Shown: positions 1 through 64,000 of the stretch, piece after piece
Position numbering within the stretch: position 1 is the first letter of the stretch
Layout: every line of letters begins with the position of its first letter
Source of the DNA: a phage
Sequence record: PZ583741.1
Strand: one strand, 5' to 3'
Length of the DNA stretch: 64,000 nucleotides
Translations under genes and position numbers: made by a program
The notes under the pieces: generated by a model
Told to the model about the DNA's origin: nothing
What the model saw: the letters and a program-made list of their open reading frames with translations, nothing else
The model's database searches: none

Positions 1-27
1 AAACCCCGCCCAGGCGGGGTTTGTTTT
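1..27. terminator. GC-rich hairpin (aaaccccgcc/ggcggggttt) with flanking T-run; putative bidirectional terminator after ssb
   Basis: Inverted repeat read directly; T-run 20-27; lies 3' of minus-strand SSB. Confidence 0.45.
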
Positions 28-31
28 ATCA

Positions 32-541
32 TCAGAACGGAATGTCGTCGTCGAAGTCAATCGGCGGCTCATTGCCTCCTTGTGGGCTTTGTTGTTTTTG
101 TGGCTGTTGTTGTTGCGGATTTGTCCCCCATCCACCTTGAGGTTGCTGTCCTGATTGCTGGCGTGGTTGTTGCTGATCAGAATCATCACGTCTACCACCA
201 AGCATCTGCATAACACCACCCATCTGCGGAATGACAATCTCAGTGGTGTATTTTTCAACGCCGCTCTGGTCTGTCCATTTGCGAGTGAGTAATTTACCTT
301 CCACGTACACCTGAGAGCCTTTCCGCAGGTATTCACCAGCAACTTCTGCCAGCTTCCCGAAGATAACCACGCGATGCCATTCAGTTTGCTCTTTCTTTTC
401 ACCTGTGGCCTTGTCATTCCACTGTTCTGATGTTGCAACGGAAAGATTGGCAATTGCAGAACCTGATGCTGAATATCTAATTTCCGGGTCATTACCAACT
501 CGACCAAGGATTATGCACTTATTAATACCAATCGAAGACAT
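32..541 (-). CDS. ssb: single-stranded DNA-binding protein (OB-fold, acidic C-terminal tip DDDIPF)
   Basis: 169 aa; N-terminus [19 protein letters not shown] resembles bacterial SSB; Q/G-rich linker; C-terminal DFDDDIPF. Confidence 0.85.
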
Positions 542-1059
542 TACTTGAATCTCCCGTTTTTATCTCTTAATCTGCCATTATGATTCTCTGTGGCGTGTAA
601 TGATGCGTGCTCTGACTTCGTCATAAGCATTAGGTTACTTGGATGGTTGTTTGTTTTATCATGGTCTATATGATGAACGCATTCATTGTGAAACAACCTC
701 CTCCCAATAATGCCTTCCATAACTACAACATGCTCTCCTCTTCCTTTGTTTTCACCCATAGTTATCTCGACATAACCGTTCGGTTTTACAGAGCGCCCCT
801 TGCCAACTCCTTTCTTTGATTTTGATATATTTTGCTTCCATTCTTCAGTAAACTCTCGTTTTTTACCCCTAAGTCCTGAGCCAAGCCTTCCCTCTGCGGC
901 AGCAATTCTTATTGCATCCCCTCTGCTTCTCAATATTCCGGCTTTCTTAAATCTAAACCTCAATGTTGACATGGCTATTCCTGTTTCATTGGAGATTTGA
1001 GGGATGCTCATGCCAGACAAATACATATCAAACTCATTCATATGCACCTCCTTGTGCAA
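541..1059 (-). CDS. HNH endonuclease with N-terminal HTH-like region
   Basis: 172 aa; [15 protein letters not shown]...HASLH matches an HNH motif. Confidence 0.65.
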
Positions 1060-1121
1060 TATAGTAATTTACAACCATCAAGTCAACTTTTAATTACTTT
1101 ATTTACGCCGCGTGCCATTTA

Positions 1122-1781
1122 TTAAAATCCTTCAATTGGAGTTGGTTTATGTTCGGTTTTTTCTTCCTGCGGTTCTGGCTGCTGTGGTTGCTGTTTGGCC
1201 AGTTTTGCAGGGTTAAATGATTCACCTGATACCATGAATTTAGCCTTCATCTCCTGATAAGCGCCAACAATAACGCGAGTTGCTGCATCATCACCACGAA
1301 ACGCCTTGTATTCTTCGCCATAGATTGAAGTTAATTCTTCCATGCTCGCTGCGTTTCGAATTAATGCGACTGCGTCTTTTGGTGATTTGCGAGCGGCATT
1401 ACCGTCATCATCAGCCTGAGCAATACCAAACATTGCCGCGATGGAATATCTGCGTGCGTACGTCATTGCGGAACCATACCCTTGCGCATCCTTCTTGGCT
1501 ACTGGCATTGGCATCACTGATGACATGTACTCGCCAGACTCATGCATTATCGTTGTTTCAAGTTTAAGCACATCCATTGAGTCGCCATCAATGGCATTCT
1601 GGATGATTATAAGACCATTAGCCTCAAGCGCTGGACGTATCGCATCAAGGAATGACTCAAGGTTTGCGTAATTGCTTTTCAGGTGTGGGTTTTTGGCGTT
1701 TTTCTTTGCGCCGCTACTCATCACCTTGCGAGCCTCAACCAGAGCCTTAATCAGATTTGCTTTCTGTTCCGAGAAAATCAT
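1122..1781 (-). CDS. putative single-strand annealing protein (Erf-like, family uncertain)
   Basis: 219 aa; conserved block DAQGYGSAMTYARRYSIAAMFGIAQADDDGN shared with the B paralog 45335..45985; sits next to exonuclease and SSB. Confidence 0.5.
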   Translation of the reverse strand: MIFSEQKANLIKALVEARKVMSSGAKKNAKNPHLKSNYANLESFLDAIRPALEANGLIIIQNAIDGDSMDVLKLETTIMHESGEYMSSVMPMPVAKKDAQGYGSAMTYARRYSIAAMFGIAQADDDGNAARKSPKDAVALIRNAASMEELTSIYGEEYKAFRGDDAATRVIVGAYQEMKAKFMVSGESFNPAKLAKQQPQQPEPQEEKTEHKPTPIEGF

Positions 1782-1798
1782 TTACATCACCTCACTAA

Positions 1799-2749
1799 TT
1801 ATAAATTAAATTGTTTTTTGAACCATTCTGGCGTTTCCATTTCTATTACAGGATTACCCATTGAATAACCCGGCCACGAATTGGCCTTTTTGCACGCCTT
1901 GTAAATTTCCATTGCACCATTTAACTGGATGCGACCGATTCGTAATTGCTCCTCTGTCAATCGAATCAACGCAGGAATAAACGGCGCTTTCTTTTCCTGC
2001 ACGAGAAGATTCACAGAGCGTGGCGCATGACCATATGCCGCAACAAACATGTCGTGCTGCATCGCCATTTTCATAAAGTAGCCAAGTCGCGCAGCATGGC
2101 GGAAAAACTCATCAGGCTTGGCGCTAACTGCCGTCTTGTAGTCAATGATTTCGCCACCTTTTGTCAGGCAGTCAAAGCGAACTTTTGCTTTTTCTCCATT
2201 AAGTTCACCGAGGATTGACACTTCCGCATAAGCACCAGAAAGAAGGCTGCTGTAATAGCTGTTTGCGTGAATTACAGCACGCATTTGCTGAATAGCATCA
2301 TAATAATGCCCTTCTAACAAAATGCGACCATTGGAGTTAATTTCAGCAATAAGACGCTCTTCGTCGTAAATCTTCACTGGCTCGCCAGTTGCACGAATGA
2401 TTTTGATCACATCAGCTTTCGACTTCCCTGAGAGTCCTTTGATGCCTCGCTCTTTCGCCCATGAGTTCATGTCACTGACAGTAACTAGCAGATCATCACC
2501 AAAATCTTCTTTGGTTGGCATGCGAGCATATTCAGCATCGAAACGCTCAGGTTCAAGCAGAGCTGTATGACTTCCGGTTCCGAAGATAAGTGCTTTTGAT
2601 TGCTCATCTTCTTCGTCTTTGTAGCGCCAAGCTGCTGGGCATCTGTCAAGTATATTCCATAACCCAGAACCATTAATATGCTCGGTGTCAGCGTGGTATT
2701 GCTCATTAGTTAATTCATTATTGAAATAGACCTTCATTGTTAACCTCAC
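1799..2749 (-). CDS. PD-(D/E)XK family exonuclease (recombination exonuclease, partner of annealing protein)
   Basis: 316 aa; EIIDYKT motif; homologous to B ORF 44137..45108. Confidence 0.55.
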   Translation of the reverse strand: MRLTMKVYFNNELTNEQYHADTEHINGSGLWNILDRCPAAWRYKDEEDEQSKALIFGTGSHTALLEPERFDAEYARMPTKEDFGDDLLVTVSDMNSWAKERGIKGLSGKSKADVIKIIRATGEPVKIYDEERLIAEINSNGRILLEGHYYDAIQQMRAVIHANSYYSSLLSGAYAEVSILGELNGEKAKVRFDCLTKGGEIIDYKTAVSAKPDEFFRHAARLGYFMKMAMQHDMFVAAYGHAPRSVNLLVQEKKAPFIPALIRLTEEQLRIGRIQLNGAMEIYKACKKANSWPGYSMGNPVIEMETPEWFKKQFNL

Positions 2750-2774
2750 TCATCATCACGTAAATGAATCTACA

Positions 2775-3215
2775 TCAATCCACATCAAAAGGCAAGCCAA
2801 AATAGGTCAACACTGCAATCTTTATCTGGTCGAGTCCACACGCCACCGCAGAGAATGCACCAGCGCTGGCGCTATCGTTGAGAAACGGTATCTGTCCTGG
2901 TTGCCATTTGCTAAGCGTTGAATCATGGCGCTTCAACTCTATCGTCGCTTTATGCCACCCACCCCCGGGCGTCAGGATTATCACATCAGACACCCCTGAC
3001 CTGACACCTTTCCTTGCGCGCGATGCAAGATGCTGCACTGAGTTGCTTTTGGTCTCCTGAGACGGATGGAACCACAGCACATCAGGAAACCGGTAATCCA
3101 TCCACCACTTGAACGCTATCAATTCGGAATCCTCAAGCGGACACTCGCCGCGGTAACCATCATCAAAAATTAATACCTTGTCACTCAGCTCATGCTGCTT
3201 GAATCGCTTTTTCAC
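2775..3215 (-). CDS. VRR-NUC domain nuclease
   Basis: 146 aa; D...IELKR PD-(D/E)XK core; homolog of B 52676..53095; overlaps helicase 3' end. Confidence 0.55.
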   Translation of the reverse strand: MKKRFKQHELSDKVLIFDDGYRGECPLEDSELIAFKWWMDYRFPDVLWFHPSQETKSNSVQHLASRARKGVRSGVSDVIILTPGGGWHKATIELKRHDSTLSKWQPGQIPFLNDSASAGAFSAVACGLDQIKIAVLTYFGLPFDVD

Positions 3216-5124
3216 TATTCTCTCCTGTAAAATCTTTTCTGTGGATTATGTCGCGACCTTTATCATTAATACGATGCGTGATGCGTTTTGGCGCTTTAAT
3301 CAATCCCGCATACATCATGAACTGCTTGGCGTTCTGGCATTTCAGGATTTTTCCAGCCATTGACTTATCATCAAGGTGAGGAAATACTGCCTTTGCCTTG
3401 AACATATTTTTCATGTGAGTTGCGCCGCCATAAGGGTAGAAAACTTCGTTAGCCCAGCCTTCTTTGCCATCACAACGATTAATCCAGTAGCGATATAAAA
3501 TACCATCTCCATCCTTCGTTAACTGGACTTTGAAATCCATAACATCAGCCCACTCATTATCCGTATACGCACGCTCATTCAGTGCCGCATTCGGGTCACG
3601 CAAAACATGATCACAATGCCGGCAATAGCGCGCTGTCGGGTCGTTTTTAGTACCGCATCCATCATCAAAAATACGGATTCCATGCTTATCGAAGCCGCAA
3701 CGGATGTAACTGAAAAACTCCTCGCAGCGACCATCTTGCGACAATGCATCTTTGCCAATGCAGCGGCGCGCAGATGGGCTGTTCATTGTTCCGCATTTCG
3801 GACACGGAACTTGTTCGCCGCTGCGTTTTGAACGTTGCGCTTCAGCCTCTTCCAGAATAGGGTCTTCATACAGCTGACCAAGCTCAAACATCGTTCCTGA
3901 GAAATCAAGAACCAGATGGTCTTCTTTATGATACCCGGCATCAATTTGCTCTTTCTTCAGCAGGCGCATTCCGCGACCAAGCAGCTGAACAAGAAGAGTG
4001 AGTGACATTATTTTTCGTAATATGCAGCTCGTATCCCATAACGGTATATTTACGCCAGTGGTAAGGGCTGCTATCTGGAATGTGAATTTTTTACGCCCGG
4101 TGTATGCATCTTTTAGAGCCTTCCTTCTGGCTTTTGACCCAATATCTTCTGTAACTATTGAATAACTTCCTTCAGGCAAATATTTTGCCGCCTCCTGGCA
4201 ATGCTTTTTACCAGCACATGTAATTAGCACTCCGTTCCTGTTTTTAGTCAACTCCATAACCTTGAGCATGATTTTCTGCGTCAACGTACCTTGCTCAAGA
4301 ATTTCTTTCTGCATCTGCTTGAGCTGCTCGGCGGTAAAGTCCTGAGTGCCATCAACATCTGAACCATGAAAATCCGAAAGGTCATAATGCAGACTATCAA
4401 CATCATGAAGACCAAAAATTGTTGGCACAAGAAAACCGTTTTCAACCATGTACTTGGTGTCTATGTTGATAATCTCTTTCTTCCAGAAAGCGCCTTTTAT
4501 TGATGTAGTTCCGCGAAACGGTGAGCCTGTATAACCTATTATTCTTAACTCATGGCCGTGCTTATCTTTGCACCTTTTCATTAGCTCATTAATTATCACT
4601 GCATACTGCGTATCACCATCATTAACAACGTCAATGTCATTAACCATATGATTTTCATCGATCAGCAGAAATCTTGGGCAAAAGTCAGAAAGCGCGCCTT
4701 TTGCAATAACATTCCCTGACTCATCCTTTTTGTCAAACAAAGCATTTGCAACAGTACCCTCAGAGCCACAGATTATTGGGTACGTAGAACTTTTCCTACC
4801 CAACGAAGCACTGAATAGTGAGTTTCTAACACCAAGCGCCCATAGCTCTTCCGCATCTTGCTCCACTATTTCGCCCTGTCTTGATAAAATCATCCCTGAA
4901 TAGCCCATTTCCTGAAAACGCTTTGCTATCATGGCAATCATTAGTGACTTTCCGCTACCGACGCTTGCTGTTACATAGCTCGGGCCAACATAATGACGAA
5001 TAACATCGCCAGTTAACTTATATATCAACCACTGATAAGGTCTTGGCTCGATATCACCAGTATCCAAGCAGGATTTCAGCAAGTTAATGTCAATCTCTGA
5101 AATCATCTTGTCTATTTTGTGCAT
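3190..5124 (-). CDS. SF2 DNA helicase with C-terminal zinc ribbons
   Basis: 644 aa; Walker A GSGKS, DExH-like LIDENH, motif VI LLGRGMR, CPKCG/CRHC zinc ribbons. Confidence 0.8.
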   Translation of the reverse strand: MHKIDKMISEIDINLLKSCLDTGDIEPRPYQWLIYKLTGDVIRHYVGPSYVTASVGSGKSLMIAMIAKRFQEMGYSGMILSRQGEIVEQDAEELWALGVRNSLFSASLGRKSSTYPIICGSEGTVANALFDKKDESGNVIAKGALSDFCPRFLLIDENHMVNDIDVVNDGDTQYAVIINELMKRCKDKHGHELRIIGYTGSPFRGTTSIKGAFWKKEIINIDTKYMVENGFLVPTIFGLHDVDSLHYDLSDFHGSDVDGTQDFTAEQLKQMQKEILEQGTLTQKIMLKVMELTKNRNGVLITCAGKKHCQEAAKYLPEGSYSIVTEDIGSKARRKALKDAYTGRKKFTFQIAALTTGVNIPLWDTSCILRKIMSLTLLVQLLGRGMRLLKKEQIDAGYHKEDHLVLDFSGTMFELGQLYEDPILEEAEAQRSKRSGEQVPCPKCGTMNSPSARRCIGKDALSQDGRCEEFFSYIRCGFDKHGIRIFDDGCGTKNDPTARYCRHCDHVLRDPNAALNERAYTDNEWADVMDFKVQLTKDGDGILYRYWINRCDGKEGWANEVFYPYGGATHMKNMFKAKAVFPHLDDKSMAGKILKCQNAKQFMMYAGLIKAPKRITHRINDKGRDIIHRKDFTGENSEKAIQAA

Positions 5125-5645
5125 TATTTTACCCTACCAAATTCACCATGATACTTTTTTGATGCTTCCGCATAAACTTTTGCTGCTTCTTCTTTTGTAT
5201 CATATCTGCCGAGCCATATTTTTTTATTATTTACATGTATAGAGCAAGTCCATTTTTTTGTTTGCTTGCAAAAACCAACCCCCTTTACACCGGATGTGTT
5301 ATGGCTTGGAATCCTCATGTTTCTTAAATTTCCATTAAAGTTTGTTTCTCTTAGATTTTCTATCCTGTTATTCAATCTATTACCATCTTTATGGTCTATT
5401 ATTAACTCAGGCCAATAACCATGCACTAAAGCCCAAATTATTCTATGAACCTTTATATCAACACCTAAAAAGCCAACCTGAAGATATCCACTTACAGTCT
5501 TAGAACCTGCAATAGCGCCACGTTTAACCCTGTTTGTTGTTGTTCTTTTCCATATGAGATTTATTCCGTCATATGAAAAATACTCCCGCAACGTGGATAC
5601 TGGTATTGACTTCTCTTTTAACTTCATCAATTCGAAATCATTCAC
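5124..5645 (-). CDS. HNH homing endonuclease with AP2-like DNA-binding domain
   Basis: 173 aa; HRIIWALVHG...IDHKDGNRLNNRIENL HNH motif then GVKGV...W AP2-like segment. Confidence 0.65.
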   Translation of the reverse strand: MNDFELMKLKEKSIPVSTLREYFSYDGINLIWKRTTTNRVKRGAIAGSKTVSGYLQVGFLGVDIKVHRIIWALVHGYWPELIIDHKDGNRLNNRIENLRETNFNGNLRNMRIPSHNTSGVKGVGFCKQTKKWTCSIHVNNKKIWLGRYDTKEEAAKVYAEASKKYHGEFGRVK

Positions 5646-5707
5646 TTTACGTTACCCTCATTCAGTGTTACGCTTAAAGCATACAAACAGTAACAGATGG
5701 AGTCAAC

Positions 5708-6658
5708 ATGTTTTCTTGGGAAGAGATACAACAAAAGATGATTGGAAATTGGGAGGCGGCACTACTGTCAATAGTCAACATAGACAGGAAAATTTTTTCT
5801 GGAAAACATCAACCATGCCCTCATTGCATGGGGGTTGACCGGTTCCGTTGGGATAATCACTTCGAAACAAAAGGCGACGGCGGAGCAATCTGCAATCAGT
5901 GCGGTTCCGGTAGTGGCATGAACTGGCTGATGAAACTCTCCGGCATGAGCTTTCCCGAAGCACTGGAGGCGCTGGGTGGATTCCTGAACATGCACCCGCG
6001 TGAAAAGCTGGAGGCAATCAGGAAGGAGCTGCCGAAGATAAATCACAACGATGACTTCATCACAGAGCAGGAAGTCGCAGCAATCATGGCTAAAACGACG
6101 CGTGTCTCGATGAATGAGTGGACTTTGATAAACGGTATTGGTTGCGACGTTAATGTCGCCAGAGGTAAATCTGGAGAGCTTATTGTGGTTGAGATGGTGC
6201 GTGCTGACACAATGAAGCCGTGCAACGTGGCATTCATTGGCATGGATGGTGATGCATTCAAAACATTTTATAAAGCAGGATACAACAAAGACTCAGCCAT
6301 AAACGGAAAACTCACGCGAGGCTCGATAAGCCCAATCGGAGAAGACAACGGAAAGTTCATTTATCTGGTATCTGATTATGCCGATGCATGGAAATGCCAT
6401 TACTTCACTGGCGCTCATGTCTGGTGTTGCTGGTCGCCGGAAAACATGTGGGAAGTGGTGCGTTCTGTTAGCGATGAGACGAAGGCGAGATTGCGCTGCA
6501 TAGTTAATTATAAATTTGACGAACTTTGCGCTGCGGAAAATTCAGGGCTTCCGGTGATGTTGCCTGATGATGCTGACACTATCAGGATGGCGAAGAGAAT
6601 CAGAAGAAAGATTTATGATGCTGGCGAGTTGATAGAGAAAATGTCAGTCAGCAGATAA
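5708..6658 (+). CDS. DNA primase (zinc-ribbon plus TOPRIM-like domain)
   Basis: 316 aa; CPHCMG...CNQCG zinc ribbon near N-terminus; homolog of B 49122..50045; divergent from helicase. Confidence 0.7.
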   Translation: MFSWEEIQQKMIGNWEAALLSIVNIDRKIFSGKHQPCPHCMGVDRFRWDNHFETKGDGGAICNQCGSGSGMNWLMKLSGMSFPEALEALGGFLNMHPREKLEAIRKELPKINHNDDFITEQEVAAIMAKTTRVSMNEWTLINGIGCDVNVARGKSGELIVVEMVRADTMKPCNVAFIGMDGDAFKTFYKAGYNKDSAINGKLTRGSISPIGEDNGKFIYLVSDYADAWKCHYFTGAHVWCCWSPENMWEVVRSVSDETKARLRCIVNYKFDELCAAENSGLPVMLPDDADTIRMAKRIRRKIYDAGELIEKMSVSR

Positions 6659-6661
6659 AAG

Positions 6662-6688
6662 AAACCCTCCAATCGGAGGGTTTTTGTT
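6662..6688. terminator. rho-independent terminator (ccctcc-aatc-ggaggg plus T-run), between convergent genes
   Basis: Hairpin and TTTTTGTT read directly. Confidence 0.6.
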
Positions 6689-6689
6689 A

Positions 6690-7094
6690 TCAGCGTTTCA
6701 TCTTGTCAATTTCATCGTCAATAATCTTTATTATCTCTCGCTTTGCATTCCTCCATGCATAAATGGCATCAAGCGAAGCTCTGTCTTTTGAATCACCGGT
6801 AGCTGTTGAATACAGGATTATGTCTCCCATCTTACAAAATGTATCTATGTAAACAGCCCTAAAAAGACCATCGCCGCAACTCCAGCACAAGCAATTATTT
6901 ATTTTCTTGCAATCATTACCAATGATTCCGGTGCTAAACAACTGAATCCAGCCAATAGGTTCACCAATGGAAATGTCATACTCATCACTATGACCACTAA
7001 CAGAGCACTCAAGACGGAACGTTCGATATTCATGCAGATTGAGACATAATGATCTGTAAATAAGGAATTTAGATCTTTTCTTAACGCTCATCAC
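6690..7094 (-). CDS. hypothetical Cys-rich protein
   Basis: 134 aa ORF, several Cys pairs; no family recognised. Confidence 0.35.
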   Translation of the reverse strand: MMSVKKRSKFLIYRSLCLNLHEYRTFRLECSVSGHSDEYDISIGEPIGWIQLFSTGIIGNDCKKINNCLCWSCGDGLFRAVYIDTFCKMGDIILYSTATGDSKDRASLDAIYAWRNAKREIIKIIDDEIDKMKR

Positions 7095-8683
7095 AACCCC
7101 CTCATAAATCTCATGCGCTTAACGGCAGCAGAAAGATAATTTCTAACCGTTGAGTTCATCCGCAGACCATCCCATGAACCATCACTGCACATCTTAATTG
7201 CTCTTGGATTATCCCTGTCCAGCATTAGTGGTGAATGTTTGTTCTCCTCAATAGCAAGAAGAACTTCATAAACAAATTTATCAGGCGTTAACGTGATGTT
7301 GTTCGAGTCAGCAGAATTGATTATCTTTTCGACTCTGTCACGGCACAGCTTGTTCTTTATAACAGACAAATAAGGCGTTTTAATGAATGCTTGTGATTCA
7401 CAAATTCGCTTTATTTTTTCAACAATGTTCGACCACTCAGTATTCTCAAGTCCATCAAATGCCTGTTCACCCTCAAGGAATCTTTTCAGCCCCGCGAGGT
7501 GTTCAAGAACAGTGAGATAACCCCACTCGATATGCTCCGTCGTAACTGATGGTGTCATTCCCTGACGACTTGACAGATCGGTATACGCCGCCAGAGTTGC
7601 AAGATCGACAATCATTAGACCCATGCGAGGGATAACATCACCAACAACACCATCGCAATCACCAAGCTCACTTTCCAGTTTCATAGACAGAGATCTGTGC
7701 AGTTTTTTCGCATTATCATCAGCCCATACAACGTGAGTTTTCGCGGTAAGAACCCTACCTTTCCACTCATTGATTATTTTTCTTGAAAGCGTACCACTCA
7801 CTTCCACATCCTTCATCGCTGGCATTTCCTCACCAGCAAGATGTCCAAGCTGGAACAGAACGCGACCCATACCGCCATCTTTCTGCCATGAACGCGCAGC
7901 ATCTATTCCCTGCTCTGGTGTGACAGTAATCAGCGGAACAAATTTTGCGTTTTCAATTCCACCGTCTTTTGTTGCAATTTCGTACTCATTCATTGCCGAC
8001 TTTAGCGCGCGCCCAACGCTGTGATCCATCATCGCAAGTCGCTTATAATCTATAACTCCTTTTCCATCATCGCCACCAGTAAGTGGCACTATCCATCCCT
8101 CAGCGCTTGCTGCCGCCATGATGCGTTTTGGGTTTTGTTCCCAAGTAAGGTTTTCAAGCAACTCCTTGATTATTGGTCTGTTAGGAACCCACACGCCGCC
8201 ATCAGTGAGGCCTCTATACCACGCCATAGTACCGCCAAGATATGCATTACGCGGGTTATTCCAGTCTTCAAGATGTTGCTTGTCATCATTCACAACGTAG
8301 AGCAAAGACCCACCTCCGGCAATCAGGTCTAACTGCATCTGTTTCGTAGATGTTGATTTAGACGCGCAAACTCTGGACCCTATTCCCAGCGCATTGGCAT
8401 ATGCCCTGACGAAACTCACCGGGGCACCCTTACCTGCACCAGAGCGAGCTACCAGAAATATGCCAGTATTGCAGATACTACCTGTTGGACCAATCAAGTA
8501 TCGTCCAGCCATCGCCTGAGCAAGACCCAAAGCGCCAGTTAAACGATATCTTCCACCTCCATCACGGCGCTCAAACCCCCTTGCGATCTCATCCATAAAC
8601 TCACCAAGTGCCCCGGGAGCATCCCGCTTTATGCCCATAGCCAGAGACTCAAAATCAATCGAACTCATCAATACACCATCCAT
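7091..8683 (-). CDS. P-loop NTPase, putative replication protein
   Basis: 530 aa; Walker A ARSGAGKGAP, Walker B-like LLYVVNDD; same relative position as B 58773..60356. Confidence 0.4.
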   Translation of the reverse strand: MDGVLMSSIDFESLAMGIKRDAPGALGEFMDEIARGFERRDGGGRYRLTGALGLAQAMAGRYLIGPTGSICNTGIFLVARSGAGKGAPVSFVRAYANALGIGSRVCASKSTSTKQMQLDLIAGGGSLLYVVNDDKQHLEDWNNPRNAYLGGTMAWYRGLTDGGVWVPNRPIIKELLENLTWEQNPKRIMAAASAEGWIVPLTGGDDGKGVIDYKRLAMMDHSVGRALKSAMNEYEIATKDGGIENAKFVPLITVTPEQGIDAARSWQKDGGMGRVLFQLGHLAGEEMPAMKDVEVSGTLSRKIINEWKGRVLTAKTHVVWADDNAKKLHRSLSMKLESELGDCDGVVGDVIPRMGLMIVDLATLAAYTDLSSRQGMTPSVTTEHIEWGYLTVLEHLAGLKRFLEGEQAFDGLENTEWSNIVEKIKRICESQAFIKTPYLSVIKNKLCRDRVEKIINSADSNNITLTPDKFVYEVLLAIEENKHSPLMLDRDNPRAIKMCSDGSWDGLRMNSTVRNYLSAAVKRMRFMRGL

Positions 8684-8997
8684 ACGCGCAAGAATTTACC
8701 ATGGATAACACCATGTTTCACCGTTAACACAGCACCCACCCTGTCAGCCTCAATTTTTAGCGCCCTCTGAAGTGACGCCATTGTCATCTGAAAACCTCGC
8801 TCTATGTCGTATGCGTAGCACCCATCTCTGCCACCAATCAAAATTGAAGTTGAATACCCGTTCTCAAAGTAAAACTGACACCCATCAGGAGCGGTAAGAT
8901 TATTTATCACGTCGTGAGCAAGCGATGTCGTAACAGGGAATATCGGAGCGCAACTCATACTCACCTCACTCAACTCGCTTAATGTGCAAAACTTCAT
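8668..8997 (-). CDS. hypothetical protein
   Basis: 109 aa ORF in minus-strand operon. Confidence 0.3.
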   Translation of the reverse strand: MKFCTLSELSEVSMSCAPIFPVTTSLAHDVINNLTAPDGCQFYFENGYSTSILIGGRDGCYAYDIERGFQMTMASLQRALKIEADRVGAVLTVKHGVIHGKFLRVWMVY

Positions 8998-9214
8998 CGA
9001 AATATGAGCACGTTCTGAATTTCATCCCAAAATCCTCACCAACCCTTCCGAGACACGCGCGAAATCTTTCAACAGAAAGCCCTTTATCTGCAATATCCTC
9101 ATAAGCAATTGAATTAACCTGGCCAACATCCATATGTTTTGCAACGCGATACACGAATTCCATCTTTGAACCATCACGATACATTTTGTTTCTCATAGTC
9201 ACCTCAATCCGCAT
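8966..9214 (-). CDS. hypothetical protein
   Basis: 82 aa ORF, first gene of minus-strand operon. Confidence 0.3.
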   Translation of the reverse strand: MRIEVTMRNKMYRDGSKMEFVYRVAKHMDVGQVNSIAYEDIADKGLSVERFRACLGRVGEDFGMKFRTCSYFDEVLHIKRVE

Positions 9215-9851
9215 TCCAACAGTAACTATAGATAAAAAATAAAATTAACGCAACGCAAAACAGGTCTAACCAGCAACAACAGCTACCACACTTAACAACT
9301 AGTCTGACCACCATCTCGTATCAGATATATGTGGATGGTGCCCGTCGTTTAATTTGTGCTCGATTTTTACCTAATTTACCGTATATTTATTGGTCAGTTT
9401 TTGCATAACTAATTGATTTATATGATTTACCGGTTTTACCGGAACTCTAAGGAGTATTTTCATCATTGAGAGTAGTAGTATATTAATTGGTCTAATTTTT
9501 AAATAACTCTAATAAAATCAATATATTAATATAAGAAAGTAACTTGCTTACTTATATAGGATTTACCGGGTAAAACCGGTAACTCCTCCGCATCCCGCGT
9601 CATTACTGGATTGATTTTTACCACCTGTAGGTAAATACAGTAGTTTTTAAGTCAGGATTGTTTTTGTAAGATGTTGATTACCGGTACTTTATTTGAAAAA
9701 CCGGGATTTACCGGGTTTTTGTTGTGTGATTAATAATTGCGCAATTGGTCATGTTTCAACAGAACACACTGATGCGACATCTGAAAATCATATTGACGTA
9801 GAATTACAACTGATGTAGATTGAACTCATCGAAACAAACGAGGGTGAAGAG
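9215..9851. promoter_or_regulatory. AT-rich divergent intergenic region with at least five (A/G)TTTACCGG(G)T repeats
   Basis: atttaccggttttaccgg, atttaccgggtaaaaccggtaa (palindromic), gattaccggt, ccgggatttaccgggttttt read directly; 640 bp without ORFs. Confidence 0.5.
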
Positions 9852-10037
9852 ATGAAAGAAGAAAGCACGTACAGCATTGACCAGATGAAGTTATTCAGCG
9901 ATATATGCATGGCATTGTCACAACAGGTTCCAAGCCTGCCTGCTGATATGCGCTCAAATGCCATCATTGATGCGGCAAACATGATTTGCGAGGCATATGC
10001 GATGACTGAAGATGAATATAAGGATTCGAAGAAATGA
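9852..10037 (+). CDS. hypothetical small protein
   Basis: 61 aa ORF starting the plus-strand operon. Confidence 0.35.
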   Translation: MKEESTYSIDQMKLFSDICMALSQQVPSLPADMRSNAIIDAANMICEAYAMTEDEYKDSKK

Positions 10038-10436
10038 CAGGCGCAGCATTCGAGCTTATCGCCAGTCTGGTTATCGCGGCATTCATTATCATCGCAGTGG
10101 CAGTTTATAAATCAGGATATAAGGAGTGACAGAATGAGCAGCTGGCATAATGAACACATCATGCAATGGTATCGTCGCCGCATTAAGACAATCATTAACT
10201 CTCACGAGGTGCAATAAATGGCAAAGACTATCTATCGTCGCGAGAAGCTGGAATAAGAACTCGGTCACGTTGGCGCGCAGAACTTCATGAGCAAGCAGGC
10301 ACGCAATGCAATGGAATCTATCCGCGTAAATCGCGTTGTGCGCGTGTTCAATGGCGAGGGTAAACGAAGAGTAATGGATGAGCTGATTATCGTATTTTGA
10401 CCTCGATTCAGCGCTCTTATTTTTAATGGTGATGAT

Positions 10437-10670
10437 ATGGCAAAAGTAAAAACATATGAGTTCTGGTTTGTGCAGAACAAAATTCATGCAAGCAAGATAA
10501 TCAAGCGAGCGCACTGGTGGAATAAGTGGCTAATCCTGTCAGGATGCATTGTGCTGGCAAAGTGCAAATTCAAAGCGATTGACATCACAGATGAGGATTC
10601 ACTCAAAATCGCAAAGATTGAGTTTGAAGAAGATGGCTATTACGAAGAAATTATGGGGGTTAGGGTATGA
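10437..10670 (+). CDS. hypothetical small protein
   Basis: 77 aa ORF. Confidence 0.35.
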   Translation: MAKVKTYEFWFVQNKIHASKIIKRAHWWNKWLILSGCIVLAKCKFKAIDITDEDSLKIAKIEFEEDGYYEEIMGVRV

Positions 10671-11068
10671 GTGAAGTTAAAACATACGCAGTGAATTGCA
10701 ATGACGCATGGCTAAACACCGAAGGTGATAACATCTCCGGGTCATACGTTAAGTACAAAGACCATCAGGAAGTGGTTGCCGCTATTGAGGCCAAGTGCGC
10801 GGCGCTAGCAGCGGAGAATGCGGCGCTTAAACAGTCGGAGAAGGAATTTAATAACTTCTGTCGTCAGGAGTACTACGGTTGGGAGGACAACTTCACGGAA
10901 ACCCCAGCCACCGATGATTTTCTGGTTGAAATTGAACGCAAAGCAATCCGCAAGTTCATTAACAGTATTGAACACATTCTTCGCGACAAGTTGTCACCGT
11001 ATGACACAGAAGAGATGCTTGAGGATATGCGTATTTTCCTGGAAGAGCAGAGTGGTGAGCAAAAATGA
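10667..11068 (+). CDS. hypothetical protein
   Basis: 133 aa ORF, start overlaps upstream stop (ATGA). Confidence 0.4.
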   Translation: MSEVKTYAVNCNDAWLNTEGDNISGSYVKYKDHQEVVAAIEAKCAALAAENAALKQSEKEFNNFCRQEYYGWEDNFTETPATDDFLVEIERKAIRKFINSIEHILRDKLSPYDTEEMLEDMRIFLEEQSGEQK

Positions 11069-11367
11069 CAATCACAAAACAACGTGTAGAAGAAATAATA
11101 TCGCGCATTGAAATGTATGGGCATGGTGCCGGGTATACCGCAGAAGAGGTTTATGACCTTGCTATACTGGCGCTGAATTTATCAAATATCGCAAACCTGA
11201 AGCGATACGAACTTGATATGGATGGTTGCGACTCGTGCGGTCAGGATTGTGGCGCTGACATGAGCGAAGACCCTGAAGGCGAATTTGTCATGTTCGACGA
11301 TGTTGTCAAGATGGTTCAGTTCGACACTACCAACCTGCAATTCGAAAGCCTGGCTAAAAGTGAATAG
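11065..11367 (+). CDS. hypothetical protein
   Basis: 100 aa ORF, overlapping start. Confidence 0.4.
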   Translation: MTITKQRVEEIISRIEMYGHGAGYTAEEVYDLAILALNLSNIANLKRYELDMDGCDSCGQDCGADMSEDPEGEFVMFDDVVKMVQFDTTNLQFESLAKSE

Positions 11368-11512
11368 CTACCCGTTCATATTAATTATCAGTGCGCTCTA
11401 TGTGTCGCACGCTTTAGTGGAGGCATACCAATGAACAACCACAAACGACGCCGATACACCACTGGCGCTAAAATCTTCCTTGCTGTTTATGTGCTGGCAC
11501 TTGTAGCAGCTG

Positions 11513-11710
11513 TTGCAGGAGTTGTGCATTATGTTTAACGATATCAGTGACGCAATGCAAAACATGTGGGAACGCTACTGGGACGGTATGATGACGTGTC
11601 ATTACATGATGGTGCAGCTCGGCAATCGCATTGAGGTTGTACCTGACAATGGTGTGCATGACATCAAGTACATGTGCTCTACGAGGGATTATGCTAATGC
11701 AAACAACTAA
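11513..11710 (+). CDS. hypothetical small protein
   Basis: 65 aa ORF. Confidence 0.3.
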   Translation: MQELCIMFNDISDAMQNMWERYWDGMMTCHYMMVQLGNRIEVVPDNGVHDIKYMCSTRDYANANN

Positions 11711-11870
11711 AGCCAAGGTTTGGCAACTCGCCAAGCAGCACGAATTGGACGATTTTATAGCGAAGGTTGCCAAAACATTCCCAGATGCGCTTGAAATCGT
11801 TCATGTGCAGACGCAAACAGAAAATGCATGGTGCTATGCTGGCAAGCGTGGTAATGATAGTGTACAATAA
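11691..11870 (+). CDS. hypothetical small protein
   Basis: ATG at 11691 preceded by gaggga; ORF-track start 11631 is probably too far upstream. Confidence 0.3.
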   Translation: MLMQTTKAKVWQLAKQHELDDFIAKVAKTFPDALEIVHVQTQTENAWCYAGKRGNDSVQ

Positions 11871-11914
11871 ACGCATAACCACCATTGCTTTCACTCATAT
11901 CATCACCCAACCTT

Positions 11915-11942
11915 TGACCCGCCTTGTGCGGGTTCTTTTTTG
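11915..11942 (+). terminator. rho-independent terminator (acccgcc-ttgt-gcgggt plus T-run)
   Basis: Read directly. Confidence 0.55.
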
Positions 11943-12018
11943 TCATTAACAGCATGGCGTAGAATCTGTTACAATATCGAATAACGGGAAAAAAGCGGAA
12001 TATTGATAGGGTTTATAT

Positions 12019-12435
12019 ATGGCTAAAAAGCTATTCAGTAAAGAAAATCAACCACAAAATAAACGTGGGAAAGACAAGCGTAAGTTGCTCGTTGAAGCTC
12101 TTGAGAGAAAGGGGTTTAGTGAGGAAAAGCTCTATGACGCCATCGTTGAGATGGCGATGATTGAGCGTGATACTGCAATGATGAAAGAGCTTATCGTTCG
12201 ATTCAGTCCGTTACCTAAGCCTGTCGCCCCTGTTTTTGAAGTTGATTTCCCTGATGACGGAACTCCGGTAGAGAAGATTGATGCTGTTATTCGTGGCATA
12301 GCTGCTGGTGTTATACCTGTGGACATTGGAAAGACATTTGCGGAGGTTATCAGGACTGGGCTTGATATTGCTGAAGTTACCGAACTCGCCGCGCGCCTTG
12401 AGCGACTGGAGAAATTACTGGCGCAGCAACAGTAA
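12019..12435 (+). CDS. putative terminase small subunit
   Basis: 138 aa, basic N-terminus, coiled-coil C-terminus, immediately upstream of large terminase; positional inference. Confidence 0.4.
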   Translation: MAKKLFSKENQPQNKRGKDKRKLLVEALERKGFSEEKLYDAIVEMAMIERDTAMMKELIVRFSPLPKPVAPVFEVDFPDDGTPVEKIDAVIRGIAAGVIPVDIGKTFAEVIRTGLDIAEVTELAARLERLEKLLAQQQ

Positions 12436-12534
12436 CTGATTTATAATAATTAATGCGGCTAGGGGGCACCCGAAAAGCGACTCATCACCGCCTGCCGCAT
12501 TCACTTCAATGATGCCCTGATGAGGAATCTATAT

Positions 12535-15054
12535 ATGGCACGCAAAAGACTGTCAGCACCAGCAATTGAAAAACTCGAAGAGATTATTGGCGATGGCGTG
12601 ATTGATACGCCTGAATCCGCGGTGTTCGGTGTTGTTAATACAGATAAGCAGATTGTTCGCAAACTAAAAATGACGCAAAGCGGAGTTGATGACGTTAGCG
12701 ACTCTGATATTAACGTTGATCACCTGATACCAGAAAAGCTGGAAAAGCTACTTTACCCCAAGCGAAATAAGATTGTGTTTGGCGGGCGCGGATGCTTAGC
12801 CATCGGCACAATGGTTAGGATGTTTGATGGTAGCCTAAAACGCGTAGAGGATATCGCTGTTGGCGATAAGGTTATGGGTCCAGACAGTAAACCACGAAAT
12901 GTTTTAAGCATCTGCCGTGGGTTTGATGACATGTATACGGTTCATCAAAAATATGCTGAGGACTACACTGTCAACTCAAGTCACATACTGTCATTACGAA
13001 AGATTCCATCTGCTATCAGTGACGAGACAAAAACACCGGATGGTAAAAGAATTTATCGTTATTACCCAAATGACCCTGAAATACTTAATATCGGTGTTTC
13101 AGAATATTTGTCGCGCGCAACTTCCACGAAGTTCCGTCATGTCTTTAAAGGGTGGCGAACAGGATGGGATTTTCAGGAACAAAGCGTTCCAATTGACCCG
13201 TACTTTCTTGGTTTATGGTTAGGTGATGGCTCATCTCGTAGTGTTGAAGTATGCACGCCTGATCCAGAGATAGTTGACTACCTTCACGGTGTGGCAAGCC
13301 AATATGGGATGCAGGTAAAGGTTCGCGACGATGATAGATGCCCTGTCTATGCGATAACTAATGGTCGAGCTGCTGGCATGGGGAAAAACACCAACCCTTT
13401 ACTAACTAAAATGCAGCAGCTTGGGGTGATTAATAATAAACACATACCTGACTGCTATATTAAAAACAGCAGACAGGTAAGACTTCAGATTCTGGCTGGG
13501 CTATTGGATACTGATTCGCATTACCACAAAGAAAAGAAAAGCTATTGTTTTACATCAATAAATAAAGATATAGCCTTCTCTTTGATGGATGTGGCAAGAT
13601 CACTTGGCTTCAAGTCAAGCATAATCAAAAAGACCGATGTCACCTTTGAGTATAAAGGTGAGAAAAGAATATACGAAAAGGATGTGTGGGAGGTGTTCGT
13701 TAGTGGTGAACTTCATACAATCCCATGCCGAGTAAAAAGGAAGATAGCAGAGAAAACCAAGTCAACCCGTGGAAAGATGACTGAGGTGTCATTGTCTTAT
13801 GCCGGGCATGGTGTATACGCTGGATTCACTCTTGATGGCGATCATCTTTTCTTGCTTGCTGATGGCACAGTTACACACAACAGCGGAAAAACAAGAACAG
13901 TAACTACAATACTTACGGAGCGTGCACGCTTTAAGCCTGACAGGATAGCTTGTTTCCGTGAGATTCAGCAGTCTATTGAGGATAGTTCGTATCAGGAACT
14001 GAAAGACGAGATTGACAGGAAGGGCGAGACAAAAGAGTTTCGCGTAATCAACAACGAAATAACACACAAGGTAACGAAAGCAAAGTTCCGCTTTAAAGGT
14101 CTGTATCGCAACCAGACGACCGTTAAAGGCTTTGCTGGCATTACAGTCGCTTGGGTTGAGGAGGCTGAAAACGTTAGCCAGACAAGCTGGGAAATCCTCA
14201 CTCCAACTGTTCGCGCTGATGGCTCTGAGATATGGGTGACATTCAACCCAAATAAGGAGCATGACCCCACATGGAAGACGTGGGTTGAGCCGTTTTATAG
14301 CAAACTGCGCTCAAGTGGCGGTATTTACGAAGACGAAGAAAACCTGATTATTGAATGTAACTATTCAGATAATCCGTGGTTTTGGGATACGCCACTACCC
14401 AGCCAAATGCAACGAATGAAAGAGACAGACTTCGACCGCTATCAATGGGTTTGGGGTGGTCGCTTTAACAAGAGGAATGACGAGCAGGTCTTTGGCGGCA
14501 AATGGCGCATTGATAACTTTGAGGTTAAACCTGAATGGCACGGCCCATACTTCGGGATGGACTTCGGGTTTTCCACTGATCCTACCGCAATGATTGAAGT
14601 TTACATCGAAGAACTACCAGGTGCACGGCGCAACATTTATATTAATCGCGAATATGGCAAGGTTGGCCTTGAGATTACCGATACACCAGCTGCGATGGAG
14701 CAATCATTCCCGATGGCTAAGCGCGCGCGATGGTATGCAGACTGCGCTCGACCGGAAACCATCAGCCACATCAAGCGTTCTGGCTTTGATATTCATCCAT
14801 GCACAAAATGGCCGGGAAGCGTTGAGGATGGCGTAACGTGGCTGCGCGGCTGCGACAGTATCATCATCCATGAGCGATGCAAGGAAATGCAGAATGAAGC
14901 GGCAATGTACAGCTATAAGGTTGATAAGCTGACCGGAAATGTACTCACGGATATTGTTGATGCATATAACCATTACTGGGATGCCGTTCGCTATGCGCTT
15001 AATGACCACATCGTCCAGCGCGGTAGCGGAATGCTAATCCGGCGCAGGAGATAA
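12535..15054 (+). CDS. terminase large subunit, intein-containing precursor
   Basis: Exteins give GGRG|SGKT Walker A, WVEEAE, VTFNPN, GMDFGF..DPTA, ADCARPE, NHYWDAVRYAL; ORF track starts at 12520, ATG at 12535 has a better RBS. Confidence 0.85.
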   Translation: MARKRLSAPAIEKLEEIIGDGVIDTPESAVFGVVNTDKQIVRKLKMTQSGVDDVSDSDINVDHLIPEKLEKLLYPKRNKIVFGGRGCLAIGTMVRMFDGSLKRVEDIAVGDKVMGPDSKPRNVLSICRGFDDMYTVHQKYAEDYTVNSSHILSLRKIPSAISDETKTPDGKRIYRYYPNDPEILNIGVSEYLSRATSTKFRHVFKGWRTGWDFQEQSVPIDPYFLGLWLGDGSSRSVEVCTPDPEIVDYLHGVASQYGMQVKVRDDDRCPVYAITNGRAAGMGKNTNPLLTKMQQLGVINNKHIPDCYIKNSRQVRLQILAGLLDTDSHYHKEKKSYCFTSINKDIAFSLMDVARSLGFKSSIIKKTDVTFEYKGEKRIYEKDVWEVFVSGELHTIPCRVKRKIAEKTKSTRGKMTEVSLSYAGHGVYAGFTLDGDHLFLLADGTVTHNSGKTRTVTTILTERARFKPDRIACFREIQQSIEDSSYQELKDEIDRKGETKEFRVINNEITHKVTKAKFRFKGLYRNQTTVKGFAGITVAWVEEAENVSQTSWEILTPTVRADGSEIWVTFNPNKEHDPTWKTWVEPFYSKLRSSGGIYEDEENLIIECNYSDNPWFWDTPLPSQMQRMKETDFDRYQWVWGGRFNKRNDEQVFGGKWRIDNFEVKPEWHGPYFGMDFGFSTDPTAMIEVYIEELPGARRNIYINREYGKVGLEITDTPAAMEQSFPMAKRARWYADCARPETISHIKRSGFDIHPCTKWPGSVEDGVTWLRGCDSIIIHERCKEMQNEAAMYSYKVDKLTGNVLTDIVDAYNHYWDAVRYALNDHIVQRGSGMLIRRRR
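12793..13881 (+). mobile_element. intein (363 aa) with LAGLIDADG homing endonuclease domain inserted in terminase Walker A
   Basis: Starts with Cys (tgc 12793), ends His-Asn (cac aac 13876-13881), +1 residue Ser; LGLWLGDGS and LAGLLDTDS motifs; flanks reconstitute GGRGSGKT. Confidence 0.8.
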
Positions 15055-15060
15055 AAATAA

Positions 15061-15088
15061 AGCCCTCATCTGAGGGCTACTTTCATTT
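15061..15088. terminator. hairpin agccctca-tc-tgagggct after terminase
   Basis: Read directly; weak U-run. Confidence 0.4.
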
Positions 15089-15235
15089 AATCAATGCTCG
15101 TCGACCAAGTTCAGCAATCCATTCCGCCGCATCCTCTATTTTGTTGAACTCATAAAGATGCTTGCCGTCTTCCATGACATAAAACAGAATGCGACCAAAT
15201 TTATTTTTCTTTGCGCTAAATTTAACATCTTTCAT
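15083..15235 (-). CDS. hypothetical small protein (50 aa)
   Basis: Short minus-strand ORF between terminators; not in ORF track. Confidence 0.2.
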   Translation of the reverse strand: MKDVKFSAKKNKFGRILFYVMEDGKHLYEFNKIEDAAEWIAELGRRALIK

Positions 15236-15387
15236 ATTTTCACTCCTTCCGTTTCATGAGTTCAATCTACATCACAAGCATATCCACGTCAACATTTATT
15301 GTTGTTGATAAATCTGCATCACCACACTTGACCAATCTACACCGAGCGCATAGTATAATCTACATCAGGCTTACCGGAGATATCACT

Positions 15388-15594
15388 ATGCGCAGCTATG
15401 CAGGATTTACACAGGAGGAAAAAGAACAGGTTTATTCACTGGCGCGGGCTGGCGTGCCTGATGAGGTGATTTGCTGTCGGTATGATATCGACGAGGACTT
15501 CCTGCTGCGTGTTATTGATGACGTTTTCGTTAACCTGCAAGAGAAGCGAGGATATAAGGGTATCTGCTGCAAGAATGATTTTTTGAGAGGGTGA
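15388..15594 (+). CDS. hypothetical small protein
   Basis: ATG at 15388 after ggaga; track ORF 15256 trimmed. Confidence 0.35.
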   Translation: MRSYAGFTQEEKEQVYSLARAGVPDEVICCRYDIDEDFLLRVIDDVFVNLQEKRGYKGICCKNDFLRG

Positions 15595-15756
15595 TGTGGT
15601 GATTATTGAAAAAACAAATGAATGCCACAGTCTGTATATAAATACAGAACTAGTCATCAATTTAAGGCAATGTGACGACTGGGTTCAGCTTGACAAACAC
15701 CAAGCCGCGCAACTAATCGAAGTCCTGCAACGCTGGGTTAATGGTGAGGAGATTGA

Positions 15757-15966
15757 ATGATGAGCGTTTATTTTTATTGCGGTCACATTGAGCGACAAGG
15801 AAGCGTAGCGAGCGTTGGTAGTTTCTGCGGATTATCAATTGGACCTGATGCTGTTAGCGCATATGAAGATGTCATGAGAGCGCAGGTGAAGGAAATCCAG
15901 TCAATCACTGAGAGCGGCGCTTTTAATCTTTCTGTTATTTTTGATAAATTCGAAAAGGTGGAGTGA
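15757..15966 (+). CDS. hypothetical small protein
   Basis: 69 aa ORF overlapping next start. Confidence 0.35.
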   Translation: MMSVYFYCGHIERQGSVASVGSFCGLSIGPDAVSAYEDVMRAQVKEIQSITESGAFNLSVIFDKFEKVE

Positions 15967-16442
15967 TGATTGATTGGGTATCTTTATTTGATTATGATGG
16001 AGCGTCTTTGGTGTGGAAGCATGGAAGGGGAGGTGTTTCCGTTGGCAGCATTGCGGGAACGGTTAATGCTGGCGGGTACATTCAGCTCAAAGTTAACGGA
16101 AGATTTTATTATGCCCACAGAATTATATGGGAAATGCATAACGGTCCTATACCGGAAGGTATGGAGATTGACCACATAAATCATAACAAGGCGGACAACA
16201 GGATTGAGAATTTGCGTCTTGTTCGACACAAAACTAACACTAAAAACGCGCCTAAATACAAAAATAACACCAGCGGCGTTACTGGTGTGAGTTGGTATAA
16301 GAGAGATAAAAAATGGCTAGCACAAATAATGGTTGATGGCAATTACATACGTCTTGGTCTTTTTGATAATTTCGAAGCAGCAGTCGACGTGAGAAAGGAA
16401 GCAGAACTAAGGTATGGATTTCACAAGAACCACGGCGCTTGA
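15963..16442 (+). CDS. HNH homing endonuclease with AP2-like domain
   Basis: 159 aa; HRIIWEMHNGPIPEGMEIDHINHNKADNRIENLRLV, near-identical block in B ORF 22049..22561. Confidence 0.75.
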   Translation: MMIDWVSLFDYDGASLVWKHGRGGVSVGSIAGTVNAGGYIQLKVNGRFYYAHRIIWEMHNGPIPEGMEIDHINHNKADNRIENLRLVRHKTNTKNAPKYKNNTSGVTGVSWYKRDKKWLAQIMVDGNYIRLGLFDNFEAAVDVRKEAELRYGFHKNHGA

Positions 16443-16470
16443 TGATATAATGACCCTTGCAGAAATGTGA

Positions 16471-17764
<1,294 letters not shown>

Positions 17765-17778
<14 letters not shown>

Positions 17779-17950
17779 GATTCACAAGTCAGAAGTAAAA
17801 ATTGGCGACACGGTAATTCACTGCGGTGAGATGAAGACGGTTGGCATGGAAACATTTGGCAAGGATGAGTTTATGGGACTCCTACTGTGGGGTGATAGCT
17901 ATCGCTGCGGCTACAAGATGGTTGAGGTTGTAACTGAGGTTAAGTTTTGA
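17765..17950 (+). CDS. hypothetical small protein
   Basis: 61 aa ORF; followed directly by cassette motif. Confidence 0.4.
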
Positions 17951-17968
17951 ATAGCACGAATTGCTAAA
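17951..17968 (+). promoter_or_regulatory. B cassette motif ATAGCACGAATTGCTAAA
   Basis: Overlaps upstream stop; TATAGT-like box about 22 nt downstream. Confidence 0.55.
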
Positions 17969-18214
17969 CCTTCCGCAAGGCCGTTTGATATAGTGGTCTT
18001 GTTGAAGCAAAACAATCAATCATGGGGTTACACAAATGCAAGTTTATAAATCACCTGGCGGCGCTCGTTACGTTGTTGTTGATGGCATGGTGTACTGCAA
18101 GCCGCTAACCGGATTCACATTTCGCTCGTCAATGACGGTGGATCGATACCTTTAGTTGATAGGTTGGGGATTTCTTAGGTTTGAAAAGGTAATCAAGCCT
18201 ATAATGACCGTCAA

Positions 18215-18232
18215 ATAGCACGAATTGTTAAA
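18215..18232 (+). promoter_or_regulatory. B cassette motif, variant (atagcacgaattgttaaa)
   Basis: Read directly. Confidence 0.4.
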
Positions 18233-18410
18233 ATGGGATTCATCCTGAATGGTATGATCCACACATCAACCACAAGAATGGAAGTTAAGTGACGATATAC
18301 GAACATAAATTCAGCAGTATGGGTATTGATATGCTCCTGCACTATGTAGACGAAAAATACGCAAATCTCATGCTTAATACGCATGGCGGCACAATAACGA
18401 GGATTGAGAT

Positions 18411-18674
18411 ATGAGTAAGTACAACCGTGAGATTATCGGCCTGGATGGGGAAGTAACCACAGTGGATGTATATCGAGTCCTGGATGCATTCCAGGTAACA
18501 GACCAAGCTATACAGCACGCAATCAAGAAGATGCTGTGCACTGGACTTAGAGGGCATAAGGACTATCTTACTGACATTGAAGACTCCATTGAATCACTGC
18601 AAAAAGCCAAGGAACTTTACGATCAGCGCAAGAGTTACGAGCGGCGATACAATTTATCTTTTACAGATAAATAG
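18411..18674 (+). CDS. hypothetical small protein
   Basis: 87 aa ORF. Confidence 0.4.
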   Translation: MSKYNREIIGLDGEVTTVDVYRVLDAFQVTDQAIQHAIKKMLCTGLRGHKDYLTDIEDSIESLQKAKELYDQRKSYERRYNLSFTDK

Positions 18675-18688
18675 CACGAATTGCTAAA
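18671..18688 (+). promoter_or_regulatory. B cassette motif ATAGCACGAATTGCTAAA
   Basis: Followed by gttatagtta and leader cacaccaaacgagagg. Confidence 0.55.
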
Positions 18689-18743
18689 CCCGCTCAGAAG
18701 GGTTTTGTTATAGTTAGTTCACACCAAACGAGAGGAAATAAAG

Positions 18744-18962
18744 ATGATTACTATTAACCTGTCAGATAAACAAGCAGCAGAACTCAAGTCCATGCTTTCA
18801 ATCTTTGAGAAGCCAAATGACCAGGTAATTGCCAAAGAGGTAGTGGCTCAGATTAACAACCAGCAATTCGACGTAAGTGACTTCGAGTCATCGCGCCAGT
18901 ACGAGGCAATGAGTGTTAATGCTGCATACCTGACTAACTGGGATAATGCGACTAAGAAATGA
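18744..18962 (+). CDS. hypothetical small acidic protein
   Basis: 72 aa ORF. Confidence 0.4.
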   Translation: MITINLSDKQAAELKSMLSIFEKPNDQVIAKEVVAQINNQQFDVSDFESSRQYEAMSVNAAYLTNWDNATKK

Positions 18963-19108
18963 TTTTATACATACATGAGTACTGGACGGGGAAGTTTAAC
19001 ACAGTTCGACATGTCCGTGTTTACGAAGATTATGTAAATGCATTCAATCAGCAGAAGGTTCTTGGTGGCACCATCAAGGTTTGCGATGTTGTGGATGAGA
19101 TTTACTAA

Positions 19109-19126
19109 ATAGCACGAATTGCTAAA
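19109..19126 (+). promoter_or_regulatory. B cassette motif ATAGCACGAATTGCTAAA
   Basis: Followed by gttatagttacc and catcaaaactaacgagg. Confidence 0.55.
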
Positions 19127-19182
19127 GCAGTCTTGGGGTAATTTGTTATAGTTACCACATCAAAACTAACGAGGTTATAAGA

Positions 19183-19287
19183 ATGAGTGAATTAATTAAA
19201 ACTATCGCGGACTATCCATTTGCTTCGCTTTTTCTTGCTATTGCAATATATGAAATTGTAAAGATTATTGTCAAATGTATTAAATAG
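19183..19287 (+). CDS. hypothetical small hydrophobic peptide (34 aa)
   Basis: MSELIKTIADYPFASLFLAIAIYEIVKIIVKCIK; cassette upstream. Confidence 0.3.
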   Translation: MSELIKTIADYPFASLFLAIAIYEIVKIIVKCIK

Positions 19288-19301
19288 CACGAATTTCTAA
19301 A
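19284..19301 (+). promoter_or_regulatory. B cassette motif, variant (atagcacgaatttctaaa)
   Basis: Followed by ctatagttacccc and catcaaaacgaaac. Confidence 0.5.
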
Positions 19302-19357
19302 ACATTATCGGGGTATCTTACTATAGTTACCCCATCAAAACGAAACAGGAAGCAGAA

Positions 19358-19537
19358 ATGAAATTTCAACAAGGCGAGCCAAAGCTACAAGTCAACCACT
19401 TCGATGGTTACGCAACATTCATCATAGCCCAGGCTTGCGGGATGCGAGATGAACCTCACGTTCACACCATTCACTTAACAGAAGAACAGGCACGAGAACT
19501 GGCTTACGAAATTCTTGAGCAATTGAACCGAATTTAA
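19358..19537 (+). CDS. hypothetical small protein
   Basis: 59 aa ORF after cassette. Confidence 0.35.
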   Translation: MKFQQGEPKLQVNHFDGYATFIIAQACGMRDEPHVHTIHLTEEQARELAYEILEQLNRI

Positions 19538-19586
19538 CGCGCATAAAACGCATTCTAACGAACGATAATTTAAGTAAGGCGATTCT

Positions 19587-19745
19587 ATGATTAAGGTTGT
19601 TTTTATTGCTGATGATGGTGTTTATCCATTATTATCTAATGGTGATGTTATTTACGTGCAAGACATGGGTTGCGCATATATCTATACAGATGAGTTTGGT
19701 GACTCTTATTATATTGAGAAATGGGAAGTTGAGGAGATTGCATGA
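19587..19745 (+). CDS. hypothetical small protein (tandem paralog 1)
   Basis: 52 aa, MIKVVFIADDG...; paralog of the next gene. Confidence 0.35.
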   Translation: MIKVVFIADDGVYPLLSNGDVIYVQDMGCAYIYTDEFGDSYYIEKWEVEEIA

Positions 19746-19903
19746 TTAAGCTTGTTTATGTGGGTGAGAGTGATTATGTGGCGCTCATTCAGAGTGGTGA
19801 TGTGTTCTTCGCAGAGATGAGTGATGATGGTAGTTTCTACATCGTAAAGAACAAGAATGGCGAAGATATCTACCTTTCAAAAGATGAGGTCATCATTTAC
19901 TAA
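19742..19903 (+). CDS. hypothetical small protein (tandem paralog 2)
   Basis: 53 aa, MIKLVYVGESD...; ATGA overlap with previous gene. Confidence 0.35.
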   Translation: MIKLVYVGESDYVALIQSGDVFFAEMSDDGSFYIVKNKNGEDIYLSKDEVIIY

Positions 19904-20028
19904 TGGATAACTACGAATCACCAGTAGAGTGGTGTAAGCGAATGCAGGACGAAGCTAAAACTGGTGAAGAGGCGATGGCTTACTACGAACTGGCGCAAAT
20001 TTGGATGGAACGTGAGAAGAAAGAATGA
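19903..20028 (+). CDS. hypothetical small protein (41 aa)
   Basis: TAATG overlap; short. Confidence 0.25.
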   Translation: MDNYESPVEWCKRMQDEAKTGEEAMAYYELAQIWMEREKKE

Positions 20029-20168
20029 GCTTCACTGAATACGTTATCGCATGCGAGAGACTGGTCTTTGACATGAAGACTTTTCACTGGTTCATCATCA
20101 AGGATTTAATTAAGCCTTACAAGCAAGGCGTTACGCCAGAGGCTTTTGTTAAGTCATTCTACAAATAG
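20025..20168 (+). CDS. hypothetical small protein (47 aa)
   Basis: ATGA overlap; ends in cassette motif. Confidence 0.25.
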   Translation: MSFTEYVIACERLVFDMKTFHWFIIKDLIKPYKQGVTPEAFVKSFYK

Positions 20169-20182
20169 CACGAATTGCTAAA
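20165..20182 (+). promoter_or_regulatory. B cassette motif ATAGCACGAATTGCTAAA
   Basis: 22 nt then TATAAT, then catcaacacaacgaag. Confidence 0.55.
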
Positions 20183-20241
20183 CGCAGTCGCCATGGATGG
20201 CATATAATTACCACATCAACACAACGAAGAGAGATATAATA

Positions 20242-20388
20242 ATGAAAAATGTATTTGGCATCAGCTATGAAGAAGAGTTTGTTGATTGCCTTATTTACCT
20301 GAATGAGATCTACGGAGATGAGTTTGAATGTGATGGTGATTCACTTCATGCAAAAATAGAACTTGAAACATTTGGGGAGGTTGTCTAA
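20242..20388 (+). CDS. hypothetical small protein
   Basis: ATG at 20242 after agagatataata; track start 20197 trimmed. Confidence 0.35.
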   Translation: MKNVFGISYEEEFVDCLIYLNEIYGDEFECDGDSLHAKIELETFGEVV

Positions 20389-20630
20389 TGATGTTTGGAT
20401 TATCAGAAGCACACTTCAACGCAGTTAAACGCCAGGCAGCAAAGTTGAACGAAGAGTACAGCAAGTTATCGCCAAAACAGCGCAAGGACGATAAGCAGGT
20501 TGCGGCATTGATTTCAAAGATGTGGGAGCCAGTTTTCACAATCATTAGTCGAGACCGCTTTGTTTGGACCAGTGGGTATCTTAAGGGTAGAGTAGGTCAC
20601 GACGAGAATGGGAATAGTCTTTATGAGTAA
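20388..20630 (+). CDS. hypothetical small protein
   Basis: 80 aa ORF. Confidence 0.35.
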   Translation: MMFGLSEAHFNAVKRQAAKLNEEYSKLSPKQRKDDKQVAALISKMWEPVFTIISRDRFVWTSGYLKGRVGHDENGNSLYE

Positions 20631-20805
20631 TTGCAATAAGCATAGGTATAAGTACGCTTTCAGTTCAAAACTTACAGCCCACGACATAAAACTACTTAAT
20701 CTAGGTTACTTCAAATCCAGCAAAAATGAAAATCATGTCGGGGATTATAGATCATTTTATGAGTGCGTTAATTGCGGCGAGATGATTGCGATGGGGGTAT
20801 TATGA
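20608..20805 (+). CDS. hypothetical small Cys-containing protein
   Basis: 65 aa; CNKH...CVNCGEM could be a zinc ribbon. Confidence 0.3.
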   Translation: MGIVFMSNCNKHRYKYAFSSKLTAHDIKLLNLGYFKSSKNENHVGDYRSFYECVNCGEMIAMGVL

Positions 20806-21086
20806 GTGAGTTAACAATCTGGTTTATCGCAGGTCTGATTACTTGGGCTTACTTTTTAATCGTTTAGATTGAGCTTGTTAAAAAGAGCTTGCATCACTGA
20901 CAGGAATTATCTAATATTAACCACGTAGACAAACGAGGCCACCAGGTGGCAACGGCGCACGGAGCGCACTACACGGCAAGTCCGTAGCTCATTAAGTAGC
21001 GTATGCGGCATTAAGACCTAGCGCAAATAGGCAGATTAATCGGCTGTATCAGGCAGCCCCGGAGCCGTAACCGGGACTCATTCAAA

Positions 21087-21164
21087 GCTCTGCTAGCTCA
21101 ATTGGACAGAAGCAACGACCTTCTAAGTCGCAGGTTACTGGTTCGAATCCAGTGCGGAGCGCCA
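21087..21164 (+). tRNA. tRNA-Arg (anticodon UCU)
   Basis: Hand-folded cloverleaf: acceptor GCTCTGC/GCGGAGC, T-arm ACTGG-TTCGAAT-CCAGT, anticodon loop CTTCTAA, 3' GCCA. Confidence 0.7.
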
Positions 21165-21179
21165 ATAAAGGAGTTCATT

Positions 21180-21362
21180 ATGTGGGATGTGAAGTTGTCA
21201 ATTCGCTTAATGGGCCGCTCGTGCAAGAATTGCACTCAAGAATACATCGCGTCAGTTGCCGCAATCAGCGCTGAGGATGCGGTAGCGAAAGTAAAGGAGA
21301 TGTCAGGCGCTGACCCTGACACCCACAAATTCCTGGTAGCTTACGTTCGTGAGCAAAAGTAA
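21180..21362 (+). CDS. hypothetical small protein
   Basis: ATG 21180 after aaaggag; track ORF 21102 overlaps the tRNA and is trimmed. Confidence 0.4.
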   Translation: MWDVKLSIRLMGRSCKNCTQEYIASVAAISAEDAVAKVKEMSGADPDTHKFLVAYVREQK

Positions 21363-21406
21363 AAAGTGTTATACCCTCGTTAAGTTTCGTTTCTCTCGTT
21401 GTTTTT

Positions 21407-21431
21407 AGCCCTCGCTTGAGGGCTTTTTTTC
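21407..21431 (+). terminator. rho-independent terminator (agccctc-gcttg-agggct plus T7)
   Basis: Read directly. Confidence 0.7.
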
Positions 21432-21473
21432 GTCTGCAATATGCTATAATCTGGAATCAACAAAGGAGGATTT

Positions 21474-21980
21474 ATGAGCAAAGCAGCATTAAAGATGGGT
21501 GAGGGAAATTTCAAGGCGCTCTACAACAAGAAGTATGGCGACATTGCTATGGTGGCAATCAACCGCAAGTACACGCCTGAGGAAGTTTTCGATTTCGCCG
21601 TTAGATACTTCTCCTGGGCTGAGAGCGAGGCAATTAAGGCTATTGAGACGGCTGCTTTCCAGGGTGTGGTTAGCGAGAGCCTCGTACACAAGCCTAGAGT
21701 ATTCACCTTAACTGGGCTGGCGCTCTTTATGGGTGTCAATATCAATAGATTCGCTCGCTGGCGTACTGAGGCTGGATACTCTGATGTGATGGAATTCATT
21801 GATAACGTTATTTACGAGCAGAAGTACCAGCTTGGTGTCGCAGGCATCATCAACTCTACCATCGTTGGTAAAGAGCTAGGAATTGATAAGCCGCAGGAGA
21901 TTAAGATTAGCAACAACTCCACAGCTAACGATGTTGACAGTATGAAGGAAGCACTTGAGTCCGTGATCAGTAAGCTATAG
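21474..21980 (+). CDS. putative terminase small subunit
   Basis: 168 aa; first gene of packaging operon; positional inference. Confidence 0.4.
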   Translation: MSKAALKMGEGNFKALYNKKYGDIAMVAINRKYTPEEVFDFAVRYFSWAESEAIKAIETAAFQGVVSESLVHKPRVFTLTGLALFMGVNINRFARWRTEAGYSDVMEFIDNVIYEQKYQLGVAGIINSTIVGKELGIDKPQEIKISNNSTANDVDSMKEALESVISKL

Positions 21981-22048
21981 CACTTATTGTTAAAAGAATG
22001 GGCCCAATCAATGAGATAATTGGGTCACTAACTTAACGAGGTGATGAT

Positions 22049-22561
22049 ATGAATTGGCATGATTATTTTGAATACAAAGATGGGAAGATTTACTGGAAAG
22101 ATTACGATAGCGAGAAGCTTGGAAGGAGAAGGATACAGCGAAGATTCATAGGGAAAGAGGTTGGCGGCATTGATAAAAGCCTAGGGTATGTTAGGGTAAA
22201 CATGCCTGGTAAAAAATATTGGGTTCATAGAATAATCTGGGAAATGCATAACGGAGCAATACCAGAAGGTATGCAAATTGACCATATAAATCATGTTAGA
22301 AATGATAACAGGATAGAAAACATTAGGTTAGTTACAATTCAGGAAAATAGAAAGAATCAGTCAATAAATTCTAGGAATAAGACCGGGGTTACCGGAGTCT
22401 GCATAGTATCTAGGACTGGCAAGTATGTAGCTCAAATAAAAAAGGATGGAGAGAATATTCACTTGGGATTCTTTGATAATATTCACGACGCATCGATTGT
22501 CAGGGCGAGGGCTGAATTTATTCTTGGGTATCATAAAAACCACGGGAGGAAAGATGAGTGA
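22049..22561 (+). CDS. HNH homing endonuclease with AP2-like domain
   Basis: 170 aa; HRIIWEMHNGAIPEGMQIDHINH; overlaps the large terminase start. Confidence 0.75.
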   Translation: MNWHDYFEYKDGKIYWKDYDSEKLGRRRIQRRFIGKEVGGIDKSLGYVRVNMPGKKYWVHRIIWEMHNGAIPEGMQIDHINHVRNDNRIENIRLVTIQENRKNQSINSRNKTGVTGVCIVSRTGKYVAQIKKDGENIHLGFFDNIHDASIVRARAEFILGYHKNHGRKDE

Positions 22562-24125
22562 TTTGATAGTTTGGGATGAGTTAAATCATGCGCAGAAGAT
22601 GGCTATCAAGGCCATCTCTGAGCATAGTTTCGAGGGGTTCTTGCGGTGTTTCTTCCAGATAACTCAGGGCGAGAGATTCAAAATGAATTGGCATGCGAAG
22701 TACCTTTGCCGCGTCATTGATGAGATTCTTGAGGGTAAGAGAAAGGATACCATCATAAACGTATCTCCGGGATCTGCCAAAACCGAACTGTTTAGCATCC
22801 ACTTCCCTGTATATAGCATGATTAAGATTAAGAAGGTTAGGAATCTTAGTTTGTCGTTCTCTGACTCATTGGTTAAGCGCAACTCCAAGCGCGTAAGGGA
22901 TTTGATAAAATCAAAGGAGTTCCAGGAGCTTTGGCCCTGCACCTTTGGAACGTGCAGGGATGACGAGATTCAGGTTCTTGATGAGAATGGCAAAGTTAGG
23001 TTTGAGTCTATATCTAAGGCGATGGCTGGTCAGGTGACAGGAAGCAGGGGCGGCTACATGACTGACGATTATAGTGGTTGCATAATGCTGGATGACCCAC
23101 TAAAGCCTGATGACGCGTTAAGTAATGTAAGAAGAGAGGCTGTCAATATGCTTCTCAAGAACACAATCCGTTCACGTCGAGCTAGCTCAGTAAAGGGAAA
23201 AGAAACGCCAATACTTTCCGTGCAGCAAAGACTTCATGTTCTGGACACTAGCCACTTCATGGAGTCAGGGCAAATGGGCATAAAGTTCGACGTAGTGAAA
23301 GTTCCAGCCATAGTCACAGAGGATTACGCCGACACGCTTCCTGATTGGATCAAACAACAATTTATTGATGATGTTCTTTCATCACCATTTGTAGAGCGGG
23401 ATGGAGTTAAGTATTACAGCTACTTTCCGGCAAAGGAGTCAATAGAAGACCTGATGGCTATGTGGGATGCTGACCCGTACACGTTCCTTAGTCAGTACCA
23501 GCAGGAACCTGTAGCTCTGGGCGGCAATCTTATTAATGTGGATTGGTTCCAGCGCCTTAGTGATACATTCATACCTCCAGCCAAGTATGATTATCGATTC
23601 ATCACATGCGATACCGCGATGACCACTAAAAGTTACAGCGACTTCTCTGTTCTTCAGTTGTGGGGCTATAAAGATGCTAAGATTTACCTTATTGATCAGC
23701 GCAGGGGTAAATGGGAGGCCCCAGAGTTGGAGGCTGAACTTCTGGACTTTGAGAAGAAATCAAGGGCAACCAGTCAGTCAGATGGTATCCTCAGAAAGAT
23801 TATTATCGAGAAGAAAGCGTCTGGTATCGGCCTGATTCAATCAGCTGGCAGGGTTATGCGAACACCGATAGAGCCATACGTACCGGATAATGACAAGCTA
23901 ACCAGGGTGATGAGTGCACTACCACAGATTAAGGCTGGTAACGTAGTTCTTCCAGAGTCATCGCCGTGGCTAAACGGATTGCTCACTGAGGTTGCGGCTT
24001 TTACGGCAGATGACTCGCATAAGCACGACGACCAAATTGACTGTCTAACAATGGCGGTAAACCTTGTACTTAACATCGCTGATGATCCTAAGGCGAGACT
24101 GATGCGCATAGCGGGAATGAAATAG
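22554..24125 (+). CDS. terminase large subunit (family different from genome A)
   Basis: Walker A-like VSPGSAKT, ...IMLDDPLKPDD, nuclease-domain-like TCDTAMTT...SDFSVLQLWG; start at M37 of track ORF 22446. Confidence 0.75.
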   Translation: MSDLIVWDELNHAQKMAIKAISEHSFEGFLRCFFQITQGERFKMNWHAKYLCRVIDEILEGKRKDTIINVSPGSAKTELFSIHFPVYSMIKIKKVRNLSLSFSDSLVKRNSKRVRDLIKSKEFQELWPCTFGTCRDDEIQVLDENGKVRFESISKAMAGQVTGSRGGYMTDDYSGCIMLDDPLKPDDALSNVRREAVNMLLKNTIRSRRASSVKGKETPILSVQQRLHVLDTSHFMESGQMGIKFDVVKVPAIVTEDYADTLPDWIKQQFIDDVLSSPFVERDGVKYYSYFPAKESIEDLMAMWDADPYTFLSQYQQEPVALGGNLINVDWFQRLSDTFIPPAKYDYRFITCDTAMTTKSYSDFSVLQLWGYKDAKIYLIDQRRGKWEAPELEAELLDFEKKSRATSQSDGILRKIIIEKKASGIGLIQSAGRVMRTPIEPYVPDNDKLTRVMSALPQIKAGNVVLPESSPWLNGLLTEVAAFTADDSHKHDDQIDCLTMAVNLVLNIADDPKARLMRIAGMK

Positions 24126-24139
24126 CACAAATTGCTAAA
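24122..24139 (+). promoter_or_regulatory. B cassette motif (atagcacaaattgctaaa)
   Basis: 22 nt then TATAGT, then cacacaaaagagaggag. Confidence 0.55.
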
Positions 24140-24194
24140 CACTAAAGCCACGGATGGCGTATAGTTACTTCACACAAAAGAGAGGAGAAGAAAG

Positions 24195-24527
24195 ATGAAG
24201 GCAGTATTTAAAGGTTATAAAAAAGCTGGTCGTTTGGAATTTACTATTGGTAAGATTTATGAGTTATCAGAAACACGCGGAGTGGGTGGATATATGGTGG
24301 TGACTGATGACGGTGGCTTTCGGGCAATATTTATCCCAGACAACATCTATGATTTCGAGGTGTTGATCCCAGATGAATTTATCGGTAAAGAAAAGCAATT
24401 CAAATATTACATCAATGGCGAAGCTGTTTCTAAAGTCAAGTTCGATGATACACTGTTATGCGTCAAGGAATTTAAATCTGATGGCATTGATACATCATCA
24501 ATCAAGTTCGAAGTAAAATTCGAGTAA
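24195..24527 (+). CDS. cassette-associated hypothetical protein (paralog of 36172..36531)
   Basis: 110 aa ending FEVKFE; own cassette upstream and terminator downstream. Confidence 0.45.
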   Translation: MKAVFKGYKKAGRLEFTIGKIYELSETRGVGGYMVVTDDGGFRAIFIPDNIYDFEVLIPDEFIGKEKQFKYYINGEAVSKVKFDDTLLCVKEFKSDGIDTSSIKFEVKFE

Positions 24528-24548
24528 CCACAAAAGCTATGATAAACT

Positions 24549-24571
24549 AGCCCCTAAATGGGGCTTTTTTA
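24549..24571 (+). terminator. rho-independent terminator (agcccc-taaat-ggggct plus T6)
   Basis: Read directly. Confidence 0.7.
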
Positions 24572-24583
24572 TTGGAGAAAAAC

Positions 24584-25810
24584 ATGGTCAAGACAGACAG
24601 CTACGCCAATATCTTTCTAGGCGGCAGTGATGGTAGTGAGATTTACGGGAGCTTGCAGAACCAAGCGCCTACAATTCTGGCTTCGCTTTATGCGGATAAT
24701 GCACTGGTGCGTCGAATTATCGACACAATCCCGGAGACGGCATTAGCGGCAGGATTCCACATTGACGGCATTGATGACGAGCCTGCATTCTGGTCTCGCT
24801 GGGACTATCTGGAGTTGACAAGGCACATCAACGAAGCGTGGTCGTGGGCTAGATTGTTCGGTGGAGCGGCAATTGTCGCTATCGTTAAGGACAACAGAGC
24901 TCTAACAAGCCCAGTCAGAGAAGGTTCTGAGCTTGAAACTGTTCGCGTATACGACCGCACACAAGTAAAAGTCCAAACTCGAGAGGAGAATCCGCGCAAC
25001 GCACGTTTTGGTAATCCACTAACCTATCGCATCACCACTAATGAGAGCGATATGTTTTACGATGTGCATTACAGCCGCATTCATATCATCGACGGAGAGC
25101 GAATCCCTAACGTAATGCGTCGGCAAAATGATGGCTGGGGCCGCAGCGTTCTCTCCAGTGATATTCTTGACTCAATCAAGGATTACACCAACTGCGAACG
25201 ACTAGCGACTCAACTGCTCAAGCGTAAACAGCAAGCGGTCTGGAAAGTCAAGGACCTGGCATTGCTTTGTGATGATAGTGAAGGAGTTGGCGCGGCTCGT
25301 TTACGTCTCGCTCAAGTTGATAACAACAGCGGAGTTGGTCAGGCAATTGGCATTGATGCGGAATCGGAAGAATACAGCATTCTGAACTCTGATATTGGTG
25401 GGATTGATGCGTTCCTGGATAAGAAGTTCGACAGAATCGTTGCTCTGAGCGGCATCCATGAAATAATCCTGAAGAACAAGAACGTCGGCGGCTTATCATC
25501 AAGCCAGAATACAGCGCTTGAGACATTCCATAAGCTAGTCGATCGAAAGCGTAACGCTGAACTGCTGCCGATTCTCGGGTTCCTGATTCCGTTCATTTCA
25601 GACGAGCAAGAATGGTCAGTGGAGTTTAATCCTCTGGCTCAGGAATCAAGTAAAGATAAAGCGGAGACCCTTGAGAAGAACGTAAACAGTATAGCAACAC
25701 TAATTGCAGCTGGCGCTATGGATACTAGCGAAGCGCGTGATACACTACGAACTATCGCGCCAGAGATTAAGATTGGCGATGGCAATATCGAACCTAAAGA
25801 ACCAGTCTAG
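24584..25810 (+). CDS. portal protein
   Basis: 408 aa from ATG 24584 (track 24572 is a TTG); follows terminase; homologous blocks with A ORF 16480. Confidence 0.6.
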   Translation: MVKTDSYANIFLGGSDGSEIYGSLQNQAPTILASLYADNALVRRIIDTIPETALAAGFHIDGIDDEPAFWSRWDYLELTRHINEAWSWARLFGGAAIVAIVKDNRALTSPVREGSELETVRVYDRTQVKVQTREENPRNARFGNPLTYRITTNESDMFYDVHYSRIHIIDGERIPNVMRRQNDGWGRSVLSSDILDSIKDYTNCERLATQLLKRKQQAVWKVKDLALLCDDSEGVGAARLRLAQVDNNSGVGQAIGIDAESEEYSILNSDIGGIDAFLDKKFDRIVALSGIHEIILKNKNVGGLSSSQNTALETFHKLVDRKRNAELLPILGFLIPFISDEQEWSVEFNPLAQESSKDKAETLEKNVNSIATLIAAGAMDTSEARDTLRTIAPEIKIGDGNIEPKEPV

Positions 25811-25879
25811 GAAGCAATGGCGACGACAGAGGAACCTAATGAATGATGAATTTGATGGCTTTTAGTGAGGAGAATTGGG

Positions 25880-26965
25880 ATGTCTAAAGCCCGCTATGAC
25901 AGTGTAAAGTTTAAAGCAACAATCGACGAGAATGGATTCTTAGTTGACACTCCGGTAGTCGCTCGTCTCGGCGTGCAAGTCTACTACATGGAAGATGGTC
26001 GAACGGTTCGAGAGTTTCGCCCGGCAGAGGAGGTTTTCAATGATGAATCTCTGGCAAGCTACCAGGGTAAGCCAATGACTCTTGATCATGTTTTCGTTAA
26101 CTCAGAGAACGCTAAAGAGGTAGTAGTCGGCTCAGTTGCTGGAAAGGCAGAGCCATTAGGCAGCTCCGTGGTTGCTCCAATTGTTATTTACGATAATGCC
26201 GCCATTCAGGAAGCTATGTCAGGTAACGCAAAGGAGTTATCCGTTGGATACTCATCAGTCATTGATTACACCCCAGGTTGGGGTGACCCTGTTACTGGTG
26301 AGTACTTCCTTAAGTCTGAAAGTGAGCTATTCGACGTACCAGAAGGATGGCAGGAGTTCGACGCAATTCAGCGTGACATTAAAGTGAACCATCTCGCAAT
26401 GGTATATCGCGGTCGCGCAGGTATTGCCAAATTGAATATGGACGGTGAGCAGGAAAACCCGTATACTACTGACGTTGATATCAATAAAGAGGATAAACAG
26501 GAAATGATTAAGATTAAACTAGACGGCGCGCAGGAATTCGAAGTCGCCCCAGAAATCGCTTCTCACATCGAAGCGCTGAACGCAAAGGCTGACACTGCAA
26601 TCGCAGAGCGCGACTCGCTGAAAGCTAAGGTAGATGCAATTCCAGCTGAAATCGAGAAAGCAGTAGCTAAAGCTAAAGCTGATGCCGATGCCCTAGCCGC
26701 TCTGGTTGCTGTTGCTGCTGAAGCTGGTGTTAAGGCTGACGGCCTGGATGCTAAAGGCATTAAAGTTGCTTACGTTAAAGAAGTCTCCAGTCTTGATGTT
26801 TCCGAGAAGTCTGACGCTTACATCGACGCAGCGTTCGACATTGCCAAAGAATCTGATAAAATGGCTGAAGTACGTAAAGCGACTACCGCTTCCGACAAAT
26901 CTGACAGCGCCGAAGAGCCTAAGAAATTAGACCCGCGTGCTCGTTTAGCTAAAATTAAGAAATAA
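25880..26965 (+). CDS. putative head scaffolding / maturation protein
   Basis: 362 aa; Ala/Lys-rich coiled-coil C-terminal half; position between portal and capsid. Confidence 0.4.
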   Translation: MSKARYDSVKFKATIDENGFLVDTPVVARLGVQVYYMEDGRTVREFRPAEEVFNDESLASYQGKPMTLDHVFVNSENAKEVVVGSVAGKAEPLGSSVVAPIVIYDNAAIQEAMSGNAKELSVGYSSVIDYTPGWGDPVTGEYFLKSESELFDVPEGWQEFDAIQRDIKVNHLAMVYRGRAGIAKLNMDGEQENPYTTDVDINKEDKQEMIKIKLDGAQEFEVAPEIASHIEALNAKADTAIAERDSLKAKVDAIPAEIEKAVAKAKADADALAALVAVAAEAGVKADGLDAKGIKVAYVKEVSSLDVSEKSDAYIDAAFDIAKESDKMAEVRKATTASDKSDSAEEPKKLDPRARLAKIKK

Positions 26966-26977
26966 GGAGTTATAAAC

Positions 26978-27487
26978 ATGGCAATTCGTTCCGTAGCACT
27001 GGCTGGTATGGTTTCTGATACCTCTCTGTATAACATCGACGGCGCTTGCGTAGTTGGCGGCAGCGATGCAATTCCGGTTGGTACTGTTGTTGGTGTAACA
27101 GCCGCTCAGCCTATAGATGGTCACAAAGTTGTTGGCCTTCCAGCTGTAACTGGCACGGCAGTTAAACCTTATGGTGTTGTTGTTAAATCTCATTACGAGA
27201 CTCCAGATGGCACAGCTCGCGTAAATGAAGCAGTTAACGTAATGACTCATGGTCGCATCTGGGTTCGCACCACTTTAGCAGCCGCGCCAGTTTTTGGTAG
27301 CAAGGTTTTCGTAAACGCAAGTGGTGTAGTTGTTGCTGAAGCGGCTACTACTACTTGGGAAACTGGTTTTACATTTGCTGGCGGTTACATCGCAAACACT
27401 GGCACAGACCCACAAAACCTGAGCGTTGATGGTGCCCTAGTTGAGGTTCAGCTTATCCAATCCACGGACTCAACCGTTGCAGCATAA
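26978..27487 (+). CDS. putative head decoration or accessory capsid protein
   Basis: 169 aa Gly/Val/Thr-rich ORF immediately upstream of major capsid. Confidence 0.3.
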   Translation: MAIRSVALAGMVSDTSLYNIDGACVVGGSDAIPVGTVVGVTAAQPIDGHKVVGLPAVTGTAVKPYGVVVKSHYETPDGTARVNEAVNVMTHGRIWVRTTLAAAPVFGSKVFVNASGVVVAEAATTTWETGFTFAGGYIANTGTDPQNLSVDGALVEVQLIQSTDSTVAA

Positions 27488-27504
27488 TAGTTAAGACTAA
27501 ACTA

Positions 27505-27527
27505 ACCCGCTTCGGCGGGTTTTTTAT
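27505..27527 (+). terminator. rho-independent terminator (acccgc-ttcg-gcgggt plus T6)
   Basis: Read directly. Confidence 0.75.
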
Positions 27528-27610
27528 TGCCTATCATCTCATCATTGCGTGGTCTAAAAACTCGTGTATAATGAACACGTAGACACCTAACTGAAAAGGA
27601 ACAATAAAGA

Positions 27611-28552
27611 ATGGCCATTAAATTTGATGCAGAACAAGCAAAAATCACCGCTCATCTCGAGCAAATGGGCGTAGACAAAGCTGATGCCGCTGGTATCTGG
27701 ACCGTTAAGCAACTGACCGCCAATCTGGCACGTGCTTACGAAAAAGAATATCCAGACAACTCCGTTGTTAATATCTTCCCTGTAACCAATGAAATCCCAG
27801 GTCATGCGAAATATTTCGAATATCCAGAATTTGACGGCGTTGGCATTGCTCAGATTATCGCTGATTACTCTGACGACTTGCCGCTGGTTGATGCGTTTAT
27901 GACAGAGAAACAAGGTAAAGTGTTCCGCTTCGGTAACGCGTTCCTGATCTCTACTGATGAAATCAAAGCTGGCGCTGCTACTGGTCAATCGCTGTCATCT
28001 CGTAAGCAGGCGTTGGCATTCGAAGCGCACGATAACCTGTTGGATAAACTGGTATGGTCCGGCTCTACACCGCACGGCATTCCTAGCGTATTCGACCATC
28101 CGAACATCAACAACGTTGTTGCTGGTACGTGGAACTCCGCAGCTGCCGCCATGACTGATATTACCGCACTTATTGATGCAATCGAGACTTCGACTAATGG
28201 CACTCACACCGCAACTGATATTCTGCTGCCTGCTTCCGCTCGCCGCTTGATGCAAGAGCTGGTTCCTAACACCTCTATCAGTTACGCGCAGCTGTTCGCC
28301 ACCAACAACTCGGGTATCAATCTGCGTTACCTTCAGTTCCTGGATAACTACGATGGCGCAGGCGGCAAAGCTGCTCTGGCTTTTGAGAAGGATGCATTAA
28401 ATATGTCTATCGAGATCCCGGAGGCCACTAACGTACTTCCTGGTCAAATGAAGGATTTACATATCAAGTACCCCGTAACCTCTAAGGCTACAGGTTTGAT
28501 TTTATATCGTCCTCTGACGATGGCGGTAATGAAAGGCATTACCTACGAGTAA
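27611..28552 (+). CDS. putative major capsid protein
   Basis: 313 aa; own promoter-like region and strong terminator; position in head module. Confidence 0.5.
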   Translation: MAIKFDAEQAKITAHLEQMGVDKADAAGIWTVKQLTANLARAYEKEYPDNSVVNIFPVTNEIPGHAKYFEYPEFDGVGIAQIIADYSDDLPLVDAFMTEKQGKVFRFGNAFLISTDEIKAGAATGQSLSSRKQALAFEAHDNLLDKLVWSGSTPHGIPSVFDHPNINNVVAGTWNSAAAAMTDITALIDAIETSTNGTHTATDILLPASARRLMQELVPNTSISYAQLFATNNSGINLRYLQFLDNYDGAGGKAALAFEKDALNMSIEIPEATNVLPGQMKDLHIKYPVTSKATGLILYRPLTMAVMKGITYE

Positions 28553-28557
28553 TAAAT

Positions 28558-28582
28558 GGCCCTCTTCGGAGGGCTTTTTTAC
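28558..28582 (+). terminator. rho-independent terminator (ggccctc-ttcg-gagggct plus T6)
   Basis: Read directly. Confidence 0.75.
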
Positions 28583-28644
28583 GTCTGTACCAAATGGAAT
28601 TGTTGGGTTATAATCACTCAATCAGATAAACAAAGGAGACAAAA

Positions 28645-28890
28645 ATGATTCGTTTAGAACACACTGGCGCTTGCCTTATCGTTTACAGTGGCGAGAAATA
28701 TCTACCTGGTGACACTTTCGAGGTTGATGTAATTTGCGACGGACTAAAGCGTTTAATCGCAGAGGGCAAACTCACCATTGATGGTGATGCCAAAGCAACC
28801 AAACAGATTGCGCAGGAAGTTGTTAGCAAGAAAAAGCGCAAGGAACCGAAAACCATCTCCGAAGCTGAGACTGGCAACGAGTACAAATAA
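28645..28890 (+). CDS. hypothetical head-associated protein
   Basis: 81 aa ORF. Confidence 0.35.
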   Translation: MIRLEHTGACLIVYSGEKYLPGDTFEVDVICDGLKRLIAEGKLTIDGDAKATKQIAQEVVSKKKRKEPKTISEAETGNEYK

Positions 28891-28931
28891 CAAACAGGGG
28901 GCTTAGGCCTCCTTTATTGTATGGAGCTAAT

Positions 28932-29333
28932 ATGAATGATGCAATTTTGGCGTTTATGCGCTCACTCGTTCCTGCGCTCAAGGCAGTGGATGACGAATCA
29001 ATTAATGTATGGATTGATTTGGCACGTCTATACGTATGCGAAAGCAAGTTTGGCGCAGACAAAGATAAGGCAGTAGGACTTTACGCATTACACTTGATGC
29101 TTGCTGATGGCGCATTTAAGGGTGAGAATGAAGGATTGGAAACATACAGCCGTAGAATGGCAAGTTATGCACTGAGCGGTGAATTCTCTATCACCTACGA
29201 TAACCAATCAGCAATCCAGGGTGATTTATCATCTTCCTCCTGGGGTCGTATGTACAAAGCACTGCTCCGCAAGAAAGGTGGCGGCTTTGGATTGATTACT
29301 TCCGCTGGTGGCGGTGGGTGCGGTTGCCGATGA
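28932..29333 (+). CDS. putative head-tail connector / head completion protein
   Basis: ATG 28932; positional. Confidence 0.3.
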   Translation: MNDAILAFMRSLVPALKAVDDESINVWIDLARLYVCESKFGADKDKAVGLYALHLMLADGAFKGENEGLETYSRRMASYALSGEFSITYDNQSAIQGDLSSSSWGRMYKALLRKKGGGFGLITSAGGGGCGCR

Positions 29334-29701
29334 ACTACAGCGAAATCGAATCAATCACTCGCTCTGGAATTAACTTCTTTAGTGATGCTAATGGTGTTTA
29401 CGAGATGAGCACTGGCGCTGGATATGTTGAAATCGTTAACGGAGTTGAAGTAGAAGTGCCAGCGCAAACATTCCAGCTAAAAGGCTTAGTGCGAGAAATC
29501 AAGACGCGCGATATTGATGGTGAGTTTATCCAGTTTGGCGATAAGCGCGGAATCTTCACGGCTCAGGTGGAAATTAAGCAGGGTTATCAGATTAAAGTTG
29601 ATGGTGAGACTTTTGTTGTCGTTGACCCGCGCCCAGTTAAACCGACTGGCACAGTTGTTGGGTATAGACCGATTCTTCGTAGGGTGGCTACTTATGGCTA
29701 G
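29330..29701 (+). CDS. putative head-tail joining protein
   Basis: ATG 29330 overlapping upstream stop; positional. Confidence 0.3.
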   Translation: MNYSEIESITRSGINFFSDANGVYEMSTGAGYVEIVNGVEVEVPAQTFQLKGLVREIKTRDIDGEFIQFGDKRGIFTAQVEIKQGYQIKVDGETFVVVDPRPVKPTGTVVGYRPILRRVATYG

Positions 29702-30131
29702 AAATATTGGAAGCGTTGCTACGTTTGAGAAATCTATTGCTGACTGGATTGACAGAGCAGATAATGGATTTGAAATTGTAGTAGCTAATACAGTTACCAA
29801 GACAGCTAATGCAATTGTTGACCTTTCTCCTGTCGACACTGGTAGGTTCAAAGCTAACTGGCAAATCACCGCAAACTCACCAGCTCAGCAATCACTGAAT
29901 GAGTACGATCAGACTGGTGGGCAGACAAAAACATATCTCGCCAGACAGGCTAGAGCTGTCGCCAACTCAAAAGCTACGAGTGTTATTTATATAACCAACC
30001 GACTTGATTACGCTGCTGGGCTTGAGTATGGGGCATCAAATCAGGCTCCAGCTGGCGTTTTGGGTGTTGTGCAAGCAAGGTTGGGCAGGTACTTCCAGGA
30101 AGCGGTAGAGGAGGCTCGTCGTGCAATATGA
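29694..30131 (+). CDS. putative neck / tail completion protein
   Basis: ATG 29694; track ORF 29514 is over-extended. Confidence 0.3.
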   Translation: MARNIGSVATFEKSIADWIDRADNGFEIVVANTVTKTANAIVDLSPVDTGRFKANWQITANSPAQQSLNEYDQTGGQTKTYLARQARAVANSKATSVIYITNRLDYAAGLEYGASNQAPAGVLGVVQARLGRYFQEAVEEARRAI

Positions 30132-30522
30132 ATTATCATTAGCAGCAAGGAAATTCGTCAACGATTTGTTGGTAAATGAATTTCCGGTCAGGTATCCAGT
30201 TGCGTGGGAGAACGCTAAGTTTACTCCTCCTGTCGATGGCTCAATCTGGCTTAAGTACGACTACACGGAAGTTGACACCGTAACTTACGGATTAAGCAGG
30301 AAGTGCAAATACTACGTAGGCATGGTGCAGATTTCAGTATTCTTCAGTCCTGGTACTGGAATTGATAAGCCGAGACGTATTGCTAATCAATTGGCAGAAT
30401 CTATCGTTGATGGTACAATGCTTGACAGCGGGACCATTTATGAGTCTGGAGTTGTTAACCCCGTTATCAAATCCAAGTCTGGGTGGTTTATCCCGGTTCG
30501 TTTTTATGTTCGTCTAGACTAA
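30121..30522 (+). CDS. putative tail terminator protein
   Basis: 133 aa; GTG start overlapping upstream stop; immediately upstream of major tail. Confidence 0.3.
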   Translation: MQYELSLAARKFVNDLLVNEFPVRYPVAWENAKFTPPVDGSIWLKYDYTEVDTVTYGLSRKCKYYVGMVQISVFFSPGTGIDKPRRIANQLAESIVDGTMLDSGTIYESGVVNPVIKSKSGWFIPVRFYVRLD

Positions 30523-30537
30523 CAAAAGGAAAAATAC

Positions 30538-31194
30538 ATGGCTCATTTATCAAACGGCACCCAGGTGTTCGTAGAAGGCTCTCGCGGAACTGCAATTGAC
30601 GTAACAGCAATTTCTAACGCAGTTACACCTGTTTTAACTGTATCTGACGCATCAGGCTTGGTTGTTGGTGATTACCTGCTTTTCACCTCCTCTGCTTCGA
30701 CGCTTCTGGCTGACAAGCAGGTTCGCGTAACTGCAATCTCTGGCACGTCAGTAACTGTTGAAGGTATTGATACATCCAGCACTACCAAGTTCCCAGCTGG
30801 TTTAACTGGTGAAGTTGTTAAGATCACTTCATGGTTCGAAGTTCCTTGTGTTCAGGATGTATCTACTGATGGTGGCGAACAGCAATTCGTTAACTTCCAG
30901 TGTCTTTCTGATGACCGTGAACAGCAGATTCCTACTTATAAGTCTGCGGTAACGAACACCTTCACCTTCGCTCACGAGTACACCAACCCGGTCTATCCGG
31001 TTCTGCGTAACTACGATGAGTCAGGTCAGGTTGTTGCAATTCGCCTGTTCGTACCTCGCGCTCAGGAAATGCGCTTGCAGTCCGGCACTATCGCTTTCAA
31101 CGACACCCCTACCATTGGTGTTAACGAAATCGAAACGGTATCCATCGCAGTATCCATTCGTGGTCGCCTGTCCTCTGTGGCAGCTGAAGTTTAA
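30538..31194 (+). CDS. putative major tail protein
   Basis: 218 aa, RBS aaaggaaaaatacATG, strong terminator downstream, upstream of chaperones and tape measure. Confidence 0.5.
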   Translation: MAHLSNGTQVFVEGSRGTAIDVTAISNAVTPVLTVSDASGLVVGDYLLFTSSASTLLADKQVRVTAISGTSVTVEGIDTSSTTKFPAGLTGEVVKITSWFEVPCVQDVSTDGGEQQFVNFQCLSDDREQQIPTYKSAVTNTFTFAHEYTNPVYPVLRNYDESGQVVAIRLFVPRAQEMRLQSGTIAFNDTPTIGVNEIETVSIAVSIRGRLSSVAAEV

Positions 31195-31200
31195 AGCATA

Positions 31201-31222
31201 AACCCTCTTCGGAGGGTTTTTT
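31201..31222 (+). terminator. rho-independent terminator (aaccctc-ttcg-gagggtt plus T6)
   Basis: Read directly. Confidence 0.75.
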
Positions 31223-31277
31223 ATTGCTACCAACCTGCTATAATGCAATCTCACAAACAATAAGAGGATTAACTAAG

Positions 31278-31592
31278 ATGGCAAAGTTCAAACTTTCACT
31301 GGCGGCACTCCCAGACTTTAAGCTACCAGTAAAATTTAAGCTGGCTAACGACCAGGATGTAGAGGTTATCTTTACAGTCAAGCACAAGAAAACATCAGAG
31401 CTTCAGGTGTTACTACAGAAAGAAGACCTGAGTACTAAAGAATTGATTATGGCAATCGCCTCTGATTGGGACTTGGAAGAGGAATATAACGAGGATAACG
31501 TTAATGAGTTCTCTGACCTGTTCCCAGCTTCAACCGTTGCCCTTACTACCGCTTATATGCAAGCGCTTGCTGGTCAGCGAGTAAAAAACTAA
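31278..31592 (+). CDS. tail assembly chaperone (G-like)
   Basis: 104 aa acidic protein directly upstream of tape measure; ends at slippery site. Confidence 0.55.
   Translation: MAKFKLSLAALPDFKLPVKFKLANDQDVEVIFTVKHKKTSELQVLLQKEDLSTKELIMAIASDWDLEEEYNEDNVNEFSDLFPASTVALTTAYMQALAGQRVKN
31583..31589 (+). other. slippery heptamer A_AAA_AAC for programmed -1 ribosomal frameshift
   Basis: Codons gtA AAA AAC then TAA; the -1 frame is open through 31912. Confidence 0.5.
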
Positions 31593-31912
31593 AACGAGCG
31601 GTGTATCTACAGTACCAGTCAGAGCCAACTGATGCCGAACTGGAAGCTATTGGGATGCGCCGCTCTGATTACGAAGACGAAGAGCCTGAGGTTTTGCACT
31701 TTGACGACAACATGATGAAGGCGTGGGACATTTATTGCTCAATGGCTACGCAGTGGAGAGTCGGAGCTAACGGAGCTACAGGCCTAGATTACAACGTGCT
31801 AAACTTCCTCTTTAGAGTGTATAATGTTTCTGAAGAAGAATTGGTACTCAGCGATTTACGCATCCTTGAAGCTAAGGCTCTTGAGATGATGGATAACCTG
31901 AGAAAAAAATAA
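31589..31912 (+). CDS. -1 frame extension of tail assembly chaperone (GT-like fusion C-terminus)
   Basis: ORF 31601..31912 lies in the -1 frame relative to 31278..31592. Confidence 0.45.
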   Translation, partial: LKRAVYLQYQSEPTDAELEAIGMRRSDYEDEEPEVLHFDDNMMKAWDIYCSMATQWRVGANGATGLDYNVLNFLFRVYNVSEEELVLSDLRILEAKALEMMDNLRKK

Positions 31913-31933
31913 CCCGCTTCGGCGGGTTTTCTA
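31912..31933 (+). terminator. hairpin acccgc-ttcg-gcgggt with short U-run
   Basis: Read directly. Confidence 0.5.
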
Positions 31934-31947
31934 TTATGGAGGCTTAG

Positions 31948-34923
31948 ATGGCAACAAATGAATTAGCCGGAATCACACTAGCCGTAGACGTCTCGCAGGT
32001 AGACAGGGGAACGCAATCCCTACAAAAGTTCAGACAGGCCAACCAACAGGCTGCATCTGGGATTAGTGAGTTCGTCAATGCTGAGCAGGTTGCTAAAAAC
32101 CAGGCTAGAGATACCGCTCGCGCACTTGCTGAGCAACAGGCATCTTTAGCTAAATTGCAAACAGCTATTGACCCAACTGCGGCAAAATTCCGCAAGCTGC
32201 AGGAGGCTGCTGTAGGTCTTGATAAGGCGTTCGCTGCTGGAGTGGTTCCCGATGAGGAGTTTTTCCGCTTAGGCGAGGCACTTGAAACGCAGAATGCAAA
32301 ACTTGCTCGTTCACGTGCGGCGCTAACTGAAGAGGGTAGAGCAGCTGCTCAGGCTGCAAAAGATAAAGCAAAAGCAAAGGCTGAAGCGGATAGATTTATC
32401 GCATCACTTGAGCGTCAGGCTCAGGCGGCAACATTGACGCGTGAGGAGTACCTAAAGTTACAAGCGGCCCAGCTTGGAGTAAGTTCTCAGGCAGCGCCTA
32501 TTATTGACAGAATCGCCGATGCATCACAGAAGGCAAACACCCAGCTAATTGCTCAGAGCAAGGCTTTTCAACGATCTGGCTTAAGCGCTGGTCAATACAA
32601 GAACGCAATTTCTCAGCTGCCAGCGCAGATTACTGATATTGGCACGTCGCTTGCTGGCGGCATTCCTATTTGGCTTATTGCAATTCAGCAAGGTGGGCAG
32701 ATCAAGGATTCATTTGGCGGTATTGGTAACACCTTTAGATTCGCGCTTGCAGCCTTAAACCCATTTAATGTAGCTGTTGGTGTTTTGGGTGGCGCACTTA
32801 TTGCTCTTGGTGTTGGTGCAGCTCAGGCTGAAAGTGAATTCAGAGCATTAAACTCCGCAATTGCTTTCTCCAACAACTCTACAATCGCATCAATCTCACA
32901 GGTTAGAGAGTTGGTTAGCTCTGTTTATGATGCAACAGGTGCTACCAGAGGACTTGTGACTAGCATCGCAACAAGCCTTATTGAGCAAGGGAACCTTACG
33001 CTGACGCAGATTGACAAGATTACTAAATCGACCGCAAGATGGGCGCAGTTGACAGGTAAGGATGCGAAGGAGATTACTGGTTACTATAACCAGATTGCAA
33101 GCGACCCAATCCAGGGTTTAGTTGATTTGGATAAGCGCTTTAACTTCCTCACACAGGGGCAGTTGACGACAATCGAAAACCTGAGAAAGACAAAGGGAGA
33201 AGTTGAGGCCGTTACTGCTGCGATTGATATTTTCAGCAAGTCTCAGGAAGCCAACCTTAACGACATAGCTGCGCAGTTAACTCCGCTTGAGCTAGCCTGG
33301 AATGATTTCAGAAAGTACATCTCTGATATCTGGGATGCAATTAGTCGTAGAACTGTCGGGGCGCTGAACCTATTTGTTGACGTAATCGCCGGAACGATTG
33401 AACAGATCAGGGTATTCATTAACCAGGGTGATGTTCTGATTGGTGAATTCGTAATTAGCGCAACTCAGGCATTGCAGAACATTCCTGGTCTTGATGGCGT
33501 TGGTGATGATGTTATCAAGGGGCAGCAGAAGATTATCGATGCCGCCAAGAAGCAAAACCTTGAGCTAGAGAAGTCTATCAAGGAGCGAGATGCCAGAATC
33601 AGAGAGGGAGAGCTTGGTTACGTTACTCGCAGAGAAAATCAGAATACAAATGAGCAATCAGGGACAGATGAGGAATTTGCAAAAAGGAAGAAGGCGCTTC
33701 AGGATGAGCTTGATGCGATCAAGAAGAACAGGAAAGAAGAAAATAGTAGGGTTAAGGAGCAAAGAGATTTAACAATTGGTTATGAATCTGGCGTTCTGGC
33801 GCTTCAGGCTCAACTCAAGGTGCTTCAGGAAAACAGGGATATTGGCGCAGTAATAAGCAATGAGCGCAAGCAGTATCTTCATGAGGAGGCCAAATTCAGG
33901 ATTCTTGAGCAGAGACAACTTGATGGCTCAATTACCAAAGAGCAAGCAAGACTTCTCATTGAAAAGGATAAAGTTCTTGAGTTAGCCAGACAGAAGGCTG
34001 AGCTAGGTGATCAGATTGCTTTGCAGGAGCGAGCTAATAAGTTAGCTGAAGATAACCGCAAGAAGATTCTTCAGATTAACAATGAGGCAAGTAACATTGA
34101 TTTGGGTGCTGGTTTATCATCTCGCGAGCAGCAGAGAGCCAAAGAGATTCAGGCTCTTCAATCCAATCAGGTTAATGCTGGTGGTTCTGTTGATGATGTT
34201 GATTTTCAGCAACTTCTCGAAGCAAGACGTAACTTTTATGCTCAGGAGGATGCGCTACGTGAAAACTGGCTCGCTGGCGTGAACCAATCCTTTGCTAACT
34301 GGGCTGAGAGCGCGACAGATGCATTCTCAATTGCTGGAAGTTTAACCACGACAGTCTTTGAAGGTATTACAGACCAGATTACAAACCTTGTAACCACTGG
34401 TGAGACGAACTTCAGGGAATTTACTGTTAGCATCCTTAAGCAGATTGCTAAGATTGCAACCCAGCTTCTTATTGTTAAGGCTATTGAGTCTAGCTTAAGT
34501 AGCTTCGGTGGCACCGGTGGCGCTATTGGTTCGATTGCATCTGGTTTTGGGTTCGCTGGTGGCGGATACACTGGTGACGGCGGGAAGTATCAGCCAGCAG
34601 GAACGGTACACCGCGGTGAGTTTGTATTCACAAAAGAAGCAACAAGCCGAATTGGTGTTAAGAACCTATACGCACTAATGAAGGGTTACGCAAACGGCGG
34701 CGCTGTAGGCGGTCCATCTGGTTATGCTAATGGCGGATTGGTTTCTGGTGGAACTGATGTTAATGTTAGCGGCATCACTGTTAACGTGAACTCTGGTGTT
34801 GGAAGTGATCAAGAACAAGCTAAGGCACTGCAAAATGGAGTTAAGGCAATCGTAGCTGAAGAGATTGCTCAGTCCTTCCAGCAGGGTGGCAGGGCGTATG
34901 CTTACCTTCGCGGATTCAACTAA
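31948..34923 (+). CDS. tail tape measure protein
   Basis: 991 aa, long coiled-coil Ala/Gln/Lys-rich regions, Gly-rich C-terminus. Confidence 0.8.
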   Translation: MATNELAGITLAVDVSQVDRGTQSLQKFRQANQQAASGISEFVNAEQVAKNQARDTARALAEQQASLAKLQTAIDPTAAKFRKLQEAAVGLDKAFAAGVVPDEEFFRLGEALETQNAKLARSRAALTEEGRAAAQAAKDKAKAKAEADRFIASLERQAQAATLTREEYLKLQAAQLGVSSQAAPIIDRIADASQKANTQLIAQSKAFQRSGLSAGQYKNAISQLPAQITDIGTSLAGGIPIWLIAIQQGGQIKDSFGGIGNTFRFALAALNPFNVAVGVLGGALIALGVGAAQAESEFRALNSAIAFSNNSTIASISQVRELVSSVYDATGATRGLVTSIATSLIEQGNLTLTQIDKITKSTARWAQLTGKDAKEITGYYNQIASDPIQGLVDLDKRFNFLTQGQLTTIENLRKTKGEVEAVTAAIDIFSKSQEANLNDIAAQLTPLELAWNDFRKYISDIWDAISRRTVGALNLFVDVIAGTIEQIRVFINQGDVLIGEFVISATQALQNIPGLDGVGDDVIKGQQKIIDAAKKQNLELEKSIKERDARIREGELGYVTRRENQNTNEQSGTDEEFAKRKKALQDELDAIKKNRKEENSRVKEQRDLTIGYESGVLALQAQLKVLQENRDIGAVISNERKQYLHEEAKFRILEQRQLDGSITKEQARLLIEKDKVLELARQKAELGDQIALQERANKLAEDNRKKILQINNEASNIDLGAGLSSREQQRAKEIQALQSNQVNAGGSVDDVDFQQLLEARRNFYAQEDALRENWLAGVNQSFANWAESATDAFSIAGSLTTTVFEGITDQITNLVTTGETNFREFTVSILKQIAKIATQLLIVKAIESSLSSFGGTGGAIGSIASGFGFAGGGYTGDGGKYQPAGTVHRGEFVFTKEATSRIGVKNLYALMKGYANGGAVGGPSGYANGGLVSGGTDVNVSGITVNVNSGVGSDQEQAKALQNGVKAIVAEEIAQSFQQGGRAYAYLRGFN

Positions 34924-34953
34924 TTAACGGGGCTTCGGCCCCTAAGGATTTTT

Positions 34954-35304
34954 ATGGCTATTGATACATTTAATTACTGCACTCAAGTCCAAAATGGAGG
35001 CGGCTCATTCTCTAACACAAACAATGTGAGAATTGTTAGTTTTGGCAATGGTTACGAGCAGCGTGGAACGGGTGGCTATCGCAGCAATAAGCGAAGCTAC
35101 CAGATGACATACACCAACAAGGACTGGCGCGAGGTGATGGACTTTTGCTTCAATCACATCATCACACCATTCTTCTGGAAAACACCGCAAGGTGATACTT
35201 CTATGTTTGTTATTCAGCAGGATAGCATTTCAGTTACACCAATTAGTAGCGAAGTTCAGACTGTAAACATGCAATTCGTGGAAGTCTTTAGCTCAATGCG
35301 TTAA
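34954..35304 (+). CDS. minor tail protein (lambda M-like position)
   Basis: 116 aa directly after tape measure. Confidence 0.45.
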   Translation: MAIDTFNYCTQVQNGGGSFSNTNNVRIVSFGNGYEQRGTGGYRSNKRSYQMTYTNKDWREVMDFCFNHIITPFFWKTPQGDTSMFVIQQDSISVTPISSEVQTVNMQFVEVFSSMR

Positions 35305-35342
35305 ACTAAGCCCTATTAGGGGCTTTTTTATTGGAGATATAT

Positions 35343-36098
35343 ATGTTAAGTCCAAAGTTTGAAAATCAGTTGCAAAGCCTTTTCCCGGGTGAGATTGTTA
35401 CTCTAATCCAGGTTGACGGAACCTCATTTGGAAGTCTCGTTTATTCGTTCCATAATGAGAACATTTCATACACACCAGAAGAGATTATGCTAGCCCAAAT
35501 GAATGGCGAGCCACTGCCAGAGAAGACAATTACATTCCGCGGCGAAGAGTATGGCCCAAGACCATTTGGTATCTCTGGTATCAATATGACTTCTGACGGC
35601 AAGGCTAACAAGGTTACGTTAACGGTATCAAACGTGGACCAGCGCATTAGCGCATTGATTCGCACATATAACGGACTTGTTAAGGCAAAGGTTACTATCT
35701 GGATCACCACGCGCGACAATATCAATGAAGACGGAAGTATTGCTGATGGGGACTATCGCAGATTTGTTTACTTCATTGAGAGGCCAAAGCAGGTTGATTA
35801 CAAAACGGCATCATTTGAGCTAAGTAGCCCGATGGATATGGATGGCATTTACATCCCAGCGAGACTTGTTCAGTCAGTTTGCTATTGGGCCTCTAGGGGT
35901 TGGTATCGTAGCGGTAATGGTTGCGACTATGCTGGCAATAGATACTTCAATAAGGATGATGAGCCAGTGGCAGACCCTTCATTAGACTTCTGTGCAGGAA
36001 CAGTTAACAGTTGCAAGCTTAGATTTGGTGAGAATAACCAACTTTCATTTGGTGGCTGCGCGGCGGCAAGCCTTCAGGCAAAGGCGAATCAGAGTTAA
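35343..36098 (+). CDS. minor tail protein (lambda L-like position)
   Basis: ATG 35343 (track 35331 is a TTG); C-terminal Cys cluster. Confidence 0.45.
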   Translation: MLSPKFENQLQSLFPGEIVTLIQVDGTSFGSLVYSFHNENISYTPEEIMLAQMNGEPLPEKTITFRGEEYGPRPFGISGINMTSDGKANKVTLTVSNVDQRISALIRTYNGLVKAKVTIWITTRDNINEDGSIADGDYRRFVYFIERPKQVDYKTASFELSSPMDMDGIYIPARLVQSVCYWASRGWYRSGNGCDYAGNRYFNKDDEPVADPSLDFCAGTVNSCKLRFGENNQLSFGGCAAASLQAKANQS

Positions 36099-36116
36099 AT
36101 AGCACTTTTTGCTAAA
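36099..36116 (+). promoter_or_regulatory. B cassette motif, variant (atagcactttttgctaaa)
   Basis: Then ggatggcgTATAGTtacc and cacacaaacgagagg. Confidence 0.5.
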
Positions 36117-36171
36117 GACGAACAGCAAAGGATGGCGTATAGTTACCTCACACAAACGAGAGGATATAAAA

Positions 36172-36531
36172 ATGTTCTACATTGAATTCAACGGATACAG
36201 AAAAGACAAAGGAGAGTGCGGTGGTTTATTTTCTGTTGGTAAAACTTACGCATGTGATGTTGTTGACTCAGGCTATCAGGTTATGGATGATGAAGGTAAA
36301 GCTGTAAAATTTAGAAGCATGTTTTATGATAATTATTACATCTTTTCACGAGTTGAACATAATGAGGTGGAGGTCAATTTGTTAAGTGATACGAATGATG
36401 GCAAGATGAAATATAGAATGAATGGTATTGATGTTACTAAGTCATTCTTTGATGAAAAACTGATTGAGGCTGAGGGGCTTAAATCCAAGGGTGTTTCAGT
36501 GCTTATAGATTTTGAGGTTTATTTTGAATAA
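36172..36531 (+). CDS. cassette-associated hypothetical protein (paralog of 24195..24527)
   Basis: 119 aa ending FEVYFE; inserted between tail genes. Confidence 0.45.
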   Translation: MFYIEFNGYRKDKGECGGLFSVGKTYACDVVDSGYQVMDDEGKAVKFRSMFYDNYYIFSRVEHNEVEVNLLSDTNDGKMKYRMNGIDVTKSFFDEKLIEAEGLKSKGVSVLIDFEVYFE

Positions 36532-36589
36532 ACTAAATTAGTGTTAAACTAGGTCAATCGAAAGGTTGGCCTTTTTTATTGGAGATAAA

Positions 36590-37348
36590 ATGTTAACACC
36601 AAAAGTTAAGCTGGAAATCTTCCAGCACGCAAAAGAAGTCTTCCCGCATGAGTGCTGCGGGATTGTTACGCAGAAAGGTAGGGCGCAGAAATACCACAGA
36701 ATCAAGAACGCCAGCAAAGACCCTGAAAATGAATTCATCCTTGATTCAAATGAGTATGCAGATGTTCTCTTTGAGTTGGCTCACAATGAATCTATTGTTT
36801 ACGTAGTCCACTCCCATACTGGTGATGGAGCGACAACGAGGCCTAGCCCAGCAGATATCTGTAGCTGCAATGAATGCGAGATTCCGTATGTTATCGTAAG
36901 TATCCCAGAGGGAGATATGCGGATTCTTGAGCCATCAACCATGCCTCTGATTGGTCGCCCATGGGGGCTTGGTAGCTTTGATTGCTGGGGGCTGGTTATG
37001 TCGTTTCACAAGAAATACGGCGTCAAACTGAATGACTACCGAGTTAATTACCAGTGGTGGGAGAAGAAGTACAGCGAAAATATCTATGACGACAACTGGA
37101 TTAAGGAAGGATTTGAACTGGTAAAAACTTCAGATATTCCAATTGGCTCAATGATTATGATGCAGGTGCAAAGCGAGGTTACTAACCACGCAGGAATCTA
37201 CATTGGCAATAACAGATTCATACATCACCTTTATGGTAAAATGAGTTCTATAGATATTTATTCCGATTACTGGCGCGAGCGCACGGTGCGAATCGTTCGC
37301 CACAAGGATTTAACGGAGGATGTGAGTTATGACCAAGAAACTGATTGA
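36590..37348 (+). CDS. tail assembly protein K-like (JAB/MPN plus NlpC/P60-like)
   Basis: HECCGIV...VHSHTGDG JAB-like motif; C...H residues in C-terminal half. Confidence 0.55.
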   Translation: MLTPKVKLEIFQHAKEVFPHECCGIVTQKGRAQKYHRIKNASKDPENEFILDSNEYADVLFELAHNESIVYVVHSHTGDGATTRPSPADICSCNECEIPYVIVSIPEGDMRILEPSTMPLIGRPWGLGSFDCWGLVMSFHKKYGVKLNDYRVNYQWWEKKYSENIYDDNWIKEGFELVKTSDIPIGSMIMMQVQSEVTNHAGIYIGNNRFIHHLYGKMSSIDIYSDYWRERTVRIVRHKDLTEDVSYDQETD

Positions 37349-37901
37349 TATTAAGTTGGGCTTATCGCTTGGTCGAAAGTTTGGCAAGATTCACCAAATG
37401 GCAGTTAGTAGCGTGCCAGAGGCAATGCGAGCGCTTTGCTCTCAGATTCCCGCCTTCAAGGAGTTCATGAATAGCCATGTGGGGCAAAACACAAAGTACG
37501 CCGTTTTCGTTGATGGTAAAAATGTGAATGAGCATCGAATCTCTGATTTTAGTGCCGTTCAGGAGATACGCATCTTACCAATCCCTCAAGGCCGCAAGTC
37601 AGGTGGGTTATTTCAGACAATCCTAGGTGCCGCGCTTATCACGGTTGGTATCTTTACTGGTCAGATTTATCTTGTTGGTGCTGGTGTGTCTTTGGCGGCG
37701 GGTGGTATTGCTCAGCTACTTTCACCACAAGCAACTGGATTAAAGACCCAGAACAACCAAACGAGCAACCGTGCATCATATGCATTTGGCTCAGCAGTAA
37801 ACACGGTAGCAGCTGGTTATCCGGTTTGTCTTCCATATGGCTACAGAACGGTTGGCGGCTCTGTATTTTCGGCCAGCTCATATAGTGAAGACATTGCTTA
37901 A
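37329..37901 (+). CDS. tail assembly protein I-like
   Basis: 190 aa with hydrophobic C-terminal segment; position between K-like and J-like. Confidence 0.45.
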   Translation: MTKKLIDIKLGLSLGRKFGKIHQMAVSSVPEAMRALCSQIPAFKEFMNSHVGQNTKYAVFVDGKNVNEHRISDFSAVQEIRILPIPQGRKSGGLFQTILGAALITVGIFTGQIYLVGAGVSLAAGGIAQLLSPQATGLKTQNNQTSNRASYAFGSAVNTVAAGYPVCLPYGYRTVGGSVFSASSYSEDIA

Positions 37902-37908
37902 GTATCAT

Positions 37909-37932
37909 GCCCGCCTAGTGCGGGTTTTTTAT
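37909..37932 (+). terminator. hairpin cccgc-ctagtg-cggg plus T6
   Basis: Read directly. Confidence 0.6.
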
Positions 37933-37942
37933 TTAGTGTAGA

Positions 37943-40900
37943 ATGGCACAAATGATCAAAACAAACATGAGGCTTTGTGATATGGCTGAAGAGATTAAGA
38001 TTTATGGTGCTAAGGGTGGTAGCCAGAAGCAGCACCAACCAGTGGAACAAGAAGACAACCTGATTTCATTAAACAAGGTTAAGGTATTACTTGCGGTTGC
38101 TGACGGCGAGGTGGATCCAAACTTCTCAATGAAGGATTTATACCTTGCTGACGTTCCGGTGCAAAACCAGGATGGCAGCTACAACTACGATGGTGTTCGC
38201 GCTGAGTTCCGTGCTGGTACGCAGTATCAGGACTATATCGCTGGCCTTGATGGTGCTAACTCAGAGATTCAGGCTTCCAGGGAAATCACAAACGACACCC
38301 CGTACATCATTGCGGTTAACAATAACCAGCTATCGGCAATTAGAGTCAAACTTTTTTGGCCTCGGTTGGTTAAGCAAGAAAGTAACGGCGACCTTGTCGG
38401 AACTACGTGCGAGTATGCGATTGACCTTTCCGTTAATGGTGGTTCTTACCAGGAATACACTCGCGGAGTTGCTAACGGGAAGACCACTACAGGTTACGAC
38501 CGCAGCATTCGCGTGAACCTTCCTGCAGAGTTTGATAGCGCATTGGTTCGCATCCGTAAGATTACAGCAGATTCAACAAGTAGCACGCTGGTTAACGGAA
38601 TGCAGATTACAACCTATCAGGAAGTAATCGACGCTAAATTCCGCTATCCGCTTACGGCACTTGTTTATGTTGAGTTCGGCTCTGACTTGTTCCCTAACGG
38701 AATCCCGACAATCTCAATCAAGAAGCGATGGAAGTTAATTCAGGTCCCAACGAACTATGATCCTGAGACTAGAACCTACAGCGGCACGTGGAATGGCCTG
38801 TTCAAGATGGCATGGTCAAACAACCCGGCGTGGGTTCTCTATGACTTAGTGACAAACCGCCGATATGGTCTTGAACAGCGAGAGCTTGGTGTAGAGATTG
38901 ATAAATGGGGACTGTATGAAGCTGCGCAATTCTGCGACCAGATGGTGCCGAATGGTAAGGGTGGAATGGAACCGCGATATCTATGCGACATGGTTGTACA
39001 GAACAAGGTTGAGGCATACACACTAATTCGTGACATTTGCTCAATCTTTCGTGGACTGACTTTCTATGATGGCGAAAAGATTGGTATCGTGGTTGATAAA
39101 CCTCGCAATCCATCTTACATCTTCACTAATGATAACGTTGTAAACGGATTATTCAGCCGCACTTTTGCCAGCGATAAAAGCCTTTACACTACGGCAAACG
39201 TTCAGTTTGATGATGTGGAGAACAACTATCAGCAGGATGTTGAGCCAGTATTTGAGCTCGAGGCTACTCGCCGATTTGGTTTTAACCCGGTCGACCTAAC
39301 GGCAATTGGATGTACGCGAAGAAGTGAAGCAAACAGACGCGGAAGATGGCTACTGAAAACCAACCTGAGAAGCGAAACCATAAGCTTCACTACCGGGCTG
39401 GAAGGCATGATTCCGATGATTGGTGAGGTGATTGCGGTCAATGACGCGGCATGGTCAAGCAACTATCAGTTAAACCTTTCTGGTCGCATTGAATCAGTTC
39501 AGGGATTGCAGGTTTTCACCCCGTTTAAAGTTGACGCAGCGCCGGGTGACAGAATTCTTCTGAACAAGCCTGACGGAAGTCCAGAAGCAAGAACTATTGC
39601 CAGCGTTTCGGAAGATGGTAGGACAATCAACCTTAACACTGCTTTTAGCTTTGTTGCTCAGCCAGACACGGTATTTGCAATCGACAAGGATAACCTTGCT
39701 CTTCAGCAGTACGTTGTGACAGGGATTCAAAAGGCAGATACTGACGGCTCGGATTCATTCCAGTATACGATTACCGCTGTAGAGTATGACCAGAACAAGT
39801 ATGACGAGATTGACTACGGCGTTAACATCGTTGACCGTCCAACTTCAATTGTTGAGCCTGACAGATTGTCGCCGCCTGAGAACTTAACAGTGTCAAGCTA
39901 CAGTAAGGTTGTTCAGGGCTTGTCAGTTGAGACAATGGTTATCGGATGGGATAAGGCGCCATACGCTAAAACCTACAATGTTCAGTGGAGAAAAGAGAAT
40001 GGTAACTGGATTAACGTACCAAGAACAGCAAGTACAGAGGTTGATATCGAAGGTATTTACGCAGGAATCTATGACGTTAGGGTTCGCAGCGTATCAGATA
40101 CTGAAAACGTGTCCGCCTGGTCTGACATTGTAACGGTATCGCTAACTGGCAAGATTGGTCGTCCCTCTGCACCTACGGTTATCACGGCCTCAAATGATGA
40201 AGTATTTGGTATCCGTGTTAAGTGGGGTTTCCCTGATGGCTCTGGCGATACTGCTTACACTGAACTTCAGCAGGTTGCTGATAATGGTGATGGTACATAC
40301 AATCCTGATAACGCAAGTTTGCTGACGTTGCTTCCATACCCAGCCTATGAATACTGGCATACGCCAATTCAGCCAGGTAAGGTGATTTGGTATCGCGCAA
40401 GATTGATTGACAGAATCGGCAATACCTCTGATTGGTCTGATTTCGCTAGAGGCATGAGTACTGACGACGCCAACATTATCAATGATTACATCAAGGTTGA
40501 TATTGAGGGTTCTGAAGGATTCAAATACCTAGAGCAGAATGCGATTCAAAAGAATCAGGACATTCAGAATCAGGCAGAGTCAATTCTTGAGAACGCATTA
40601 GCTAATGACACTGATGTGCGTCGTATGACTAAGGAGAACGGCAAACGTAAGGCCGAATATGTTCAGGCAGTGAATCTTATAGCTGATGAAACTCAGGCGC
40701 GTGTAGAAGCTCTTACGCAGCTTAAAGCGCAGATAGATGATGAAGTTGTAGCATCGATTACAGAAGTTCAGACAGCGCTAGCCACCGAGACAGAAGCAAG
40801 GACTACTGCAGACACGGCTCTATCAGCAAGATTGGGTGATAACGAGGCGGCTATAAGCCAGAAGTTAGACGCATTCTCCAATGCGACATCTACTGGCGTG

Positions 40901-41368
40901 CAATACGGAATTAGTTTGGGTCTTAAATATAACGGCCAGACTTATTCATCTGGCATGAGCATGGAGCTTGTCGGCACTGGTGGAAATGTTCGTAGTCAAT
41001 TCATTTTTGATGCAAACAGATTCGCAATCAGTAATGGAATTGGTTCTGGTTCTGGTCAGTGGCAACTCCCCTTCGTTGTCGAGAACGGAAACGTAATCAT
41101 CCAAAGTGCAGTAATTGGTGATGGTTCAATCAGTAACGCGAAGATTGGTAACTTCATTCAGTCCAATAACTACGTAGCAGGAACCACAGGTTGGAGGATT
41201 GATAAGTCTGGAAGTGCAGAGCTAAGCAACGCCACTGTAAGAGGTAATCTTTACGCTAACAATGGTAACTTCGCATTCAACGGAACCAATAACACTGTTC
41301 AGATTAACAACAATGGAATTACGGTAAACTTACCGAACGGAGGTAGAGTTGTAGTTGGAGTGTGGTAA
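37943..41368 (+). CDS. central tail fibre / host specificity protein (J-like)
   Basis: 1141 aa, last gene of tail operon; true start may be a downstream Met. Confidence 0.75.
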   Translation: MAQMIKTNMRLCDMAEEIKIYGAKGGSQKQHQPVEQEDNLISLNKVKVLLAVADGEVDPNFSMKDLYLADVPVQNQDGSYNYDGVRAEFRAGTQYQDYIAGLDGANSEIQASREITNDTPYIIAVNNNQLSAIRVKLFWPRLVKQESNGDLVGTTCEYAIDLSVNGGSYQEYTRGVANGKTTTGYDRSIRVNLPAEFDSALVRIRKITADSTSSTLVNGMQITTYQEVIDAKFRYPLTALVYVEFGSDLFPNGIPTISIKKRWKLIQVPTNYDPETRTYSGTWNGLFKMAWSNNPAWVLYDLVTNRRYGLEQRELGVEIDKWGLYEAAQFCDQMVPNGKGGMEPRYLCDMVVQNKVEAYTLIRDICSIFRGLTFYDGEKIGIVVDKPRNPSYIFTNDNVVNGLFSRTFASDKSLYTTANVQFDDVENNYQQDVEPVFELEATRRFGFNPVDLTAIGCTRRSEANRRGRWLLKTNLRSETISFTTGLEGMIPMIGEVIAVNDAAWSSNYQLNLSGRIESVQGLQVFTPFKVDAAPGDRILLNKPDGSPEARTIASVSEDGRTINLNTAFSFVAQPDTVFAIDKDNLALQQYVVTGIQKADTDGSDSFQYTITAVEYDQNKYDEIDYGVNIVDRPTSIVEPDRLSPPENLTVSSYSKVVQGLSVETMVIGWDKAPYAKTYNVQWRKENGNWINVPRTASTEVDIEGIYAGIYDVRVRSVSDTENVSAWSDIVTVSLTGKIGRPSAPTVITASNDEVFGIRVKWGFPDGSGDTAYTELQQVADNGDGTYNPDNASLLTLLPYPAYEYWHTPIQPGKVIWYRARLIDRIGNTSDWSDFARGMSTDDANIINDYIKVDIEGSEGFKYLEQNAIQKNQDIQNQAESILENALANDTDVRRMTKENGKRKAEYVQAVNLIADETQARVEALTQLKAQIDDEVVASITEVQTALATETEARTTADTALSARLGDNEAAISQKLDAFSNATSTGVQYGISLGLKYNGQTYSSGMSMELVGTGGNVRSQFIFDANRFAISNGIGSGSGQWQLPFVVENGNVIIQSAVIGDGSISNAKIGNFIQSNNYVAGTTGWRIDKSGSAELSNATVRGNLYANNGNFAFNGTNNTVQINNNGITVNLPNGGRVVVGVW

Positions 41369-41374
41369 ATGATT

Positions 41375-41396
41375 AGGCCCCTGGTGGGGCCTTTTC
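41375..41396. terminator. hairpin aggcccc-tggt-ggggcct between convergent genes
   Basis: Read directly. Confidence 0.6.
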
Positions 41397-41398
41397 TT

Positions 41399-42370
41399 TT
41401 AGTAGAAGTTTGGAATGAATGGAAGTGCCATTGATATATTTGTGTCGAAAGGGAACTGAGCGCCTGATTGCGTCGAGTAGTTACCAATTACAGTACCTGG
41501 CACTGCTCTAACGTTACCACCAGACATGCAAATGCCCTTGTATCGCAAGTTGTTATACCCTCCAGTAACTCTAGTCGTAGCGCCACATCTAAGAAGCGGG
41601 AAGAATCCACCATTTATTGACTGATATACATTGCTTATTTGTATAAATCCACTAAGTACAAATGGTCGCCTAACGCTGGAGAAAACAATCTGACCAGAGC
41701 TATTTGACATTGTAAGACCAGGTCCAGCTACTGGAGGTTCATTCCTGAATATCACCAACTGAACGTAAGTGCTTGCCGCCACATCATCTATACCACCATA
41801 GTTTACATCACGGCACCATATCGTACTCCCATCACTCTCCAGAGACACGTTTGGATTATCCCACTTACCGAATGGTATTCCACTGACTGGCAGTGCTGAT
41901 GATCCGTTAACCTGAATACCACCAACCCATGCCGCTGACATTAGCCGTGAGTTGCTTGATATTGCCAAGAAGTCAGTTGAGTTTTCAACTAGTATTCCTG
42001 GGCTTGATGAAGATGAGGCTGGTAGAATTTCAAAACAATTACCCGCAAAGTCAATTATTCGACCATTGGCTCCGTTAAAGTTACTAAGTGTTATCCTGCC
42101 AGTGCCGTCATTTACCTTTTGGAATCCGTTCATGTAATAAACTTCTGGTATAACATCGTAAGCGTCAACGTGGACCGCCTTCGTTGGTAGGCAGAAAGCC
42201 GTAGAGCCAGGAGACATTGTCAATCTAAAATCCCACGAACTTGCTGGGGTTGAAAGTCCATTGGTATTTATTGATCCAGTCACAGCAGGTGCCCTTAACC
42301 CTGCCGTAATTTCCATCGCTGGCCTTCCGTCATTAAGGTCAATCAATATACCATGAGGCATTATTTCCAC
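41399..42370 (-). CDS. hypothetical Gly/Ser/Asn-rich protein (possible fibre-like or exclusion-associated)
   Basis: 323 aa; second gene of a minus-strand two-gene cassette. Confidence 0.4.
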
Positions 42371-42606
42371 TCCTTGCTGCCATGATCTGCAACAGAGCCG
42401 CCGTAACCGCCGCCGACCTTGCTTTCAATCCCAGCGTAACGAACATCAACCTCGCCAGCCGGAACAACTACGCCACCCTTCCATTTAGCTACGCATACGC
42501 CGTTAGCTTGAGTTGCACACCAGCCATCCGGTCGAGGACCTGAAGAACAACCTACCATCATGACTGCTGCTGCGGCGATGATTGAAAGTTTGATTAAGTT
42601 AGTCAT
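42361..42606 (-). CDS. small lipoprotein (possible superinfection-exclusion protein)
   Basis: [22 protein letters not shown] signal peptide with lipobox VGC; minus-strand cassette upstream. Confidence 0.5.
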
Positions 42607-42672
42607 TTCTAATTCCTTAGTAAGTTGTTTCGTTTCGATGTGGTAATAGTATCGCATCCATGAGATCAGTAT

Positions 42673-42690
42673 TTAGCAATTAGTGCTATT
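42673..42690 (-). promoter_or_regulatory. B cassette motif on minus strand (aatagcactaattgctaa)
   Basis: Reverse complement read directly; TACTAT box and catcgaaacgaaac leader follow. Confidence 0.5.
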
Positions 42691-43339
42691 TCTTTTCGAG
42701 TAACATCTTGATGTCAATGCCGAGATTATTTTCAATCAATCCAGTCAGTGCATCCGTCTTTTCTTTAAGGGCAAAACACTGAGCTTCATACTTAAATCTT
42801 TCCTCCATCTCGTCAGAGCGACTAACCCAGCACTGGCGAGCCTCGCAAGCCAGCATGTCGAGTTTTTCATCGGTATTCTTATCCATGAGTAAGATCTCAT
42901 TTATTCTTTGCTCTGCAACAATGCGCTGACTAAGGTGTGCATTTTGCGCATTAGCCACACCAAGCATCATGCGCGCTTCTTTTAACTCATCAATGCTTAC
43001 CATCTGACTGATTACTTCTGCTTGTTTTTTAACTAACGACTCAAGCTCATGAAGTCTTTTAACTACCGCGTATCGAAGTGCGGGGCTGTAACCCATAACC
43101 AATGTTTCAGTTAAATCGCGGTTAAGAAGAACTTCAGAAACAAAGCCGCGATAGTCTATAAGTGCTTGATAATCCTCATGACCCAAATTTGGGTTATGCC
43201 CCGACGCTAGGATGTCGATTATCATATCCTCACAGTCACGAATAACGTGACCATGTCTTTTCCCAGTTAATTCCGCAATTTCTTTCGTGCTCATCATGGT
43301 TTTCGGCTGTTCTTTGTACAATTTAATCTTCATTTTCAT
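42686..43339 (-). CDS. Rha-family-like phage regulatory protein (putative)
   Basis: N-terminal MSTKEIAELTGKRHGHVIRDCE resembles Rha regulators; start at M34 of track ORF. Confidence 0.45.
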   Translation of the reverse strand: MKMKIKLYKEQPKTMMSTKEIAELTGKRHGHVIRDCEDMIIDILASGHNPNLGHEDYQALIDYRGFVSEVLLNRDLTETLVMGYSPALRYAVVKRLHELESLVKKQAEVISQMVSIDELKEARMMLGVANAQNAHLSQRIVAEQRINEILLMDKNTDEKLDMLACEARQCWVSRSDEMEERFKYEAQCFALKEKTDALTGLIENNLGIDIKMLLEKK

Positions 43340-43431
43340 CTCTCTTTGGTTTTGTGATACGAAATTTTCGTAGCGCAAGCGGCACCATTTCCGCCATGCG
43401 CACAAATATACCCAAATATTGCGTCTTGTCT

Positions 43432-43449
43432 TTAGCAAGACGTGCTATT
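43432..43449 (-). promoter_or_regulatory. B cassette motif on minus strand (aatagcacgtcttgctaa)
   Basis: TATATT box downstream on minus strand. Confidence 0.45.
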
Positions 43450-43938
43450 TATCGCAAATTTACCCATAAATCATGGTTACGCGTAACCGATGTAACTCGA
43501 TGTATACCATAGCCACCCGCGAGAAATGATATACGCACTGTTACGCCAATTTACGCAATGGTTACATTAAAATATCTATATATATCAACCTTTTACTCTT
43601 ATTATTATTATTATATATATTACCGTGTATATCATGTAACTACTGTTCTGGAGTGTTCCGGTTATAATTTTTATATTATGTGGATTTATACAGTATTGCG
43701 CGGCACCTATACATATGCACCATCCGTTAAAATAGGTATACACGATATACGCACCATTTACATTGAGCTATAGCTGGGCTTAAGTGGTGAAAAACGTAAC
43801 AAATGGCGATGTCTACACGTAGTTACAAAATTATACGCGTAAACTTGAATCAACGATTGGCAAAACCAATTGGACTACGCGTCGTGCGTAAGGCATCATT
43901 AACTCATCGAAAGCAAACAACAATAGAGAGATAAAGAA
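43440..43938. promoter_or_regulatory. AT-rich divergent control region (copy 1) with (TA)n, (ATT)n and 20-bp element cattgagctatagctgggct
   Basis: About 500 bp without ORFs; element at 43761..43780 contains perfect palindrome agctatagct; paralogous to 61940..62662. Confidence 0.5.
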
Positions 43939-44133
43939 ATGCCATACTTCATCATTAAAGAGAAAAACAACGCACTGTTCGGGGATTGCTACTTTGGAGG
44001 TGAGGCTGGATATACAGTTCACAAATCTGAAGCCGACCGATTCGAGACAAAGGAAGAAGCCAAGTCTGTTCTGACCGGATATTTCACTGAGGAAGATTTG
44101 AAAGCTGTTAAGATTGTCAAAATTAAGGATTGA
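43939..44133 (+). CDS. hypothetical small protein
   Basis: 64 aa ORF. Confidence 0.35.
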   Translation: MPYFIIKEKNNALFGDCYFGGEAGYTVHKSEADRFETKEEAKSVLTGYFTEEDLKAVKIVKIKD

Positions 44134-44136
44134 ACC

Positions 44137-45108
44137 ATGACATTTACCGTATACACAAATGATGAGCTAACCAATGAAGCCTATCACGAAGAGCAAGACC
44201 ATATCTCTGGCTCTTCACTTGCTGAGATTCTTGCCACCTCTCCAGCTAAATGGAAGTTTAAGCAGCGCAATAACTCTAGCGCAGCACTTAAGTTTGGCAC
44301 ACTCAGTCACTGCATGATGCTCGAGCGTGAAGTGTTCGATTCAACCTACATGCGAGCAACTGACTTTGACGAAGTGGAAGGATTGATTACAAGCCAAACA
44401 GCCTTATCAGCAGCGCTTAAGAAAGTTGGAGTTTCTGGCACGTCAGGAAAGGGCTATAGCGAGCTCTTAGAGATGATGTACAAGTCTGGTGAGGATTGGC
44501 CTGTTAAATGGTTAATTGATCAGCAGGAGAGCGCTGAGGCGTTAATTAGTGGCAAGGAGCTAGTTACTGCTAAAGATTACGATAAGGTAATCTCAATGCG
44601 TGAGGTTCTGACTAATGTACCGGCATATGATGCGGTGATTAATTCACCTACAGCGCAGAAAGAGCTATCAATCTTTGGTGATATTCTTGGGTGTGGTGTT
44701 AAGGTTCGGCTTGATCACGTGGATGTTGTTGATGGCGTTGTCTATATCCATGACTATAAGACGACCGCAGACGCAAGCCCTCGAGGATTTGGTAAGTCGG
44801 CTTATGACCATGGTTACCTGTGCAAGATGAGCCTTCAGCGTGATTTGTTTGTGAAGGCATTTAGCGAGAAGCGCAAGGTTGTGGTTCGACTCCTGGCGCA
44901 GGAGAAAACTGAACCATACTTACCTATGTGCTACACGCTTACAGATGAGCAACTTCGCATTGGGCGCATTCAGTATCTTGAAGCACTGGCTACATACAAA
45001 CAGTGCAAGGAACTTGATGTGTGGCCTGGTTACAGTAATGGGATTACAGAGCAAGAACTGATGATCCCTGAGTGGGTAAGTAAGCAGTATCAGGAGCTGC
45101 TAAAATAG
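44137..45108 (+). CDS. PD-(D/E)XK family exonuclease
   Basis: 323 aa; N-terminal block matches A ORF 1799..2749; IHDYKT motif. Confidence 0.55.
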   Translation: MTFTVYTNDELTNEAYHEEQDHISGSSLAEILATSPAKWKFKQRNNSSAALKFGTLSHCMMLEREVFDSTYMRATDFDEVEGLITSQTALSAALKKVGVSGTSGKGYSELLEMMYKSGEDWPVKWLIDQQESAEALISGKELVTAKDYDKVISMREVLTNVPAYDAVINSPTAQKELSIFGDILGCGVKVRLDHVDVVDGVVYIHDYKTTADASPRGFGKSAYDHGYLCKMSLQRDLFVKAFSEKRKVVVRLLAQEKTEPYLPMCYTLTDEQLRIGRIQYLEALATYKQCKELDVWPGYSNGITEQELMIPEWVSKQYQELLK

Positions 45109-45122
45109 CACGAATTGCTAAA
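45105..45122 (+). promoter_or_regulatory. B cassette motif ATAGCACGAATTGCTAAA
   Basis: Then ggggtattatcacccc and catcgaaactaaaaac. Confidence 0.5.
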
Positions 45123-45185
45123 GACAAAATTAACTGGTGGGGTATTATCACCCCATCGAAACTAAAAACAGAAGTGAGAGATTAA

Positions 45186-45335
45186 ATGAAAGTATACATC
45201 GTAACCAGTCAAGAAATGTATGATTATGATACGAATGTTGAAGCCGTGTTTTTTGATGAAGAGCTTGCTAATGGATTTGTTTATAAATCAGAACTTGAAG
45301 GATTGCAGATTTTAGAGATGGAGGTAACCGAGTAA
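45186..45335 (+). CDS. hypothetical small protein (49 aa)
   Basis: After cassette; TAATG overlap with next gene. Confidence 0.3.
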   Translation: MKVYIVTSQEMYDYDTNVEAVFFDEELANGFVYKSELEGLQILEMEVTE

Positions 45336-45985
45336 TGAAAACTTCAGAACAAAACAAGCAAGTATTGAAGTCGTTATTTGAAGCTAAATCAAAGTTTGCA
45401 AAGGCTGAAAAGTCAAAGCAGAACTCACACCTGAAGAACAAATACGCAACTCTGGAAGACGTACTAGCGGCTGTAGAACCCGGCCTTGCAGATAGTGGTC
45501 TGGTTTTATTCCAGGGAATGCTTGATGATGAAGCCACGACTCGGATTAAAGTTGAGACAACTATCTATCATGCAGAGTCTGGAGAGTGGGTTAGCTTCCT
45601 GACAATCGTCCCAATCAGCAAGCAAGATGCCCAAGGTTATGGTTCTTCTCTGACTTATGCTCGACGTTACGCAATTACAGCAGCATTGGGGCTGAGCCAG
45701 ACGGATGATGATGGTCAGCTGGCAGTTAAAGGAATTAACTCATTTAAGAAGGACTTGGCTAAGTGCAATACCCTTGATGACCTGCGTGATGTTTACAAGG
45801 AAGCAAAACAGTCTCTTGACTCTGCTGGGTGGTTAGTGCTTGAGCCTCATATCATTGAGCGAAAAGCTGAGATTCAGGCTAATGCAACTAACGGATTCAA
45901 TCCAGCAAAACCTAAGCAGGTTGCACAAAAAACTGTTCAAGAAGAAAGAATTGAAGTACAATCTCAAGAAATCGATACGTTCTAA
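45335..45985 (+). CDS. putative single-strand annealing protein (Erf-like, family uncertain)
   Basis: 216 aa; DAQGYGSSLTYARRYAITAALGLSQTDDDGQ shared with A paralog. Confidence 0.5.
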   Translation: MKTSEQNKQVLKSLFEAKSKFAKAEKSKQNSHLKNKYATLEDVLAAVEPGLADSGLVLFQGMLDDEATTRIKVETTIYHAESGEWVSFLTIVPISKQDAQGYGSSLTYARRYAITAALGLSQTDDDGQLAVKGINSFKKDLAKCNTLDDLRDVYKEAKQSLDSAGWLVLEPHIIERKAEIQANATNGFNPAKPKQVAQKTVQEERIEVQSQEIDTF

Positions 45986-46025
45986 TTTAACGGGGCTTCG
46001 GCCCCAACATTAAGAGAGAAATGAA

Positions 46026-46454
46026 ATGAGTCATGTAATCACTGGTGTTATCCGTCGCGCTCCGTTTACCAAAGAAGGTCAGAATGCCAATGGCACCTGG
46101 AAGATGTACGCAGTTGATTTGAGTGAGCGATATAAGGATAAAGATGGTCAGGCACATTATTCGAATTACCGCGCAGTCTTCTTCGCGAAGGAGTCAATGC
46201 TAGATTGGTACAACGAGGCATTTCAAGAGGGTAAAGTTGTTAGCGTTAGCGCTGAAAGTTTATCTGTAGATGTTCGTGACAAAGATGGTAAAACATACGT
46301 AACCATTAACATGAATAACCCTCGACTAGAGTTTAGTCAGCGTGGCGATGCAGTTAGCAATCCACAACAACATCAACATCAGCCAAAACAGCAGCAGCAG
46401 CAGCAACGACAACCGCAGCAGCAACAGAACCTCGAGGACGACATTCCATTCTGA
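46026..46454 (+). CDS. ssb: single-stranded DNA-binding protein with Q-rich linker
   Basis: 142 aa; C-terminal LEDDIPF; (CAG/CAA)n tract 46370..46430. Confidence 0.7.
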   Translation: MSHVITGVIRRAPFTKEGQNANGTWKMYAVDLSERYKDKDGQAHYSNYRAVFFAKESMLDWYNEAFQEGKVVSVSAESLSVDVRDKDGKTYVTINMNNPRLEFSQRGDAVSNPQQHQHQPKQQQQQQRQPQQQQNLEDDIPF

Positions 46455-46463
46455 TAAAAGAAA

Positions 46464-46486
46464 AGGCCCCTTTCGGGGCCTTTTTT
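46464..46486. terminator. bidirectional terminator (A-run, aggcccc-tttc-ggggcct, T-run)
   Basis: Read directly; between convergent ssb and tailspike. Confidence 0.8.
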
Positions 46487-49034
46487 ACGAAGCTGTATTT
46501 ACCTGAAGATATGCACCATTAGTGGCACCAAACCATGCGTAAGCAGATCCGTAAGTTGTTGGGTTATCATTTAAGATGAAGTCACCCGCTCTAATTACAC
46601 ACTTTGCTCCATATCTATCAGTTGGCCTTGCACTAAAACCATAATCAACATATCTAAAACCAACCTTCGTTACGTTATCGTTAAGAGGAAAAATATCCGA
46701 GAAGCTAGAAGACCTAAAGTCATTGTTCCTGAAAACGCCTCCAGTAAAGTTATCCATGTCAAACATAGTGTTCAAGCTAGCTCCAACAGTATTCCTGAAC
46801 TTGTTACCTTCGTATGTTGGAGAGATTACTTCATAGCCAACCCTCAACTGAATAAATCCTCCATCAAGAATATTGTCCTTAATTGTTGGGTACTGACCGC
46901 CGATTGATAATGCCCCGAAGCCAGGTGTAAATTTGCAACTATTATTACTAAATATAGCACCAATCCATGACTGATTAGTAAGGTATGGTGCTTTCGTGTC
47001 GGTCATCGTGTTTCCGGTGATAATTAATCCATTCTTAATCTGTGTGCCCTCCTGGTAGCCCTGAATCGCCACGCCACCACCAATCATAATGTTGTTGGAT
47101 ATAATAATGTTGCTCAACCCCTCATTAACACCCCAATCACTTTCTGCATCATTTGTTATCAGTAAGTAGTGAGAAGAAGCCCTACCAGTAGCGTCCGTAG
47201 TTATAATGCTTGTATTGCCTTTGCATATAACATTGTTTGCCGCAAAAACCTCAACAAATATACCAGCACCTTCGTAGTAGTTATCCGTAACCGTTACGTT
47301 ATTGCCAGCCGGGGTTATCCTTGACTGGATAGATATTGGATAATAGAACTTGTTGGCGTGAGCATAAGACCTTTTGCTTTTTTCGGATATTGCATAATCC
47401 TCCGCGAAAGTGTGCCATGCCCTTCCTGACTGTTTTGTTGTGTTTCCGATAAACTCTGAGTAGTCACAGTTTCTTGTGAGTAAGCAGTAGTTAGTGTTGT
47501 ATCTGAAGTTTGAATCTCTAAGAGATACTAATGCATTAGATAAACCATTAAGAGCATCGGCATTAACAAAGGCCCTCGAGGCATTAACCTCCATACGCTC
47601 AATCAAAACTGATGCGCACCCTTCAACCATAAAGCCAAACCAGTCTTCTCTTGGTTTATGCGTTGTATCTAATGGTTGGATTGAGTAATCTGAAAAGTCA
47701 CTATTCCAGTTGAGGCCGCTAGCTTTAAGTGTGCAATTCTTTGCGCCGAAAACAACCCTCTCAGGTGATGAACTTCCAGATATATCGATCTCAACATCAT
47801 TATTGGCAAAAATATCAACATTAAGGCCATTAAGGAAGAATGCCGTCTTCCTTAATACGTTGTACTTATCATTGTACTGAATATCAGTGGAGAATGAGAC
47901 CTTCAGTCTTCCTGCGCTAATCCTTACCTTTCTGTTTGTGTTGTGACCAAGATTTATACACGCCATCACTGATGCGTTTGATTCATTAACTCCAGAAACA
48001 TCATGACCAGCCCATTCAGTATGGATATCATCGATCCCTCCTGTAAACCTAACCCAGCAACCATTCCCCCCTGGTGATGGCTCACCAACTCCTCCAAGGA
48101 AGTCTGAAAGCGTGGAATAAGTACCATCAAATGGAACCGTTGGGCTAAAAACAGTAATCCCGTTATGTTCGCCCTTACTTACTGATGGACTCCAGTAGAA
48201 CAGACCGCCACCAGAGTTTGATCCAGAAATGTAAGACCTTACATTTGCTAAAGTTTTATTCTCAGTTGGTTGTTGGATTAACTCGTAAATAGAATCAAAA
48301 CCAGCATCACCACTGGAAGCCAAAGGAATCCAACCTTGAGGGCCGATGCCACCAGTGTCTTCCGGGGTAGAGCCAGCTGGAACAACTTTAGGAAGTTCAC
48401 CGCCCCACAGGTAGGATGATGCGTAACCATTTGATATATTTATTACCTGCTGGCTTTTTGATTCTACTGTTACTCCATCCTGAAATGTGCCAATTAGAGC
48501 CCCAGAAACAGAAGCGGCACTTGCTGCAGCATGTTGTGCAGATACAGAAGCTGATGATGCGCTCAATTCTGATGATTGCTTGTCCTGGGACACCTGAGCG
48601 GCATCACTAGAAACTTGAGCGCCAATAGAAACAACCTCACCATGCTGTGTGTTTACCTGGGTTACCTTTGATTCAAAATCCGCAAAGTCAAAGTTGTTAA
48701 AAGCATCGACTGCATCGGCGACTTCTGTTTCTCGCGACTGATAGTATCGAAGAGTCTCGGCAACATCCTGAGCTAAACCCTGAACACTAATACCATCATG
48801 TGCAAGGATTGCATAACCAGTGCCATCGGGAACGGTTTCACCATTAGGGTTGTATACAGCCATTGATGTGTCGCTGGTGATTTCAGAGATAGTGTAAATC
48901 TGTACTGGCTCCGTTTTAAACACTAAAGTAGCACCAACGCGAATAAGTGTTAGTGGCATGGTCCATTGAGTGCCAACTCCAGTAACCTGACCGTTCGCTG
49001 CTAAACTGGCAGTGCCAGTATCATAAATTGCCAT
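46485..49034 (-). CDS. tailspike / receptor-binding protein with beta-helix-like repeats
   Basis: 849 aa from ATG (track start 49064 is a GTG); repetitive N/G/T-rich C-terminal region. Confidence 0.6.
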   Translation of the reverse strand: MAIYDTGTASLAANGQVTGVGTQWTMPLTLIRVGATLVFKTEPVQIYTISEITSDTSMAVYNPNGETVPDGTGYAILAHDGISVQGLAQDVAETLRYYQSRETEVADAVDAFNNFDFADFESKVTQVNTQHGEVVSIGAQVSSDAAQVSQDKQSSELSASSASVSAQHAAASAASVSGALIGTFQDGVTVESKSQQVINISNGYASSYLWGGELPKVVPAGSTPEDTGGIGPQGWIPLASSGDAGFDSIYELIQQPTENKTLANVRSYISGSNSGGGLFYWSPSVSKGEHNGITVFSPTVPFDGTYSTLSDFLGGVGEPSPGGNGCWVRFTGGIDDIHTEWAGHDVSGVNESNASVMACINLGHNTNRKVRISAGRLKVSFSTDIQYNDKYNVLRKTAFFLNGLNVDIFANNDVEIDISGSSSPERVVFGAKNCTLKASGLNWNSDFSDYSIQPLDTTHKPREDWFGFMVEGCASVLIERMEVNASRAFVNADALNGLSNALVSLRDSNFRYNTNYCLLTRNCDYSEFIGNTTKQSGRAWHTFAEDYAISEKSKRSYAHANKFYYPISIQSRITPAGNNVTVTDNYYEGAGIFVEVFAANNVICKGNTSIITTDATGRASSHYLLITNDAESDWGVNEGLSNIIISNNIMIGGGVAIQGYQEGTQIKNGLIITGNTMTDTKAPYLTNQSWIGAIFSNNSCKFTPGFGALSIGGQYPTIKDNILDGGFIQLRVGYEVISPTYEGNKFRNTVGASLNTMFDMDNFTGGVFRNNDFRSSSFSDIFPLNDNVTKVGFRYVDYGFSARPTDRYGAKCVIRAGDFILNDNPTTYGSAYAWFGATNGAYLQVNTAS

Positions 49035-49057
49035 TGTGTAAAGTCTCCATTTGTAAA

Positions 49058-49075
49058 GTAGCACTAATTGCTAAG
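49058..49075. promoter_or_regulatory. cassette-like palindrome gtagcactaattgctaag upstream of tailspike
   Basis: Matches consensus on the plus strand but lies 5' of a minus-strand gene; orientation ambiguous. Confidence 0.35.
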
Positions 49076-49106
49076 TTGGATTGTATCATCTTTCAGGCAT
49101 AAAAAA

Positions 49107-49123
49107 ACCTCCCGAAGGAGGTT
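49107..49123 (-). terminator. terminator for minus strand (aacctcc-ttcg-ggaggtt plus T-run)
   Basis: Plus strand shows aaaaaa + aacctcccgaaggaggtt. Confidence 0.65.
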
Positions 49124-50045
49124 AGTCTAGTAATTCGCTTGCTTTGTATATTCGCTTTCTTATGCCTGACTTGAAAAAATTATCATCATTTGGCATTACC
49201 ACATCAAGATTGCGATCGTCAGCAACAGCGAGTAAATCAAAATCGTGGCGAGTACAAGCGACGCGTAACTTGTAGTTTCTAAGCGCATAAGCAACCATTT
49301 CCATGTTGTAACTGGAGTAGCAAACAAGCACGCAGCGGTTGCCAGTAGCAAGATGAACGCGAATACCATCAATCCAATTATCGACCATATAAGCGTACTC
49401 ATCATTCTTAAAGGTACCAATAACAGCAATAGACTGGCGAGTATAATCTTTTGCAGCATAACTAACATCTCCCTCTTCATTGATAAACATTACATTGCAC
49501 ATCTCATCGGACAACCCATCACTATATGCCATAAAACACGGTATTGCGTGTATTAGTTCGCCTGACTTCGTCCTGCCAACATCAAAACCAAACTCGCTGT
49601 AAATACCCTCGTATATACTGAGAGGAGTTGATTCTACTCTTTCCGTCCTTTCCATTATCTCTAAGCATCTTTCGTGGTCAATCTGCGCGCCCATTTTGTA
49701 TGGTGATGTTCTTGAAGCTCTTTTGTTTGCTTTTGATATAACATCTACTGGAACTAGATTCAGCCAATCACCAAGCGTATCTATTGTTTCGCTATAACTC
49801 ATTCCCGAGCATTTCATAACCCAGCCAACACCAGAATCGTTGCCGCACTGGTTACATATTGCTGCGCCATTTCCCTTTTCCTGACCTAACTCATCAGTGA
49901 AGCGAAACCTATCCTTGCCAAAGCAGTGGGGGCACGGACCATGCTTCTTGCTGAGATTCTCCTTTGTCCATCCAAGGTGCGATGAGTAGAATTCGCCCCA
50001 CATTCCACTCATTTTTGCTATCACTTCATTTTTATCATGGTGCAT
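49122..50045 (-). CDS. DNA primase (zinc-ribbon plus TOPRIM-like)
   Basis: 307 aa; CPHCFG...CNQCG; homolog of A 5708..6658. Confidence 0.65.
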   Translation of the reverse strand: MHHDKNEVIAKMSGMWGEFYSSHLGWTKENLSKKHGPCPHCFGKDRFRFTDELGQEKGNGAAICNQCGNDSGVGWVMKCSGMSYSETIDTLGDWLNLVPVDVISKANKRASRTSPYKMGAQIDHERCLEIMERTERVESTPLSIYEGIYSEFGFDVGRTKSGELIHAIPCFMAYSDGLSDEMCNVMFINEEGDVSYAAKDYTRQSIAVIGTFKNDEYAYMVDNWIDGIRVHLATGNRCVLVCYSSYNMEMVAYALRNYKLRVACTRHDFDLLAVADDRNLDVVMPNDDNFFKSGIRKRIYKASELLD

Positions 50046-50104
50046 ATCAATCTATCTCTTAGTAAATAAAAAAAGGATGTACCGATTATGGCACATCCAA
50101 TTAT

Positions 50105-50578
50105 TTACTCTTTAGCTTTTCGTGCTGCTTCGTTGGCTGCCTTAATTTTGCGCCATGAGCGACACTCTGGTTTAGTTGCTAGCTCAGCCTCAGTAACAAC
50201 ACGCAGCATATGACGCTTCTTGCAACGTAGAGTTAGCGGTTTCCCGTTACCGTCGAATTGCAGATCTGGTCGGCAGAATGTAGCGCGAAAACCTTCTCCA
50301 TTTCGCTTATAGTAGTTGTGCGACAACTGAGCGCCGCGCGCAGAAATCATCCCACGCTTAAACCATTCTTCTACAGCCTGAGGTGTCACCTTTAACTGCT
50401 TTGCGATATTTGCCTTTGTGCCGAAGAAATCAAGAACAATCTCCAGTCGCGCACGTAAACCCGCCCTTACCTCATCTTTCAAAACGTAGTAACCTGAAGG
50501 TCGTTTACGTTGCTTCTTATCTTGTGTGCGGACGGTCCCGTTATTGCCGTTAATTGTTCGCTTGTCAACTGCATTCAT
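50105..50578 (-). CDS. putative HTH DNA-binding protein
   Basis: Basic protein with HTH-like segment NIAKQLKVTPQAVEEWFKRG; start at M13 (gagg RBS). Confidence 0.3.
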   Translation of the reverse strand: MNAVDKRTINGNNGTVRTQDKKQRKRPSGYYVLKDEVRAGLRARLEIVLDFFGTKANIAKQLKVTPQAVEEWFKRGMISARGAQLSHNYYKRNGEGFRATFCRPDLQFDGNGKPLTLRCKKRHMLRVVTEAELATKPECRSWRKIKAANEAARKAKE

Positions 50579-50679
50579 TTCATTACCTCGATAGCATTTT
50601 TTGTTAAAAGTCATTCTGATTTGATGGTATTATTGTACTCAATTAAACGCTACAAGACAATTTTTATAGGAATTTAGAT

Positions 50680-52674
50680 ATGTTGCCTATCGAAAAGCTG
50701 GTTGCAAACTTCGATAAAGAAAGAATCAAGCAGATTCAGAAAGACTATCAGTTTGGTGAGATAACCCCTTACGAGTTTCAGTGCGTGACATTTGATGCAA
50801 TCGGAAAGGCTATTGGGAAGTACGAAGCACCATTTATCGCAGACCTTTCCGTATCGGCTGGTAAGACAATCATCCTGGCTATGATTGGAAAGCGTATGGA
50901 TCAGCTTGGTCTTCCTTATATGGTTCTATCTCGACAGTCAGAGATAATCAGCCAGAACTCAGAAGAGCTTCGTAATTTCGGCATCCGTAACAGCGTCTAT
51001 TGCGCTGGCCTTAACGTTAAATCGGTTTACTATCCAACCATAGTTGCCAGCGAGGGTACGGCTGCTAACGGATTGTTTAAGGGGCTTGGTGACTATGTTC
51101 CGGCAGTTATCGCTATCGATGAATGCCACATGCTTGATGCTATGGATATCGTTGAAGCCGAGGAGAACGAGGAAACTTTTGAGCAAATGAGCACAAAGAA
51201 GGGCGAGATGGTTCTCAAGGATGGCGTTAACACTGGATTAATTGGTACAGGTCGCGCGCAGTACACGCTAATCATCACTGAGATGAAGCGTCGTTGTCGC
51301 GAAAAGTATGGGCGGGAGCTTCGTATATTCGGTCTTACTGGCAGCCCATATCGCAACAACGACCACATAGTCGTTAGTAATCCTAATATCCGTGGTTTCT
51401 GGCGCAAAACAGTTATTCAGGTACCGACCAATTACCTGGTTGATTTGGGGTTCGTTGTACCAACAGTTTACGGTGAAGTTGGTGATTTGGGCTATGACCT
51501 TGCTGAGTTTACGCCAGATGGCTCTGACGGGATTAAAGACTTCACGAAGAAAGACTTAAACGCAATGGAGGAGAAGATTCACCAAAACCAATCTATGACA
51601 CAAAAGATTATGCAATTTGCAGCCAAGTTCATGGAGACAAGGAACGCGGCACTTGTTACCTGTTCTGGTAAGCGTCATTGCGAGGAAGCAGCAGCAGCGC
51701 TTCCTGAGGGTGTGACCTGGGCTATAGTAACTGACTCTACTGGTGAGAAAAAGCGTCGTGAGATTCTTTCTGACGCAGCTGAAGGTAAGTATAAATTCAT
51801 CTTTCAGATTGGTTGCCTCACAACCGGCGTGAACGTCCCGCCATGGGACACGTCAATAATTCTTCGCAAGGTTGGTAGCATCACGTTATTGATTCAGCTT
51901 TTGGGTCGAGGCATGCGAATTCTTAAGAAGAAGCATAAGGAAATGGGAATGGTTAAGGATGATCACGTGGTGCTGGACTTCGCTGGTACTCTTGATGACA
52001 TGGCAGAATTGTACTTTGACCCAATCATAGAGGAAGTGCAGGACCAGAAATTTAAGTCTTCACGCAAAGGCGGCGATGAGCCAAGAGTGTGCCCCGCATG
52101 CTCTTATGAGAATTCTCCTTTTGCCCGTCGTTGCAATAACGTAATTGATGGAAAGCGTTGTGAGCATTTTTTTACATTTCGCTTGTGTGAAGATATAGAG
52201 GACCCGCAGACAAAATCTATTATTAAGAAAGGTTGTGGTGAGAAGAATGATATTGCCGCTAAAAACTGTAGGTGCTGTGGCGAGATGCTAATAGACCCGA
52301 ACGCAAAGTTATCTGGGAAAATGTATCGTAAAGGCGACTGGTTGAGAGTCTACGACTTTAAGATTGGATTAACAAAGAATCAATCAGGGATTGTTGCCTC
52401 ATACGAGGTCATGGCTCATAGTGGGGATAGGTTCCGGGCCTATGAGACGTTTTTTCCAGAGTCAGACCATCGCGTTTGCTCTGTAAAATGGAAAGCATTT
52501 TGCTCGAGTCACATAGAGAACAGGACTGAGGCTTTTAGAATTGGCAGATTGCGTAATGCTAAGATGATTATGACTAATGCTCACCTTTTCCGTGCGCCAT
52601 TAAGGATTACACACCGTAAGAACCAGAAGTCTCAAGATATTATCGCAAACAAATCATTTACTATGGAAGACTGA
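50680..52674 (+). CDS. SF2 DNA helicase with C-terminal zinc ribbons
   Basis: 664 aa; Walker A SAGKT, DExH-like IDECH, LLGRGMR, CPACS/CRCCG; homolog of A 3190..5124. Confidence 0.8.
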   Translation: MLPIEKLVANFDKERIKQIQKDYQFGEITPYEFQCVTFDAIGKAIGKYEAPFIADLSVSAGKTIILAMIGKRMDQLGLPYMVLSRQSEIISQNSEELRNFGIRNSVYCAGLNVKSVYYPTIVASEGTAANGLFKGLGDYVPAVIAIDECHMLDAMDIVEAEENEETFEQMSTKKGEMVLKDGVNTGLIGTGRAQYTLIITEMKRRCREKYGRELRIFGLTGSPYRNNDHIVVSNPNIRGFWRKTVIQVPTNYLVDLGFVVPTVYGEVGDLGYDLAEFTPDGSDGIKDFTKKDLNAMEEKIHQNQSMTQKIMQFAAKFMETRNAALVTCSGKRHCEEAAAALPEGVTWAIVTDSTGEKKRREILSDAAEGKYKFIFQIGCLTTGVNVPPWDTSIILRKVGSITLLIQLLGRGMRILKKKHKEMGMVKDDHVVLDFAGTLDDMAELYFDPIIEEVQDQKFKSSRKGGDEPRVCPACSYENSPFARRCNNVIDGKRCEHFFTFRLCEDIEDPQTKSIIKKGCGEKNDIAAKNCRCCGEMLIDPNAKLSGKMYRKGDWLRVYDFKIGLTKNQSGIVASYEVMAHSGDRFRAYETFFPESDHRVCSVKWKAFCSSHIENRTEAFRIGRLRNAKMIMTNAHLFRAPLRITHRKNQKSQDIIANKSFTMED

Positions 52675-52675
52675 C

Positions 52676-53095
52676 ATGCAAATTACAGACAAAGAAGATT
52701 ACATTGAGTTTTACCCAGGCCCGGTTAAGTCATGCCCGAAAGAGGATGACGAACAAATCTTTTGCTCTGATTGGGTTAAGTATAACTACCAGGAGATGGT
52801 ATTTTTCCACTGCGTAAATGAGGGGAAGAAAACCATTGGACAGGCAAGAAAGGACCAGGCTAAAGGGCTCCTTAAAGGCGTGTCAGACTGCATGTTTCTT
52901 ATTCCAGAGTCTCTGCGAGGCAAATACCCTTTCGGAGCTATAGAGCTGAAGAGGGCTGGCAAAACTCAGGCTAGCCCAGTCAGTGACGAGCAGAAGTCTT
53001 TCCTTAAAAGCGTGAGAGAATCAGGGGGTTTCGCTGGGGTTGCCTACGGTAGAGATGGTTTTCTGGCAGCGTTTAGAGAAATGATTTCAAAATAG
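52676..53095 (+). CDS. VRR-NUC domain nuclease
   Basis: 139 aa; D...IELKR core; homolog of A 2775..3215. Confidence 0.55.
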   Translation: MQITDKEDYIEFYPGPVKSCPKEDDEQIFCSDWVKYNYQEMVFFHCVNEGKKTIGQARKDQAKGLLKGVSDCMFLIPESLRGKYPFGAIELKRAGKTQASPVSDEQKSFLKSVRESGGFAGVAYGRDGFLAAFREMISK

Positions 53096-53109
53096 CACTA
53101 ATTGCTAAA
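53092..53109 (+). promoter_or_regulatory. B cassette motif (atagcactaattgctaaa)
   Basis: 22 nt then TATAGT, then catcgaaacgaaacgc. Confidence 0.55.
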
Positions 53110-53173
53110 CACTTATCGCATGGATGCGATATAGTTACTCCATCGAAACGAAACGCACGAAGAGAGAAAGAAA

Positions 53174-53374
53174 ATGGCTACTATCTTTACTGGTAAATTC
53201 TACGAATCACGCAAGACTGGTTACATTTACGAACTGCAAGTAACTGAAGATGGTTATGTTCTGGTTGATATCGAAGACTGTACATACGCATTCGAAGTTA
53301 GTCCAACCTACAAAGATGATTTAGAAACTGTTAAAAACGCATTTGGCGAAAAATTTGATGAGGTGTCAGAATGA
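53174..53374 (+). CDS. hypothetical small protein
   Basis: 66 aa after cassette. Confidence 0.35.
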   Translation: MATIFTGKFYESRKTGYIYELQVTEDGYVLVDIEDCTYAFEVSPTYKDDLETVKNAFGEKFDEVSE

Positions 53375-53529
53375 GAGAGGCAATCGTAAACTGGAAAACT
53401 GGAGAGGATTCAAAATTCCTCTTCAATACATTCACGCAATACATTGACAAGTTTGTTTTCGTAATTGATGGTGGATGTGAGGTTGTTGTGCCTATTAAGC
53501 TAATTGATGGATTTGGGGTTACGGAGTAA
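53371..53529 (+). CDS. hypothetical small protein (52 aa)
   Basis: ATGA overlap with previous gene. Confidence 0.25.
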   Translation: MREAIVNWKTGEDSKFLFNTFTQYIDKFVFVIDGGCEVVVPIKLIDGFGVTE

Positions 53530-53750
53530 TGAAAAAATTAACTTTTGATAAGCAATGGGAGCTATTTCAGGCAATGGCAGCTCAGGAGTTGACTAAGGCT
53601 GGATATAAACATGATGCTTGGGGTTTGGCGTGGTGCCTTGATTATAGTTTTGAAGAAGACTACCTGAACACTGATATTGAAACATGGCGCGACCGCATGG
53701 TTGCTGATATCGAAGAAATGAAGAAAGATTGCCAGGAGGATTTCTTATGA
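53529..53750 (+). CDS. hypothetical small protein
   Basis: 73 aa ORF. Confidence 0.35.
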   Translation: MKKLTFDKQWELFQAMAAQELTKAGYKHDAWGLAWCLDYSFEEDYLNTDIETWRDRMVADIEEMKKDCQEDFL

Positions 53751-53947
53751 TTAACAATATACCGTTCGTTGTTACGTTTAAGCCAAGAAACAACACCCCA
53801 CGGATGGATATTGATGAGTACCTTCTGAAACGAGGAAATAGCTATTTTGTTCTTGAAATTTCCGCAGACTCAGATAGGTATATAGTCAAAAACGATGCGG
53901 GTATTGTTGTCTCAGTTTCAAAATTAGATGTGGAGATTGTTAGATGA
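53747..53947 (+). CDS. hypothetical small protein
   Basis: ATG 53747 overlapping previous stop. Confidence 0.3.
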   Translation: MINNIPFVVTFKPRNNTPRMDIDEYLLKRGNSYFVLEISADSDRYIVKNDAGIVVSVSKLDVEIVR

Positions 53948-54065
53948 AAATCGTAGACAAAGAGATGTTTGAAATTGCGCAGGTTTACGCGATTGATGCC
54001 GTCAAGAATAAATCAGAATGGTCATGGATGTGTGCTAAAGAATACCTAAAAATGGCTTGCGGATT

Positions 54066-54314
54066 ATGATAGTTGAAACAGGACGCGCCGCTGTTTGGGC
54101 GCATTGTGGAGAGGCTGGGCTGCAAGATGACATTAAGCAGATATCCAGATTCTTTGACATAAAAGATATCAGCGTTGTGTTCAATGGTAAATTCTCTTAC
54201 ATGGATGAGCGACCAAGAAAATACGTAAGAGTTAAGCCAGGTGTCAGGATTGATGTTAACGAGTTCCTTAAATCTGAGGGATTCAAGTTTAAGATAACGA
54301 AGCCTAAGGATTAA
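54066..54314 (+). CDS. hypothetical small protein
   Basis: ATG 54066 (track 54057 is a TTG). Confidence 0.3.
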   Translation: MIVETGRAAVWAHCGEAGLQDDIKQISRFFDIKDISVVFNGKFSYMDERPRKYVRVKPGVRIDVNEFLKSEGFKFKITKPKD

Positions 54315-54316
54315 GT

Positions 54317-54568
54317 ATGTTGGGTTTAGATTTTCAGCCAGGGCATTACGATTTAGTGCATGGGCAAAGTGGAACCAAGTTTAGAGCGATACCTATTGCT
54401 GATTGGTTCCCTCCTGATTATATGGATGTGAACGCAAAAACTAAAGAAGGTAAGTGGGTGCAGGTTTACTACTCCCCAGCTTGCGGAAACCTTTGCATGA
54501 CTGACCTTGATCAGAAATTAGCAATTAGTGCGGAAGTTATCGACTACTGGTTGAAAGAAGTTGAATGA
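54317..54568 (+). CDS. hypothetical small protein
   Basis: 83 aa ORF. Confidence 0.35.
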   Translation: MLGLDFQPGHYDLVHGQSGTKFRAIPIADWFPPDYMDVNAKTKEGKWVQVYYSPACGNLCMTDLDQKLAISAEVIDYWLKEVE

Positions 54569-54651
54569 CTAGCCTAATACTAGTAGGATCGTCACCACTG
54601 TTTAGCTTTACTATCTTATACTTTATCTCAATGAATTAAGGAACTTATATA

Positions 54652-55782
54652 ATGGCAACTGCAAAAATCACCAACGAGCAACTGCGCGAAGAGCTGGAAA
54701 ATGGCATGACCAACAAGGCAATCGCAGAGAAGTATGGAATGAACATTCGCAACGTTGAATTGCGTCGCAGTAAGCTGGCAAAATCAGGCGAGCTTCATGG
54801 AAACCCTGGTATCAAGAAGTTAGTCCCTGACGGTTATATGGTCAAAGGAACCTCAACAATGATTGACGCGGCGGGTAATGAAAAGCTTCGCTGGGTTAAA
54901 ACCTCTGTAGATAATGAGCGCCTTGAGGTTTTAATGGAGCAAGCTAGAGAGGCATTTTGTTCTGAGTTGCCAAAAGCAGATGCGGTCAGCCACTCAGGCA
55001 ACGAAGTTAACTCTGAATTAATGACTCTTTACCCTATTTTCGATATCCATATCGGCATGATGGCGCATCGCCATGAATCTGGTGAGAATTATGACACTAA
55101 CACGGCAGAGAAATTAATGGAATCATATTTCGACCATGCAATTTCTGTATCACCTGCGTCAGAGAAAGCCGTTGTTTTAGTTGGCGGCGACTTCCTTCAC
55201 TCTGACGGACTGGAGGCAGTAACTCCAGCAAGTGGTCACTGCCTTGATCAAGATAGTCGATATGCTAAGTTAGTTTATGTTGCAATTCGCTCAATTCGTG
55301 GTGCCATAGAGAAGATGCTTAAGAAGCATAAGAATGTCGAGATTCAGATTATAGAGGGAAATCATGACCAAAGCGGCATGATCTGGCTTCGCGCTGCAAT
55401 GGCTGCATTTTATGAAAACGAGAATCGCGTGTTTGTTGATACCAGTCCAGCAATCATGCACAAGACGCGATTTGGCTCAACGTTACTTGGTTACACACAC
55501 GGTCACACGATGAAGAAAGCCGAGGGTCGACTTGCGGCAATGGCGACTGACTACCGTAAAGACTTTGGTGAATGTGAATTTGTTTACTGCCACTCAGGAC
55601 ATTTCCATCATGCAACTGTTACAGAGTGCACACTTGGTATTGACGAGGTTCACCCAGCACTGGCCAGTAAGGACGCATATGCCGCACGTGGAGGTTGGCG
55701 CTCATACCGTCAAGCGGCTGCGATAGTTTACCACAAGAATTTTGGCGAGGTTGGTCGCCATATTTACCGCCCAGGCATGTAA
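54652..55782 (+). CDS. calcineurin-like metallophosphoesterase with N-terminal HTH-like domain
   Basis: 376 aa; DIHIG, GGDFLHSD, EGNHD motifs; N-terminal MTNKAIAEKYGMNIRNV. Confidence 0.5.
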   Translation: MATAKITNEQLREELENGMTNKAIAEKYGMNIRNVELRRSKLAKSGELHGNPGIKKLVPDGYMVKGTSTMIDAAGNEKLRWVKTSVDNERLEVLMEQAREAFCSELPKADAVSHSGNEVNSELMTLYPIFDIHIGMMAHRHESGENYDTNTAEKLMESYFDHAISVSPASEKAVVLVGGDFLHSDGLEAVTPASGHCLDQDSRYAKLVYVAIRSIRGAIEKMLKKHKNVEIQIIEGNHDQSGMIWLRAAMAAFYENENRVFVDTSPAIMHKTRFGSTLLGYTHGHTMKKAEGRLAAMATDYRKDFGECEFVYCHSGHFHHATVTECTLGIDEVHPALASKDAYAARGGWRSYRQAAAIVYHKNFGEVGRHIYRPGM

Positions 55783-55800
55783 ATAGCACATTTTGTTAAT
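55783..55800 (+). promoter_or_regulatory. degenerate B cassette motif (atagcacattttgttaat)
   Basis: Read directly; weaker match. Confidence 0.3.
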
Positions 55801-55856
55801 AAAGCCTCAAAGGATTGAGGCAAAATGAATAAACGATAACGAGATTAGGAGTTATA

Positions 55857-56330
55857 ATGATTTACGTATTTGATATTGACGGAACTATAGCTAATAATGA
55901 GCATAGAAATCACCTTTTACCATCCAGTGACCTTCACTTGACTTCAAGTTGGAAGTATTACAATAAAGCCTGTTCTGGAGACTCACCAATAATTCCAATG
56001 ATAAACATGATGAATGCGTTAGCGGAGTTATCGCAAGTTTGCATCATGACCTCCAGAAGCGATGAAGTTGAATGGAGAACACTTGAGTGGCTTCAGGATA
56101 ATGAGGTTGAGTATGATTCGATATACATGAGAAATCGACATGACAACCGAAAAGATTACAAAATAAAAGAGGAATGGCTTAATAAAATCAGTGGTGGCGA
56201 CAAAAGCAATGTGGTTATTTTTGAAGATAACCCACAAGTAATTAAGCACCTAAGAAGTTGCGGATACACCGTTATGGCTGTATGTGAATATGAAGACCTA
56301 CCTAAAGACTGCGAATCTCACGGAGAATGA
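55857..56330 (+). CDS. HAD-superfamily phosphatase-like protein
   Basis: 157 aa; N-terminal FDIDGT motif. Confidence 0.45.
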   Translation: MIYVFDIDGTIANNEHRNHLLPSSDLHLTSSWKYYNKACSGDSPIIPMINMMNALAELSQVCIMTSRSDEVEWRTLEWLQDNEVEYDSIYMRNRHDNRKDYKIKEEWLNKISGGDKSNVVIFEDNPQVIKHLRSCGYTVMAVCEYEDLPKDCESHGE

Positions 56331-56887
56331 AAATGACTAAATTATTTATCCTTAATGGCCCAGCTGGAGTAGGCAAGGACACTATAGCGGATATCATGGT
56401 TGAGACTGGTGTCGCCAAAGAAAAGGTATCATTCAAGTCACCAATGTTTAACGTTGCAAAAGGAATGCTATCAAGCGATGAATTTGATGGATTCATCAAG
56501 AATTACGACAATAGAGGCTATAAGGAATCACCTCATGGATTTATTGGCGGTATGACAGTTCGTGAATTTATGATTTGGATTAGCGAGTCTGTAATGAAGC
56601 CAGTCTTTGGTGATGATGTTTTCGGTAAAAGGCTAGCCCAGTCACTTGGTGATGGTTGCTACATTTGCGCTGACGGTGGATTTGCTAGCGAGATTGAGCC
56701 ACTGATCGACGCTGGTGTTAATGTAACGTTAATCAGATTGCATAGGGCAGGGTACACATTTGATGGCGATAGTCGCTCATACATTCACGGGGTGTGCGCA
56801 AGAGAAATTGATGTTCGTGTTGTTGATTGTGATATTGATGGAACATCAGCATTGGTAAGGCACGTAATAAATAGCACGAATTGCTAA
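56327..56887 (+). CDS. P-loop kinase (dNMP kinase-like)
   Basis: 186 aa; LFILNGPAGVGKDTIAD P-loop near N-terminus. Confidence 0.45.
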   Translation: MKMTKLFILNGPAGVGKDTIADIMVETGVAKEKVSFKSPMFNVAKGMLSSDEFDGFIKNYDNRGYKESPHGFIGGMTVREFMIWISESVMKPVFGDDVFGKRLAQSLGDGCYICADGGFASEIEPLIDAGVNVTLIRLHRAGYTFDGDSRSYIHGVCAREIDVRVVDCDIDGTSALVRHVINSTNC

Positions 56888-56889
56888 AG
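56872..56889 (+). promoter_or_regulatory. B cassette motif ATAGCACGAATTGCTAAA
   Basis: Then catcgaaacgagatg leader. Confidence 0.5.
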
Positions 56890-56955
56890 ATAATAATAAA
56901 AACTTAGTTATCATTAACACATCGAAACGAGATGAAACAAAAGAGGAAGAACAAA

Positions 56956-57132
56956 ATGACTAAAATGATTTATTGCACCAAAAACAACTCCAAGACGCTG
57001 CCATTTACAGTTAACCAGCCGTACAATGCAGAGTATCAAGGTGACGGATACTACAAGATTTATGGCGACGATATGACGTGGATTTTAGCGCCGATTGATG
57101 GTTCGCTGGTTGAATTTATTATCGCAGACTAG
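56956..57132 (+). CDS. hypothetical small protein
   Basis: ATG 56956 after aagaggaag. Confidence 0.35.
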   Translation: MTKMIYCTKNNSKTLPFTVNQPYNAEYQGDGYYKIYGDDMTWILAPIDGSLVEFIIAD

Positions 57133-57156
57133 CGCATCTAAAACATAGCTTTACAA

Positions 57157-57186
57157 GTGGGGGGCCTTTTGGCTCCCCTTTTTTAT
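57157..57186 (+). terminator. rho-independent terminator (ggggggcc-tttt-ggctcccc plus T-run)
   Basis: Read directly. Confidence 0.6.
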
Positions 57187-57263
57187 GCTTCTTTTCCGAG
57201 CGGTGCTAATGTATCATTCTTTTACTAACTTAAACATTGACAAATACACAAATGGAGGATCAC

Positions 57264-57479
57264 ATGAGGGAAGTAATCAACGCTGCTACGGCGTCAACTG
57301 GAGGGGCTGCGGTAACTGGCGCGGCAACTGGTCAAATGACTATAGCAATAATCAGCCTTATCGCTCTAATCATTTTTGGTGCGTGGGGAGCTTACTGGAA
57401 GTTTAAAGATAGCCAGGCTATTCGGCGAGCGCTTGAGTCTGGCGACCTAAAAACAGCAATCAATATAAGGAGCAAATAA
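57264..57479 (+). CDS. holin (probable pinholin)
   Basis: 71 aa from ATG 57264 (ggagga RBS); TM segment MTIAIISLIALIIFGAWGAYW; directly upstream of SAR endolysin. Confidence 0.45.
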   Translation: MREVINAATASTGGAAVTGAATGQMTIAIISLIALIIFGAWGAYWKFKDSQAIRRALESGDLKTAINIRSK

Positions 57480-57965
57480 ATGAAGCAAAAGATGCTAATT
57501 AGCGCGGCTACGGCTGCGGCAATATACATCGCAGCGCCGCTTATTGAGCTCGTTGAGGGCGTGGAGAACAAGCCTTACATGGACATTGCCGGAATCCCTA
57601 CAGTTTGTTCCGGTATTACTGGTCCTGACGTTGTTTGGGGTAAGACTTACAGCAACAGGGAGTGCCGTAACCTGCTGGAGAAGCACATCCAGATTCATGC
57701 TAAGTATGTTCAGGATGCAGTTACCTACCCAATCGCACCGCAGACAAGGGCGGCGTTAATCAGCTTTAGCTATAATGTTGGCGGCTCAGCGATGAGGAAG
57801 TCTACGGCTGTAAGGTTAATCAACCAGGGTAAAGTGGAGCAAGGTTGTAAGGCTTTGAGCCTTTGGAATAAAGCTACCGTTAATGGCAAGAAGGTTGTGG
57901 TTAAGGGCTTGGTAAACCGCAGGAATGAGGAGATTAAGTTATGCTTAAGCGGATTGCAGCGTTAG
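57480..57965 (+). CDS. endolysin, lysozyme-like with N-terminal SAR signal-anchor
   Basis: 161 aa; hydrophobic N-terminus MLISAATAAAIYIAAPLI then E-x8-D-x5-T catalytic spacing. Confidence 0.6.
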   Translation: MKQKMLISAATAAAIYIAAPLIELVEGVENKPYMDIAGIPTVCSGITGPDVVWGKTYSNRECRNLLEKHIQIHAKYVQDAVTYPIAPQTRAALISFSYNVGGSAMRKSTAVRLINQGKVEQGCKALSLWNKATVNGKKVVVKGLVNRRNEEIKLCLSGLQR

Positions 57966-58330
57966 TAATGTGCGTAGCTTTATATGGATGTTCAGCAACA
58001 TCTGCTCTGACCGGATTAATTGGAAGTAAGCCTGAAGTTACGGCTCAGGCTGGTGCCGAGAACAATAAGGTTGGTGTTGGGTTAACGAACAAGGTTGACT
58101 CCAGTAACTCCAGCGATGCCACAGTTAAGGATTCCAGCGTGGGCTCACTTGATAGTTCTAGCGGGAAAAAGACTGCTGATAATTCGATTAAGGCCTCTAC
58201 AATCACTGCCGAAAAGATTGAGATTACCAATAACGACTCATCAGCGCTTCCGTGGATTGGAACAGGAGCGATGGGTTTGCTGGTTCTGATTCTCCTTTCC
58301 TTAATCTTAAGACGTAAAAAAGCCTCCTAA
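57941..58330 (+). CDS. unimolecular spanin (N-terminal lipoprotein signal, C-terminal TM)
   Basis: 129 aa; lipobox LYGC|S; C-terminal WIGTGAMGLLVLILLSLILRRKK; overlaps endolysin 3' end. Confidence 0.55.
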   Translation: MLKRIAALVMCVALYGCSATSALTGLIGSKPEVTAQAGAENNKVGVGLTNKVDSSNSSDATVKDSSVGSLDSSSGKKTADNSIKASTITAEKIEITNNDSSALPWIGTGAMGLLVLILLSLILRRKKAS

Positions 58331-58340
58331 TGGAGGCTAT
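58321..58340. terminator. bidirectional terminator (agcctcc-taat-ggaggct with A-run and T-run)
   Basis: Read directly; between convergent spanin and 58345 ORF. Confidence 0.65.
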
Positions 58341-58344
58341 ATTT

Positions 58345-58680
58345 TTAGCTAAATAACTCTTCGTCAGTCATTGTCCCTATGTTCATCATCTCTTTTATGT
58401 ACTGGCTTTCATACCCGTTAAGCGCCTCAAAGTTGAAACAAAATGGCCTCTTCAAGCTACCCTTACTAACAAACTCACCGCACTTGCCATCAATGTATCC
58501 GGCACTCAACATCTTCGCGCAGAACTCCTTTGAGGCAGCGCTGCAAAACTCTCTATGTGACAATCCTGCCGCCTTACTGAATCTCTGAGAGTCCTTATGT
58601 TGGTAGATGAATCGCGCCAAATGCTGGCGCGTAAAGTATGAATACGACTCACAGAACTTAAATATATCGAGTATGAACAT
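58345..58680 (-). CDS. hypothetical protein
   Basis: 111 aa ORF. Confidence 0.35.
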   Translation of the reverse strand: MFILDIFKFCESYSYFTRQHLARFIYQHKDSQRFSKAAGLSHREFCSAASKEFCAKMLSAGYIDGKCGEFVSKGSLKRPFCFNFEALNGYESQYIKEMMNIGTMTDEELFS

Positions 58681-58772
58681 ATTCAGCTCCAGATTATGTC
58701 TAATACAAATATAAGCAGTGAGATTAAAATAAGGAACCCCAAAATTACAAGAAGTATTGTTTCAAGCATAAA

Positions 58773-60356
58773 TCACCCCAGCAGTCGCGGATTAATGTAA
58801 ACTTTATCACCAATCAGGCACGTATAGTTTTTCTCATCAAGCATTGGCAGTAAGTGATCTTTAATCTTCGTCATCACTCCAGCCTGAGCCTCGAACGGCT
58901 TAACATTGCGAGCAGCTTCATACAATGAGCGAATACCAACTACGCCCTTACCGTTTTTGCCTTGCTTGATCAGAATATCAATCAGCTTATTCATCTCGGC
59001 ATTGTCGCCAGCGTGACCAGCTGCGTTAGCAGATGACAAATAAGTCTTGCTCAGTTCCTGAAACATAATAACAGCTTCTTGCATCGTATCTAGCTCGATC
59101 TCTCTAGACTTACGCGGACTCCCGCCATTTGGGTTAAACCAGTTACGCACGGTATGAAGAACCGCCGCAATTCGGATAGCCTGCTTGTCGAATTTACCCA
59201 GGGCGCCGCGCAACATTGTGTGTGAATACTTACCGCCGTCAGCAAGGTGAGGTTCCATTTCCTGACGCGCGCGGTTGAGATACTTCATTGCTGAGTTGCT
59301 CACTGTCAACTTAACATCCTGCTCATTCATTATTTCGTGAACAAGTCGGAAGTAATCAGCCTTCAATGCGCCATCAATTGGCTCGTAAGTTGAATCTCCA
59401 TTTTCATCAACGAATACACGTTCGCCAAGGAATGACTTCTCGCGGACCAAAAGGAAGCGCTCAGATACACCGATACCACGCGCACCAGCGTTCATAATAG
59501 CGTTGATTGTCTCATCCTGCGCAATTACGGAGATACAGCCCATGGCAACGAAGCTCATGTTGTTCTCTGCGTTCGCACGTGCGATAGATACGTTACCAGC
59601 ATCCCATGCTTTAAGCACAAGCTCGCTGTTCGTTTTCTTTGAGCCGTCACCATAGGTCATACCAAGCAGTGAGTTTACACTAGTCGCCTCATCAGAGATG
59701 ACAGCAAAGTTGCCCTGACGGTTGTTTATTCTGGCAAGGCCCTCAGGCGTGGTATCGGACACGGGGAAAACGATATCGCATAGCTTCTCGAGCTTTTCCT
59801 CGAGTTCCTCCTTCTCTTCAAATAGAGAAGCCATCTCTGAAGGAGATTTCTCCTGCTTCATCTCTTTGGATAATGCAGAAAGTTTTGCCATTATTTTCTT
59901 GCGCTCACGCTTACGCACCTCATTCAGTCGCTCAGTCTCAGCAATCATTGGAGCAATTGAAAGTGAGTTGATGGCTGATTTACCAGTCGATGGGGGCTGG
60001 CTTGTTACGACGTACAGCGAGGTTGGTTGCTGAGTCCCGTGATATTCAACAGTAAATCGTCCAAGCATGGCAGCAGAAATACACCCCAGAAAGTGCATGT
60101 ATGCGGAAGACTCTGGAAACTGAACAGAACGGGCAATATTGGCTGACAGCTTACCAACAATATCAACATCATTTCCGAGTGAGATTACAGGATACTTGTC
60201 ATTAGCGGCATCAATCTCGACCGGAGACTTCCAGAATGATTGAGACTGGCGATAGCCATTGGCATTAATGGCGACTCGCAGTGGTGGGAGGTTGTCTGCG
60301 GATGCAATTGCCATAACCTGTTCAACAGATAGTTTATCTTCGTTGAAATCAAACAT
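58773..60356 (-). CDS. P-loop NTPase, putative replication protein
   Basis: 527 aa; Walker A SQPPSTGKSA, Walker B-like FAVISDEA; minus-strand cassette upstream; N- and C-termini shared with 63142..63666. Confidence 0.45.
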   Translation of the reverse strand: MFDFNEDKLSVEQVMAIASADNLPPLRVAINANGYRQSQSFWKSPVEIDAANDKYPVISLGNDVDIVGKLSANIARSVQFPESSAYMHFLGCISAAMLGRFTVEYHGTQQPTSLYVVTSQPPSTGKSAINSLSIAPMIAETERLNEVRKRERKKIMAKLSALSKEMKQEKSPSEMASLFEEKEELEEKLEKLCDIVFPVSDTTPEGLARINNRQGNFAVISDEATSVNSLLGMTYGDGSKKTNSELVLKAWDAGNVSIARANAENNMSFVAMGCISVIAQDETINAIMNAGARGIGVSERFLLVREKSFLGERVFVDENGDSTYEPIDGALKADYFRLVHEIMNEQDVKLTVSNSAMKYLNRARQEMEPHLADGGKYSHTMLRGALGKFDKQAIRIAAVLHTVRNWFNPNGGSPRKSREIELDTMQEAVIMFQELSKTYLSSANAAGHAGDNAEMNKLIDILIKQGKNGKGVVGIRSLYEAARNVKPFEAQAGVMTKIKDHLLPMLDEKNYTCLIGDKVYINPRLLG

Positions 60357-60413
60357 TACTTCTCTCCGTGTTGTTTCTGAGCGGCCATTATATCAACGAC
60401 CGCTTATAATTCA

Positions 60414-60431
60414 TTATCAATTTGTGCTATT
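60414..60431 (-). promoter_or_regulatory. B cassette motif on minus strand, variant (aatagcacaaattgataa)
   Basis: TATAAT box, ggagag RBS and P-loop gene ATG follow on minus strand. Confidence 0.45.
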
Positions 60432-60781
60432 TACAGGTACTGGGCCTCAAAATGGTACGTCTGGCAAAGAGTGTAAAATCCAACATCCTCGCTACGGTAG
60501 AGCTGCCAGGCATTACCATCCTCATCGTAAATGTAACCAGCCGATTGACCTAGTCCAGCGTGAAGGTTCACCTGGTAACGTTTCTCTTCTTTAAAGTCTT
60601 TTTTAACTCCTGATTTATGGTTAACCTTCGTGCAGTAAATAGTTTTGGTCTTAATGTATTTGCCGCGCTCTTCCAGGTTAATCCATTTGCCATCTTTCTT
60701 GATTTGTTCTACACCATCTTTAACTCGAGCTTTGTATAATACGTTATCGTTGCTAATGAAGTTTTTAGTAATCGTTGTCAT
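60431..60781 (-). CDS. hypothetical protein
   Basis: 116 aa after minus-strand cassette. Confidence 0.4.
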   Translation of the reverse strand: MTTITKNFISNDNVLYKARVKDGVEQIKKDGKWINLEERGKYIKTKTIYCTKVNHKSGVKKDFKEEKRYQVNLHAGLGQSAGYIYDEDGNAWQLYRSEDVGFYTLCQTYHFEAQYL

Positions 60782-60844
60782 TTTGTTTGCCTTTTTGTGT
60801 TTCGTTTCGATGAGATGAATATACAGGAAAAGCCCCGAAGGGCT

Positions 60845-60862
60845 TTAGCAATTCGTGCTATT
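60845..60862 (-). promoter_or_regulatory. B cassette motif on minus strand (aatagcacgaattgctaa) followed by hairpin
   Basis: Downstream on minus: gcccttcggggctttt hairpin, then catcgaaacgaaac. Confidence 0.5.
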
Positions 60863-61005
60863 TCGTGCTTTTTCTATCGCCTTGAGCATAATTTCATGAC
60901 TCTCTAGCAAGTCCTCGCGAAACCAGTCTCCGCAGGGCCAGCCCTTTCCGCTGTAAGCACTTATGACCTCAAGGTCGAAATAATTTATCTCAGATGGTAA
61001 TAGCA

Positions 61006-61266
61006 TCACTTCACCTCATCAAAAGTTGCAATTCCAGGGATTACTAGCTTTCGCACCCAGCCATTAATGTCAATACAGCTATTAATTGCAATCCATCCAG
61101 AATCGTGCTTGTGCGGTCGCTCAGCGCCATTAATAACCCATTCGTTCGGGATTGTCTTGCCGTTAATTATTAGCGGCTCTGCGTCGTATACAGAGCCTTT
61201 AACGAAAGGCGTTAAGACTTTCTTGTCGGTACTATTGATAACGTTAGTGCAGATTATTTTAGTCAT
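61006..61266 (-). CDS. hypothetical protein
   Basis: 86 aa ORF. Confidence 0.35.
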   Translation of the reverse strand: MTKIICTNVINSTDKKVLTPFVKGSVYDAEPLIINGKTIPNEWVINGAERPHKHDSGWIAINSCIDINGWVRKLVIPGIATFDEVK

Positions 61267-61450
61267 TTACAACCTCGTACTCACCTTTATAAACAGCGAC
61301 CTCTTCATTCACATTGTTGACAATCACTGCTAAACAAAGAGCACCCAAATACTTTACCACTTCGTACTCGCAGCCCAACGTCAGACAATAGTCCTCACAT
61401 GAACGTCCACTGCAATCTAAATCTTCGAATTTAACTAACTTAATTTTCAT
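61259..61450 (-). CDS. hypothetical protein
   Basis: 63 aa ORF. Confidence 0.3.
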   Translation of the reverse strand: MKIKLVKFEDLDCSGRSCEDYCLTLGCEYEVVKYLGALCLAVIVNNVNEEVAVYKGEYEVVND

Positions 61451-61460
61451 ATCTCAATCC

Positions 61461-61640
61461 TCAAATAAATGGTAAGCATTCAGTGCAGCCGAGGCCGTCA
61501 CAACAGAAAAATTCATCCTCTGACTGGAACTGCTTTGCCAGATCAATATCCAACTTTCCGCGCAACACAAGGTCGGTGTAATCCTCGTTAAGCCCAATCA
61601 GTGCGCATTCGTGACGTAACTCATCTTTATTCTTTTTCAT
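61461..61640 (-). CDS. hypothetical small Cys-containing protein (59 aa)
   Basis: ORF read on minus strand, ends FFCCDGLGCTECLPFI; not in track. Confidence 0.25.
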   Translation of the reverse strand: MKKNKDELRHECALIGLNEDYTDLVLRGKLDIDLAKQFQSEDEFFCCDGLGCTECLPFI

Positions 61641-61939
61641 TTCTCATGGCCCTTTAAATTATGGCGCTTATTCAGAACTTCAACCCATTCTTGCGCGTCT
61701 TTCTCTCTCATGAAGAAGCTTAACTTTGGGTGCTTGTGAAAACCTTTAAGTTCAACAATCCAATGACCACCTTCGTAACTATAACTAACTTTCTTCTCTG
61801 TCATTTCGTTACCTTTTGAGTTTTTTATTATCGACATCTCTTCAACGTACTCGCTACAACTCGGGATTTTACTCCCGGCCCGGCATTCTAACAAAAGGAC
61901 CCGCTCGGCGCTTTGGTGGGTGAGGTAACGCTTCCTCAC
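61637..61939 (-). CDS. hypothetical protein (start uncertain)
   Basis: 100 aa track ORF; 5' part overlaps a GC-rich structured stretch, so an internal Met may be the real start. Confidence 0.3.
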   Translation of the reverse strand: MRKRYLTHQSAERVLLLECRAGSKIPSCSEYVEEMSIIKNSKGNEMTEKKVSYSYEGGHWIVELKGFHKHPKLSFFMREKDAQEWVEVLNKRHNLKGHEK

Positions 61940-62662
61940 ATTGCGCGGTAGTATTTACCCTTTTTAGTCTCTTTCGAGAGTGACTCAGAGTCTGCTACCG
62001 TGTCGATGAGATTAAGTATACGCATAGTTAGCCACACTGTCTTTAGCAAAAAGTGCTATTCGTTAGATTTATGGATTGTTGCAGATATTGCAATGATTCA
62101 CATGACTATTGCACATACAGCAATATTGCTTCAGATGCAATGATGTTTTTGATTGTTGCGAAAATTGAAATGAAGTGGAGATTGAGTGAATGAAAGATGG
62201 ATGGACTACCATACAAGTTGATTTTGATCTTGACTGAGCCATTTTCACGCTTACACGTAACCGCTGTAGCGCGATGTAAGCCAACGCCTATCGTTACGCG
62301 AGTTACGCGAAGCTACGCCATGACTTACACTATAAGTGCTTAATATATATATATATCTTCTTTCTATTATTATTATTATTATTAATATTATTGTATGTAA
62401 GTCATGTAACCGGGTGTTCGGCGGTATCTATATGTTTTTTCCTATCAGAATACATTATTTCCATTTTATGCGAGATTTAGCCATTATGGGGCCACCTAGC
62501 TAATTTACCTCGTTACACGCACGACACGAAACTACATTGAGCTATAGCTGGGCTGGTGTGCCATTTCGCGTAACGACCCCCAAAAGTTACCAAAAATTAC
62601 ACTTGACTACATGTGTAAGTCGGGATATGATGGATTCAACTTAAACGAGAGGAGTAATAGAA
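61940..62662. promoter_or_regulatory. AT-rich divergent control region (copy 2) with (TA)n, (ATT)n and 20-bp element cattgagctatagctgggct
   Basis: Element at 62535..62554; (tatt)/(att) run 62361..62390; paralogous to 43440..43938. Confidence 0.5.
62043..62060 (-). promoter_or_regulatory. B cassette motif on minus strand, variant (aatagcactttttgctaa)
   Basis: Reverse complement read directly. Confidence 0.45.
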
Positions 62663-63142
62663 ATGAACGAGAAAGTAACATTGGGACAAGTGATTCGTGA
62701 GATGGTAAAGGCAGCGCTTAAGTCTGAGGACAAGCAGATCAGCGTGACACTTAACAAGATTGAGAGCCTTATTGGTGCTGAGGAGGGTGGCCTACACAAG
62801 CTTAAGAGCTCATATATCTACAATACAACGGCTCGCATGCCAGAGTTGAGGGATGCAGGACTGAAGGCAACTCACCACTATGATGACGATGAGGGTGGCA
62901 GTGAATTTGGAGAAACAACTTTAGCGGGAGAAAGGAAGTTAGTTATCAAGCTAATACCAGGCACGGCAAACATTGGAATCAGGAAAAAGACCAACGACGC
63001 GGTCAAGGATGAGGCAATCACTGAGTTCAAGGCGAAGATTTCTAAGGTGATGCCAGATCTCTCTGAGTATGAGGGTGAAGCGCTTGCAGCCGCCATGAAG
63101 GCCATTAAGGATTACCGTTTAATTATTGAGGAGATTAAGTAA
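62663..63142 (+). CDS. hypothetical protein
   Basis: 159 aa, RBS gagaggag upstream. Confidence 0.4.
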   Translation: MNEKVTLGQVIREMVKAALKSEDKQISVTLNKIESLIGAEEGGLHKLKSSYIYNTTARMPELRDAGLKATHHYDDDEGGSEFGETTLAGERKLVIKLIPGTANIGIRKKTNDAVKDEAITEFKAKISKVMPDLSEYEGEALAAAMKAIKDYRLIIEEIK

Positions 63143-63666
63143 TGTTTGACTTTAACGATGATAAACTGACAGAAGAGCAGGTAATTGAGATATCCAAGCA
63201 AGATGGACTGCCTCCGCTGCGAATTGCAATCAATGCTAACGGTTATCGACAGTCAACTGCGTTTTGGGGCTCGATTGATACATCAGAGGTGTATAGTGGT
63301 GATGAGCTTGGTGTACTGATTAAAATCATCAGGAAAATGGGAGTCAACGGCAAAGGAGTTGTCGGCATCAGGTCTCTATATGAAGGTGCTCGCAAGCTGA
63401 AACCATTTACGGGTCGCGATGGAATGATGCTACTGATTAAGGATAAGCTAATTCCAGAACTCGACAAGATGAATGTTACCTGTCTAATTGGAGATAAGGT
63501 TTACGTCAACCCTTCCTTGACGGATTTAAGCTGGCAGCCTAACTTCAAAACTTACGAAGGTGAGCACCATAGCAGACTACCATACCACTTGCGGTACAGT
63601 GAGGAGGAGGTTGAGAAGGCGATTGAGTTCTACCGGAAAGCTAAATCACTCCTGAATGGTAAATAG
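63142..63666 (+). CDS. truncated paralog of P-loop protein 58773..60356 (lacks the NTPase core)
   Basis: 174 aa; MFDFNDDKLTEEQV...LPPLRIAINANGYRQS and GKGVVGIRSLYE...CLIGDKVYVNP match the N- and C-termini of the 527-aa protein. Confidence 0.45.
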   Translation: MFDFNDDKLTEEQVIEISKQDGLPPLRIAINANGYRQSTAFWGSIDTSEVYSGDELGVLIKIIRKMGVNGKGVVGIRSLYEGARKLKPFTGRDGMMLLIKDKLIPELDKMNVTCLIGDKVYVNPSLTDLSWQPNFKTYEGEHHSRLPYHLRYSEEEVEKAIEFYRKAKSLLNGK

Positions 63667-63680
63667 CACTTTTTGCCTAA
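63663..63680 (+). promoter_or_regulatory. B cassette motif, variant (atagcactttttgcctaa)
   Basis: Then ggatggcataatagcc and catcgaaacgagag. Confidence 0.45.
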
Positions 63681-63742
63681 CGCGGTAATGCCAAGGATGG
63701 CATAATAGCCTCATCGAAACGAGAGATACCAAGGAAAACAAA

Positions 63743-63931
63743 ATGTCTAAGCGCATCACTAAAGAACTTAAAGTGCTGAACAAAGAAAACGTAATCACCA
63801 TCCTGACAATGTTTGGCTACAACGAAGAATCTGCCATTGCAAAGGTTGAATCTGGTTACGATGTTGCGGTACGAAGCATGCCGGAAGCAACCTCAAAAGG
63901 TATCGCCGACTTCCTGGCTACATGTTACTAA
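63743..63931 (+). CDS. hypothetical small protein
   Basis: 62 aa; its last 58 nt are the start of the 127-bp repeat shared with 17652.. Confidence 0.4.
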   Translation: MSKRITKELKVLNKENVITILTMFGYNEESAIAKVESGYDVAVRSMPEATSKGIADFLATCY

Positions 63932-64000
63932 GTTATCTTACAAGGCATCTCGTGGGGTGCCTCAGTAAGACAACCGGAGATAGAGCATGAAAACCAAAAT
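63874..64000. repeat. 127-bp exact copy of 17652..17778 (terminal overlap of circular genome B)
   Basis: Base-by-base identity; period 46,222 bp; repeat ends exactly at the window end. Confidence 0.85.

Follow-up and report, generated by a model that had tools for sequence, protein, structure and literature searches.

Two paralogous, probably moron-type cassettes among the late structural genes of a virulent Rtp-like coliphage

Two related genes, their neighbours and their fold

The window analysed here, the full 64,000-nucleotide stretch of phage record PZ583741.1, comes from a member of the Drexlerviridae, an Rtp-like coliphage with 90-94% identity to SU57 and G8 and 86.5% identity to Rtp. 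The phage is a virulent 46-kb siphovirus with a genome GC content of 44.0%. Two small genes, here called A and B, lie in its late structural operon; the two ORFs, their flanking genes and their regulatory elements are on the + strand. ORF A (24195..24527) encodes a protein of 110 aa (12.6 kDa, pI 5.3) and ORF B (36172..36531) one of 119 aa (13.8 kDa, pI 4.7), and both products belong to PHROG 14592. The two reading frames are real at these coordinates and contain the peptide strings quoted in the first-pass annotation; for B, the conserved start is the ATG at 36172, which is served by a Shine-Dalgarno (SD) sequence, rather than the TTG at 36109 with which the program-made ORF list begins.

The neighbours claimed for both genes are correct, as judged from Pfam matches. 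Gene A lies between the large terminase gene (TerL, 22446..24125, Terminase_6C), the product of which shares 96-97% amino acid identity with TerL of Rtp, SU57 and FP, and the portal gene (24584..25810, Phage_portal_3, E=2.4e-67); we refer to this interval as slot 1, or the TerL/portal slot. Gene B lies in slot 2, the L/K slot, between a gene for a λ L-like minor tail protein (35343..36098, Phage_tail_L, E=7e-45) and a λ K-like tail tip gene (36590..37348, Prok-JAB and NlpC_P60).

The sequence kinship proposed for the two genes was borne out by formal alignment and by profile search. In a pairwise BLASTP alignment, 46/122 positions are identical (38%, E=3e-9), and the phrog_14592 profile matches both proteins over their full length (residues 1-110 of A, E=9.9e-35; residues 1-119 of B, E=6.4e-34). 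On these similarities, A and B are true paralogues. In A, a predicted SH3-like N-domain (residues 1-56) is followed by a linker and then by a ββαβ C-domain (residues 66-110); within the family, the SH3-like N-domain is hypervariable and the ββαβ C-domain more conserved. The proteins are small, acidic and soluble, with no transmembrane segment in A. A superinfection-exclusion membrane protein was ruled out, as neither a hydrophobic segment nor a lipobox was found.

Scans of A and B against Pfam and NCBIfam gave nothing useful, apart from one sub-threshold NqrM match; with respect to a possible homing endonuclease, the same scans returned no nuclease domain match, and metal-binding motifs are absent from the fold. 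The PDB sequence profile matches (repeat-summed designed 'Cake' propellers and weak FABP matches) were judged spurious, and the significant matches of a BFVD fold search were family members only. The resemblance to other small SH3-like phage proteins is at the level of the fold only. Bas11 Gp54 (PDB 9axb) shares 16% identity with A/B, the small barrels DUF7244 and DUF6501 give no direct Pfam match for A or B, and these proteins lack the C-domain of A/B.

DR-box promoters and downstream junctions

Each ORF is preceded by a cassette of about 70 bp, and the alignment of the two copies (24120-24186 and 36097-36164) spans 68 bp at 85% identity. Common to both are a DR box (ATAGCACnnnTTGCTAAA), the -10 hexamer TATAGT and a leader with its SD, TCACACAAAmGAGAGGA. 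In cassette A the DR box (AAATAGCACAAATTGCTAAA, 24120..24139) is an imperfect palindrome, TAGCA-N5-TGCTA, centred at about -42 from the inferred start site; TATAGT (24160..24165) lies 21 nt past the 17-nt box core ATAGCACnnnTTGCTAA and is followed by the leader with its SD (TACTTCACACAAAAGAGAGGAGAAGAAAG, 24166..24194), which is nearly identical to that of B. In cassette B the DR box (AAATAGCACTTTTTGCTAAA) occupies 36097..36116, TATAGT lies at 36138..36143, 22 nt past the 17-nt box core, and the leader with its SD (TACCTCACACAAACGAGAGGATATAAAA) extends over 36144..36171. Both boxes overlap the end of the preceding gene: the TerL stop codon TAG (24123-24125) falls within AAATAGCAC, the start of the cassette A box, and the TAA of the L-like gene (36096-36098) overlaps the start of the cassette B box. 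The box core begins 73 nt upstream of both ATGs, and the consensus agrees with PMC11447400.

The first-pass annotation had assigned each gene its own cassette promoter. A promoter is indeed predicted upstream of each ORF, but the element is of a genome-wide DR type that had already been described. About 20 copies of the DR box are found upstream of genes throughout the genome, and the cassette is not peculiar to A and B; a -10-like hexamer lies 20-22 nt past the box core at 19 of the 20 boxes, as counted by eye in this genome. The 66-aa ORF at 53174-53374, which stands behind the cassette most like that of A, was considered as a third paralogue and rejected (hhalign probability 5%). The architecture of DR box, TATAGT and leader, shared by ~20 gene starts, does not have canonical σ70 spacing: TTGCTA sits 22 nt from TATAGT, too far for a canonical σ70 -35/-10 pair, and a scan match in cassette A, TAAACA-18-TATAGT, was discarded, as it is not conserved among the other copies.

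The DR box aaATAGCACnnnTTGnTAAA is known from TLS, T1 and Rtp, and the direct repeat aaATAGCACnnnTTGnTAAAA has been placed ~76 nt upstream of start codons, oriented with transcription; the TLS authors weighed a role as stoperator, enhancer or UP element for it (PMC11447400). The same repeat aaATAGCACnnnTTGnTAAAA heads both cassettes, and, as in the T1-like DR repeats or 'transcriptons' (PMC11447400 and the T1 genome paper cited there), the A and B boxes are ~73-77 nt upstream, oriented with transcription, intergenic and terminator-bounded. PMC11447400 treats the repeat genome-wide, and not this gene family, its paralogy or its slot polymorphism. The fixed distance of 20-22 nt from the DR box to the -10 hexamer seems to be new beyond that work, and because of it the role of the DR repeat is directly testable.

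Intrinsic terminators were located after both genes, at 24549-24565 and 36551-36572, but only the B unit brings its own terminator, together with a ribosome-binding site (RBS). The terminator after A (AGCCCCTAAATGGGGCT and a T-run, 24549..24571) stands ahead of the portal RBS TTGGAGA. It is, however, the native TerL terminator and stands outside the insert, since it is also present in the empty slots of FP, DTL and BEK6. After B, a cassette-borne terminator (AGGTCAATCGAAAGGTTGGCCT and a T-run, 36551..36578) is followed by an imported RBS, TTGGAGATAAA, which takes the place of the native junction TAAGGGGGAACAATG of empty L/K slots. Occupied L/K slots consist of the promoter, the ORF, a hairpin GGTCAATCGAnAGrTTGGCC and TTTTTTATTGGAGA, whereas the empty ones are reduced to the compact TAAGGGGGAACAATG and lack the B hairpin and its T-run. 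An IMG/VR scan for the slot-2 terminator motif returned solely phiEB49 itself.

Slot occupancy and exchange among related phages

Comparison with 15 related phages confirmed that the genes are not universal at these positions, both slots being empty in some of them. The TerL/portal slot holds a family member in 10/15 phages and is empty in 5/15 (FP, DTL, BEK6, OzMSK and JeanPiccard). The L/K slot is more diverse, with a family member in six phages, an HNH endonuclease gene in three (Rtp, DTL and JulesPiccard), a Rha gene in one (IME253) and an empty junction in five (FP, N35, BEK3, OzMSK and JeanPiccard). A third slot, M/L, contains a family copy in one phage of the 15, JulesPiccard; this copy combines a slot-2-type C-domain (63-77% identity) with a slot-2-type hairpin, which displaces the native M/L terminator that 14/15 phages have. 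Slot 1 of AugustePiccard contains both an HNH gene and a family member, arranged in tandem, and the slot-1 copy of phiEB49 is frameshifted. The units are dispensable, because close relatives lack one or both of them; FP, OzMSK and JeanPiccard are without both genes, yet their structural proteins are 90-98% identical. The slots are intergenic hot-spots, held by HNH homing endonucleases or Rha in other relatives, and the units have moved among the TerL/portal, L/K and M/L slots.

We see a very slim chance that A and B are instead ancestral genes of the structural operon that were lost repeatedly, their shared upstream sequence reflecting a common promoter type only, although for slot 1 taken alone such a history is plausible. 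The slot-1 gene is spread across two subfamilies (the 10/15 phages above) and its terminator is native. Furthermore, the empty slot-1 sites resemble clean deletions: they keep AAATAGC and CGTGATAAACTAG, which are also the borders of the occupied slots; insertion and loss are not polarisable at this slot. The composition of the genes argues against the loss scenario, since the GC content is 36.6% in A and 34.2% in B, whereas the genome stands at 44.0% and the flanks at 42.5-48.6%. So do the compact native L/K junction, which occurs with its own SD in five phages, the alternative occupants of this slot, and the M/L copy with its slot-2-type 3′ sequences in a single phage. Finally, the synonymous divergence of the cassettes is far below that of their flanks, across subfamilies: between the window and G8, dS is 0.03 for B and 0.63 for the adjacent L gene, and between the window and phiEB49 these values are 0.195 and 2.3, respectively.

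As A and B are less diverged than their flanks at synonymous sites, horizontal exchange of the cassettes can be deduced. Identity along the genome follows the same pattern. Compared to phiEB49, the segment 36150-36650 averages ~90% identity (82-96%), as against ~60-86% for L and 44-82% for K; compared to G8, the segment 36100-36850 is 96-100% identical (mostly 100%) over a background of 80-98%. The domains, too, are mosaic: in the slot-1 protein of N35, the C-domain is 78% and the N-domain 26% identical to that of A. These figures show that exchange of the cassettes among phage lineages outpaces the divergence of the neighbouring genes; the recombination breakpoints are located at the ends of the cassettes and where the two domains meet.

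The recombination tracts are centred on the slot, which would also fit inserts that matter mainly as DNA. By filling the intergenic target sites of free-standing HNH homing endonucleases at L/K and TerL/portal, they would shield their carrier against cleavage and marker exclusion when relatives co-infect, and the ORF would be a passenger. The HNH and Rha genes found at the L/K junction fit this idea. HNH genes are also present at TerS/TerL, TMP/M and I/J in relatives, and at 22049-22561 in the window, and at L/K the HNH gene and the family member are mutually alternative in 15/15 phages. The family evolves fast, with a dN/dS of 0.13-0.80 versus 0.01-0.06 for L, K and portal. However, dN/dS is <1 in both domains, and this, together with conserved residues and a confident fold, argues for selection on the A/B protein. 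The tandem arrangement of HNH gene and family member in AugustePiccard, and the occurrence of family members where an HNH slot is not evident, likewise speak against a role as mere DNA, to which we give a slim chance.

Moron-type units and the role of the protein

The reading that we favour, with a probability of about 0.7, is that A and B are paralogous accessory cassettes of the moron type, located among the late structural genes of this virulent Rtp-like coliphage. The proposal that accessory genes had been dropped into late operons is sustained by their predicted own promoters, the terminator and RBS that B brings along, their low GC content, their discordant dS and the third-slot copy. 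Morons are reportedly known from the lambdoid phages HK97 and HK022 as promoter-ORF-terminator units lying between two late genes that are next to each other in related phages. At both of our slots, some relatives have nothing between the flanking genes, and the deviant base composition of a moron is found in A and B, which are low in GC compared to their flanks. A terminator of its own is present in B and, for A, only in effect, via the pre-existing TerL terminator. The HK97/HK022 morons, like A and B, have an atypical (lower) GC content, vary in presence and are dispensable for virion formation. Unlike them, A and B reside in a virulent phage, so that neither expression from a repressed prophage nor a benefit to the lysogen applies. 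Moreover, the promoter of A and B is of the phage family's own DR type and not foreign, and there are two paralogous copies in one operon, and in a related phage a copy has relocated to a third slot. As phage accessory genes, A and B are of a common type, of which they are a tidy representative.

Each unit comprises a predicted DR promoter (the ATAGCACnnnTTGCTAAA box, 21-22 nt, TATAGT), a conserved leader with its SD and a low-GC ORF, and the B unit additionally brings a terminator and a substitute RBS for the downstream gene. In the mechanism we propose, host RNA polymerase would transcribe each gene from its DR promoter into a short monocistronic mRNA, independently of late read-through, and a phage factor may recognise the palindromic DR box. 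The units could have relocated via short homologies recurring at structural-gene junctions, the left one being the stop-codon context GTTAAA and the right one the terminator T-run with ATTGGAGA. The protein would be a non-essential cytoplasmic accessory factor, not a virion building block, and would act on a host or defence target via its variable SH3-like domain. If correct, this reading would provide a clean case, resolved at sequence level, of moron-type accessory genes carried by a virulent T1-like phage, in which the borders of the cassettes, three alternative slots for insertion and cross-subfamily exchange are defined; current concepts of phage genome mosaicism are left unchanged.

The label 'virion structural protein', given by PHROG 14592 and RefSeq, suggests another role. 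A and B lie within the structural module, and they could be non-essential virion components (decoration or assembly accessories), one acting near the portal or head and the other at the tail tip. The conserved C-domain would then dock to the particle, leaving the variable SH3-like N-domain exposed. SH3-like domains are known in phage particle and lysis proteins, and decoration proteins can be dispensable. The C-domain types also segregate by slot. A structural partner at each site could explain this correlation, but linkage to the 3′ flank accounts for it as well. The conserved synteny of genes among phages building the same virion is not found for the A/B family, as FP, OzMSK and JeanPiccard illustrate, and the frameshift in phiEB49 is also at odds with a virion role. 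Furthermore, homologues in other phage types sit among early/replication genes, one of them under a perfect TTGACA-17-TATAAT promoter, and the promoter class of A/B also serves early-region genes. Proteomic papers on related phages (Rogue1, AHP24 group) name no such protein, although the gene may be missing from these genomes, and we found neither the source of the PHROG/RefSeq label nor an experiment behind it. Our literature search returned no proteomic detection of the A/B family, no T1-family transcriptomes and no defence-escape mutations mapping to it. The genomic context leans against a virion role, which we regard as unlikely, and 'virion structural protein' is probably a mislabel of the PHROG 14592 family. 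If the moron-type reading is correct, this small protein family would be a reasonable candidate for anti-defence or host-takeover screens.

An extension of the moron-type reading, in itself quite unlikely, would make the family a horizontally mobile counter-defence (or defence-decoy) module of the Drexlerviridae, in which the conserved C-domain would serve as a scaffold that displays a rapidly diversifying SH3-like domain for binding. The promoter-ORF-terminator-RBS unit would then have ends mimicking the stop-codon and terminator-RBS motifs of structural-gene junctions, and it would be recombinable into any such junction; double-strand breaks made by the slot-competing HNH homing endonucleases might help.

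Similar arrangements are found in other mobile phage genes. In the PeSL cassettes of T4-type phages, small accessory ORFs are said to have a conserved promoter on one side and a stem-loop on the other, and these repeated regulatory sequences reportedly act as recombination points that shuffle the ORFs. The PeSLs are located in early hyperplastic regions of large myoviruses, whereas A and B are inside the late structural operon of a siphovirus, where their right-hand homology, unlike that of the PeSLs, is a terminator with an RBS motif. Rtp-like phages also have free-standing HNH homing endonuclease genes (rtp20, rtp40), which occupy the same slots as A and B behind the same DR box, and like A and B they are low in GC (37.8% for the HNH gene at 22049-22561) and variable among close relatives. 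In contrast to these genes, A and B carry no nuclease motif, and their fold is an SH3-like barrel joined to a small α/β domain.

The paralogous ORFs and their slots among relatives

ORF A (24195-24527, plus strand, 110 aa) and ORF B (36172-36531, plus strand, 119 aa) do encode the peptides quoted for them in the first-pass annotation, and the kinship it proposed holds on pairwise alignment (38% identity, E=3e-9) and on profile search, both proteins matching PHROG 14592 end to end (E about 1e-34). Their placing within the structural operon was also right: Pfam identifies the neighbours of A as Terminase_6C (TerL) and Phage_portal_3 and those of B as Phage_tail_L and Prok-JAB/NlpC_P60 (lambda K-like), and intrinsic terminators lie 3′ of both ORFs. 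The evidence best supports a view of A and B as optional accessory cassettes of the moron type: AT-rich units that would be transcribed on their own, are exchanged horizontally, and occupy late-operon hot-spots that are targets of HNH homing endonucleases too. Such cassettes would have been duplicated or moved between these intergenic hot-spots. Morons, mosaic exchange and the promoter-associated direct repeat (DR) are already known; new are the delimitation of the family and of its cassette borders, the finding of paralogy, the polymorphism at three slots and the fixed spacing between the DR and the -10.

We compared the slots in 15 phages, the window included, calling members by tblastn and with the family HMM. 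Both slots are indeed empty in relatives, each in 5/15. The TerL-portal slot holds a member in ten phages (window, G8, SU57, 2725-N35, Rtp, IME253, BEK3, JulesPiccard, phiEB49 and AugustePiccard, the last in tandem with an HNH gene) and nothing in FP, DTL, BEK6, OzMSK and JeanPiccard. The L-K slot shows four allelic states: a family member (window, G8, SU57, BEK6, AugustePiccard, phiEB49), an HNH endonuclease (Rtp, DTL, JulesPiccard), an opposite-strand Rha gene (IME253, 15572-16069, minus strand), or empty (FP, N35, BEK3, OzMSK, JeanPiccard). A third site, M-L, carries a member in JulesPiccard and the native terminator junction in the other 14. A rival reading, that the genes are ancestral and were lost repeatedly, is plausible for slot 1 only. 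All four combinations of presence and absence of A and B are seen among the 15 phages, and in each of the complete genomes (window, G8, phiEB49) the count is exactly two. In phiEB49 the slot-1 copy (L007 40194-40549, minus strand) is frameshifted exactly between the N- and C-domains, the annotated gp57 (68 aa) being the SH3-like N-domain alone, and in ACG-M12, SCS31 and ECH1 tblastn likewise recovers the gene in two pieces.

Further HNH genes lie at TMP-M and I-J (IME253, 13930-14400 and 17535-18023; comparison sequence L020, 12528-13004). The tail-tip operon is a row of insertion hot-spots. In Rtp (10464-10927), N35, FP, DTL, G8, BEK6 and others, the interval that separates the major tail protein gene from the tail chaperone genes holds a DR-promoted rtp34-like small gene (compare L003 11495-11820 and L006 38587-38835). 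It is missing from the window (31195-31260) and from SU57, which makes this one more optional cassette slot. A rival explanation of the inserts is that they serve at the DNA level as "slot fillers", shielding the junctions against homing endonucleases. As for the encoded proteins, dN/dS is 0.13-0.80 in the family versus 0.01-0.06 for L, K and portal, which marks these genes as genuine and under constraint yet much quicker to change, with a tendency for the N-domain to lead.

Several observations mark the cassettes as foreign and mobile. The GC content of A (36.6%) and B (34.2%) falls below that of the flanking genes (42.5-48.6%) and of the genome as a whole (44.0%). The synonymous divergence of B is discordant with that of its neighbours: between the window and G8, dS is 0.03 for B, 0.63 for L and 0.31 for K, and against phiEB49, of another subfamily, it is 0.195 for B and 2.3 for L. 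Sliding identity to G8 is 96-100%, mostly 100%, over 36100-36850 (flanks 80-98%), and to phiEB49 it averages about 90% (82-96%) over 36150-36650 (flanks 44-86%). Around slot 1, identity to Rtp and N35 is about 88% in the flanking sequence and drops to 28-62% in the ORF; the N35 breakpoint coincides with the domain boundary, amino acid identity to A being 26% in the N-domain and 78% in the C-domain. Together these features bear the marks of cassettes that have been replaced and exchanged horizontally.

The probable DR-box promoter and the cassette borders

The 68 bp upstream of A and of B are 85% identical, and each contains a box, AAATAGCACnnnTTGCTAAA, a TATAGT hexamer and the common leader TCACACAAAmGAGAGGA. 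The cassette proposed as each gene's promoter is thus present, but it is not private: a pattern search finds about 20 copies of the DR box (ATAGCACnnnTTGCTAAA) in the Rtp-like genome, upstream of early-region small ORFs, recombination genes, a cor-like lipoprotein gene, an HNH gene and others (for example 17951, 18671, 19109, 20165, 45105, 53092, 56871 and 63663 on the plus strand; 42689, 43448, 60430, 60861 and 62059 on the minus strand). The same 21-nt direct repeat, aaATAGCACnnnTTGnTAAAA, has been described in TLS at 21 sites, about 76 nt 5′ of start codons, and is also present in T1, Rtp and Rogue1; its authors left its role open between stoperator, enhancer and UP element (PMC11447400). 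The "cassette promoter" is therefore a generic element, already described.

The TLS paper does not describe the fixed geometry, which suggests that the box belongs to a promoter. By a count made on the printed alignment of the copies, a -10-like hexamer (TATAGT, TATAAT, TATTAT etc.) starts 20-22 nt past the 17-nt core ATAGCACnnnTTGCTAA in 19/20, usually followed by the conserved leader CAyCrAAACGA. The distance from TTGCTA to the -10 is 22 nt, exceeding normal -35 spacing, and the midpoint of the palindrome TAGCA-N5-TGCTA falls near -42. We infer that the box is probably an upstream promoter element, its palindrome placed much as class-II activator sites are; a putative Cro-like HTH protein encoded by the phage (sub-threshold Pfam match) could bind it. 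Among DR promoters, those of A and B are each closest to the other between about -20 and the SD. Several DR promoters have a GC-rich, terminator-like hairpin with a T-run in the box-to-(-10) spacer, e.g. AAAGCCCTTCGGGGCTTTTCCTGTATATT (18671-18720, plus strand; 60861-60810, minus strand), where the upstream gene's terminator appears to lie inside the next promoter. The box also occurs at 6416-6435 and 6650-6669 of a 92-kb Logan contig (SRR19776930_3888), which encodes DnaB, an HNH-AP2 protein and a family-A DNA polymerase and is weakly similar in DNA to rV5-like phages; it is therefore not confined to Drexlerviridae.

At the left end of every occupied slot the upstream gene's stop codon overlaps AAATAGCAC; promoter, leader, ORF and about 12 nt follow, and the right end reads GTG(A/T)TAAACTAG, hairpin, TTTTTTATTGGAGA and the next gene's ATG. 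Since the slot-1 hairpin (GCCCC...GGGGC) and RBS are found in empty sites too, the slot-1 insert consists of promoter and ORF only, and sits between the TerL stop and TerL's native terminator. The empty L-K junction is compact (TAAGGGGGAACAATG); the occupied one has an imported terminator, GGTCAATCGAnAGrTTGGCC, and a new RBS. The JulesPiccard M-L copy has a slot-2-type C-domain (63-77% identity), and the slot-2 hairpin replaces the native one. Its borders, GTTAA|A on the left and a T-run plus ATTGGAGA on the right, recur at several structural-gene junctions, and such short homologies would allow the unit to move between junctions by recombination. As a speculation, recombination genes of the exonuclease VIII/Erf type that the phage itself encodes (they are annotated in G8) might take part.

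The protein family and its predicted role

The family is small, with 47 representatives among 1.84 billion proteins (E<1e-3) and 36 and 26 matches in searches of a 5.8-billion-protein set. AlphaFold2, given the family alignment, returns a confident two-domain model (pLDDT 87; 95 for the C-domain by itself), with an SH3-like N-domain, a variable linker and a beta-beta-alpha-beta C-domain. Remote profile matches are to multi-repeat DUF7244/DUF6501 proteins, a transitive link that would join the N-domain to that barrel superfamily. Proteins A and B are acidic and soluble, and no TM segment or signal peptide was found in either.

Most homologues occupy the same two slots in T1-like genomes. Two lie elsewhere: P0032 (92-kb contig), with DnaB/HNH/PolA genes on one side and small ORFs on the other, has a perfect TTGACA-17-TATAAT promoter with DR boxes just downstream, and P0024 (42-kb contig) is in a small-ORF array upstream of primase/helicase genes. 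In our view the "virion structural protein" label lacks support, given these early/replication contexts, the dispensable nature of the genes, their predicted promoters and the frameshift in the phiEB49 copy; a search of the literature found no proteomic basis for it. A rival explanation keeps the protein in the particle, where it would decorate the virion or help in its assembly without being essential. With low confidence, we predict instead that the protein acts in the cytoplasm as an accessory factor, its variable SH3-like domain binding a host or defence target.

Genome make-up of the window

The window is two unrelated phage genomes joined at 17651/17652. The part up to 17651, with helicase, primase, terminase and portal genes, matches Segz_1-like Salmonella/E. 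coli siphoviruses, and from 17652 to the end runs an Rtp-like coliphage genome (Drexlerviridae, Braunvirinae-like), which wholly contains A, B and their slots. An exact 127-bp repeat (17652-17778 = 63874-64000) shows that this genome of about 46.2 kb wraps round, with a period of 46,222 bp. Over 22000-38000 its nucleotide sequence is 90% identical to SU57, 94% to vB_Ec-G8 and 86.5% to Rtp, with complete synteny.

An HNH_3 homing endonuclease gene (22049-22561, plus strand), with a DR box upstream at 21977, separates the small terminase gene from the large one; its GC content is low (37.8%), similar to that of A and B, and 69 bp of it (22226-22294) are 85.5% identical to 16116-16184 in the window's other phage. 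Downstream of the DR cassette at 42689 is a small lipoprotein gene (42361-42606, minus strand; lipobox MMVGC), the counterpart of the Cor-type superinfection-exclusion gene annotated in G8.

Follow-up and report, generated by a model that had tools for sequence, protein, structure and literature searches.

The tail-tip gene of this phage is followed, on the opposite strand, by two small genes, and the question raised by this locus is what these genes do and which host receptor they are concerned with. The initial annotation had described them as an antisense two-gene unit behind a repeated promoter-like cassette, coding for an 81-aa lipoprotein with the lipobox VGC followed by SS and for a Gly/Ser/Asn-rich protein of 323 aa. 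The lipoprotein had been likened to Cor, the exclusion lipoprotein of T1-like phages, and its partner was left as an uncharacterised protein with no recognisable catalytic motifs. The window, by which we mean the whole stretch of 64,000 nt that was analysed (PZ583741.1), consists of two phage sequences joined together, 1-17650 and 17651-63872. The first part matches Segz_1-type Salmonella/E. coli siphophages (about 91% nucleotide identity) and contains none of the repeated cassettes, and the second part, of 46,222 bp, is the complete genome of an Rtp-like member of the Drexlerviridae. The final 128 nt of the window (63873-64000) repeat 17651-17778 as either a wrap-around or a terminal repeat. 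A reading of the window as a concatemer was rejected because the repeat is limited to these last 128 nt. From the ORF list and the sequence, the J-like gene and its immediate downstream neighbors are laid out as follows:

37943 to 41368, plus strand: J-like central tail-tip protein gene, 1141 aa (PF24801, PF13550, PF09327; PHROG 31 'central tail fiber J')
41375 to 41392, no strand assigned: GC-rich hairpin AGGCCCC-TGGT-GGGGCCT (terminator scan and sequence reading)
41399 to 42361, minus strand: gene for a predicted terminal receptor-binding protein (RBP) of the LptD type, DUF6453, 320 aa from ATG 42361 (PF20051, PHROG 1265 and homologues)
42361 to 42606, minus strand: gene for a predicted Rtp45-type superinfection-exclusion outer-membrane lipoprotein, 81 aa (PF24052 and match to 9RPS chain D)

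Most of the described layout holds up on inspection. Both minus-strand ORFs are found directly past the J-like gene, and neither is a chance reading frame, as can be seen from their Pfam E-values of 1.7e-39 for the lipoprotein and 3.1e-139 for the RBP. The J-like protein is presumed to be the docking platform for the RBP. The J gene stops at 41368 and the stop codon of the RBP gene lies at 41399, so that the two genes are convergent, and between their stops sits the hairpin, which is followed by TTTCTTTT on the plus strand and, on the minus strand, by AATCATTT, a poor T-run. It is probably a terminator common to the J and RBP genes. The lipoprotein gene runs from ATG 42606 to TAA 42361 with the Shine-Dalgarno (SD) sequence TAAGGA 7 nt upstream, and its stop codon shares one nucleotide with the start of the RBP gene (TAATG, 42363-42359), an arrangement that would couple the translation of the two genes, both behind one copy of the cassette. 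The one part of the layout that has to be corrected is the length of the second product. The count of 323 aa starts from a GTG at 42370, and the product is most likely 320 aa from ATG 42361, because the GTG overlaps the SD (AAGGAG, 42375-42370), the ATG stands 8 nt past it, and the equivalent ATG is the annotated RBP start in vB_Ec-G8, OzMSK, Rtp and Bas01. The compositional description is accurate, with 11.2% G, 11.2% S and 7.8% N (together 30%).

The same arrangement is found in related phages. The closest record to the locus is vB_Ec-G8, with 97.6% nucleotide identity, and the order J (plus), RBP (minus), lipoprotein (minus) with the 1-nt overlap is identical in Rtp, Bas01, OzMSK and G8. 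In OzMSK/MSK (vB_ecoS_OzMSK; genes 038/039) and in G8 (002/003) the genes, their order, strand, overlap and position after J are all the same; the differences amount to a few dozen substitutions and to the upstream gene, which is a DNA methylase gene in OzMSK and Rha-like here and in G8. The locus architecture is likewise the same in Rtp (rtp44/rtp45) and in AugustePiccard (bas01_0028/0029).

Expression of the pair has to be considered together with what lies upstream of it:

42627 to 42691, minus strand: promoter/operator-like cassette copy of about 65 nt, AAATAGCACTAATTGCTAAA ... GATACTATTACCACATCGAAACGAAAC (repeat families D1-D5, D8, I1-I4)
42686 to 43339, minus strand: gene for a Rha/anti-repressor-like DNA-binding protein, 217 aa (PHROG 8235 1.2e-79; PF09669 4.6e-08)

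The cassette that had been placed ahead of the operon is indeed present (42691-42627) and ends 20 nt ahead of the lipoprotein ATG. This copy is made up of AAATAGCAC-N4-TTGCTAAA ... a TATAGT-like hexamer ... and CATCGAAAC, and genome-wide the cassette consists of a palindromic core ATAGCAC-N4-TGCTAA, about 22 nt, a TATAGT-like hexamer and then CATCGAAACGA. Its 17-nt core has 23 matches compared to the 2.4 expected by chance, and the aligned copies each stand before an SD and an ATG. Copies are spread over 17948-63684, for example at 18671, 19109, 20165, 24122, 36099, 42689 (minus), 43448 (minus), 45105, 53092, 56871, 60861 (minus) and 62059 (minus). A sigma-70 promoter scan of 41000-44200 returned no consensus promoter between the Rha-like and lipoprotein genes and left the cassette unflagged. 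Its spacing is not that of a sigma-70 promoter, as 22 nt separate TTGCTA from the -10-like TACTAT. By its position the copy at 42627-42691 is promoter-like, and this claim draws solely on the cassette being repeated; transcripts could alternatively read through from the upstream Rha-like gene. Wietzorrek et al. 2006 reportedly described conserved inverted repeats upstream of Rtp genes and proposed them as sites of the regulator Rtp52, and we presume that the cassette seen here is probably the same element.

The Rha-like gene has its own cassette copy (core 43448-43432), and its TAG stop falls inside the core of the copy that precedes the lipoprotein gene. The slot that it occupies is variable among the relatives: it holds a DNA methylase gene in OzMSK, Dcm and three other genes in Bas01, nothing in Rtp and the Rha-like gene in G8. 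The Rha-like gene is outside the conserved pair of RBP and exclusion genes. We note that a Rha/anti-repressor-like gene is here present in a phage of the virulent type. Additionally, two AT-rich tracts with ATTATT repeats (43571-43613 and 62342-62384) are 84% alike, and one of them sits in the intergenic region from which the Rha-like gene and the rightward recombination genes diverge.

The family of the lipoprotein is well defined. It matches PF24052 ("Phage lipoprotein family") over residues 1-80 of 81 with 134.1 bits against a cut-off of 27, PHROG 4281 with an E-value of 1.4e-36, and chain D of PDB entry 9RPS, which is Rtp45 together with LptDE-LptM, with E=1.9e-38. Identity to Rtp45 is 81% by BLASTP and 84-87% in a MAFFT alignment, and the OzMSK_039 and G8 proteins are 88% and 94% identical. 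The signal peptide has K6 in its n-region, a hydrophobic core and the lipobox M-V-G-C20 followed by Ser-Ser, as had been described; residues 10-20 satisfy the PROSITE-type lipobox rule, and the Ser at +2, with no Asp, is an outer-membrane sorting signal. The mature protein would have 62 aa and a mass of about 6.3 kDa. Across five homologues residues 20-60 are almost invariant, including Cys30/Cys38 and the strand at 30-35, and the differences fall in the signal peptide and at the C-terminus, where the tail has a 5-residue indel. Residues 20-43 equal those of Rtp45 apart from an N at position 35, where Rtp45 has S. In Rtp45, residues 30-35 form a beta-sheet with LptD 318-323 (PMC12685063), and Cys30-Cys38 is a disulfide pair (PMC12685063, 9RPS); both cysteines are present in our protein.

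A small outer-membrane lipoprotein beside the tail-tip genes of a T1-related phage can also be compared to Cor. In T1, phi80 and N15 a small exclusion lipoprotein occupies the equivalent slot after gpJ, accompanied by gp22/gp23-like genes. If the present protein belonged to the Cor family it would inactivate FhuA, and the 320-aa partner would be an uncharacterised accessory. The G8 orthologue is named 'Cor superinfection exclusion protein' in GenBank, and a homology search against Cor, which had been suggested for this gene, does return a faint match to PHROG 1119 (Cor) with E=0.008. However, this match covers residues 6-34 and the BLASTP alignment to T1 Cor is 20 residues long, so that only the signal peptide and lipobox resemble Cor. 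Membership in the Cor family was rejected because there is no homology over the mature protein, and the strong matches are instead those to PF24052 and to Rtp45 bound to LptDE in 9RPS. The T1-type loci also differ in gene number, orientation and receptor, which is FhuA. The T1 locus is composed of two plus-strand genes related to N15 gp22/23 and then cor, and genes of this FhuA type (homologues of T1 gp32/gp31 and N15 gp22/gp23) were not found at the present locus. The 320-aa protein is unlike gp31, a post-J gene product of T1, with no significant similarity (E=1.4). Additionally, the OzMSK outbreak arose in strains in which FhuA was disrupted (PMC13035648). This leaves the Cor reading hardly credible to us. 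What survives of the earlier comparison is exclusion at the phage's own receptor, for which PF24052 and the 81% identity to Rtp45 speak; what is lost is the Cor family and FhuA. The evidence supports the lipoprotein as a member of the Rtp45-type family, and superinfection exclusion via the phage's own receptor is the role that its homology supports best.

The partner protein can no longer be called uncharacterised. It matches PF20051 (DUF6453) over its full length with 463.7 bits against a cut-off of 25, as well as PHROG 1265, and its structural counterpart is the RBP of Oekolampad on open LptDE (chain C of 9RPT/9RPW/9RQI; E=4.4e-69, full length), to which it has 46% identity over 313 aligned residues and about 30% over residues 41-120. 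Among closer relatives the identity is 99.1% to the vB_Ec-G8 protein, 93% to OzMSK_038 and 39% to Rtp44, with end-to-end alignments for the latter two. A recent study defined the family of LptD-specific RBPs by more than 30% identity at more than 99% coverage and reported that the characterised members above 30% identity are all linked to LptD, this being one of four unrelated protein families at the RBP locus with one receptor each (bioRxiv 10.64898/2026.04.02.716166). Our protein falls within these bounds with 39-93% identity at full coverage. The position is also telling, in that the place after gpJ has been called the "bona fide RBP locus" which sets the terminal receptor specificity in small siphophages (Maffei et al., PMC8594841), and OzMSK is unable to infect two lptD loop-deletion mutants (PMC13035648). 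A single-sequence AlphaFold2 model of the RBP had a mean pLDDT of 31 and was unusable, so its fold identity has to be taken from the sequence; by homology its fold would be that of 9RPT chain C, with two lectin-like beta-sandwiches. We characterise the 320-aa protein by homology as a probable LptD-specific terminal RBP. The absence of catalytic motifs, though correctly observed, is irrelevant since such a protein is an adhesin.

Public labels would suggest something quite different. PHROG 1265 carries the label 'membrane protein' and is filed under moron/host takeover, the label 'membrane protein' has been copied in several GenBank records, and the genes are on the strand opposite to the tail operon. 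On these grounds the 320-aa protein could be a moron product of the host envelope and the lipoprotein a lysis protein (o-spanin-like) or some other envelope factor, neither being related to adsorption. Against this, there is no lysis cassette anywhere near the two genes, a homologue of the lipoprotein has been observed bound to LptDE (PMC12685063), and across many phages the slot that immediately follows gpJ is correlated with the specificity for the receptor. We give this possibility next to no weight, and prefer to read the pair as an adsorption and exclusion module.

The RBP and lipoprotein families occur in about the same phage records (391 and 387). Distant homologues of both proteins are seen in phages of about 75-78 kb, among them PQ030848.1, NC_018835.1 (NJ01), KF981730.1 (KBNP1711) and NC_070984.1 (ES17), with an identity of about 25% for the RBP and of about 39-48% for the lipoprotein. 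In PQ030848.1 the two homologues are about 30 kb apart and unpaired. These phages of about 76 kb may also use or block LptD.

The comparison of the locus to Rtp and G8 reveals a mosaic. Relative to Rtp, the protein identity is 91% over the last 300 aa of J and 81% for the lipoprotein, with 39% for the RBP between them, and at the nucleotide level 83-93% over 42641-42463 with about 45% for the RBP gene; the conservation between the RBP and Rtp44 is limited to the first ~25 residues. Relative to G8 the pattern is reversed, with about 100% nucleotide identity for the RBP gene and 87-90% for the lipoprotein gene. In the comparison of 41100-42700 to Rtp and vB_Ec-G8, recombination-like breaks are seen near the lipoprotein/RBP junction at about 42340-42460. 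The 5-residue indel in the C-terminal tail of the lipoprotein tracks the type of RBP allele: Rtp44 is a different allele, and the insertion in the present lipoprotein goes with the OzMSK-type RBP. Our interpretation is that the two genes have partly separate histories and that the exchangeable part would be the receptor-contacting body of the RBP. Across genera as well the lipoprotein is better conserved than the RBP (59% compared to 31% for Klebsiella siphophages), which is consistent with its targeting LptD from the periplasmic side, which is conserved.

A variable RBP body raises the possibility that the present allele has moved to a different or additional outer-membrane receptor, with the lipoprotein still acting on LptD or being vestigial. 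The body is hypervariable, with low identity to Rtp44 between well conserved flanks, RBP loci are horizontally exchanged and determine the choice of receptor (PMC8594841), and there are examples of dual receptors. One of these is Bas01, which is reported to need NupG in addition to LptD, the former via a domain of J (bioRxiv 10.64898/2026.04.02.716166). Several findings speak against such a shift. The RBP is 93% identical to that of the LptD-dependent OzMSK, the characterised members of its family are all linked to LptD, and a highly conserved lipoprotein of the LptD-binding type has been kept alongside. Over its full length the J protein shares 96% identity with Rtp43, and it shares 92% with the J of Bas01, in which there are an insertion of 33 aa and a diverged segment (J residues ~890-960) that are missing here and in Rtp43. 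Because J is without these two elements, the present phage is probably free of the second (NupG) requirement. A change of receptor is in our view quite improbable, and the reading that we keep is that of an RBP directed to LptD.

With these pieces together we are highly confident that the locus is the known LptD host-recognition module, that is, a terminal RBP together with an exclusion lipoprotein of the Rtp45 type, as judged from homology. In this module the RBP would be a late product attached to the J-like tail tip at its distal end, with the conserved N-terminal ~25 residues as the likely docking part. The variable tip of the RBP would enter the lipopolysaccharide translocon LptDE at the extracellular mouth of LptD, and this insertion would make adsorption irreversible and trigger DNA ejection. 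In the solved complex LptDE is open, and the Oekolampad RBP contacts loops EL3-5 and EL11 of LptD (9RPT). The lipoprotein is predicted to be exported, lipidated at Cys20 and, with Ser at +2, delivered to the outer membrane, where it would sit in the inner leaflet. A cryo-EM structure shows Rtp45 on Shigella LptDE together with LptM (9RPS; PMC12685063), and by homology our lipoprotein would bind LptDE at its periplasmic rim, between LptE and LptM, with its beta-hairpin running up the LptD lumen and pushing extracellular loop 4 (EL4) outward. The displacement of EL4 by Rtp45 is up to 20 Å (PMC12685063). With EL4 displaced in this way the RBP would no longer be able to dock, so that superinfecting LptD-dependent phages would be excluded and progeny would be spared dead-end adsorption to the debris of lysed cells.

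This logic has parallels in other phages. The RBP of Oekolampad (Bas18, Dhillonvirus) is of the same family and receptor class (LptDE) in another phage genus, and its lipoprotein is just 35% identical to Rtp45 (PMC12685063). T5 follows the same logic with unrelated proteins, where the tail-tip RBP pb5 is adjacent to Llp, a small lipoprotein that faces the periplasm, attaches to the same receptor on its inner side and makes it unfit for the RBP. The receptor in that case is FhuA, a TonB-dependent transporter, and Llp acts by long-range allostery, whereas Rtp45 acts by physical displacement of LptD EL4 (PMC12685063). The likeness to Llp is functional, as Pfam and PHROG scans of the lipoprotein returned just PF24052, PHROG 4281 and the faint Cor match, with no match to the Llp family.

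One further possibility is that the lipoprotein works as a general plug of LptDE, which would cross-exclude every LptD-targeting RBP allele and throttle LPS export, leaving the RBP body as a freely swappable cassette. This is suggested because the hairpin would sit in the LptD lumen and the lipoprotein sequence is near-constant across phages whose RBPs are less than 40% identical, and the mosaic pattern behind it, a variable RBP between a conserved J and a conserved lipoprotein, is observed here. We consider a plug of this generality unlikely, and continue with the lipoprotein as an Rtp45-type exclusion protein.

The strength of the module reading depends on how close the present alleles are to those studied by experiment. 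We infer the LptD binding of the present RBP allele, its location in the virion, the exclusion phenotype and the promoter activity of the cassette. The RBPs that have been handled structurally or biochemically are distant from the present allele (Oekolampad 46%, Rtp44 and Bas01 39%), and for the OzMSK allele the evidence comes from genetics with the whole phage rather than from direct RBP-LptD binding. The exclusion role of Rtp45 is said to have been put forward as a proposal in the Rtp genome paper of Wietzorrek et al. 2006. In the portions of PMC12685063 available to us the case for exclusion by Rtp45 is structural, and these portions contain no experiment in which phages were plated on cells that express Rtp45.

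The module, its receptor and its exclusion mechanism are already known, having been published in 2021-2026, and near-identical genes are in GenBank. The value of the present analysis is in what the genes are called, as the public labels 'membrane protein', 'hypothetical protein' and 'Cor' can be replaced by an LptD-type RBP and an Rtp45-type exclusion lipoprotein, both assigned by homology. The terminal receptor of such a phage can be predicted to be LptD from the sequence by itself. Such a prediction accounts for why 'T1-resistant' laboratory strains that are deficient in FhuA would stay unprotected against the phage.

Follow-up and report, generated by a model that had tools for sequence, protein, structure and literature searches.

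Two intergenic regions of a T1-like phage, here called regions A and B, are best explained as composites in which outward-facing promoters at the edges enclose one module of ~430 bp. The features of that module lead us to propose, with moderate confidence, that its two copies are a pair of replication origins of the iteron and DNA-unwinding-element type. The window, which is the whole stretch of 64,000 nucleotides analyzed (sequence record PZ583741.1), is two phage genomes concatenated. The preliminary description correctly assigned both regions to genome B, a T1-like siphovirus (Drexlerviridae) of 46,222 bp at 17652-63873; the window wraps, with 17652-17778 identical to 63874-64000. Paired origin-like modules matter here given that no replication origin was identified for the classic T1 family in the literature searched, which did not cover the T1 (2004) and Rtp (2006) genome papers. 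The hedged original reading, origins and/or early promoter-operator regions, is supported by computation, and the shared part favors its origin half because the promoters lie at the edges, iteron and unwinding-element anatomy lies between them, and purifying selection is family-wide.

Organization of the two regions

In both regions the module sits between divergent promoters and keeps one order: inverted TTACRCGTAAC, four TACGC-type cores, AT core, TCATGTAAC, 20-mer, and TTAC copies. Region A has the following parts, with strand where one is assigned:

43427..43449 (-): leftward promoter element, one copy of the 21-nt repeat (TAGCAC-N4-TTGCTAA on the - strand)
43475..43508: left arm, a perfect 14-bp inverted repeat GGTTACGCGTAACC (43475-43488), then tandem 10-bp CGATGTAAC / CGATGTATAC
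43530..43567 (+): iteron-like array of four copies (TATACGC, GTTACGC, TTTACGC, GTTACAT), period 10-10-11 bp
43568..43631: AT-rich core with (TA)n and (TTA)5, second least stable 60-mer of genome B
43632..43640 (-): TCATGTAAC, an inverted TTAC-type copy forming the right boundary of the core, kept in every A and B copy
43759..43780: conserved 22-mer TACATTGAGCTATAGCTGGGCT with palindrome at 43766-43775, identity 0.91
43795..43842: right-arm TTAC-type copies, CGTAAC (43795-43800), GTTACA (43822-43827) and TACGCGTAA (43834-43842)
43856..43899 (+): rightward promoter-like site, TTGGAC-18-CATCAT (TATAGT in relatives)

Region B has these parts:

62038..62060 (-): leftward promoter element, one copy of the 21-nt repeat, identity 0.94
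62061..62235: pac-like block of GATTGTTGC / TGCAATGAT / ATTGCA repeats, region B only
62251..62280: left arm, inverted TTACACGTAAC, then CGCTGTAGCG / CGATGTAAG units
62293..62330 (+): iteron-like array of four copies (GTTACGC, GTTACGC, GCTACGC, CTTACAC), period 9-10-12 bp
62331..62401: AT-rich core with (TA)7 and (ATT)6, least stable 60-mer of genome B
62402..62410 (-): TCATGTAAC, right boundary of the core
62533..62554: 22-mer as in region A with palindrome at 62540-62549, identity 0.92
62567..62631 (+): right-arm phased copies CGCGTAAC, GTTACC and TTACAC, leading directly into a promoter

Four genes of genome B also enter the argument:

49122-50045: phage primase
50105-50614: phage-encoded Cro-like HTH regulator
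58773..60356 (-): candidate initiator-helicase, DUF3987 (Pfam match), homolog of T1 gp9
63142..63666 (+): truncated DUF3987 paralog that keeps the N-terminal ~57 aa and C-terminal ~78 aa, without the ATPase

The two regions are paralogous, as first proposed, over a wider span than was noted, ~430 bp that extend beyond the 20-mer. Compared by blastn, they are 68% identical over 173 bp (E 4e-9), and the search also finds the 22-mer (E 2e-7) and a left-edge 23-mer (E 3e-5). The shared 20-mer CATTGAGCTATAGCTGGGCT does occur exactly at 43761-43780 and 62535-62554 and is absent elsewhere even with 3 mismatches; 0 occurrences are expected by chance, and shuffles gave no match. Identity at this site in fact reaches 22 nt (43759-43780 and 62533-62554). 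The 10-bp palindrome AGCTATAGCT reported within it is indeed perfect (43766-43775 and 62540-62549), but it is not the conserved unit: among relatives its right half varies (AGCTATGGCT, AGCTATATCT) and TTACATTGAGCTAT is invariant.

Each iteron-like array holds four TACGC-type 6-mers with a 9-12 bp period, invariant cores, and variable spacers. The motif TTACRC is found 6 times in region A against 0.57 expected (P 3e-5) and 8 times in region B against 0.50 expected (P 6e-8), making these the densest TTACRC windows of the genome, with region B the densest. The left-arm block of region A (TRF period 10 at 43483-43504) is invariant in 9 phages and has a counterpart in region B, and the right arm of region B (TRF 10-bp tandem at 62580-62600) is kept in 8 of 9 phages. 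The preliminary description had overlooked these TACGC/TTAC short repeats, the chief origin-like feature, along with the left-edge 21-nt promoter element and the pac-like block confined to region B.

The (TA)n/(ATT)n core spans 60-61 bp, and a spacer of roughly 130 bp separates the core side from the 20-mer. The simple-sequence tracts are where they had been placed, with TRF giving (TTA)5.3 at 43599-43614 and (TAT)9.3 at 62365-62392, and (TA)n runs are readable at about 43576-43586 and 62343-62357. The DNA-unwinding-element analysis suggested earlier was run, and the two cores rank first and second as the least stable duplex of genome B in windows of 40-100 bp (z about 5.6 for core B and about 5.1 for core A, against 3.3 or less for the next segment). 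T1 and Rtp likewise have their two least stable segments at the homologous positions. Although the regions had been said to lack ORFs, mechanical ORFs of 52-71 aa are present in both; what stands is that they bear no coding signature: variation across relatives is not enriched at their third positions (p 0.5-0.87), in contrast to the real genes on either side (p 1e-6 and 6e-4).

Conservation of the module

Both copies are syntenic in T1, Rtp, and at least 9 other phages. Core identity is 0.97 in region A and 0.91 in region B, compared with 0.70 and 0.60 at third codon positions and 0.69 and 0.53 in the variable spacers. Conservation of the core and 20-mer is close to that of first and second codon positions. 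Alignment of these relatives indicates that core and 20-mer are under purifying selection and that regions A and B are ancient, strongly conserved copies of one module. An Rfam search of the regions returned no match at E<=1. The term "microsatellite-like" does not fit the tracts: it implies variability, and they are invariant among relatives rather than polymorphic. The register of the 20-mer is kept as well. From palindrome center to core edge the distance is 130 bp in 9/9 A-type copies and 123-134 bp in B-type copies (134 in region B), even though the intervening spacer does not align between A and B, and the distance from the 20-mer to the promoters is not fixed (135 vs 88 bp). In the B copy of Rtp, the segment of iterons and core resembles that of A (83% over 123 bp, E 1e-33), which points to sequence exchange between module copies.

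These comparisons bear on whether the modules are merely duplicated selfish or relic sequence without function, such as a MITE-like insertion. The presence of two scattered copies, each containing inverted repeats and simple-sequence tracts, would suit such an element, but the positions are syntenic in all of these phages, module blocks are better conserved than third codon positions, and tract lengths are invariant, unlike neutral microsatellites. We regard this explanation as very improbable, already contradicted by the conservation data.

Promoters and transcriptional control

The divergent arrangement of the gene blocks holds up, with ORF orientation and outward-facing promoter-like sites at both edges in agreement. 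On the left, each region ends in one of 20 dispersed copies of a 21-nt repeat. This intergenic repeat of T1-like phages, aaATAGCACnnnTTGnTAAAA, was described previously without an assigned function (PMC11447400); here it is promoter-associated and lies outside the shared module. Its spacing to the -10 is fixed at 21 nt, which suggests an activator site centered near -42, a role not proposed in that study (PMC11447400). In region A the repeat, with identity of 0.91 across 8 phages, is followed by a -10 (TATATT, 43410-43405) and would drive the Rha-like/lipoprotein block; in region B the -10 is TATACT (62020-62015) and the predicted targets are small genes and the DUF3987 helicase. On the right, an inverted repeat (ATTGG-N5-CCAAT, center near -43) precedes the TTGGAC of region A, downstream of which lie a 64-aa gene, exoVIII, Erf, and SSB, and region B has a near-consensus sigma-70 promoter (TTGACT-17-TATGAT, 62603-62631). 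GC skew turns at regions A and B and likewise at a third divergent junction of genome B at ~50.6 kb, which has no module; skew therefore follows transcription and carries no information on origins.

This promoter arrangement raises the possibility that the modules are transcriptional control hubs, in which the TTAC-type repeats and 20-mer are operators of a phage or host regulator timing the divergent promoters, with no replication start, and the AT core is an UP-element, bending region, or IHF-binding region. Besides the outward-facing sites, the last TTACAC of region B abuts the -35 of the near-consensus promoter, an exact IHF consensus (TATCAACCTTTTA, 43583) lies in the region A core and is kept in all A copies, the phage encodes the Cro-like regulator, and base-for-base conservation of the core fits sequence-specific recognition. 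However, the iteron arrays and core are 150-300 bp from either promoter, the 20-mer is spaced to the core and not to the promoters, the dispersed promoters use a 21-nt repeat that is absent inside the module, and the IHF site is not common to region B. The module also tracks the DUF3987 gene across lineages, including phages in which it directly precedes the replication operon, and extreme duplex instability beside phased short repeats is a classic origin signature. On this evidence we judge a purely transcriptional role unlikely, though still a serious contender.

Region B and packaging

The pac-like block has an identity of 0.89 over 62061-62165 and contains ATTGCA 4 times in region B against 0.22 expected. 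Its motifs also occur around the pac end (position 1) of the T1 record, and several GenBank records begin 40-90 bp to its right. It is conceivable that terminase or the exoVIII/Erf recombination system recognizes both modules, one serving as a primary and the other as a secondary pac-like or break site from which concatemers form. The adjoining record starts, the position of region A immediately upstream of exoVIII-Erf-SSB, and the exchange between copies are in keeping with this. The GATTGTTGC/TGCAATGAT repeats, though, are absent from the shared module, two papers give a single pac region for T1-like phages (PMC11447400, PMC7718038), and repeat type follows the helicase gene and not terminase, as the comparison of genome A with Segz_1 below shows. 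A packaging or recombination entry role is thus quite improbable.

The DUF3987 helicase and repeat type

Returning to the origin reading, the preliminary description had named the adjacent Rha-like and P-loop proteins as possible binders. Of the two, the P-loop (DUF3987) protein makes a good candidate and the Rha-like protein a poor one, because the latter is missing from T1 and Rtp, which carry the same modules. The structural model of the DUF3987 protein, a confident one (pLDDT 89.5), has only MCM helicases as its best PDB matches and predicts an MCM-like AAA+ fold with a C-terminal domain of winged-helix topology; no sequence similarity to solved chains, including SaPI Reps, was detectable. 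DUF3987 has been classified with the SF6 replicative helicases that carry a C-terminal winged HTH (PMC4889955), and helicase activity has been demonstrated for one member (PMC11724360). The truncated paralog, which is the second gene transcribed rightward from region B, occurs in DTL, EC3a, Sf12, and L006, and T1 and Rtp lack it. It may be a modulator of the module rather than a core part.

Repeat type changes together with helicase type in related phages. Genome A of the window and Segz_1, a relative outside Drexlerviridae, are ~90% identical except for a cassette at window 7098-9786 that is exactly the DUF3987 gene, two small ORFs, and a repeat/AT-core region. Their DUF3987 proteins are 22% identical and their repeats wholly different (TTTACCGG against GGATAAA), while their terminase DNA is about 93% identical. 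In L031, GGTAACA occurs five times with a 10-11 bp period next to a core with z 5.5, and in L030, a (CAA)12 tract surrounded by ten copies of CTTACA immediately precedes a DUF3987-primase-helicase operon. From these sequence comparisons we infer a link between helicase and module.

Proposed mechanism

The origin reading draws on the shared architecture, TTACRC enrichment, duplex instability, purifying selection, and 20-mer register, together with helicase co-inheritance, the distant lineages, a candidate protein, SaPI and SPP1 precedents, and copy exchange. Under this proposal, the MCM-like DUF3987 helicase, or a co-inherited protein, would recognize the TTAC(G/A)C repeats, which are phased by about one helical turn left of the core and recur inverted on its right, through the C-terminal winged-helix domain. 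Binding on both sides would melt the (TA)n/(ATT)n core, the least stable DNA of the genome, where the helicase could load itself, with the phage primase priming and host polymerase III extending. The 20-mer may be an auxiliary protein-binding site held about 130 bp (12-13 turns) from the core. The two putative origins would be 18.5 kb apart, the one in region B, at the conventional genome start, being joined to the pac-like terminase-recognition block.

Several observations count against this scheme. Being degenerate and just 5-7 bp long, the repeats could be regulator operators instead of initiator sites, and their strand arrangement around the core is inconsistent between lineages. The core is kept base for base, beyond what a generic unwinding element needs, which may point to a sequence-specific function. 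The helicase gene and region A are separated by 15 kb, Segz_1 has one module only, and the helicase/repeat co-swap could be mere adjacency in a mosaic segment.

Comparison with known systems

In satellite phage P4, ori and crr lie apart and act in cis; they carry the same short repeats, and the C-terminal domain of a primase-helicase binds both. The T1-like genome resembles P4 in having two separated regions with the same short repeats, and the annotation of the T1 primase notes similarity to the P4-family alpha protein. Alpha, however, is a single primase-helicase fusion with a helicase of a different superfamily, and crr, a tandem duplication, has no unwinding core of its own, whereas both T1-like copies have full cores.

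In the lambda ori, an iteron array is followed by an AT-rich unwinding region and, on the far side, a palindromic element. The T1-like modules have the same part order, and flanking transcription could activate the putative origins. Unlike the present case, lambda has iterons of about 19 bp in the O gene, a single copy of the origin, and an initiator, O, that recruits host DnaB through P. The location of the iterons inside a replication gene is noted elsewhere (PMC11447400).

The two origins of the Bacillus phage SPP1, oriL and oriR, share repeated boxes adjoining an AT-rich stretch, and oriL is inside a gene; both T1-like modules, in contrast, are intergenic and flanked by divergent promoters. 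Like our phage, SPP1 is a pac-type headful-packaging siphovirus with two well-separated origins on its map (candidates here), and its origins are 32.1 kb apart (PMC3561973). Its initiator G38P depends on a loader and a helicase that are separate proteins. G38P also differs in not being AAA+ (PMC3561973).

In the origins of Staphylococcus aureus pathogenicity islands (SaPIs), 6-12 iterons of five or six nucleotides stand on either side of an AT-rich center, and a self-loading Rep helicase binds them with its winged-helix CTD (PMC9371898). Here, too, multiple short (5-6 bp) iteron-like repeats flank a central AT-rich region in opposite orientation per side, an AAA+ (MCM-clade) helicase with a C-terminal winged-helix domain, cognate in SaPI, is the modeled candidate, and repeat type and helicase vary together, as origin and helicase do between SaPI elements (PMC9371898). 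The SaPI ori is immediately downstream of rep, whereas here the helicase gene lies ~1.6 kb downstream of region B and 15 kb from region A. Also distinct are the two copies per genome, the invariant simple-sequence tract that forms the core, and the extra conserved 20-mer at a fixed distance in the T1-like modules. On the best reading of these analogies, the modules would be closest to SaPI origins in layout and to SPP1 oriL/oriR in number.

Genomes in the Window

Two phage genomes are joined in the window. Positions 17652-17778 recur exactly at 63874-64000 (family D5 among the repeat families within the window). This repeat sets the record of genome B, a T1-like siphovirus, at 46,222 bp (17652-63873), with the sequence wrapping around from there on; T1 itself is one of the seven classic T phages. 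Genome A (1-17651) is the tail of another phage, approximately 90% identical to Salmonella phage Segz_1. A 78-nt match between the two genomes (16107-16184 and 22217-22294, 82% identical) falls within HNH-type endonuclease-like ORFs and probably marks a homing endonuclease family that is common to unrelated phages and moves between them.

At the gathering threshold, Rfam returned only two matches window-wide, a tRNA and int-alpA, both outside the regions discussed below. The tRNA-Arg (anticodon TCT) lies in genome B at 21087-21164 (+), and tRNA-Arg has been reported from other T1-like phages. The int-alpA sRNA match (42.6 bits; gathering score 35.8) lies in genome A at 12452-12515 (+), directly upstream of an 844-aa ORF (12520-15054) that comparison with Segz_1 identifies as the large terminase; int-alpA is named for a P4-like integrase context and was unexpected in a virulent-type siphovirus. 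In the late region of genome B, GC-hairpin and T-run terminators such as AACCCGCTTCGGCGGGTTTTTTATT occur in five copies (family D6, 24539-35332), often immediately before the GGAGA and ATG of the next gene, a layout that fits the "transcripton" organization suggested for T1.

Anatomy of the Paired Module

The preliminary description had singled out two paralogous, gene-free regions of genome B between divergent gene blocks, each with simple-sequence tracts and an identical 20-mer. Most of this held up. The paralogy is borne out on alignment and reaches far beyond the 20-mer, the flanking gene blocks are divergent for both regions, and the internal mechanical ORFs lack the coding signature that the flanking genes have across relatives. 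The 20-mer occurs twice, with no further site even when three mismatches are allowed and zero matches in shuffles, and its identity extends to 22 nt (family D20). The tracts are real, being recovered by TRF as (TTA)5.3 at 43599-43614 and (TAT)9.3 at 62365-62392. Nine homologs per region from different phages were aligned, followed by all 18 copies jointly, and the joint alignment gave the same ordered skeleton in both copies, listed here from left to right.

Features of regions A and B in genome B
43440-43938: region A, non-coding
61940-62662: region B, non-coding
43427-43449 (A) and 62038-62060 (B), reading leftward: left edge, one copy of the 21-nt repeat TAGCAC-N4-TTGCTAA
62061-62235 (B only): repeat block of GATTGTTGC, TGCAATGAT, and ATTGCA, 175 bp, highly conserved
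Next inward from the left edge: inverted TTACRCGTAAC, in A a perfect 14-bp palindrome, GGTTACGCGTAACC
After the inverted element: two 10-bp CGATGTA-type units
43530-43567 (A): array of four TACGC-type cores, period 10-10-11 bp
62293-62330 (B): array of four TACGC-type cores, period 9-10-12 bp
After the array: AT core of 60-61 bp with (TA)n and (ATT)n
Right boundary of the AT core: TCATGTAAC
Between TCATGTAAC and the 22-mer: spacer, the most variable part, where A and B are unalignable
43761-43780 (A) and 62535-62554 (B): the 20-mer within the 22-mer, then more CGTAAC, GTTAC, and TTACAC copies
Rightward promoter-like site, A: ATTGG-N5-CCAAT, then TTGGAC-18-CATCAT
Rightward promoter-like site, B: TTGACT-17-TATGAT

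The short repeat is clustered in this non-coding DNA well above chance. TTACRC was observed six times in region A and eight times in region B against expectations of 0.57 and 0.50 (P 3e-5 and 6e-8), and the two regions hold the densest TTACRC windows of the genome. In the nine-homolog alignments, the TACGC-type cores are invariant and the intervening spacers variable; the repeats are phased at about one helical turn, with TRF giving periods of 9-10 for the arrays. They lie on the plus strand left of the core, on the minus strand right of it (TCATGTAAC and CGTAAC), and on the plus strand again further right. The adjoining AT-rich DNA has exceptionally low duplex stability: for all window sizes between 40 and 100 bp, the two AT cores rank as the least and second least stable duplexes in genome B (>5 SD), and the third-ranked segment reaches 3.3 SD. 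When 60-mers are ranked over whole genomes, the two lowest stabilities (z > 5) fall on these two sites in T1 and Rtp as well as in genome B. In its anatomy the module corresponds to an iteron-type origin with an unwinding element; it is unusual for this class in that it is present twice, that its simple-sequence core is invariant, and that the 20-mer stands at a fixed distance.

Several other assignments were tried and rejected. A DnaA-dependent oriC would not fit, as there is no exact TTWTNCACA box in the regions and the scattered one-mismatch matches include none in the shared arms beside the core. An exact IHF site is present in region A only, which removes IHF from the shared skeleton. No Rfam match at E<=1 was found in either region and a loopless 10-bp palindrome makes no RNA hairpin, which speaks against a structured RNA. 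Hidden small genes were dismissed because the 52-71-aa mechanical ORFs have no codon-position bias and the longer ORFs of Rtp and EC3a are extensions of a 64-aa gene. GC skew, proposed as a check, proved uninformative as an origin marker: it turns at both regions but also at every other divergent junction, including a module-free one at ~50.6 kb.

Constraint and Register

The tracts had been called microsatellite-like. Cross-phage comparison shows instead that few bases of the region are as strongly constrained, with the AT core more conserved than the third codon positions of neighboring genes, and therefore they are not variable in the manner of microsatellites.

Mean pairwise identity across phages (region A; region B)
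AT core: 0.97; 0.91
20-mer: 0.91; 0.92
Third codon positions, neighboring genes: 0.70; 0.60
Variable spacer: 0.69; 0.53

Seven of nine A-type and five of nine B-type copies have identical (TTA)n/(ATT)n and (TA)n tracts, the remainder showing only a few substitutions or one 3-nt deletion, and core length is 60-61 bp in 17 of the 18 copies. Repeat number is thus near-constant among relatives, which rules out a hypervariable microsatellite or contingency locus. A relic duplication is a less likely explanation of the pair. The palindrome within the 20-mer, singled out in the preliminary description, is not the constrained unit, since its right half differs in four phages and TTACATTGAGCTAT is unchanged. 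We are highly confident that the modules are conserved, functional cis modules that bind protein, the binding itself being predicted.

Measured to the core edge, the 20-mer sits at 130 bp in every one of the nine A copies and at 123-134 bp in the B-type copies; measured to the rightward -10, it sits at 135 bp in region A and at 88 bp in region B. Because the first distance is fixed and the second differs, the 20-mer goes with the core and not with the promoters. The earlier proposal of origins and/or promoter-operators is supported: origin-like anatomy, constraint, and instability favor its first half for the shared part, and promoter-like edges are present. The 20-mer itself was rejected as a promoter or operator, having no convincing -35/-10 pair by eye in addition to its differing promoter distance.

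The main rival to an origin is a transcriptional control hub, in which the repeats would be operators for a regulator of the divergent promoters. The location between divergent promoters, the TTACAC that abuts the -35 in region B, and the IHF consensus in the A core all agree with such a hub. However, the arrays are distant from the promoters, the 20-mer is in register with the core, the module is associated with a helicase gene (see below), and the dispersed promoters of the phage use another element, the 21-nt repeat.

This repeat, TAGCAC-N4-TTGCTAA, is present in 20 copies between 17952 and 62058, in genome B only, and was described earlier with its function given as unknown (PMC11447400). 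All copies but one (49059) are oriented with the local genes.

Examples of the 21-nt repeat
Plus strand: 17952, 18672, 19110, 20166, 24123, 36100, 45106, 53093, 56872
Minus strand: 42688, 43447, 60429, 60860, 62058

A TATAnT hexamer lies exactly 21 nt downstream in 15 of the 20 copies and 19-22 nt downstream in 19. With this spacing, the TAGCA-N5-TGCTA palindrome is centered close to -42, as the sites of class II activators are. A dimeric phage activator acting on the repeat is a candidate, for example the Cro-like HTH protein encoded at 50105-50614. No transcriptome or transcription start site map for Drexlerviridae was found in the literature.

Relatives and the Pac-like Block

Scans of IMG/VR with the flanking proteins and the 20-mer core gave only a handful of loci, and GenBank phage records were used as a result. 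More than 130 Drexlerviridae records are matched by both regions, including those of Rtp-like, DTL, CEB_EC3a, and BEK phages. T1 and Rtp carry the same pair at the same syntenic places, the first between cor/lipoprotein and exoVIII and the second between a leftward early-type block and the conventional genome start. The AT cores lie at about 43.6 and 62.4 kb in the window and near 30.0 and 0.2 kb in T1. Both phages have modules without a Rha-like protein at this position, which disposes of the suggestion that the Rha-like protein is the binder. The B copy of Rtp holds an A-like segment of iterons and core (83% over 123 bp, E 1e-33), from which we conclude that the copies exchange sequence.

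In several relatives, ORFs of 115-143 aa have been annotated across the region A 20-mer and the rightward promoter: rtp46 of Rtp (record L009, 28260-28658), Ec3a_41 of EC3a (record L001, 2900-3331), and others in AugustePiccard, BEK2, and BEK1-1. By alignment, the real gene there is a conserved 64-aa ORF (43939-44133) with its own ribosome-binding site, and the upstream part is non-coding.

The block at 62061-62235 is the part of region B that has a separate interpretation. The T1 record has a 2.8-kb terminal repeat, and its start, the pac end, falls within the homologous region-B-specific block; the records of Rao1, ZL19, and EC3a start 40-90 bp to its right. To judge from sequence, this block is probably the pac or small-terminase recognition site. 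That the modules are themselves entry sites for packaging or recombination is a less likely reading.

A Helicase That Varies with the Repeat

Genome B encodes at 58773-60356 (-) a protein that matches Pfam DUF3987 and is 57% identical to T1 gp9. DUF3987 proteins have been described as SF6 replicative helicases with a C-terminal winged HTH (PMC4889955), and helicase activity has been shown for one member (PMC11724360). Searching PDB chains with the protein sequence gave nothing significant, SaPI Reps included. A fold search with the predicted structure (pLDDT 89.5), on the other hand, found that the best matches among solved structures were all MCM helicases (E down to 5e-6); the last ~75 residues are predicted to form an H-E-H-H-E-E pattern that is winged-helix-like.

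Genome A offers an informative comparison. Its single module, at 9215-9786, has the layout seen in genome B but is built on a different repeat (TTTACCGG/CCGGTAAA), and Segz_1 has the same layout with yet another repeat, GGATAAA plus tandem TATCTCAAAAATC. The two phages are ~84-93% identical except for an unalignable cassette (7098-9786 in the window) consisting of just the DUF3987 gene, a pair of small ORFs, and the region with the repeats and AT core, and their DUF3987 proteins are only 22% identical. Repeat type therefore varies with the helicase between these phages, as origin specificity does in SaPIs, a pattern that mere adjacency could also yield.

Two further lineages were found through DUF3987 homologs. 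Record L031 has an AT core (z=5.5) beside five copies of GGTAACA with a period of 10-11 bp, and record L030 has about ten CTTACA copies around (CAA)12, directly upstream of a DUF3987-primase-helicase-exonuclease operon. The strand arrangement of the repeats in both differs from that in the window. The third locus found in this way, L032, gave no information: its contig ends ~250 bp upstream of the intergenic region, and that region has no short repeat with at least three copies. The (CAA)12 of the distant phage contig L030 is perfect (5390-5425) and central in its repeat-flanked intergenic region, the place taken by (ATT)5-6 in Rtp-like phages. Two of the examined lineages share the presence of a simple-sequence tract at the center.

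A 174-aa ORF at 63142-63666 (+), the second gene to the right of region B, is a DUF3987 paralog with the middle deleted and no ATPase. Its N-terminal ~57 aa are 53% identical to the helicase and its C-terminal winged-helix-like ~78 aa 62% identical. DTL, EC3a, Sf12, and a metagenomic contig have the paralog, and T1 and Rtp lack it. It could compete with the helicase for the same DNA sites.

Significance

No published description of the paired modules was found, and earlier mention in the original T1 and Rtp genome papers is possible. For phage TLS, iterons were stated to be absent from the whole genome and the origin was given as unknown (PMC11447400), and in SU57 an origin was sought and not found (PMC7718038). 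The modules make the origin of the T1 family directly testable. If they are origins, there would be a candidate recognition site for the DUF3987 (MCM-like) helicases, which are very common in phages, self-loading helicases could be studied in a tractable E. coli system, a simple rule would locate Drexlerviridae origins (the two least stable 60-mers, each between TTAC repeats), and the ORF annotations that cross the 20-mer, such as rtp46 and Ec3a_41, would need correction.

Comparison with Known Origins

We consider the chance that replication starts at the modules to be about even. The mechanism that we propose has paired replication origins, at which the DUF3987 helicase would work together with the primase of the phage. 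The helicase would be the protein that binds the repeats, and the AT core would melt for initiation. The outward promoters possibly aid origin activation, and in region B the origin would be fused to pac.

By analogy with the DnaA-trio trinucleotide arrays of bacterial oriC, the simple-sequence tract might serve the MCM-like helicase as a single-strand loading track with sequence specificity rather than being a passive unwinding element. This reading draws on the (CAA)12 of L030, at the equivalent place between TTACA repeats. It also draws on the near-invariance of TTATTATTATTATTA, for which 18 copies from both paralogs and 12 phages show one substitution, in the B copy of BEK2. On this reading, the two copies and the 20-mer at its fixed distance could act jointly, for example through looping as in the ori/crr of P4. 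We regard a loading track as improbable; if true, it would amount to a new origin grammar for phages with DUF3987 helicases.

The proposal of paired origins draws on the anatomy of the modules and on two known systems. The closest described layout is the SaPI origin, in which 6-12 penta- or hexanucleotide iterons flank an AT-rich center, with the two sides in opposite orientation, and are recognized by the winged-helix CTD of Rep, an MCM-clade helicase that loads itself (PMC9371898). The SaPI origin is immediately downstream of rep, whereas region B lies upstream of the DUF3987 gene, separated from its 5' end by ~1.6 kb that holds small genes, and region A is 15 kb away from that gene. Because of this difference in position relative to the helicase gene, we propose that the modules work like a SaPI origin without being members of that class. 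For the presence of two distant origins in a pac-type siphovirus, oriL and oriR of SPP1 provide the precedent (PMC3561973).

Follow-up and report, generated by a model that had tools for sequence, protein, structure and literature searches.

A CAG/CAA codon tract in a T1-like phage SSB gene encodes a glutamine-rich linker of predicted disorder

The CAG/CAA tract near the 3' end of the gene for an SSB, a protein that binds single-stranded DNA, in a 64,000-nucleotide stretch of phage DNA (record PZ583741.1; the whole stretch is called the window here) is very probably the coding DNA of a disordered, Gln-rich SSB linker, in which selection would act on the tether, the repeat would be a by-product and occasional slippage would be tolerated. 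The length of this linker varies among related phages, and the variation is a slow drift of tolerated linker length.

The SSB gene and its genomic setting

The window joins two unrelated phage genomes, A and B, with the junction lying within 17.7-21 kb. The first ~17.7 kb have their matches in Salmonella and Escherichia siphoviruses of the Segz_1/BS5 type, and from ~21 kb onward the DNA is that of an Rtp-like phage (Drexlerviridae, Braunvirinae), with SU57, CEB_EC3a and ACG-M12 at 86-90% identity. The features of the two genomes that concern us here are:

32-541, minus strand: canonical SSB gene of genome A, 169 aa, ending in DFDDDIPF
44137-45108, plus strand: PD-(D/E)XK exonuclease gene (DUF3799; Pfam PF12684, E 2.8e-21)
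45335-45985, plus strand: gene of an ERF-family single-strand annealing protein (Pfam PF04404 ERF, E 3.2e-28), immediately upstream of the SSB gene
46026-46454, plus strand: SSB gene of genome B, 142 aa and a TGA stop, assigned by PHROG 44 and by annotated relatives
46026-46346, plus strand: OB-fold ssDNA-binding domain, residues 1-107, ending NPRLEFSQRG, assigned by AlphaFold2, Foldseek and hhalign
46461-46484, no strand assigned: hairpin terminator shared by the SSB and tail-spike genes (perfect 10 bp stem, G+C-rich, A/T runs on both sides; found by terminator scan)
46485-49064, minus strand: tail-spike gene, convergent to the SSB gene

The original prediction had called the gene of genome B an SSB, and this identification stands, despite the divergence of the protein. 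A Pfam scan of the open reading frame (ORF) left the SSB model PF00436 unmatched at E <= 0.1, with noise only, and neither phmmer nor a profile hmmsearch against the PDB sequences found an SSB, again with noise only; since these searches were negative, the case for an SSB is built on PHROG, on profile-profile comparison and on the fold. The whole protein is covered by PHROG 44 (E 3.2e-27), whose name is “single strand DNA binding protein,” and genome A's canonical SSB is a hit to this PHROG too. The BLASTP alignment of the B SSB with the A SSB was limited to the C-terminal QQ...DDIPF, so that profile and fold methods were needed to compare the remainder: hhalign, run with a profile of 87 homologues against the genome A SSB, returned a probability of 94.9% over the OB-fold core. 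The alignment-based AlphaFold2 model is an OB beta-barrel with one helix (residues 56-68), its block-mean pLDDT being 72-92 for residues 1-100 and 74 for residues 101-110, and the top 50 Foldseek matches in the PDB include nothing but SSBs, 49 of them from bacteria and one an organellar SSB of Plasmodium; their probability is 1.00 in all cases but one (0.99), and their TM is 0.25-0.50. Relatives of the protein are, moreover, widely annotated as SSBs. By profile comparison and predicted fold, what the ORF encodes is a genuine SSB, and the phage is an Rtp-like one (Drexlerviridae, Braunvirinae), with ssDNA binding and an oligomeric state presumed to go with that identity.

For annotation, the useful point is that this is a true SSB family that Pfam misses; Pfam-based pipelines have an annotation gap for the OB domain (46026-46346) of the T1-like SSBs. 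The labels in the databases are also uneven: some GenBank records mislabel the gene, that of phage ES having “terminase small subunit” and many others “hypothetical protein,” and near-identical coliphage SSBs or genomes stand under the names Streptomyces lividans, Aeromonas veronii, Nitratidesulfovibrio liaohensis and “Pseudomonas phage PsgS01F” (the last of these and Escherichia phage UALMA_PCEc3 are both 44,679 bp). These odd host labels are probably due to contamination or host mislabeling. The exact B SSB protein was absent from a collection of 15 billion sequences.

The order exonuclease-ERF-SSB-terminator-tail spike is conserved in every relative compared, and annotations of the exonuclease gene in relatives read exodeoxyribonuclease VIII or exonuclease; a small DUF7336 ORF between the exonuclease and ERF genes is also a member of this module. 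Stimulation of the neighboring annealase by the SSB of phage HK620 depends on the SSB tip (PMC5928155), and by analogy the ERF protein is a likely functional partner of the SSB. The hairpin at 46461-46484 is a probable bidirectional terminator; SU57 and CEB_EC3a carry an annotated Rho-independent terminator at the matching position.

Three smaller features of the two SSB neighborhoods may be recorded here. The C-terminus of the ERF protein (45962-45985), ...SQEIDTF, is acidic with a terminal Phe and loosely recalls the SSB tip. A second G+C-rich hairpin, GGGGC-TTCG-GCCCC (45993-46006), lies downstream of the ERF stop and upstream of the ribosome-binding site of the SSB gene; it has no T run and may act in the stability or processing of the mRNA. 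In genome A, an HNH endonuclease gene (541-1059, minus strand; several HNH PHROGs, best E 8e-18) abuts the SSB start codon immediately upstream, which is another case of endonuclease-SSB adjacency beside the one described below.

The codon tract, the linker and the tip

The 3' part of the B SSB gene consists of the following features, all on the plus strand:

46347-46427, plus strand: Gln-rich linker of predicted disorder, residues 108-134, DAVSNPQQHQHQPKQQQQQQRQPQQQQ, 56% Gln
46389-46427, plus strand: CAG/CAA tract, codons 122-134, QQQQQQRQPQQQQ, assigned from the sequence, Tandem Repeats Finder and the (CAR)6 pattern
46389-46403, plus strand: (CAG)5, the sole pure repeat of the tract, 15-17 nt
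46428-46451, plus strand: acidic C-terminal tip NLEDDIPF, an SSB-Ct-like partner-docking motif by sequence, followed by TGA

A CAG/CAA tract encoding a linker ahead of the DDIPF tip had been predicted at 46370-46430, and on both counts the prediction was right. The quoted string sits within that range at 46389-46427, where the DNA, cagcagcagcagcagcaacgacaaccgcagcagcaacag, reads (CAG)5 CAA CGA CAA CCG CAG CAG CAA CAG, that is, 13 in-frame codons. The His/Gln/Pro-rich stretch PQQHQHQPK (46362-46388) precedes it, the codons for NLEDDIPF and the stop lie directly 3' of those for QQQQQQRQPQQQQ, and all are in the frame of ORF 46026-46454. The pLDDT of the AlphaFold2 model is <50 for residues 109-142 and only 34-39, without secondary structure, for residues 111-142; residues 109-142 are predicted to be disordered.

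Tandem Repeats Finder reports the tract with a period of 3, 13 copies and 77% matches, along with a second, looser call with a 21-nt period (46362-46423, score 68). The pattern (CAR)6, with up to one mismatch allowed, matches seven times in the whole window against an expectation of 0.00 from 100 dinucleotide-preserving shuffles; five of these matches overlap in the tract, the sixth (98-115, minus strand) is in the linker of the genome A SSB and the seventh (26703-26720) is in an Ala/Val-rich stretch of another gene. Outside (CAG)5, the tract is broken up by CAA, CGA and CCG. Besides (CAG)5, the window has three pure trinucleotide runs that reach 4 units or more: (TAT)6, which lies inside a 9-copy TAT array (62365-62392) longer than the CAG run of the tract, (TTA)5 at 43599-43614 and (AGC)4 at 51687-51698. 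Given these three runs, (CAG)5 itself is not exceptional; what is exceptional is the 13-codon CAR-rich tract. The tract is thus non-random as a run of Gln codons and unremarkable as a pure microsatellite.

For the tail, defined as all residues C-terminal to the conserved SQRG motif, we compared the query with 120 homologues at 77-95% identity. The 121 tails comprise 107 distinct sequences, 29-40 aa in length with a median of 35, which is also the length of the window's own tail. The linker of this family is 63.5% Gln and 8.2% Pro, with little Arg, Lys, Ser or His, and it has neither Gly-rich segments nor aromatic residues in any of the 121 tails; the longest run of Gln is 4-11 residues across the family and 6 in the window's SSB. 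In the tip, I140, P141 and F142 do not vary across 87 homologues, and the variants among the 121 tails include FNDDIPF, FEDDIPF and FDDSIPF; the Leu that the window's protein has seven residues from its C-terminal end occurs in 2 of the 121.

Insertions and deletions are confined to the linker. All internal gap columns of the alignment of 87 sequences fall at linker positions 114-130 of the query, and across the 120 close homologues indels were never seen in the OB domain or the IPF tip. Likewise, in clusters at 90% identity the OB domain always has 102 or 103 residues and the total length is 128-145 aa, the Gln tract holding all the difference.

In the more distant representatives (27-52% identity), the tails are again of low complexity, with much Gln, Pro, Gly, Ala and Asn, and differ in length, and most of those that are full-length end in an acidic ...IPF; this similarity of the tails makes the SSB design family-wide. 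The near-pure poly-Gln linker, as judged from the tails compared, is a trait of the Rtp-like clade. Genome A, whose SSB had been said to have a comparable Q-rich linker, does have one, in a tail of 55 aa with 29% Gln; its Gln codons (12 CAA and 4 CAG) are mixed with Gly and Pro, so that it is less purely poly-Gln than the linker of B. We found nothing specific in the literature on phage SSBs with a DDIPF tip or a glutamine-rich linker.

The persistence of this composition while the exact sequence changes, together with the absence of Gly and aromatic segments from a linker so rich in Gln, could be taken to mean that poly-Gln has a specific role, either in self-association or condensate formation by SSB-ssDNA complexes or in contact with a Gln-recognizing partner, having replaced a Gly-rich linker in Braunvirinae. 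The linker of E. coli SSB differs in just this respect, with 17 G and 11 Q (PMC12143593), and amide-rich SSB linkers have been implicated in cooperativity and phase separation, with amide-amide interactions proposed as the driver (bioRxiv 10.1101/2022.01.17.476650). The same study, however, gives Gly more weight than Gln, its backbone amides mattering more than Gln/Asn side chains, and reports that the N/Q-rich tail of a Plasmodium SSB does not phase-separate (bioRxiv 10.1101/2022.01.17.476650). The phage linker is, moreover, short (~27 aa), and the mixed Q/P/G/A/N linkers of the distant members indicate that poly-Gln is not required for the function of the family. We consider a specific role for poly-Gln unlikely. 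A bolder version, which strikes us as rather a long shot, is that the Braunvirinae evolved a near-pure poly-Gln tether, its length re-tuned by slippage, that drives self-association of SSB-ssDNA into replication or recombination condensates inside the infected cell, as a Gln-based alternative to the Gly linkers of cellular SSBs. A Gln-only linker, if it did form condensates, would offer a compact natural setting in which to learn how the composition of an SSB linker tunes function.

Some SSB homologues (L038 and the proteins P0087, P0222, P0125, P0170 and P0209) carry ~15 residues beyond the usual terminal ...DIPF, e.g., ASLGLQYGKHRIYAL. In L038 (2921-3395 of a Logan SRR10769897 contig), the extra residues belong to the 5' end of a 148-aa endonuclease gene (phrog_2340, E 1e-39, with an HNH-like motif) that has been inserted directly on the SSB stop codon. 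The insert is a homing-endonuclease cassette that seems to be aimed at the conserved DDIPF-coding site, and it would mask the free C-terminal Phe of the SSB.

Length variation among relatives and stability of the tract

The original prediction held that the tract is prone to slipped-strand length variation and proposed a comparison of linker lengths as the check. Such a comparison does reveal polymorphism among related phages, in the form of linker-only indels and of CAG codons gained or lost; the variation seen is between related phages and not among the near-clonal records compared. Six pairs of tails are identical save for one block of 1-4 codons (Q, H, K or QQQQ) in a homopolymeric run. 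Rtp, with the longest pure run in the family (6 units), reads CAA CAA (CAG)6 CAA CAA AGA where IME253 reads CAA CAA (CAG)4 CAA CAA AGA. The only relative with the same (CAG)5 tract as the window, L009/L010, carries it unchanged. Two other lineages (L011-L016) keep the length of the window's tract with a CAG to CAA interruption; L017/L018, at ~94% DNA identity, have one codon more, and in all of L011-L018 the pure run reads CAG CAG CAA CAG CAG. L019-L022 have one CAG fewer than the window. Changes of +/-1-2 codons thus occur at ~90-95% identity. Single codons are not the only unit of change: in the vB_EcoS-12210I group (L001, 544-594), the 18 nt CCT CAG CGG CAA CAG CAA stand twice in tandem, encoding PQRQQQPQRQQQ, which indicates that duplication of larger units shapes these linkers in addition to single-codon slippage. 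From these alignments, length change of the slippage type does occur over evolutionary time, slippage being the presumed mutational mechanism. A metagenome scan gave 9 loci only.

A near-clonal sister phage, the vB_EcoS-... series on E. coli DSM 12242, is represented by 43 database records, and these do not differ at all (100% identity) across 499 nt that include the SSB gene; the sister-phage tract has no pure run of more than 2 units, so that this is a partial test and no direct measure of the stability of (CAG)5. The four records of Veterinaerplatzvirus T145P1 also show no length difference in the SSB span. Nor do the codons themselves carry the signature of recent slippage, an excess of identical adjacent Gln codons: in 24 distinct tail DNAs, with 225 CAG and 198 CAA, 49.1% of adjacent pairs are identical as compared with 50.2% expected (0.491 vs 0.502). 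CAA is in fact commoner in the tails (47%) than in the long ORFs of genome B (31%), with CAG at 53% vs 69% (Fisher p 7e-6, indicative only, as the tail sequences are phylogenetically related). A (CAG)5 within six consecutive Gln codons has P ~0.2 from the codon usage of the genome alone. By these measures, the tract is not a hypervariable locus.

These observations bear on whether the repeat could be a selected “tuning knob,” in which CAG units are frequently gained and lost within populations, the length of the tether varies and the phage adapts quickly to hosts or partners. Linker lengths do differ even among proteins that are at least 90% identical, single-unit differences are present in pure runs, and exposure of the E. 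coli SSB tip does change with linker length (PMC12143593), all of which would be expected of such a device. Against it, CAG and CAA are mixed at random and CAA is commoner than in the genome at large, the reverse of the pattern that recurrent slippage would leave behind. The pure run stops at 5 units, most relatives have it interrupted, the one relative that shares it has it unchanged, the 43 sister-phage and four T145P1 records do not differ in length, and the tails keep to a narrow band of 29-40 aa. With a 3-nt in-frame unit and interruptions, moreover, length change cannot switch the gene on or off. We find a selected tuning knob very unlikely. On the 5-unit run, the random CAG/CAA mix, the in-frame unit and the identity of the clonal records compared, we also rejected the reading of the tract as a contingency locus.

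Finally, the ORF list does show a Ser/Asn-rich ORF of 54 aa in the +1 frame (46342-46506) spanning the tract, but the notion that the repeat belongs to this overlapping ORF or to an antisense product has next to no chance of being right and was rejected as an artefact of repeat composition, because a CAG/CAA repeat is stop-free in any frame and keeps the +1 ORF open by default, that ORF passes through the terminator hairpin, its ends are unconserved in 27 relatives (many stop just after the SSB stop), and the antisense frames mostly contain stops, with no minus-strand ORF of 40 aa or more here.

Proposed explanation and comparison with known systems

We propose that the B SSB is built of three parts: an N-terminal OB fold that would bind ssDNA, a tether of ~27 residues rich in Gln with a few Pro, His, Lys and Arg, and the ...EDDIPF tip. 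The last residues of E. coli SSB recruit many partner proteins (PMC10164576, PMC7913777), and the roles of the tip have been described in phages as well as in E. coli (PMC5928155, PMC10164576, PMC7913777). By analogy with the E. coli and HK620 SSBs, the tip in the B SSB would dock onto partners, whether host replication and repair proteins, the phage ERF protein, or both. The likely role of the SSB is in the neighboring ERF/exonuclease recombination module and in phage replication, and through its tip, almost identical to that of the host, it could plug into host proteins.

The linker of E. coli SSB governs, by its length and composition, both the exposure of the tip and condensation (PMC12143593). 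In the phage protein, selection would keep a polar, uncharged and disordered tether of ~25-30 residues at a roughly constant length, and the DNA repeat would not itself be selected. Gln has two codons only, and a Gln-rich linker is therefore necessarily written as CAG/CAA repeats. Such low-complexity DNA would occasionally slip or be duplicated, adding or removing 1-4 codons in frame and sometimes units of 18-21 nt; purifying selection would then confine the tail to ~29-40 residues, and synonymous changes between CAG and CAA would scramble the codons and keep the pure runs short. The CAG/CAA codon tract is what one would expect to see in the DNA where an SSB linker is disordered, and specialists will find nothing unexpected in it. 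The comparison does document linker length as the sole indel-tolerant part of this phage SSB family, and it carries a caution, namely that CAG/CAA tracts in phage genomes need not mark hypervariable loci.

Simple-sequence-repeat contingency loci of bacteria and phages resemble this gene in having a short tandem repeat within a gene whose length changes by slippage. They differ from it in that the tract here is in frame, interrupted and limited to 5 pure units, without variation among the clonal records compared and without on/off switching.

The HK620 SSB/Sak4 pair (PMC5928155) is another parallel, since in both phages the SSB gene adjoins that of an annealing protein and the SSB has a host-like acidic tip. 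The annealase here, a putative partner of the SSB, is of the ERF family rather than Sak4; in addition, the tip of the HK620 SSB is NDYPPF, whereas the one described here is nearly identical to that of the host.

E. coli SSB has the same overall plan, with an OB fold, a disordered low-complexity linker containing many Gln and an acidic tip (MDFDDDIPF) whose last five residues, DDIPF, are identical to those of the phage protein. The phage OB fold is recognizably homologous to that of E. coli by profile and by structure, although too divergent for Pfam PF00436. The phage linker is about half as long (~27 aa vs ~56), is ~56-63% Gln and lacks the Gly-rich repeats, aromatics and PxxP motifs of its E. 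coli counterpart, and at the seventh residue from its end the phage protein carries Leu, the E. coli residue there being Phe.

The SSBs of T1-like phages such as Rtp, SU57, CEB_EC3a and phiA2-1 (PHROG 44) are orthologues at 77-95% identity and share the gene order, the Q-rich linker and the IPF tip; the differences are of detail only, in the exact sequence and length of the linker (tails of 29-40 aa) and in the tip variant. The SSB of genome B is thus a protein of bacterial-type architecture and an orthologue of already annotated T1-like phage SSBs, and as such belongs to an ordinary, already known kind.
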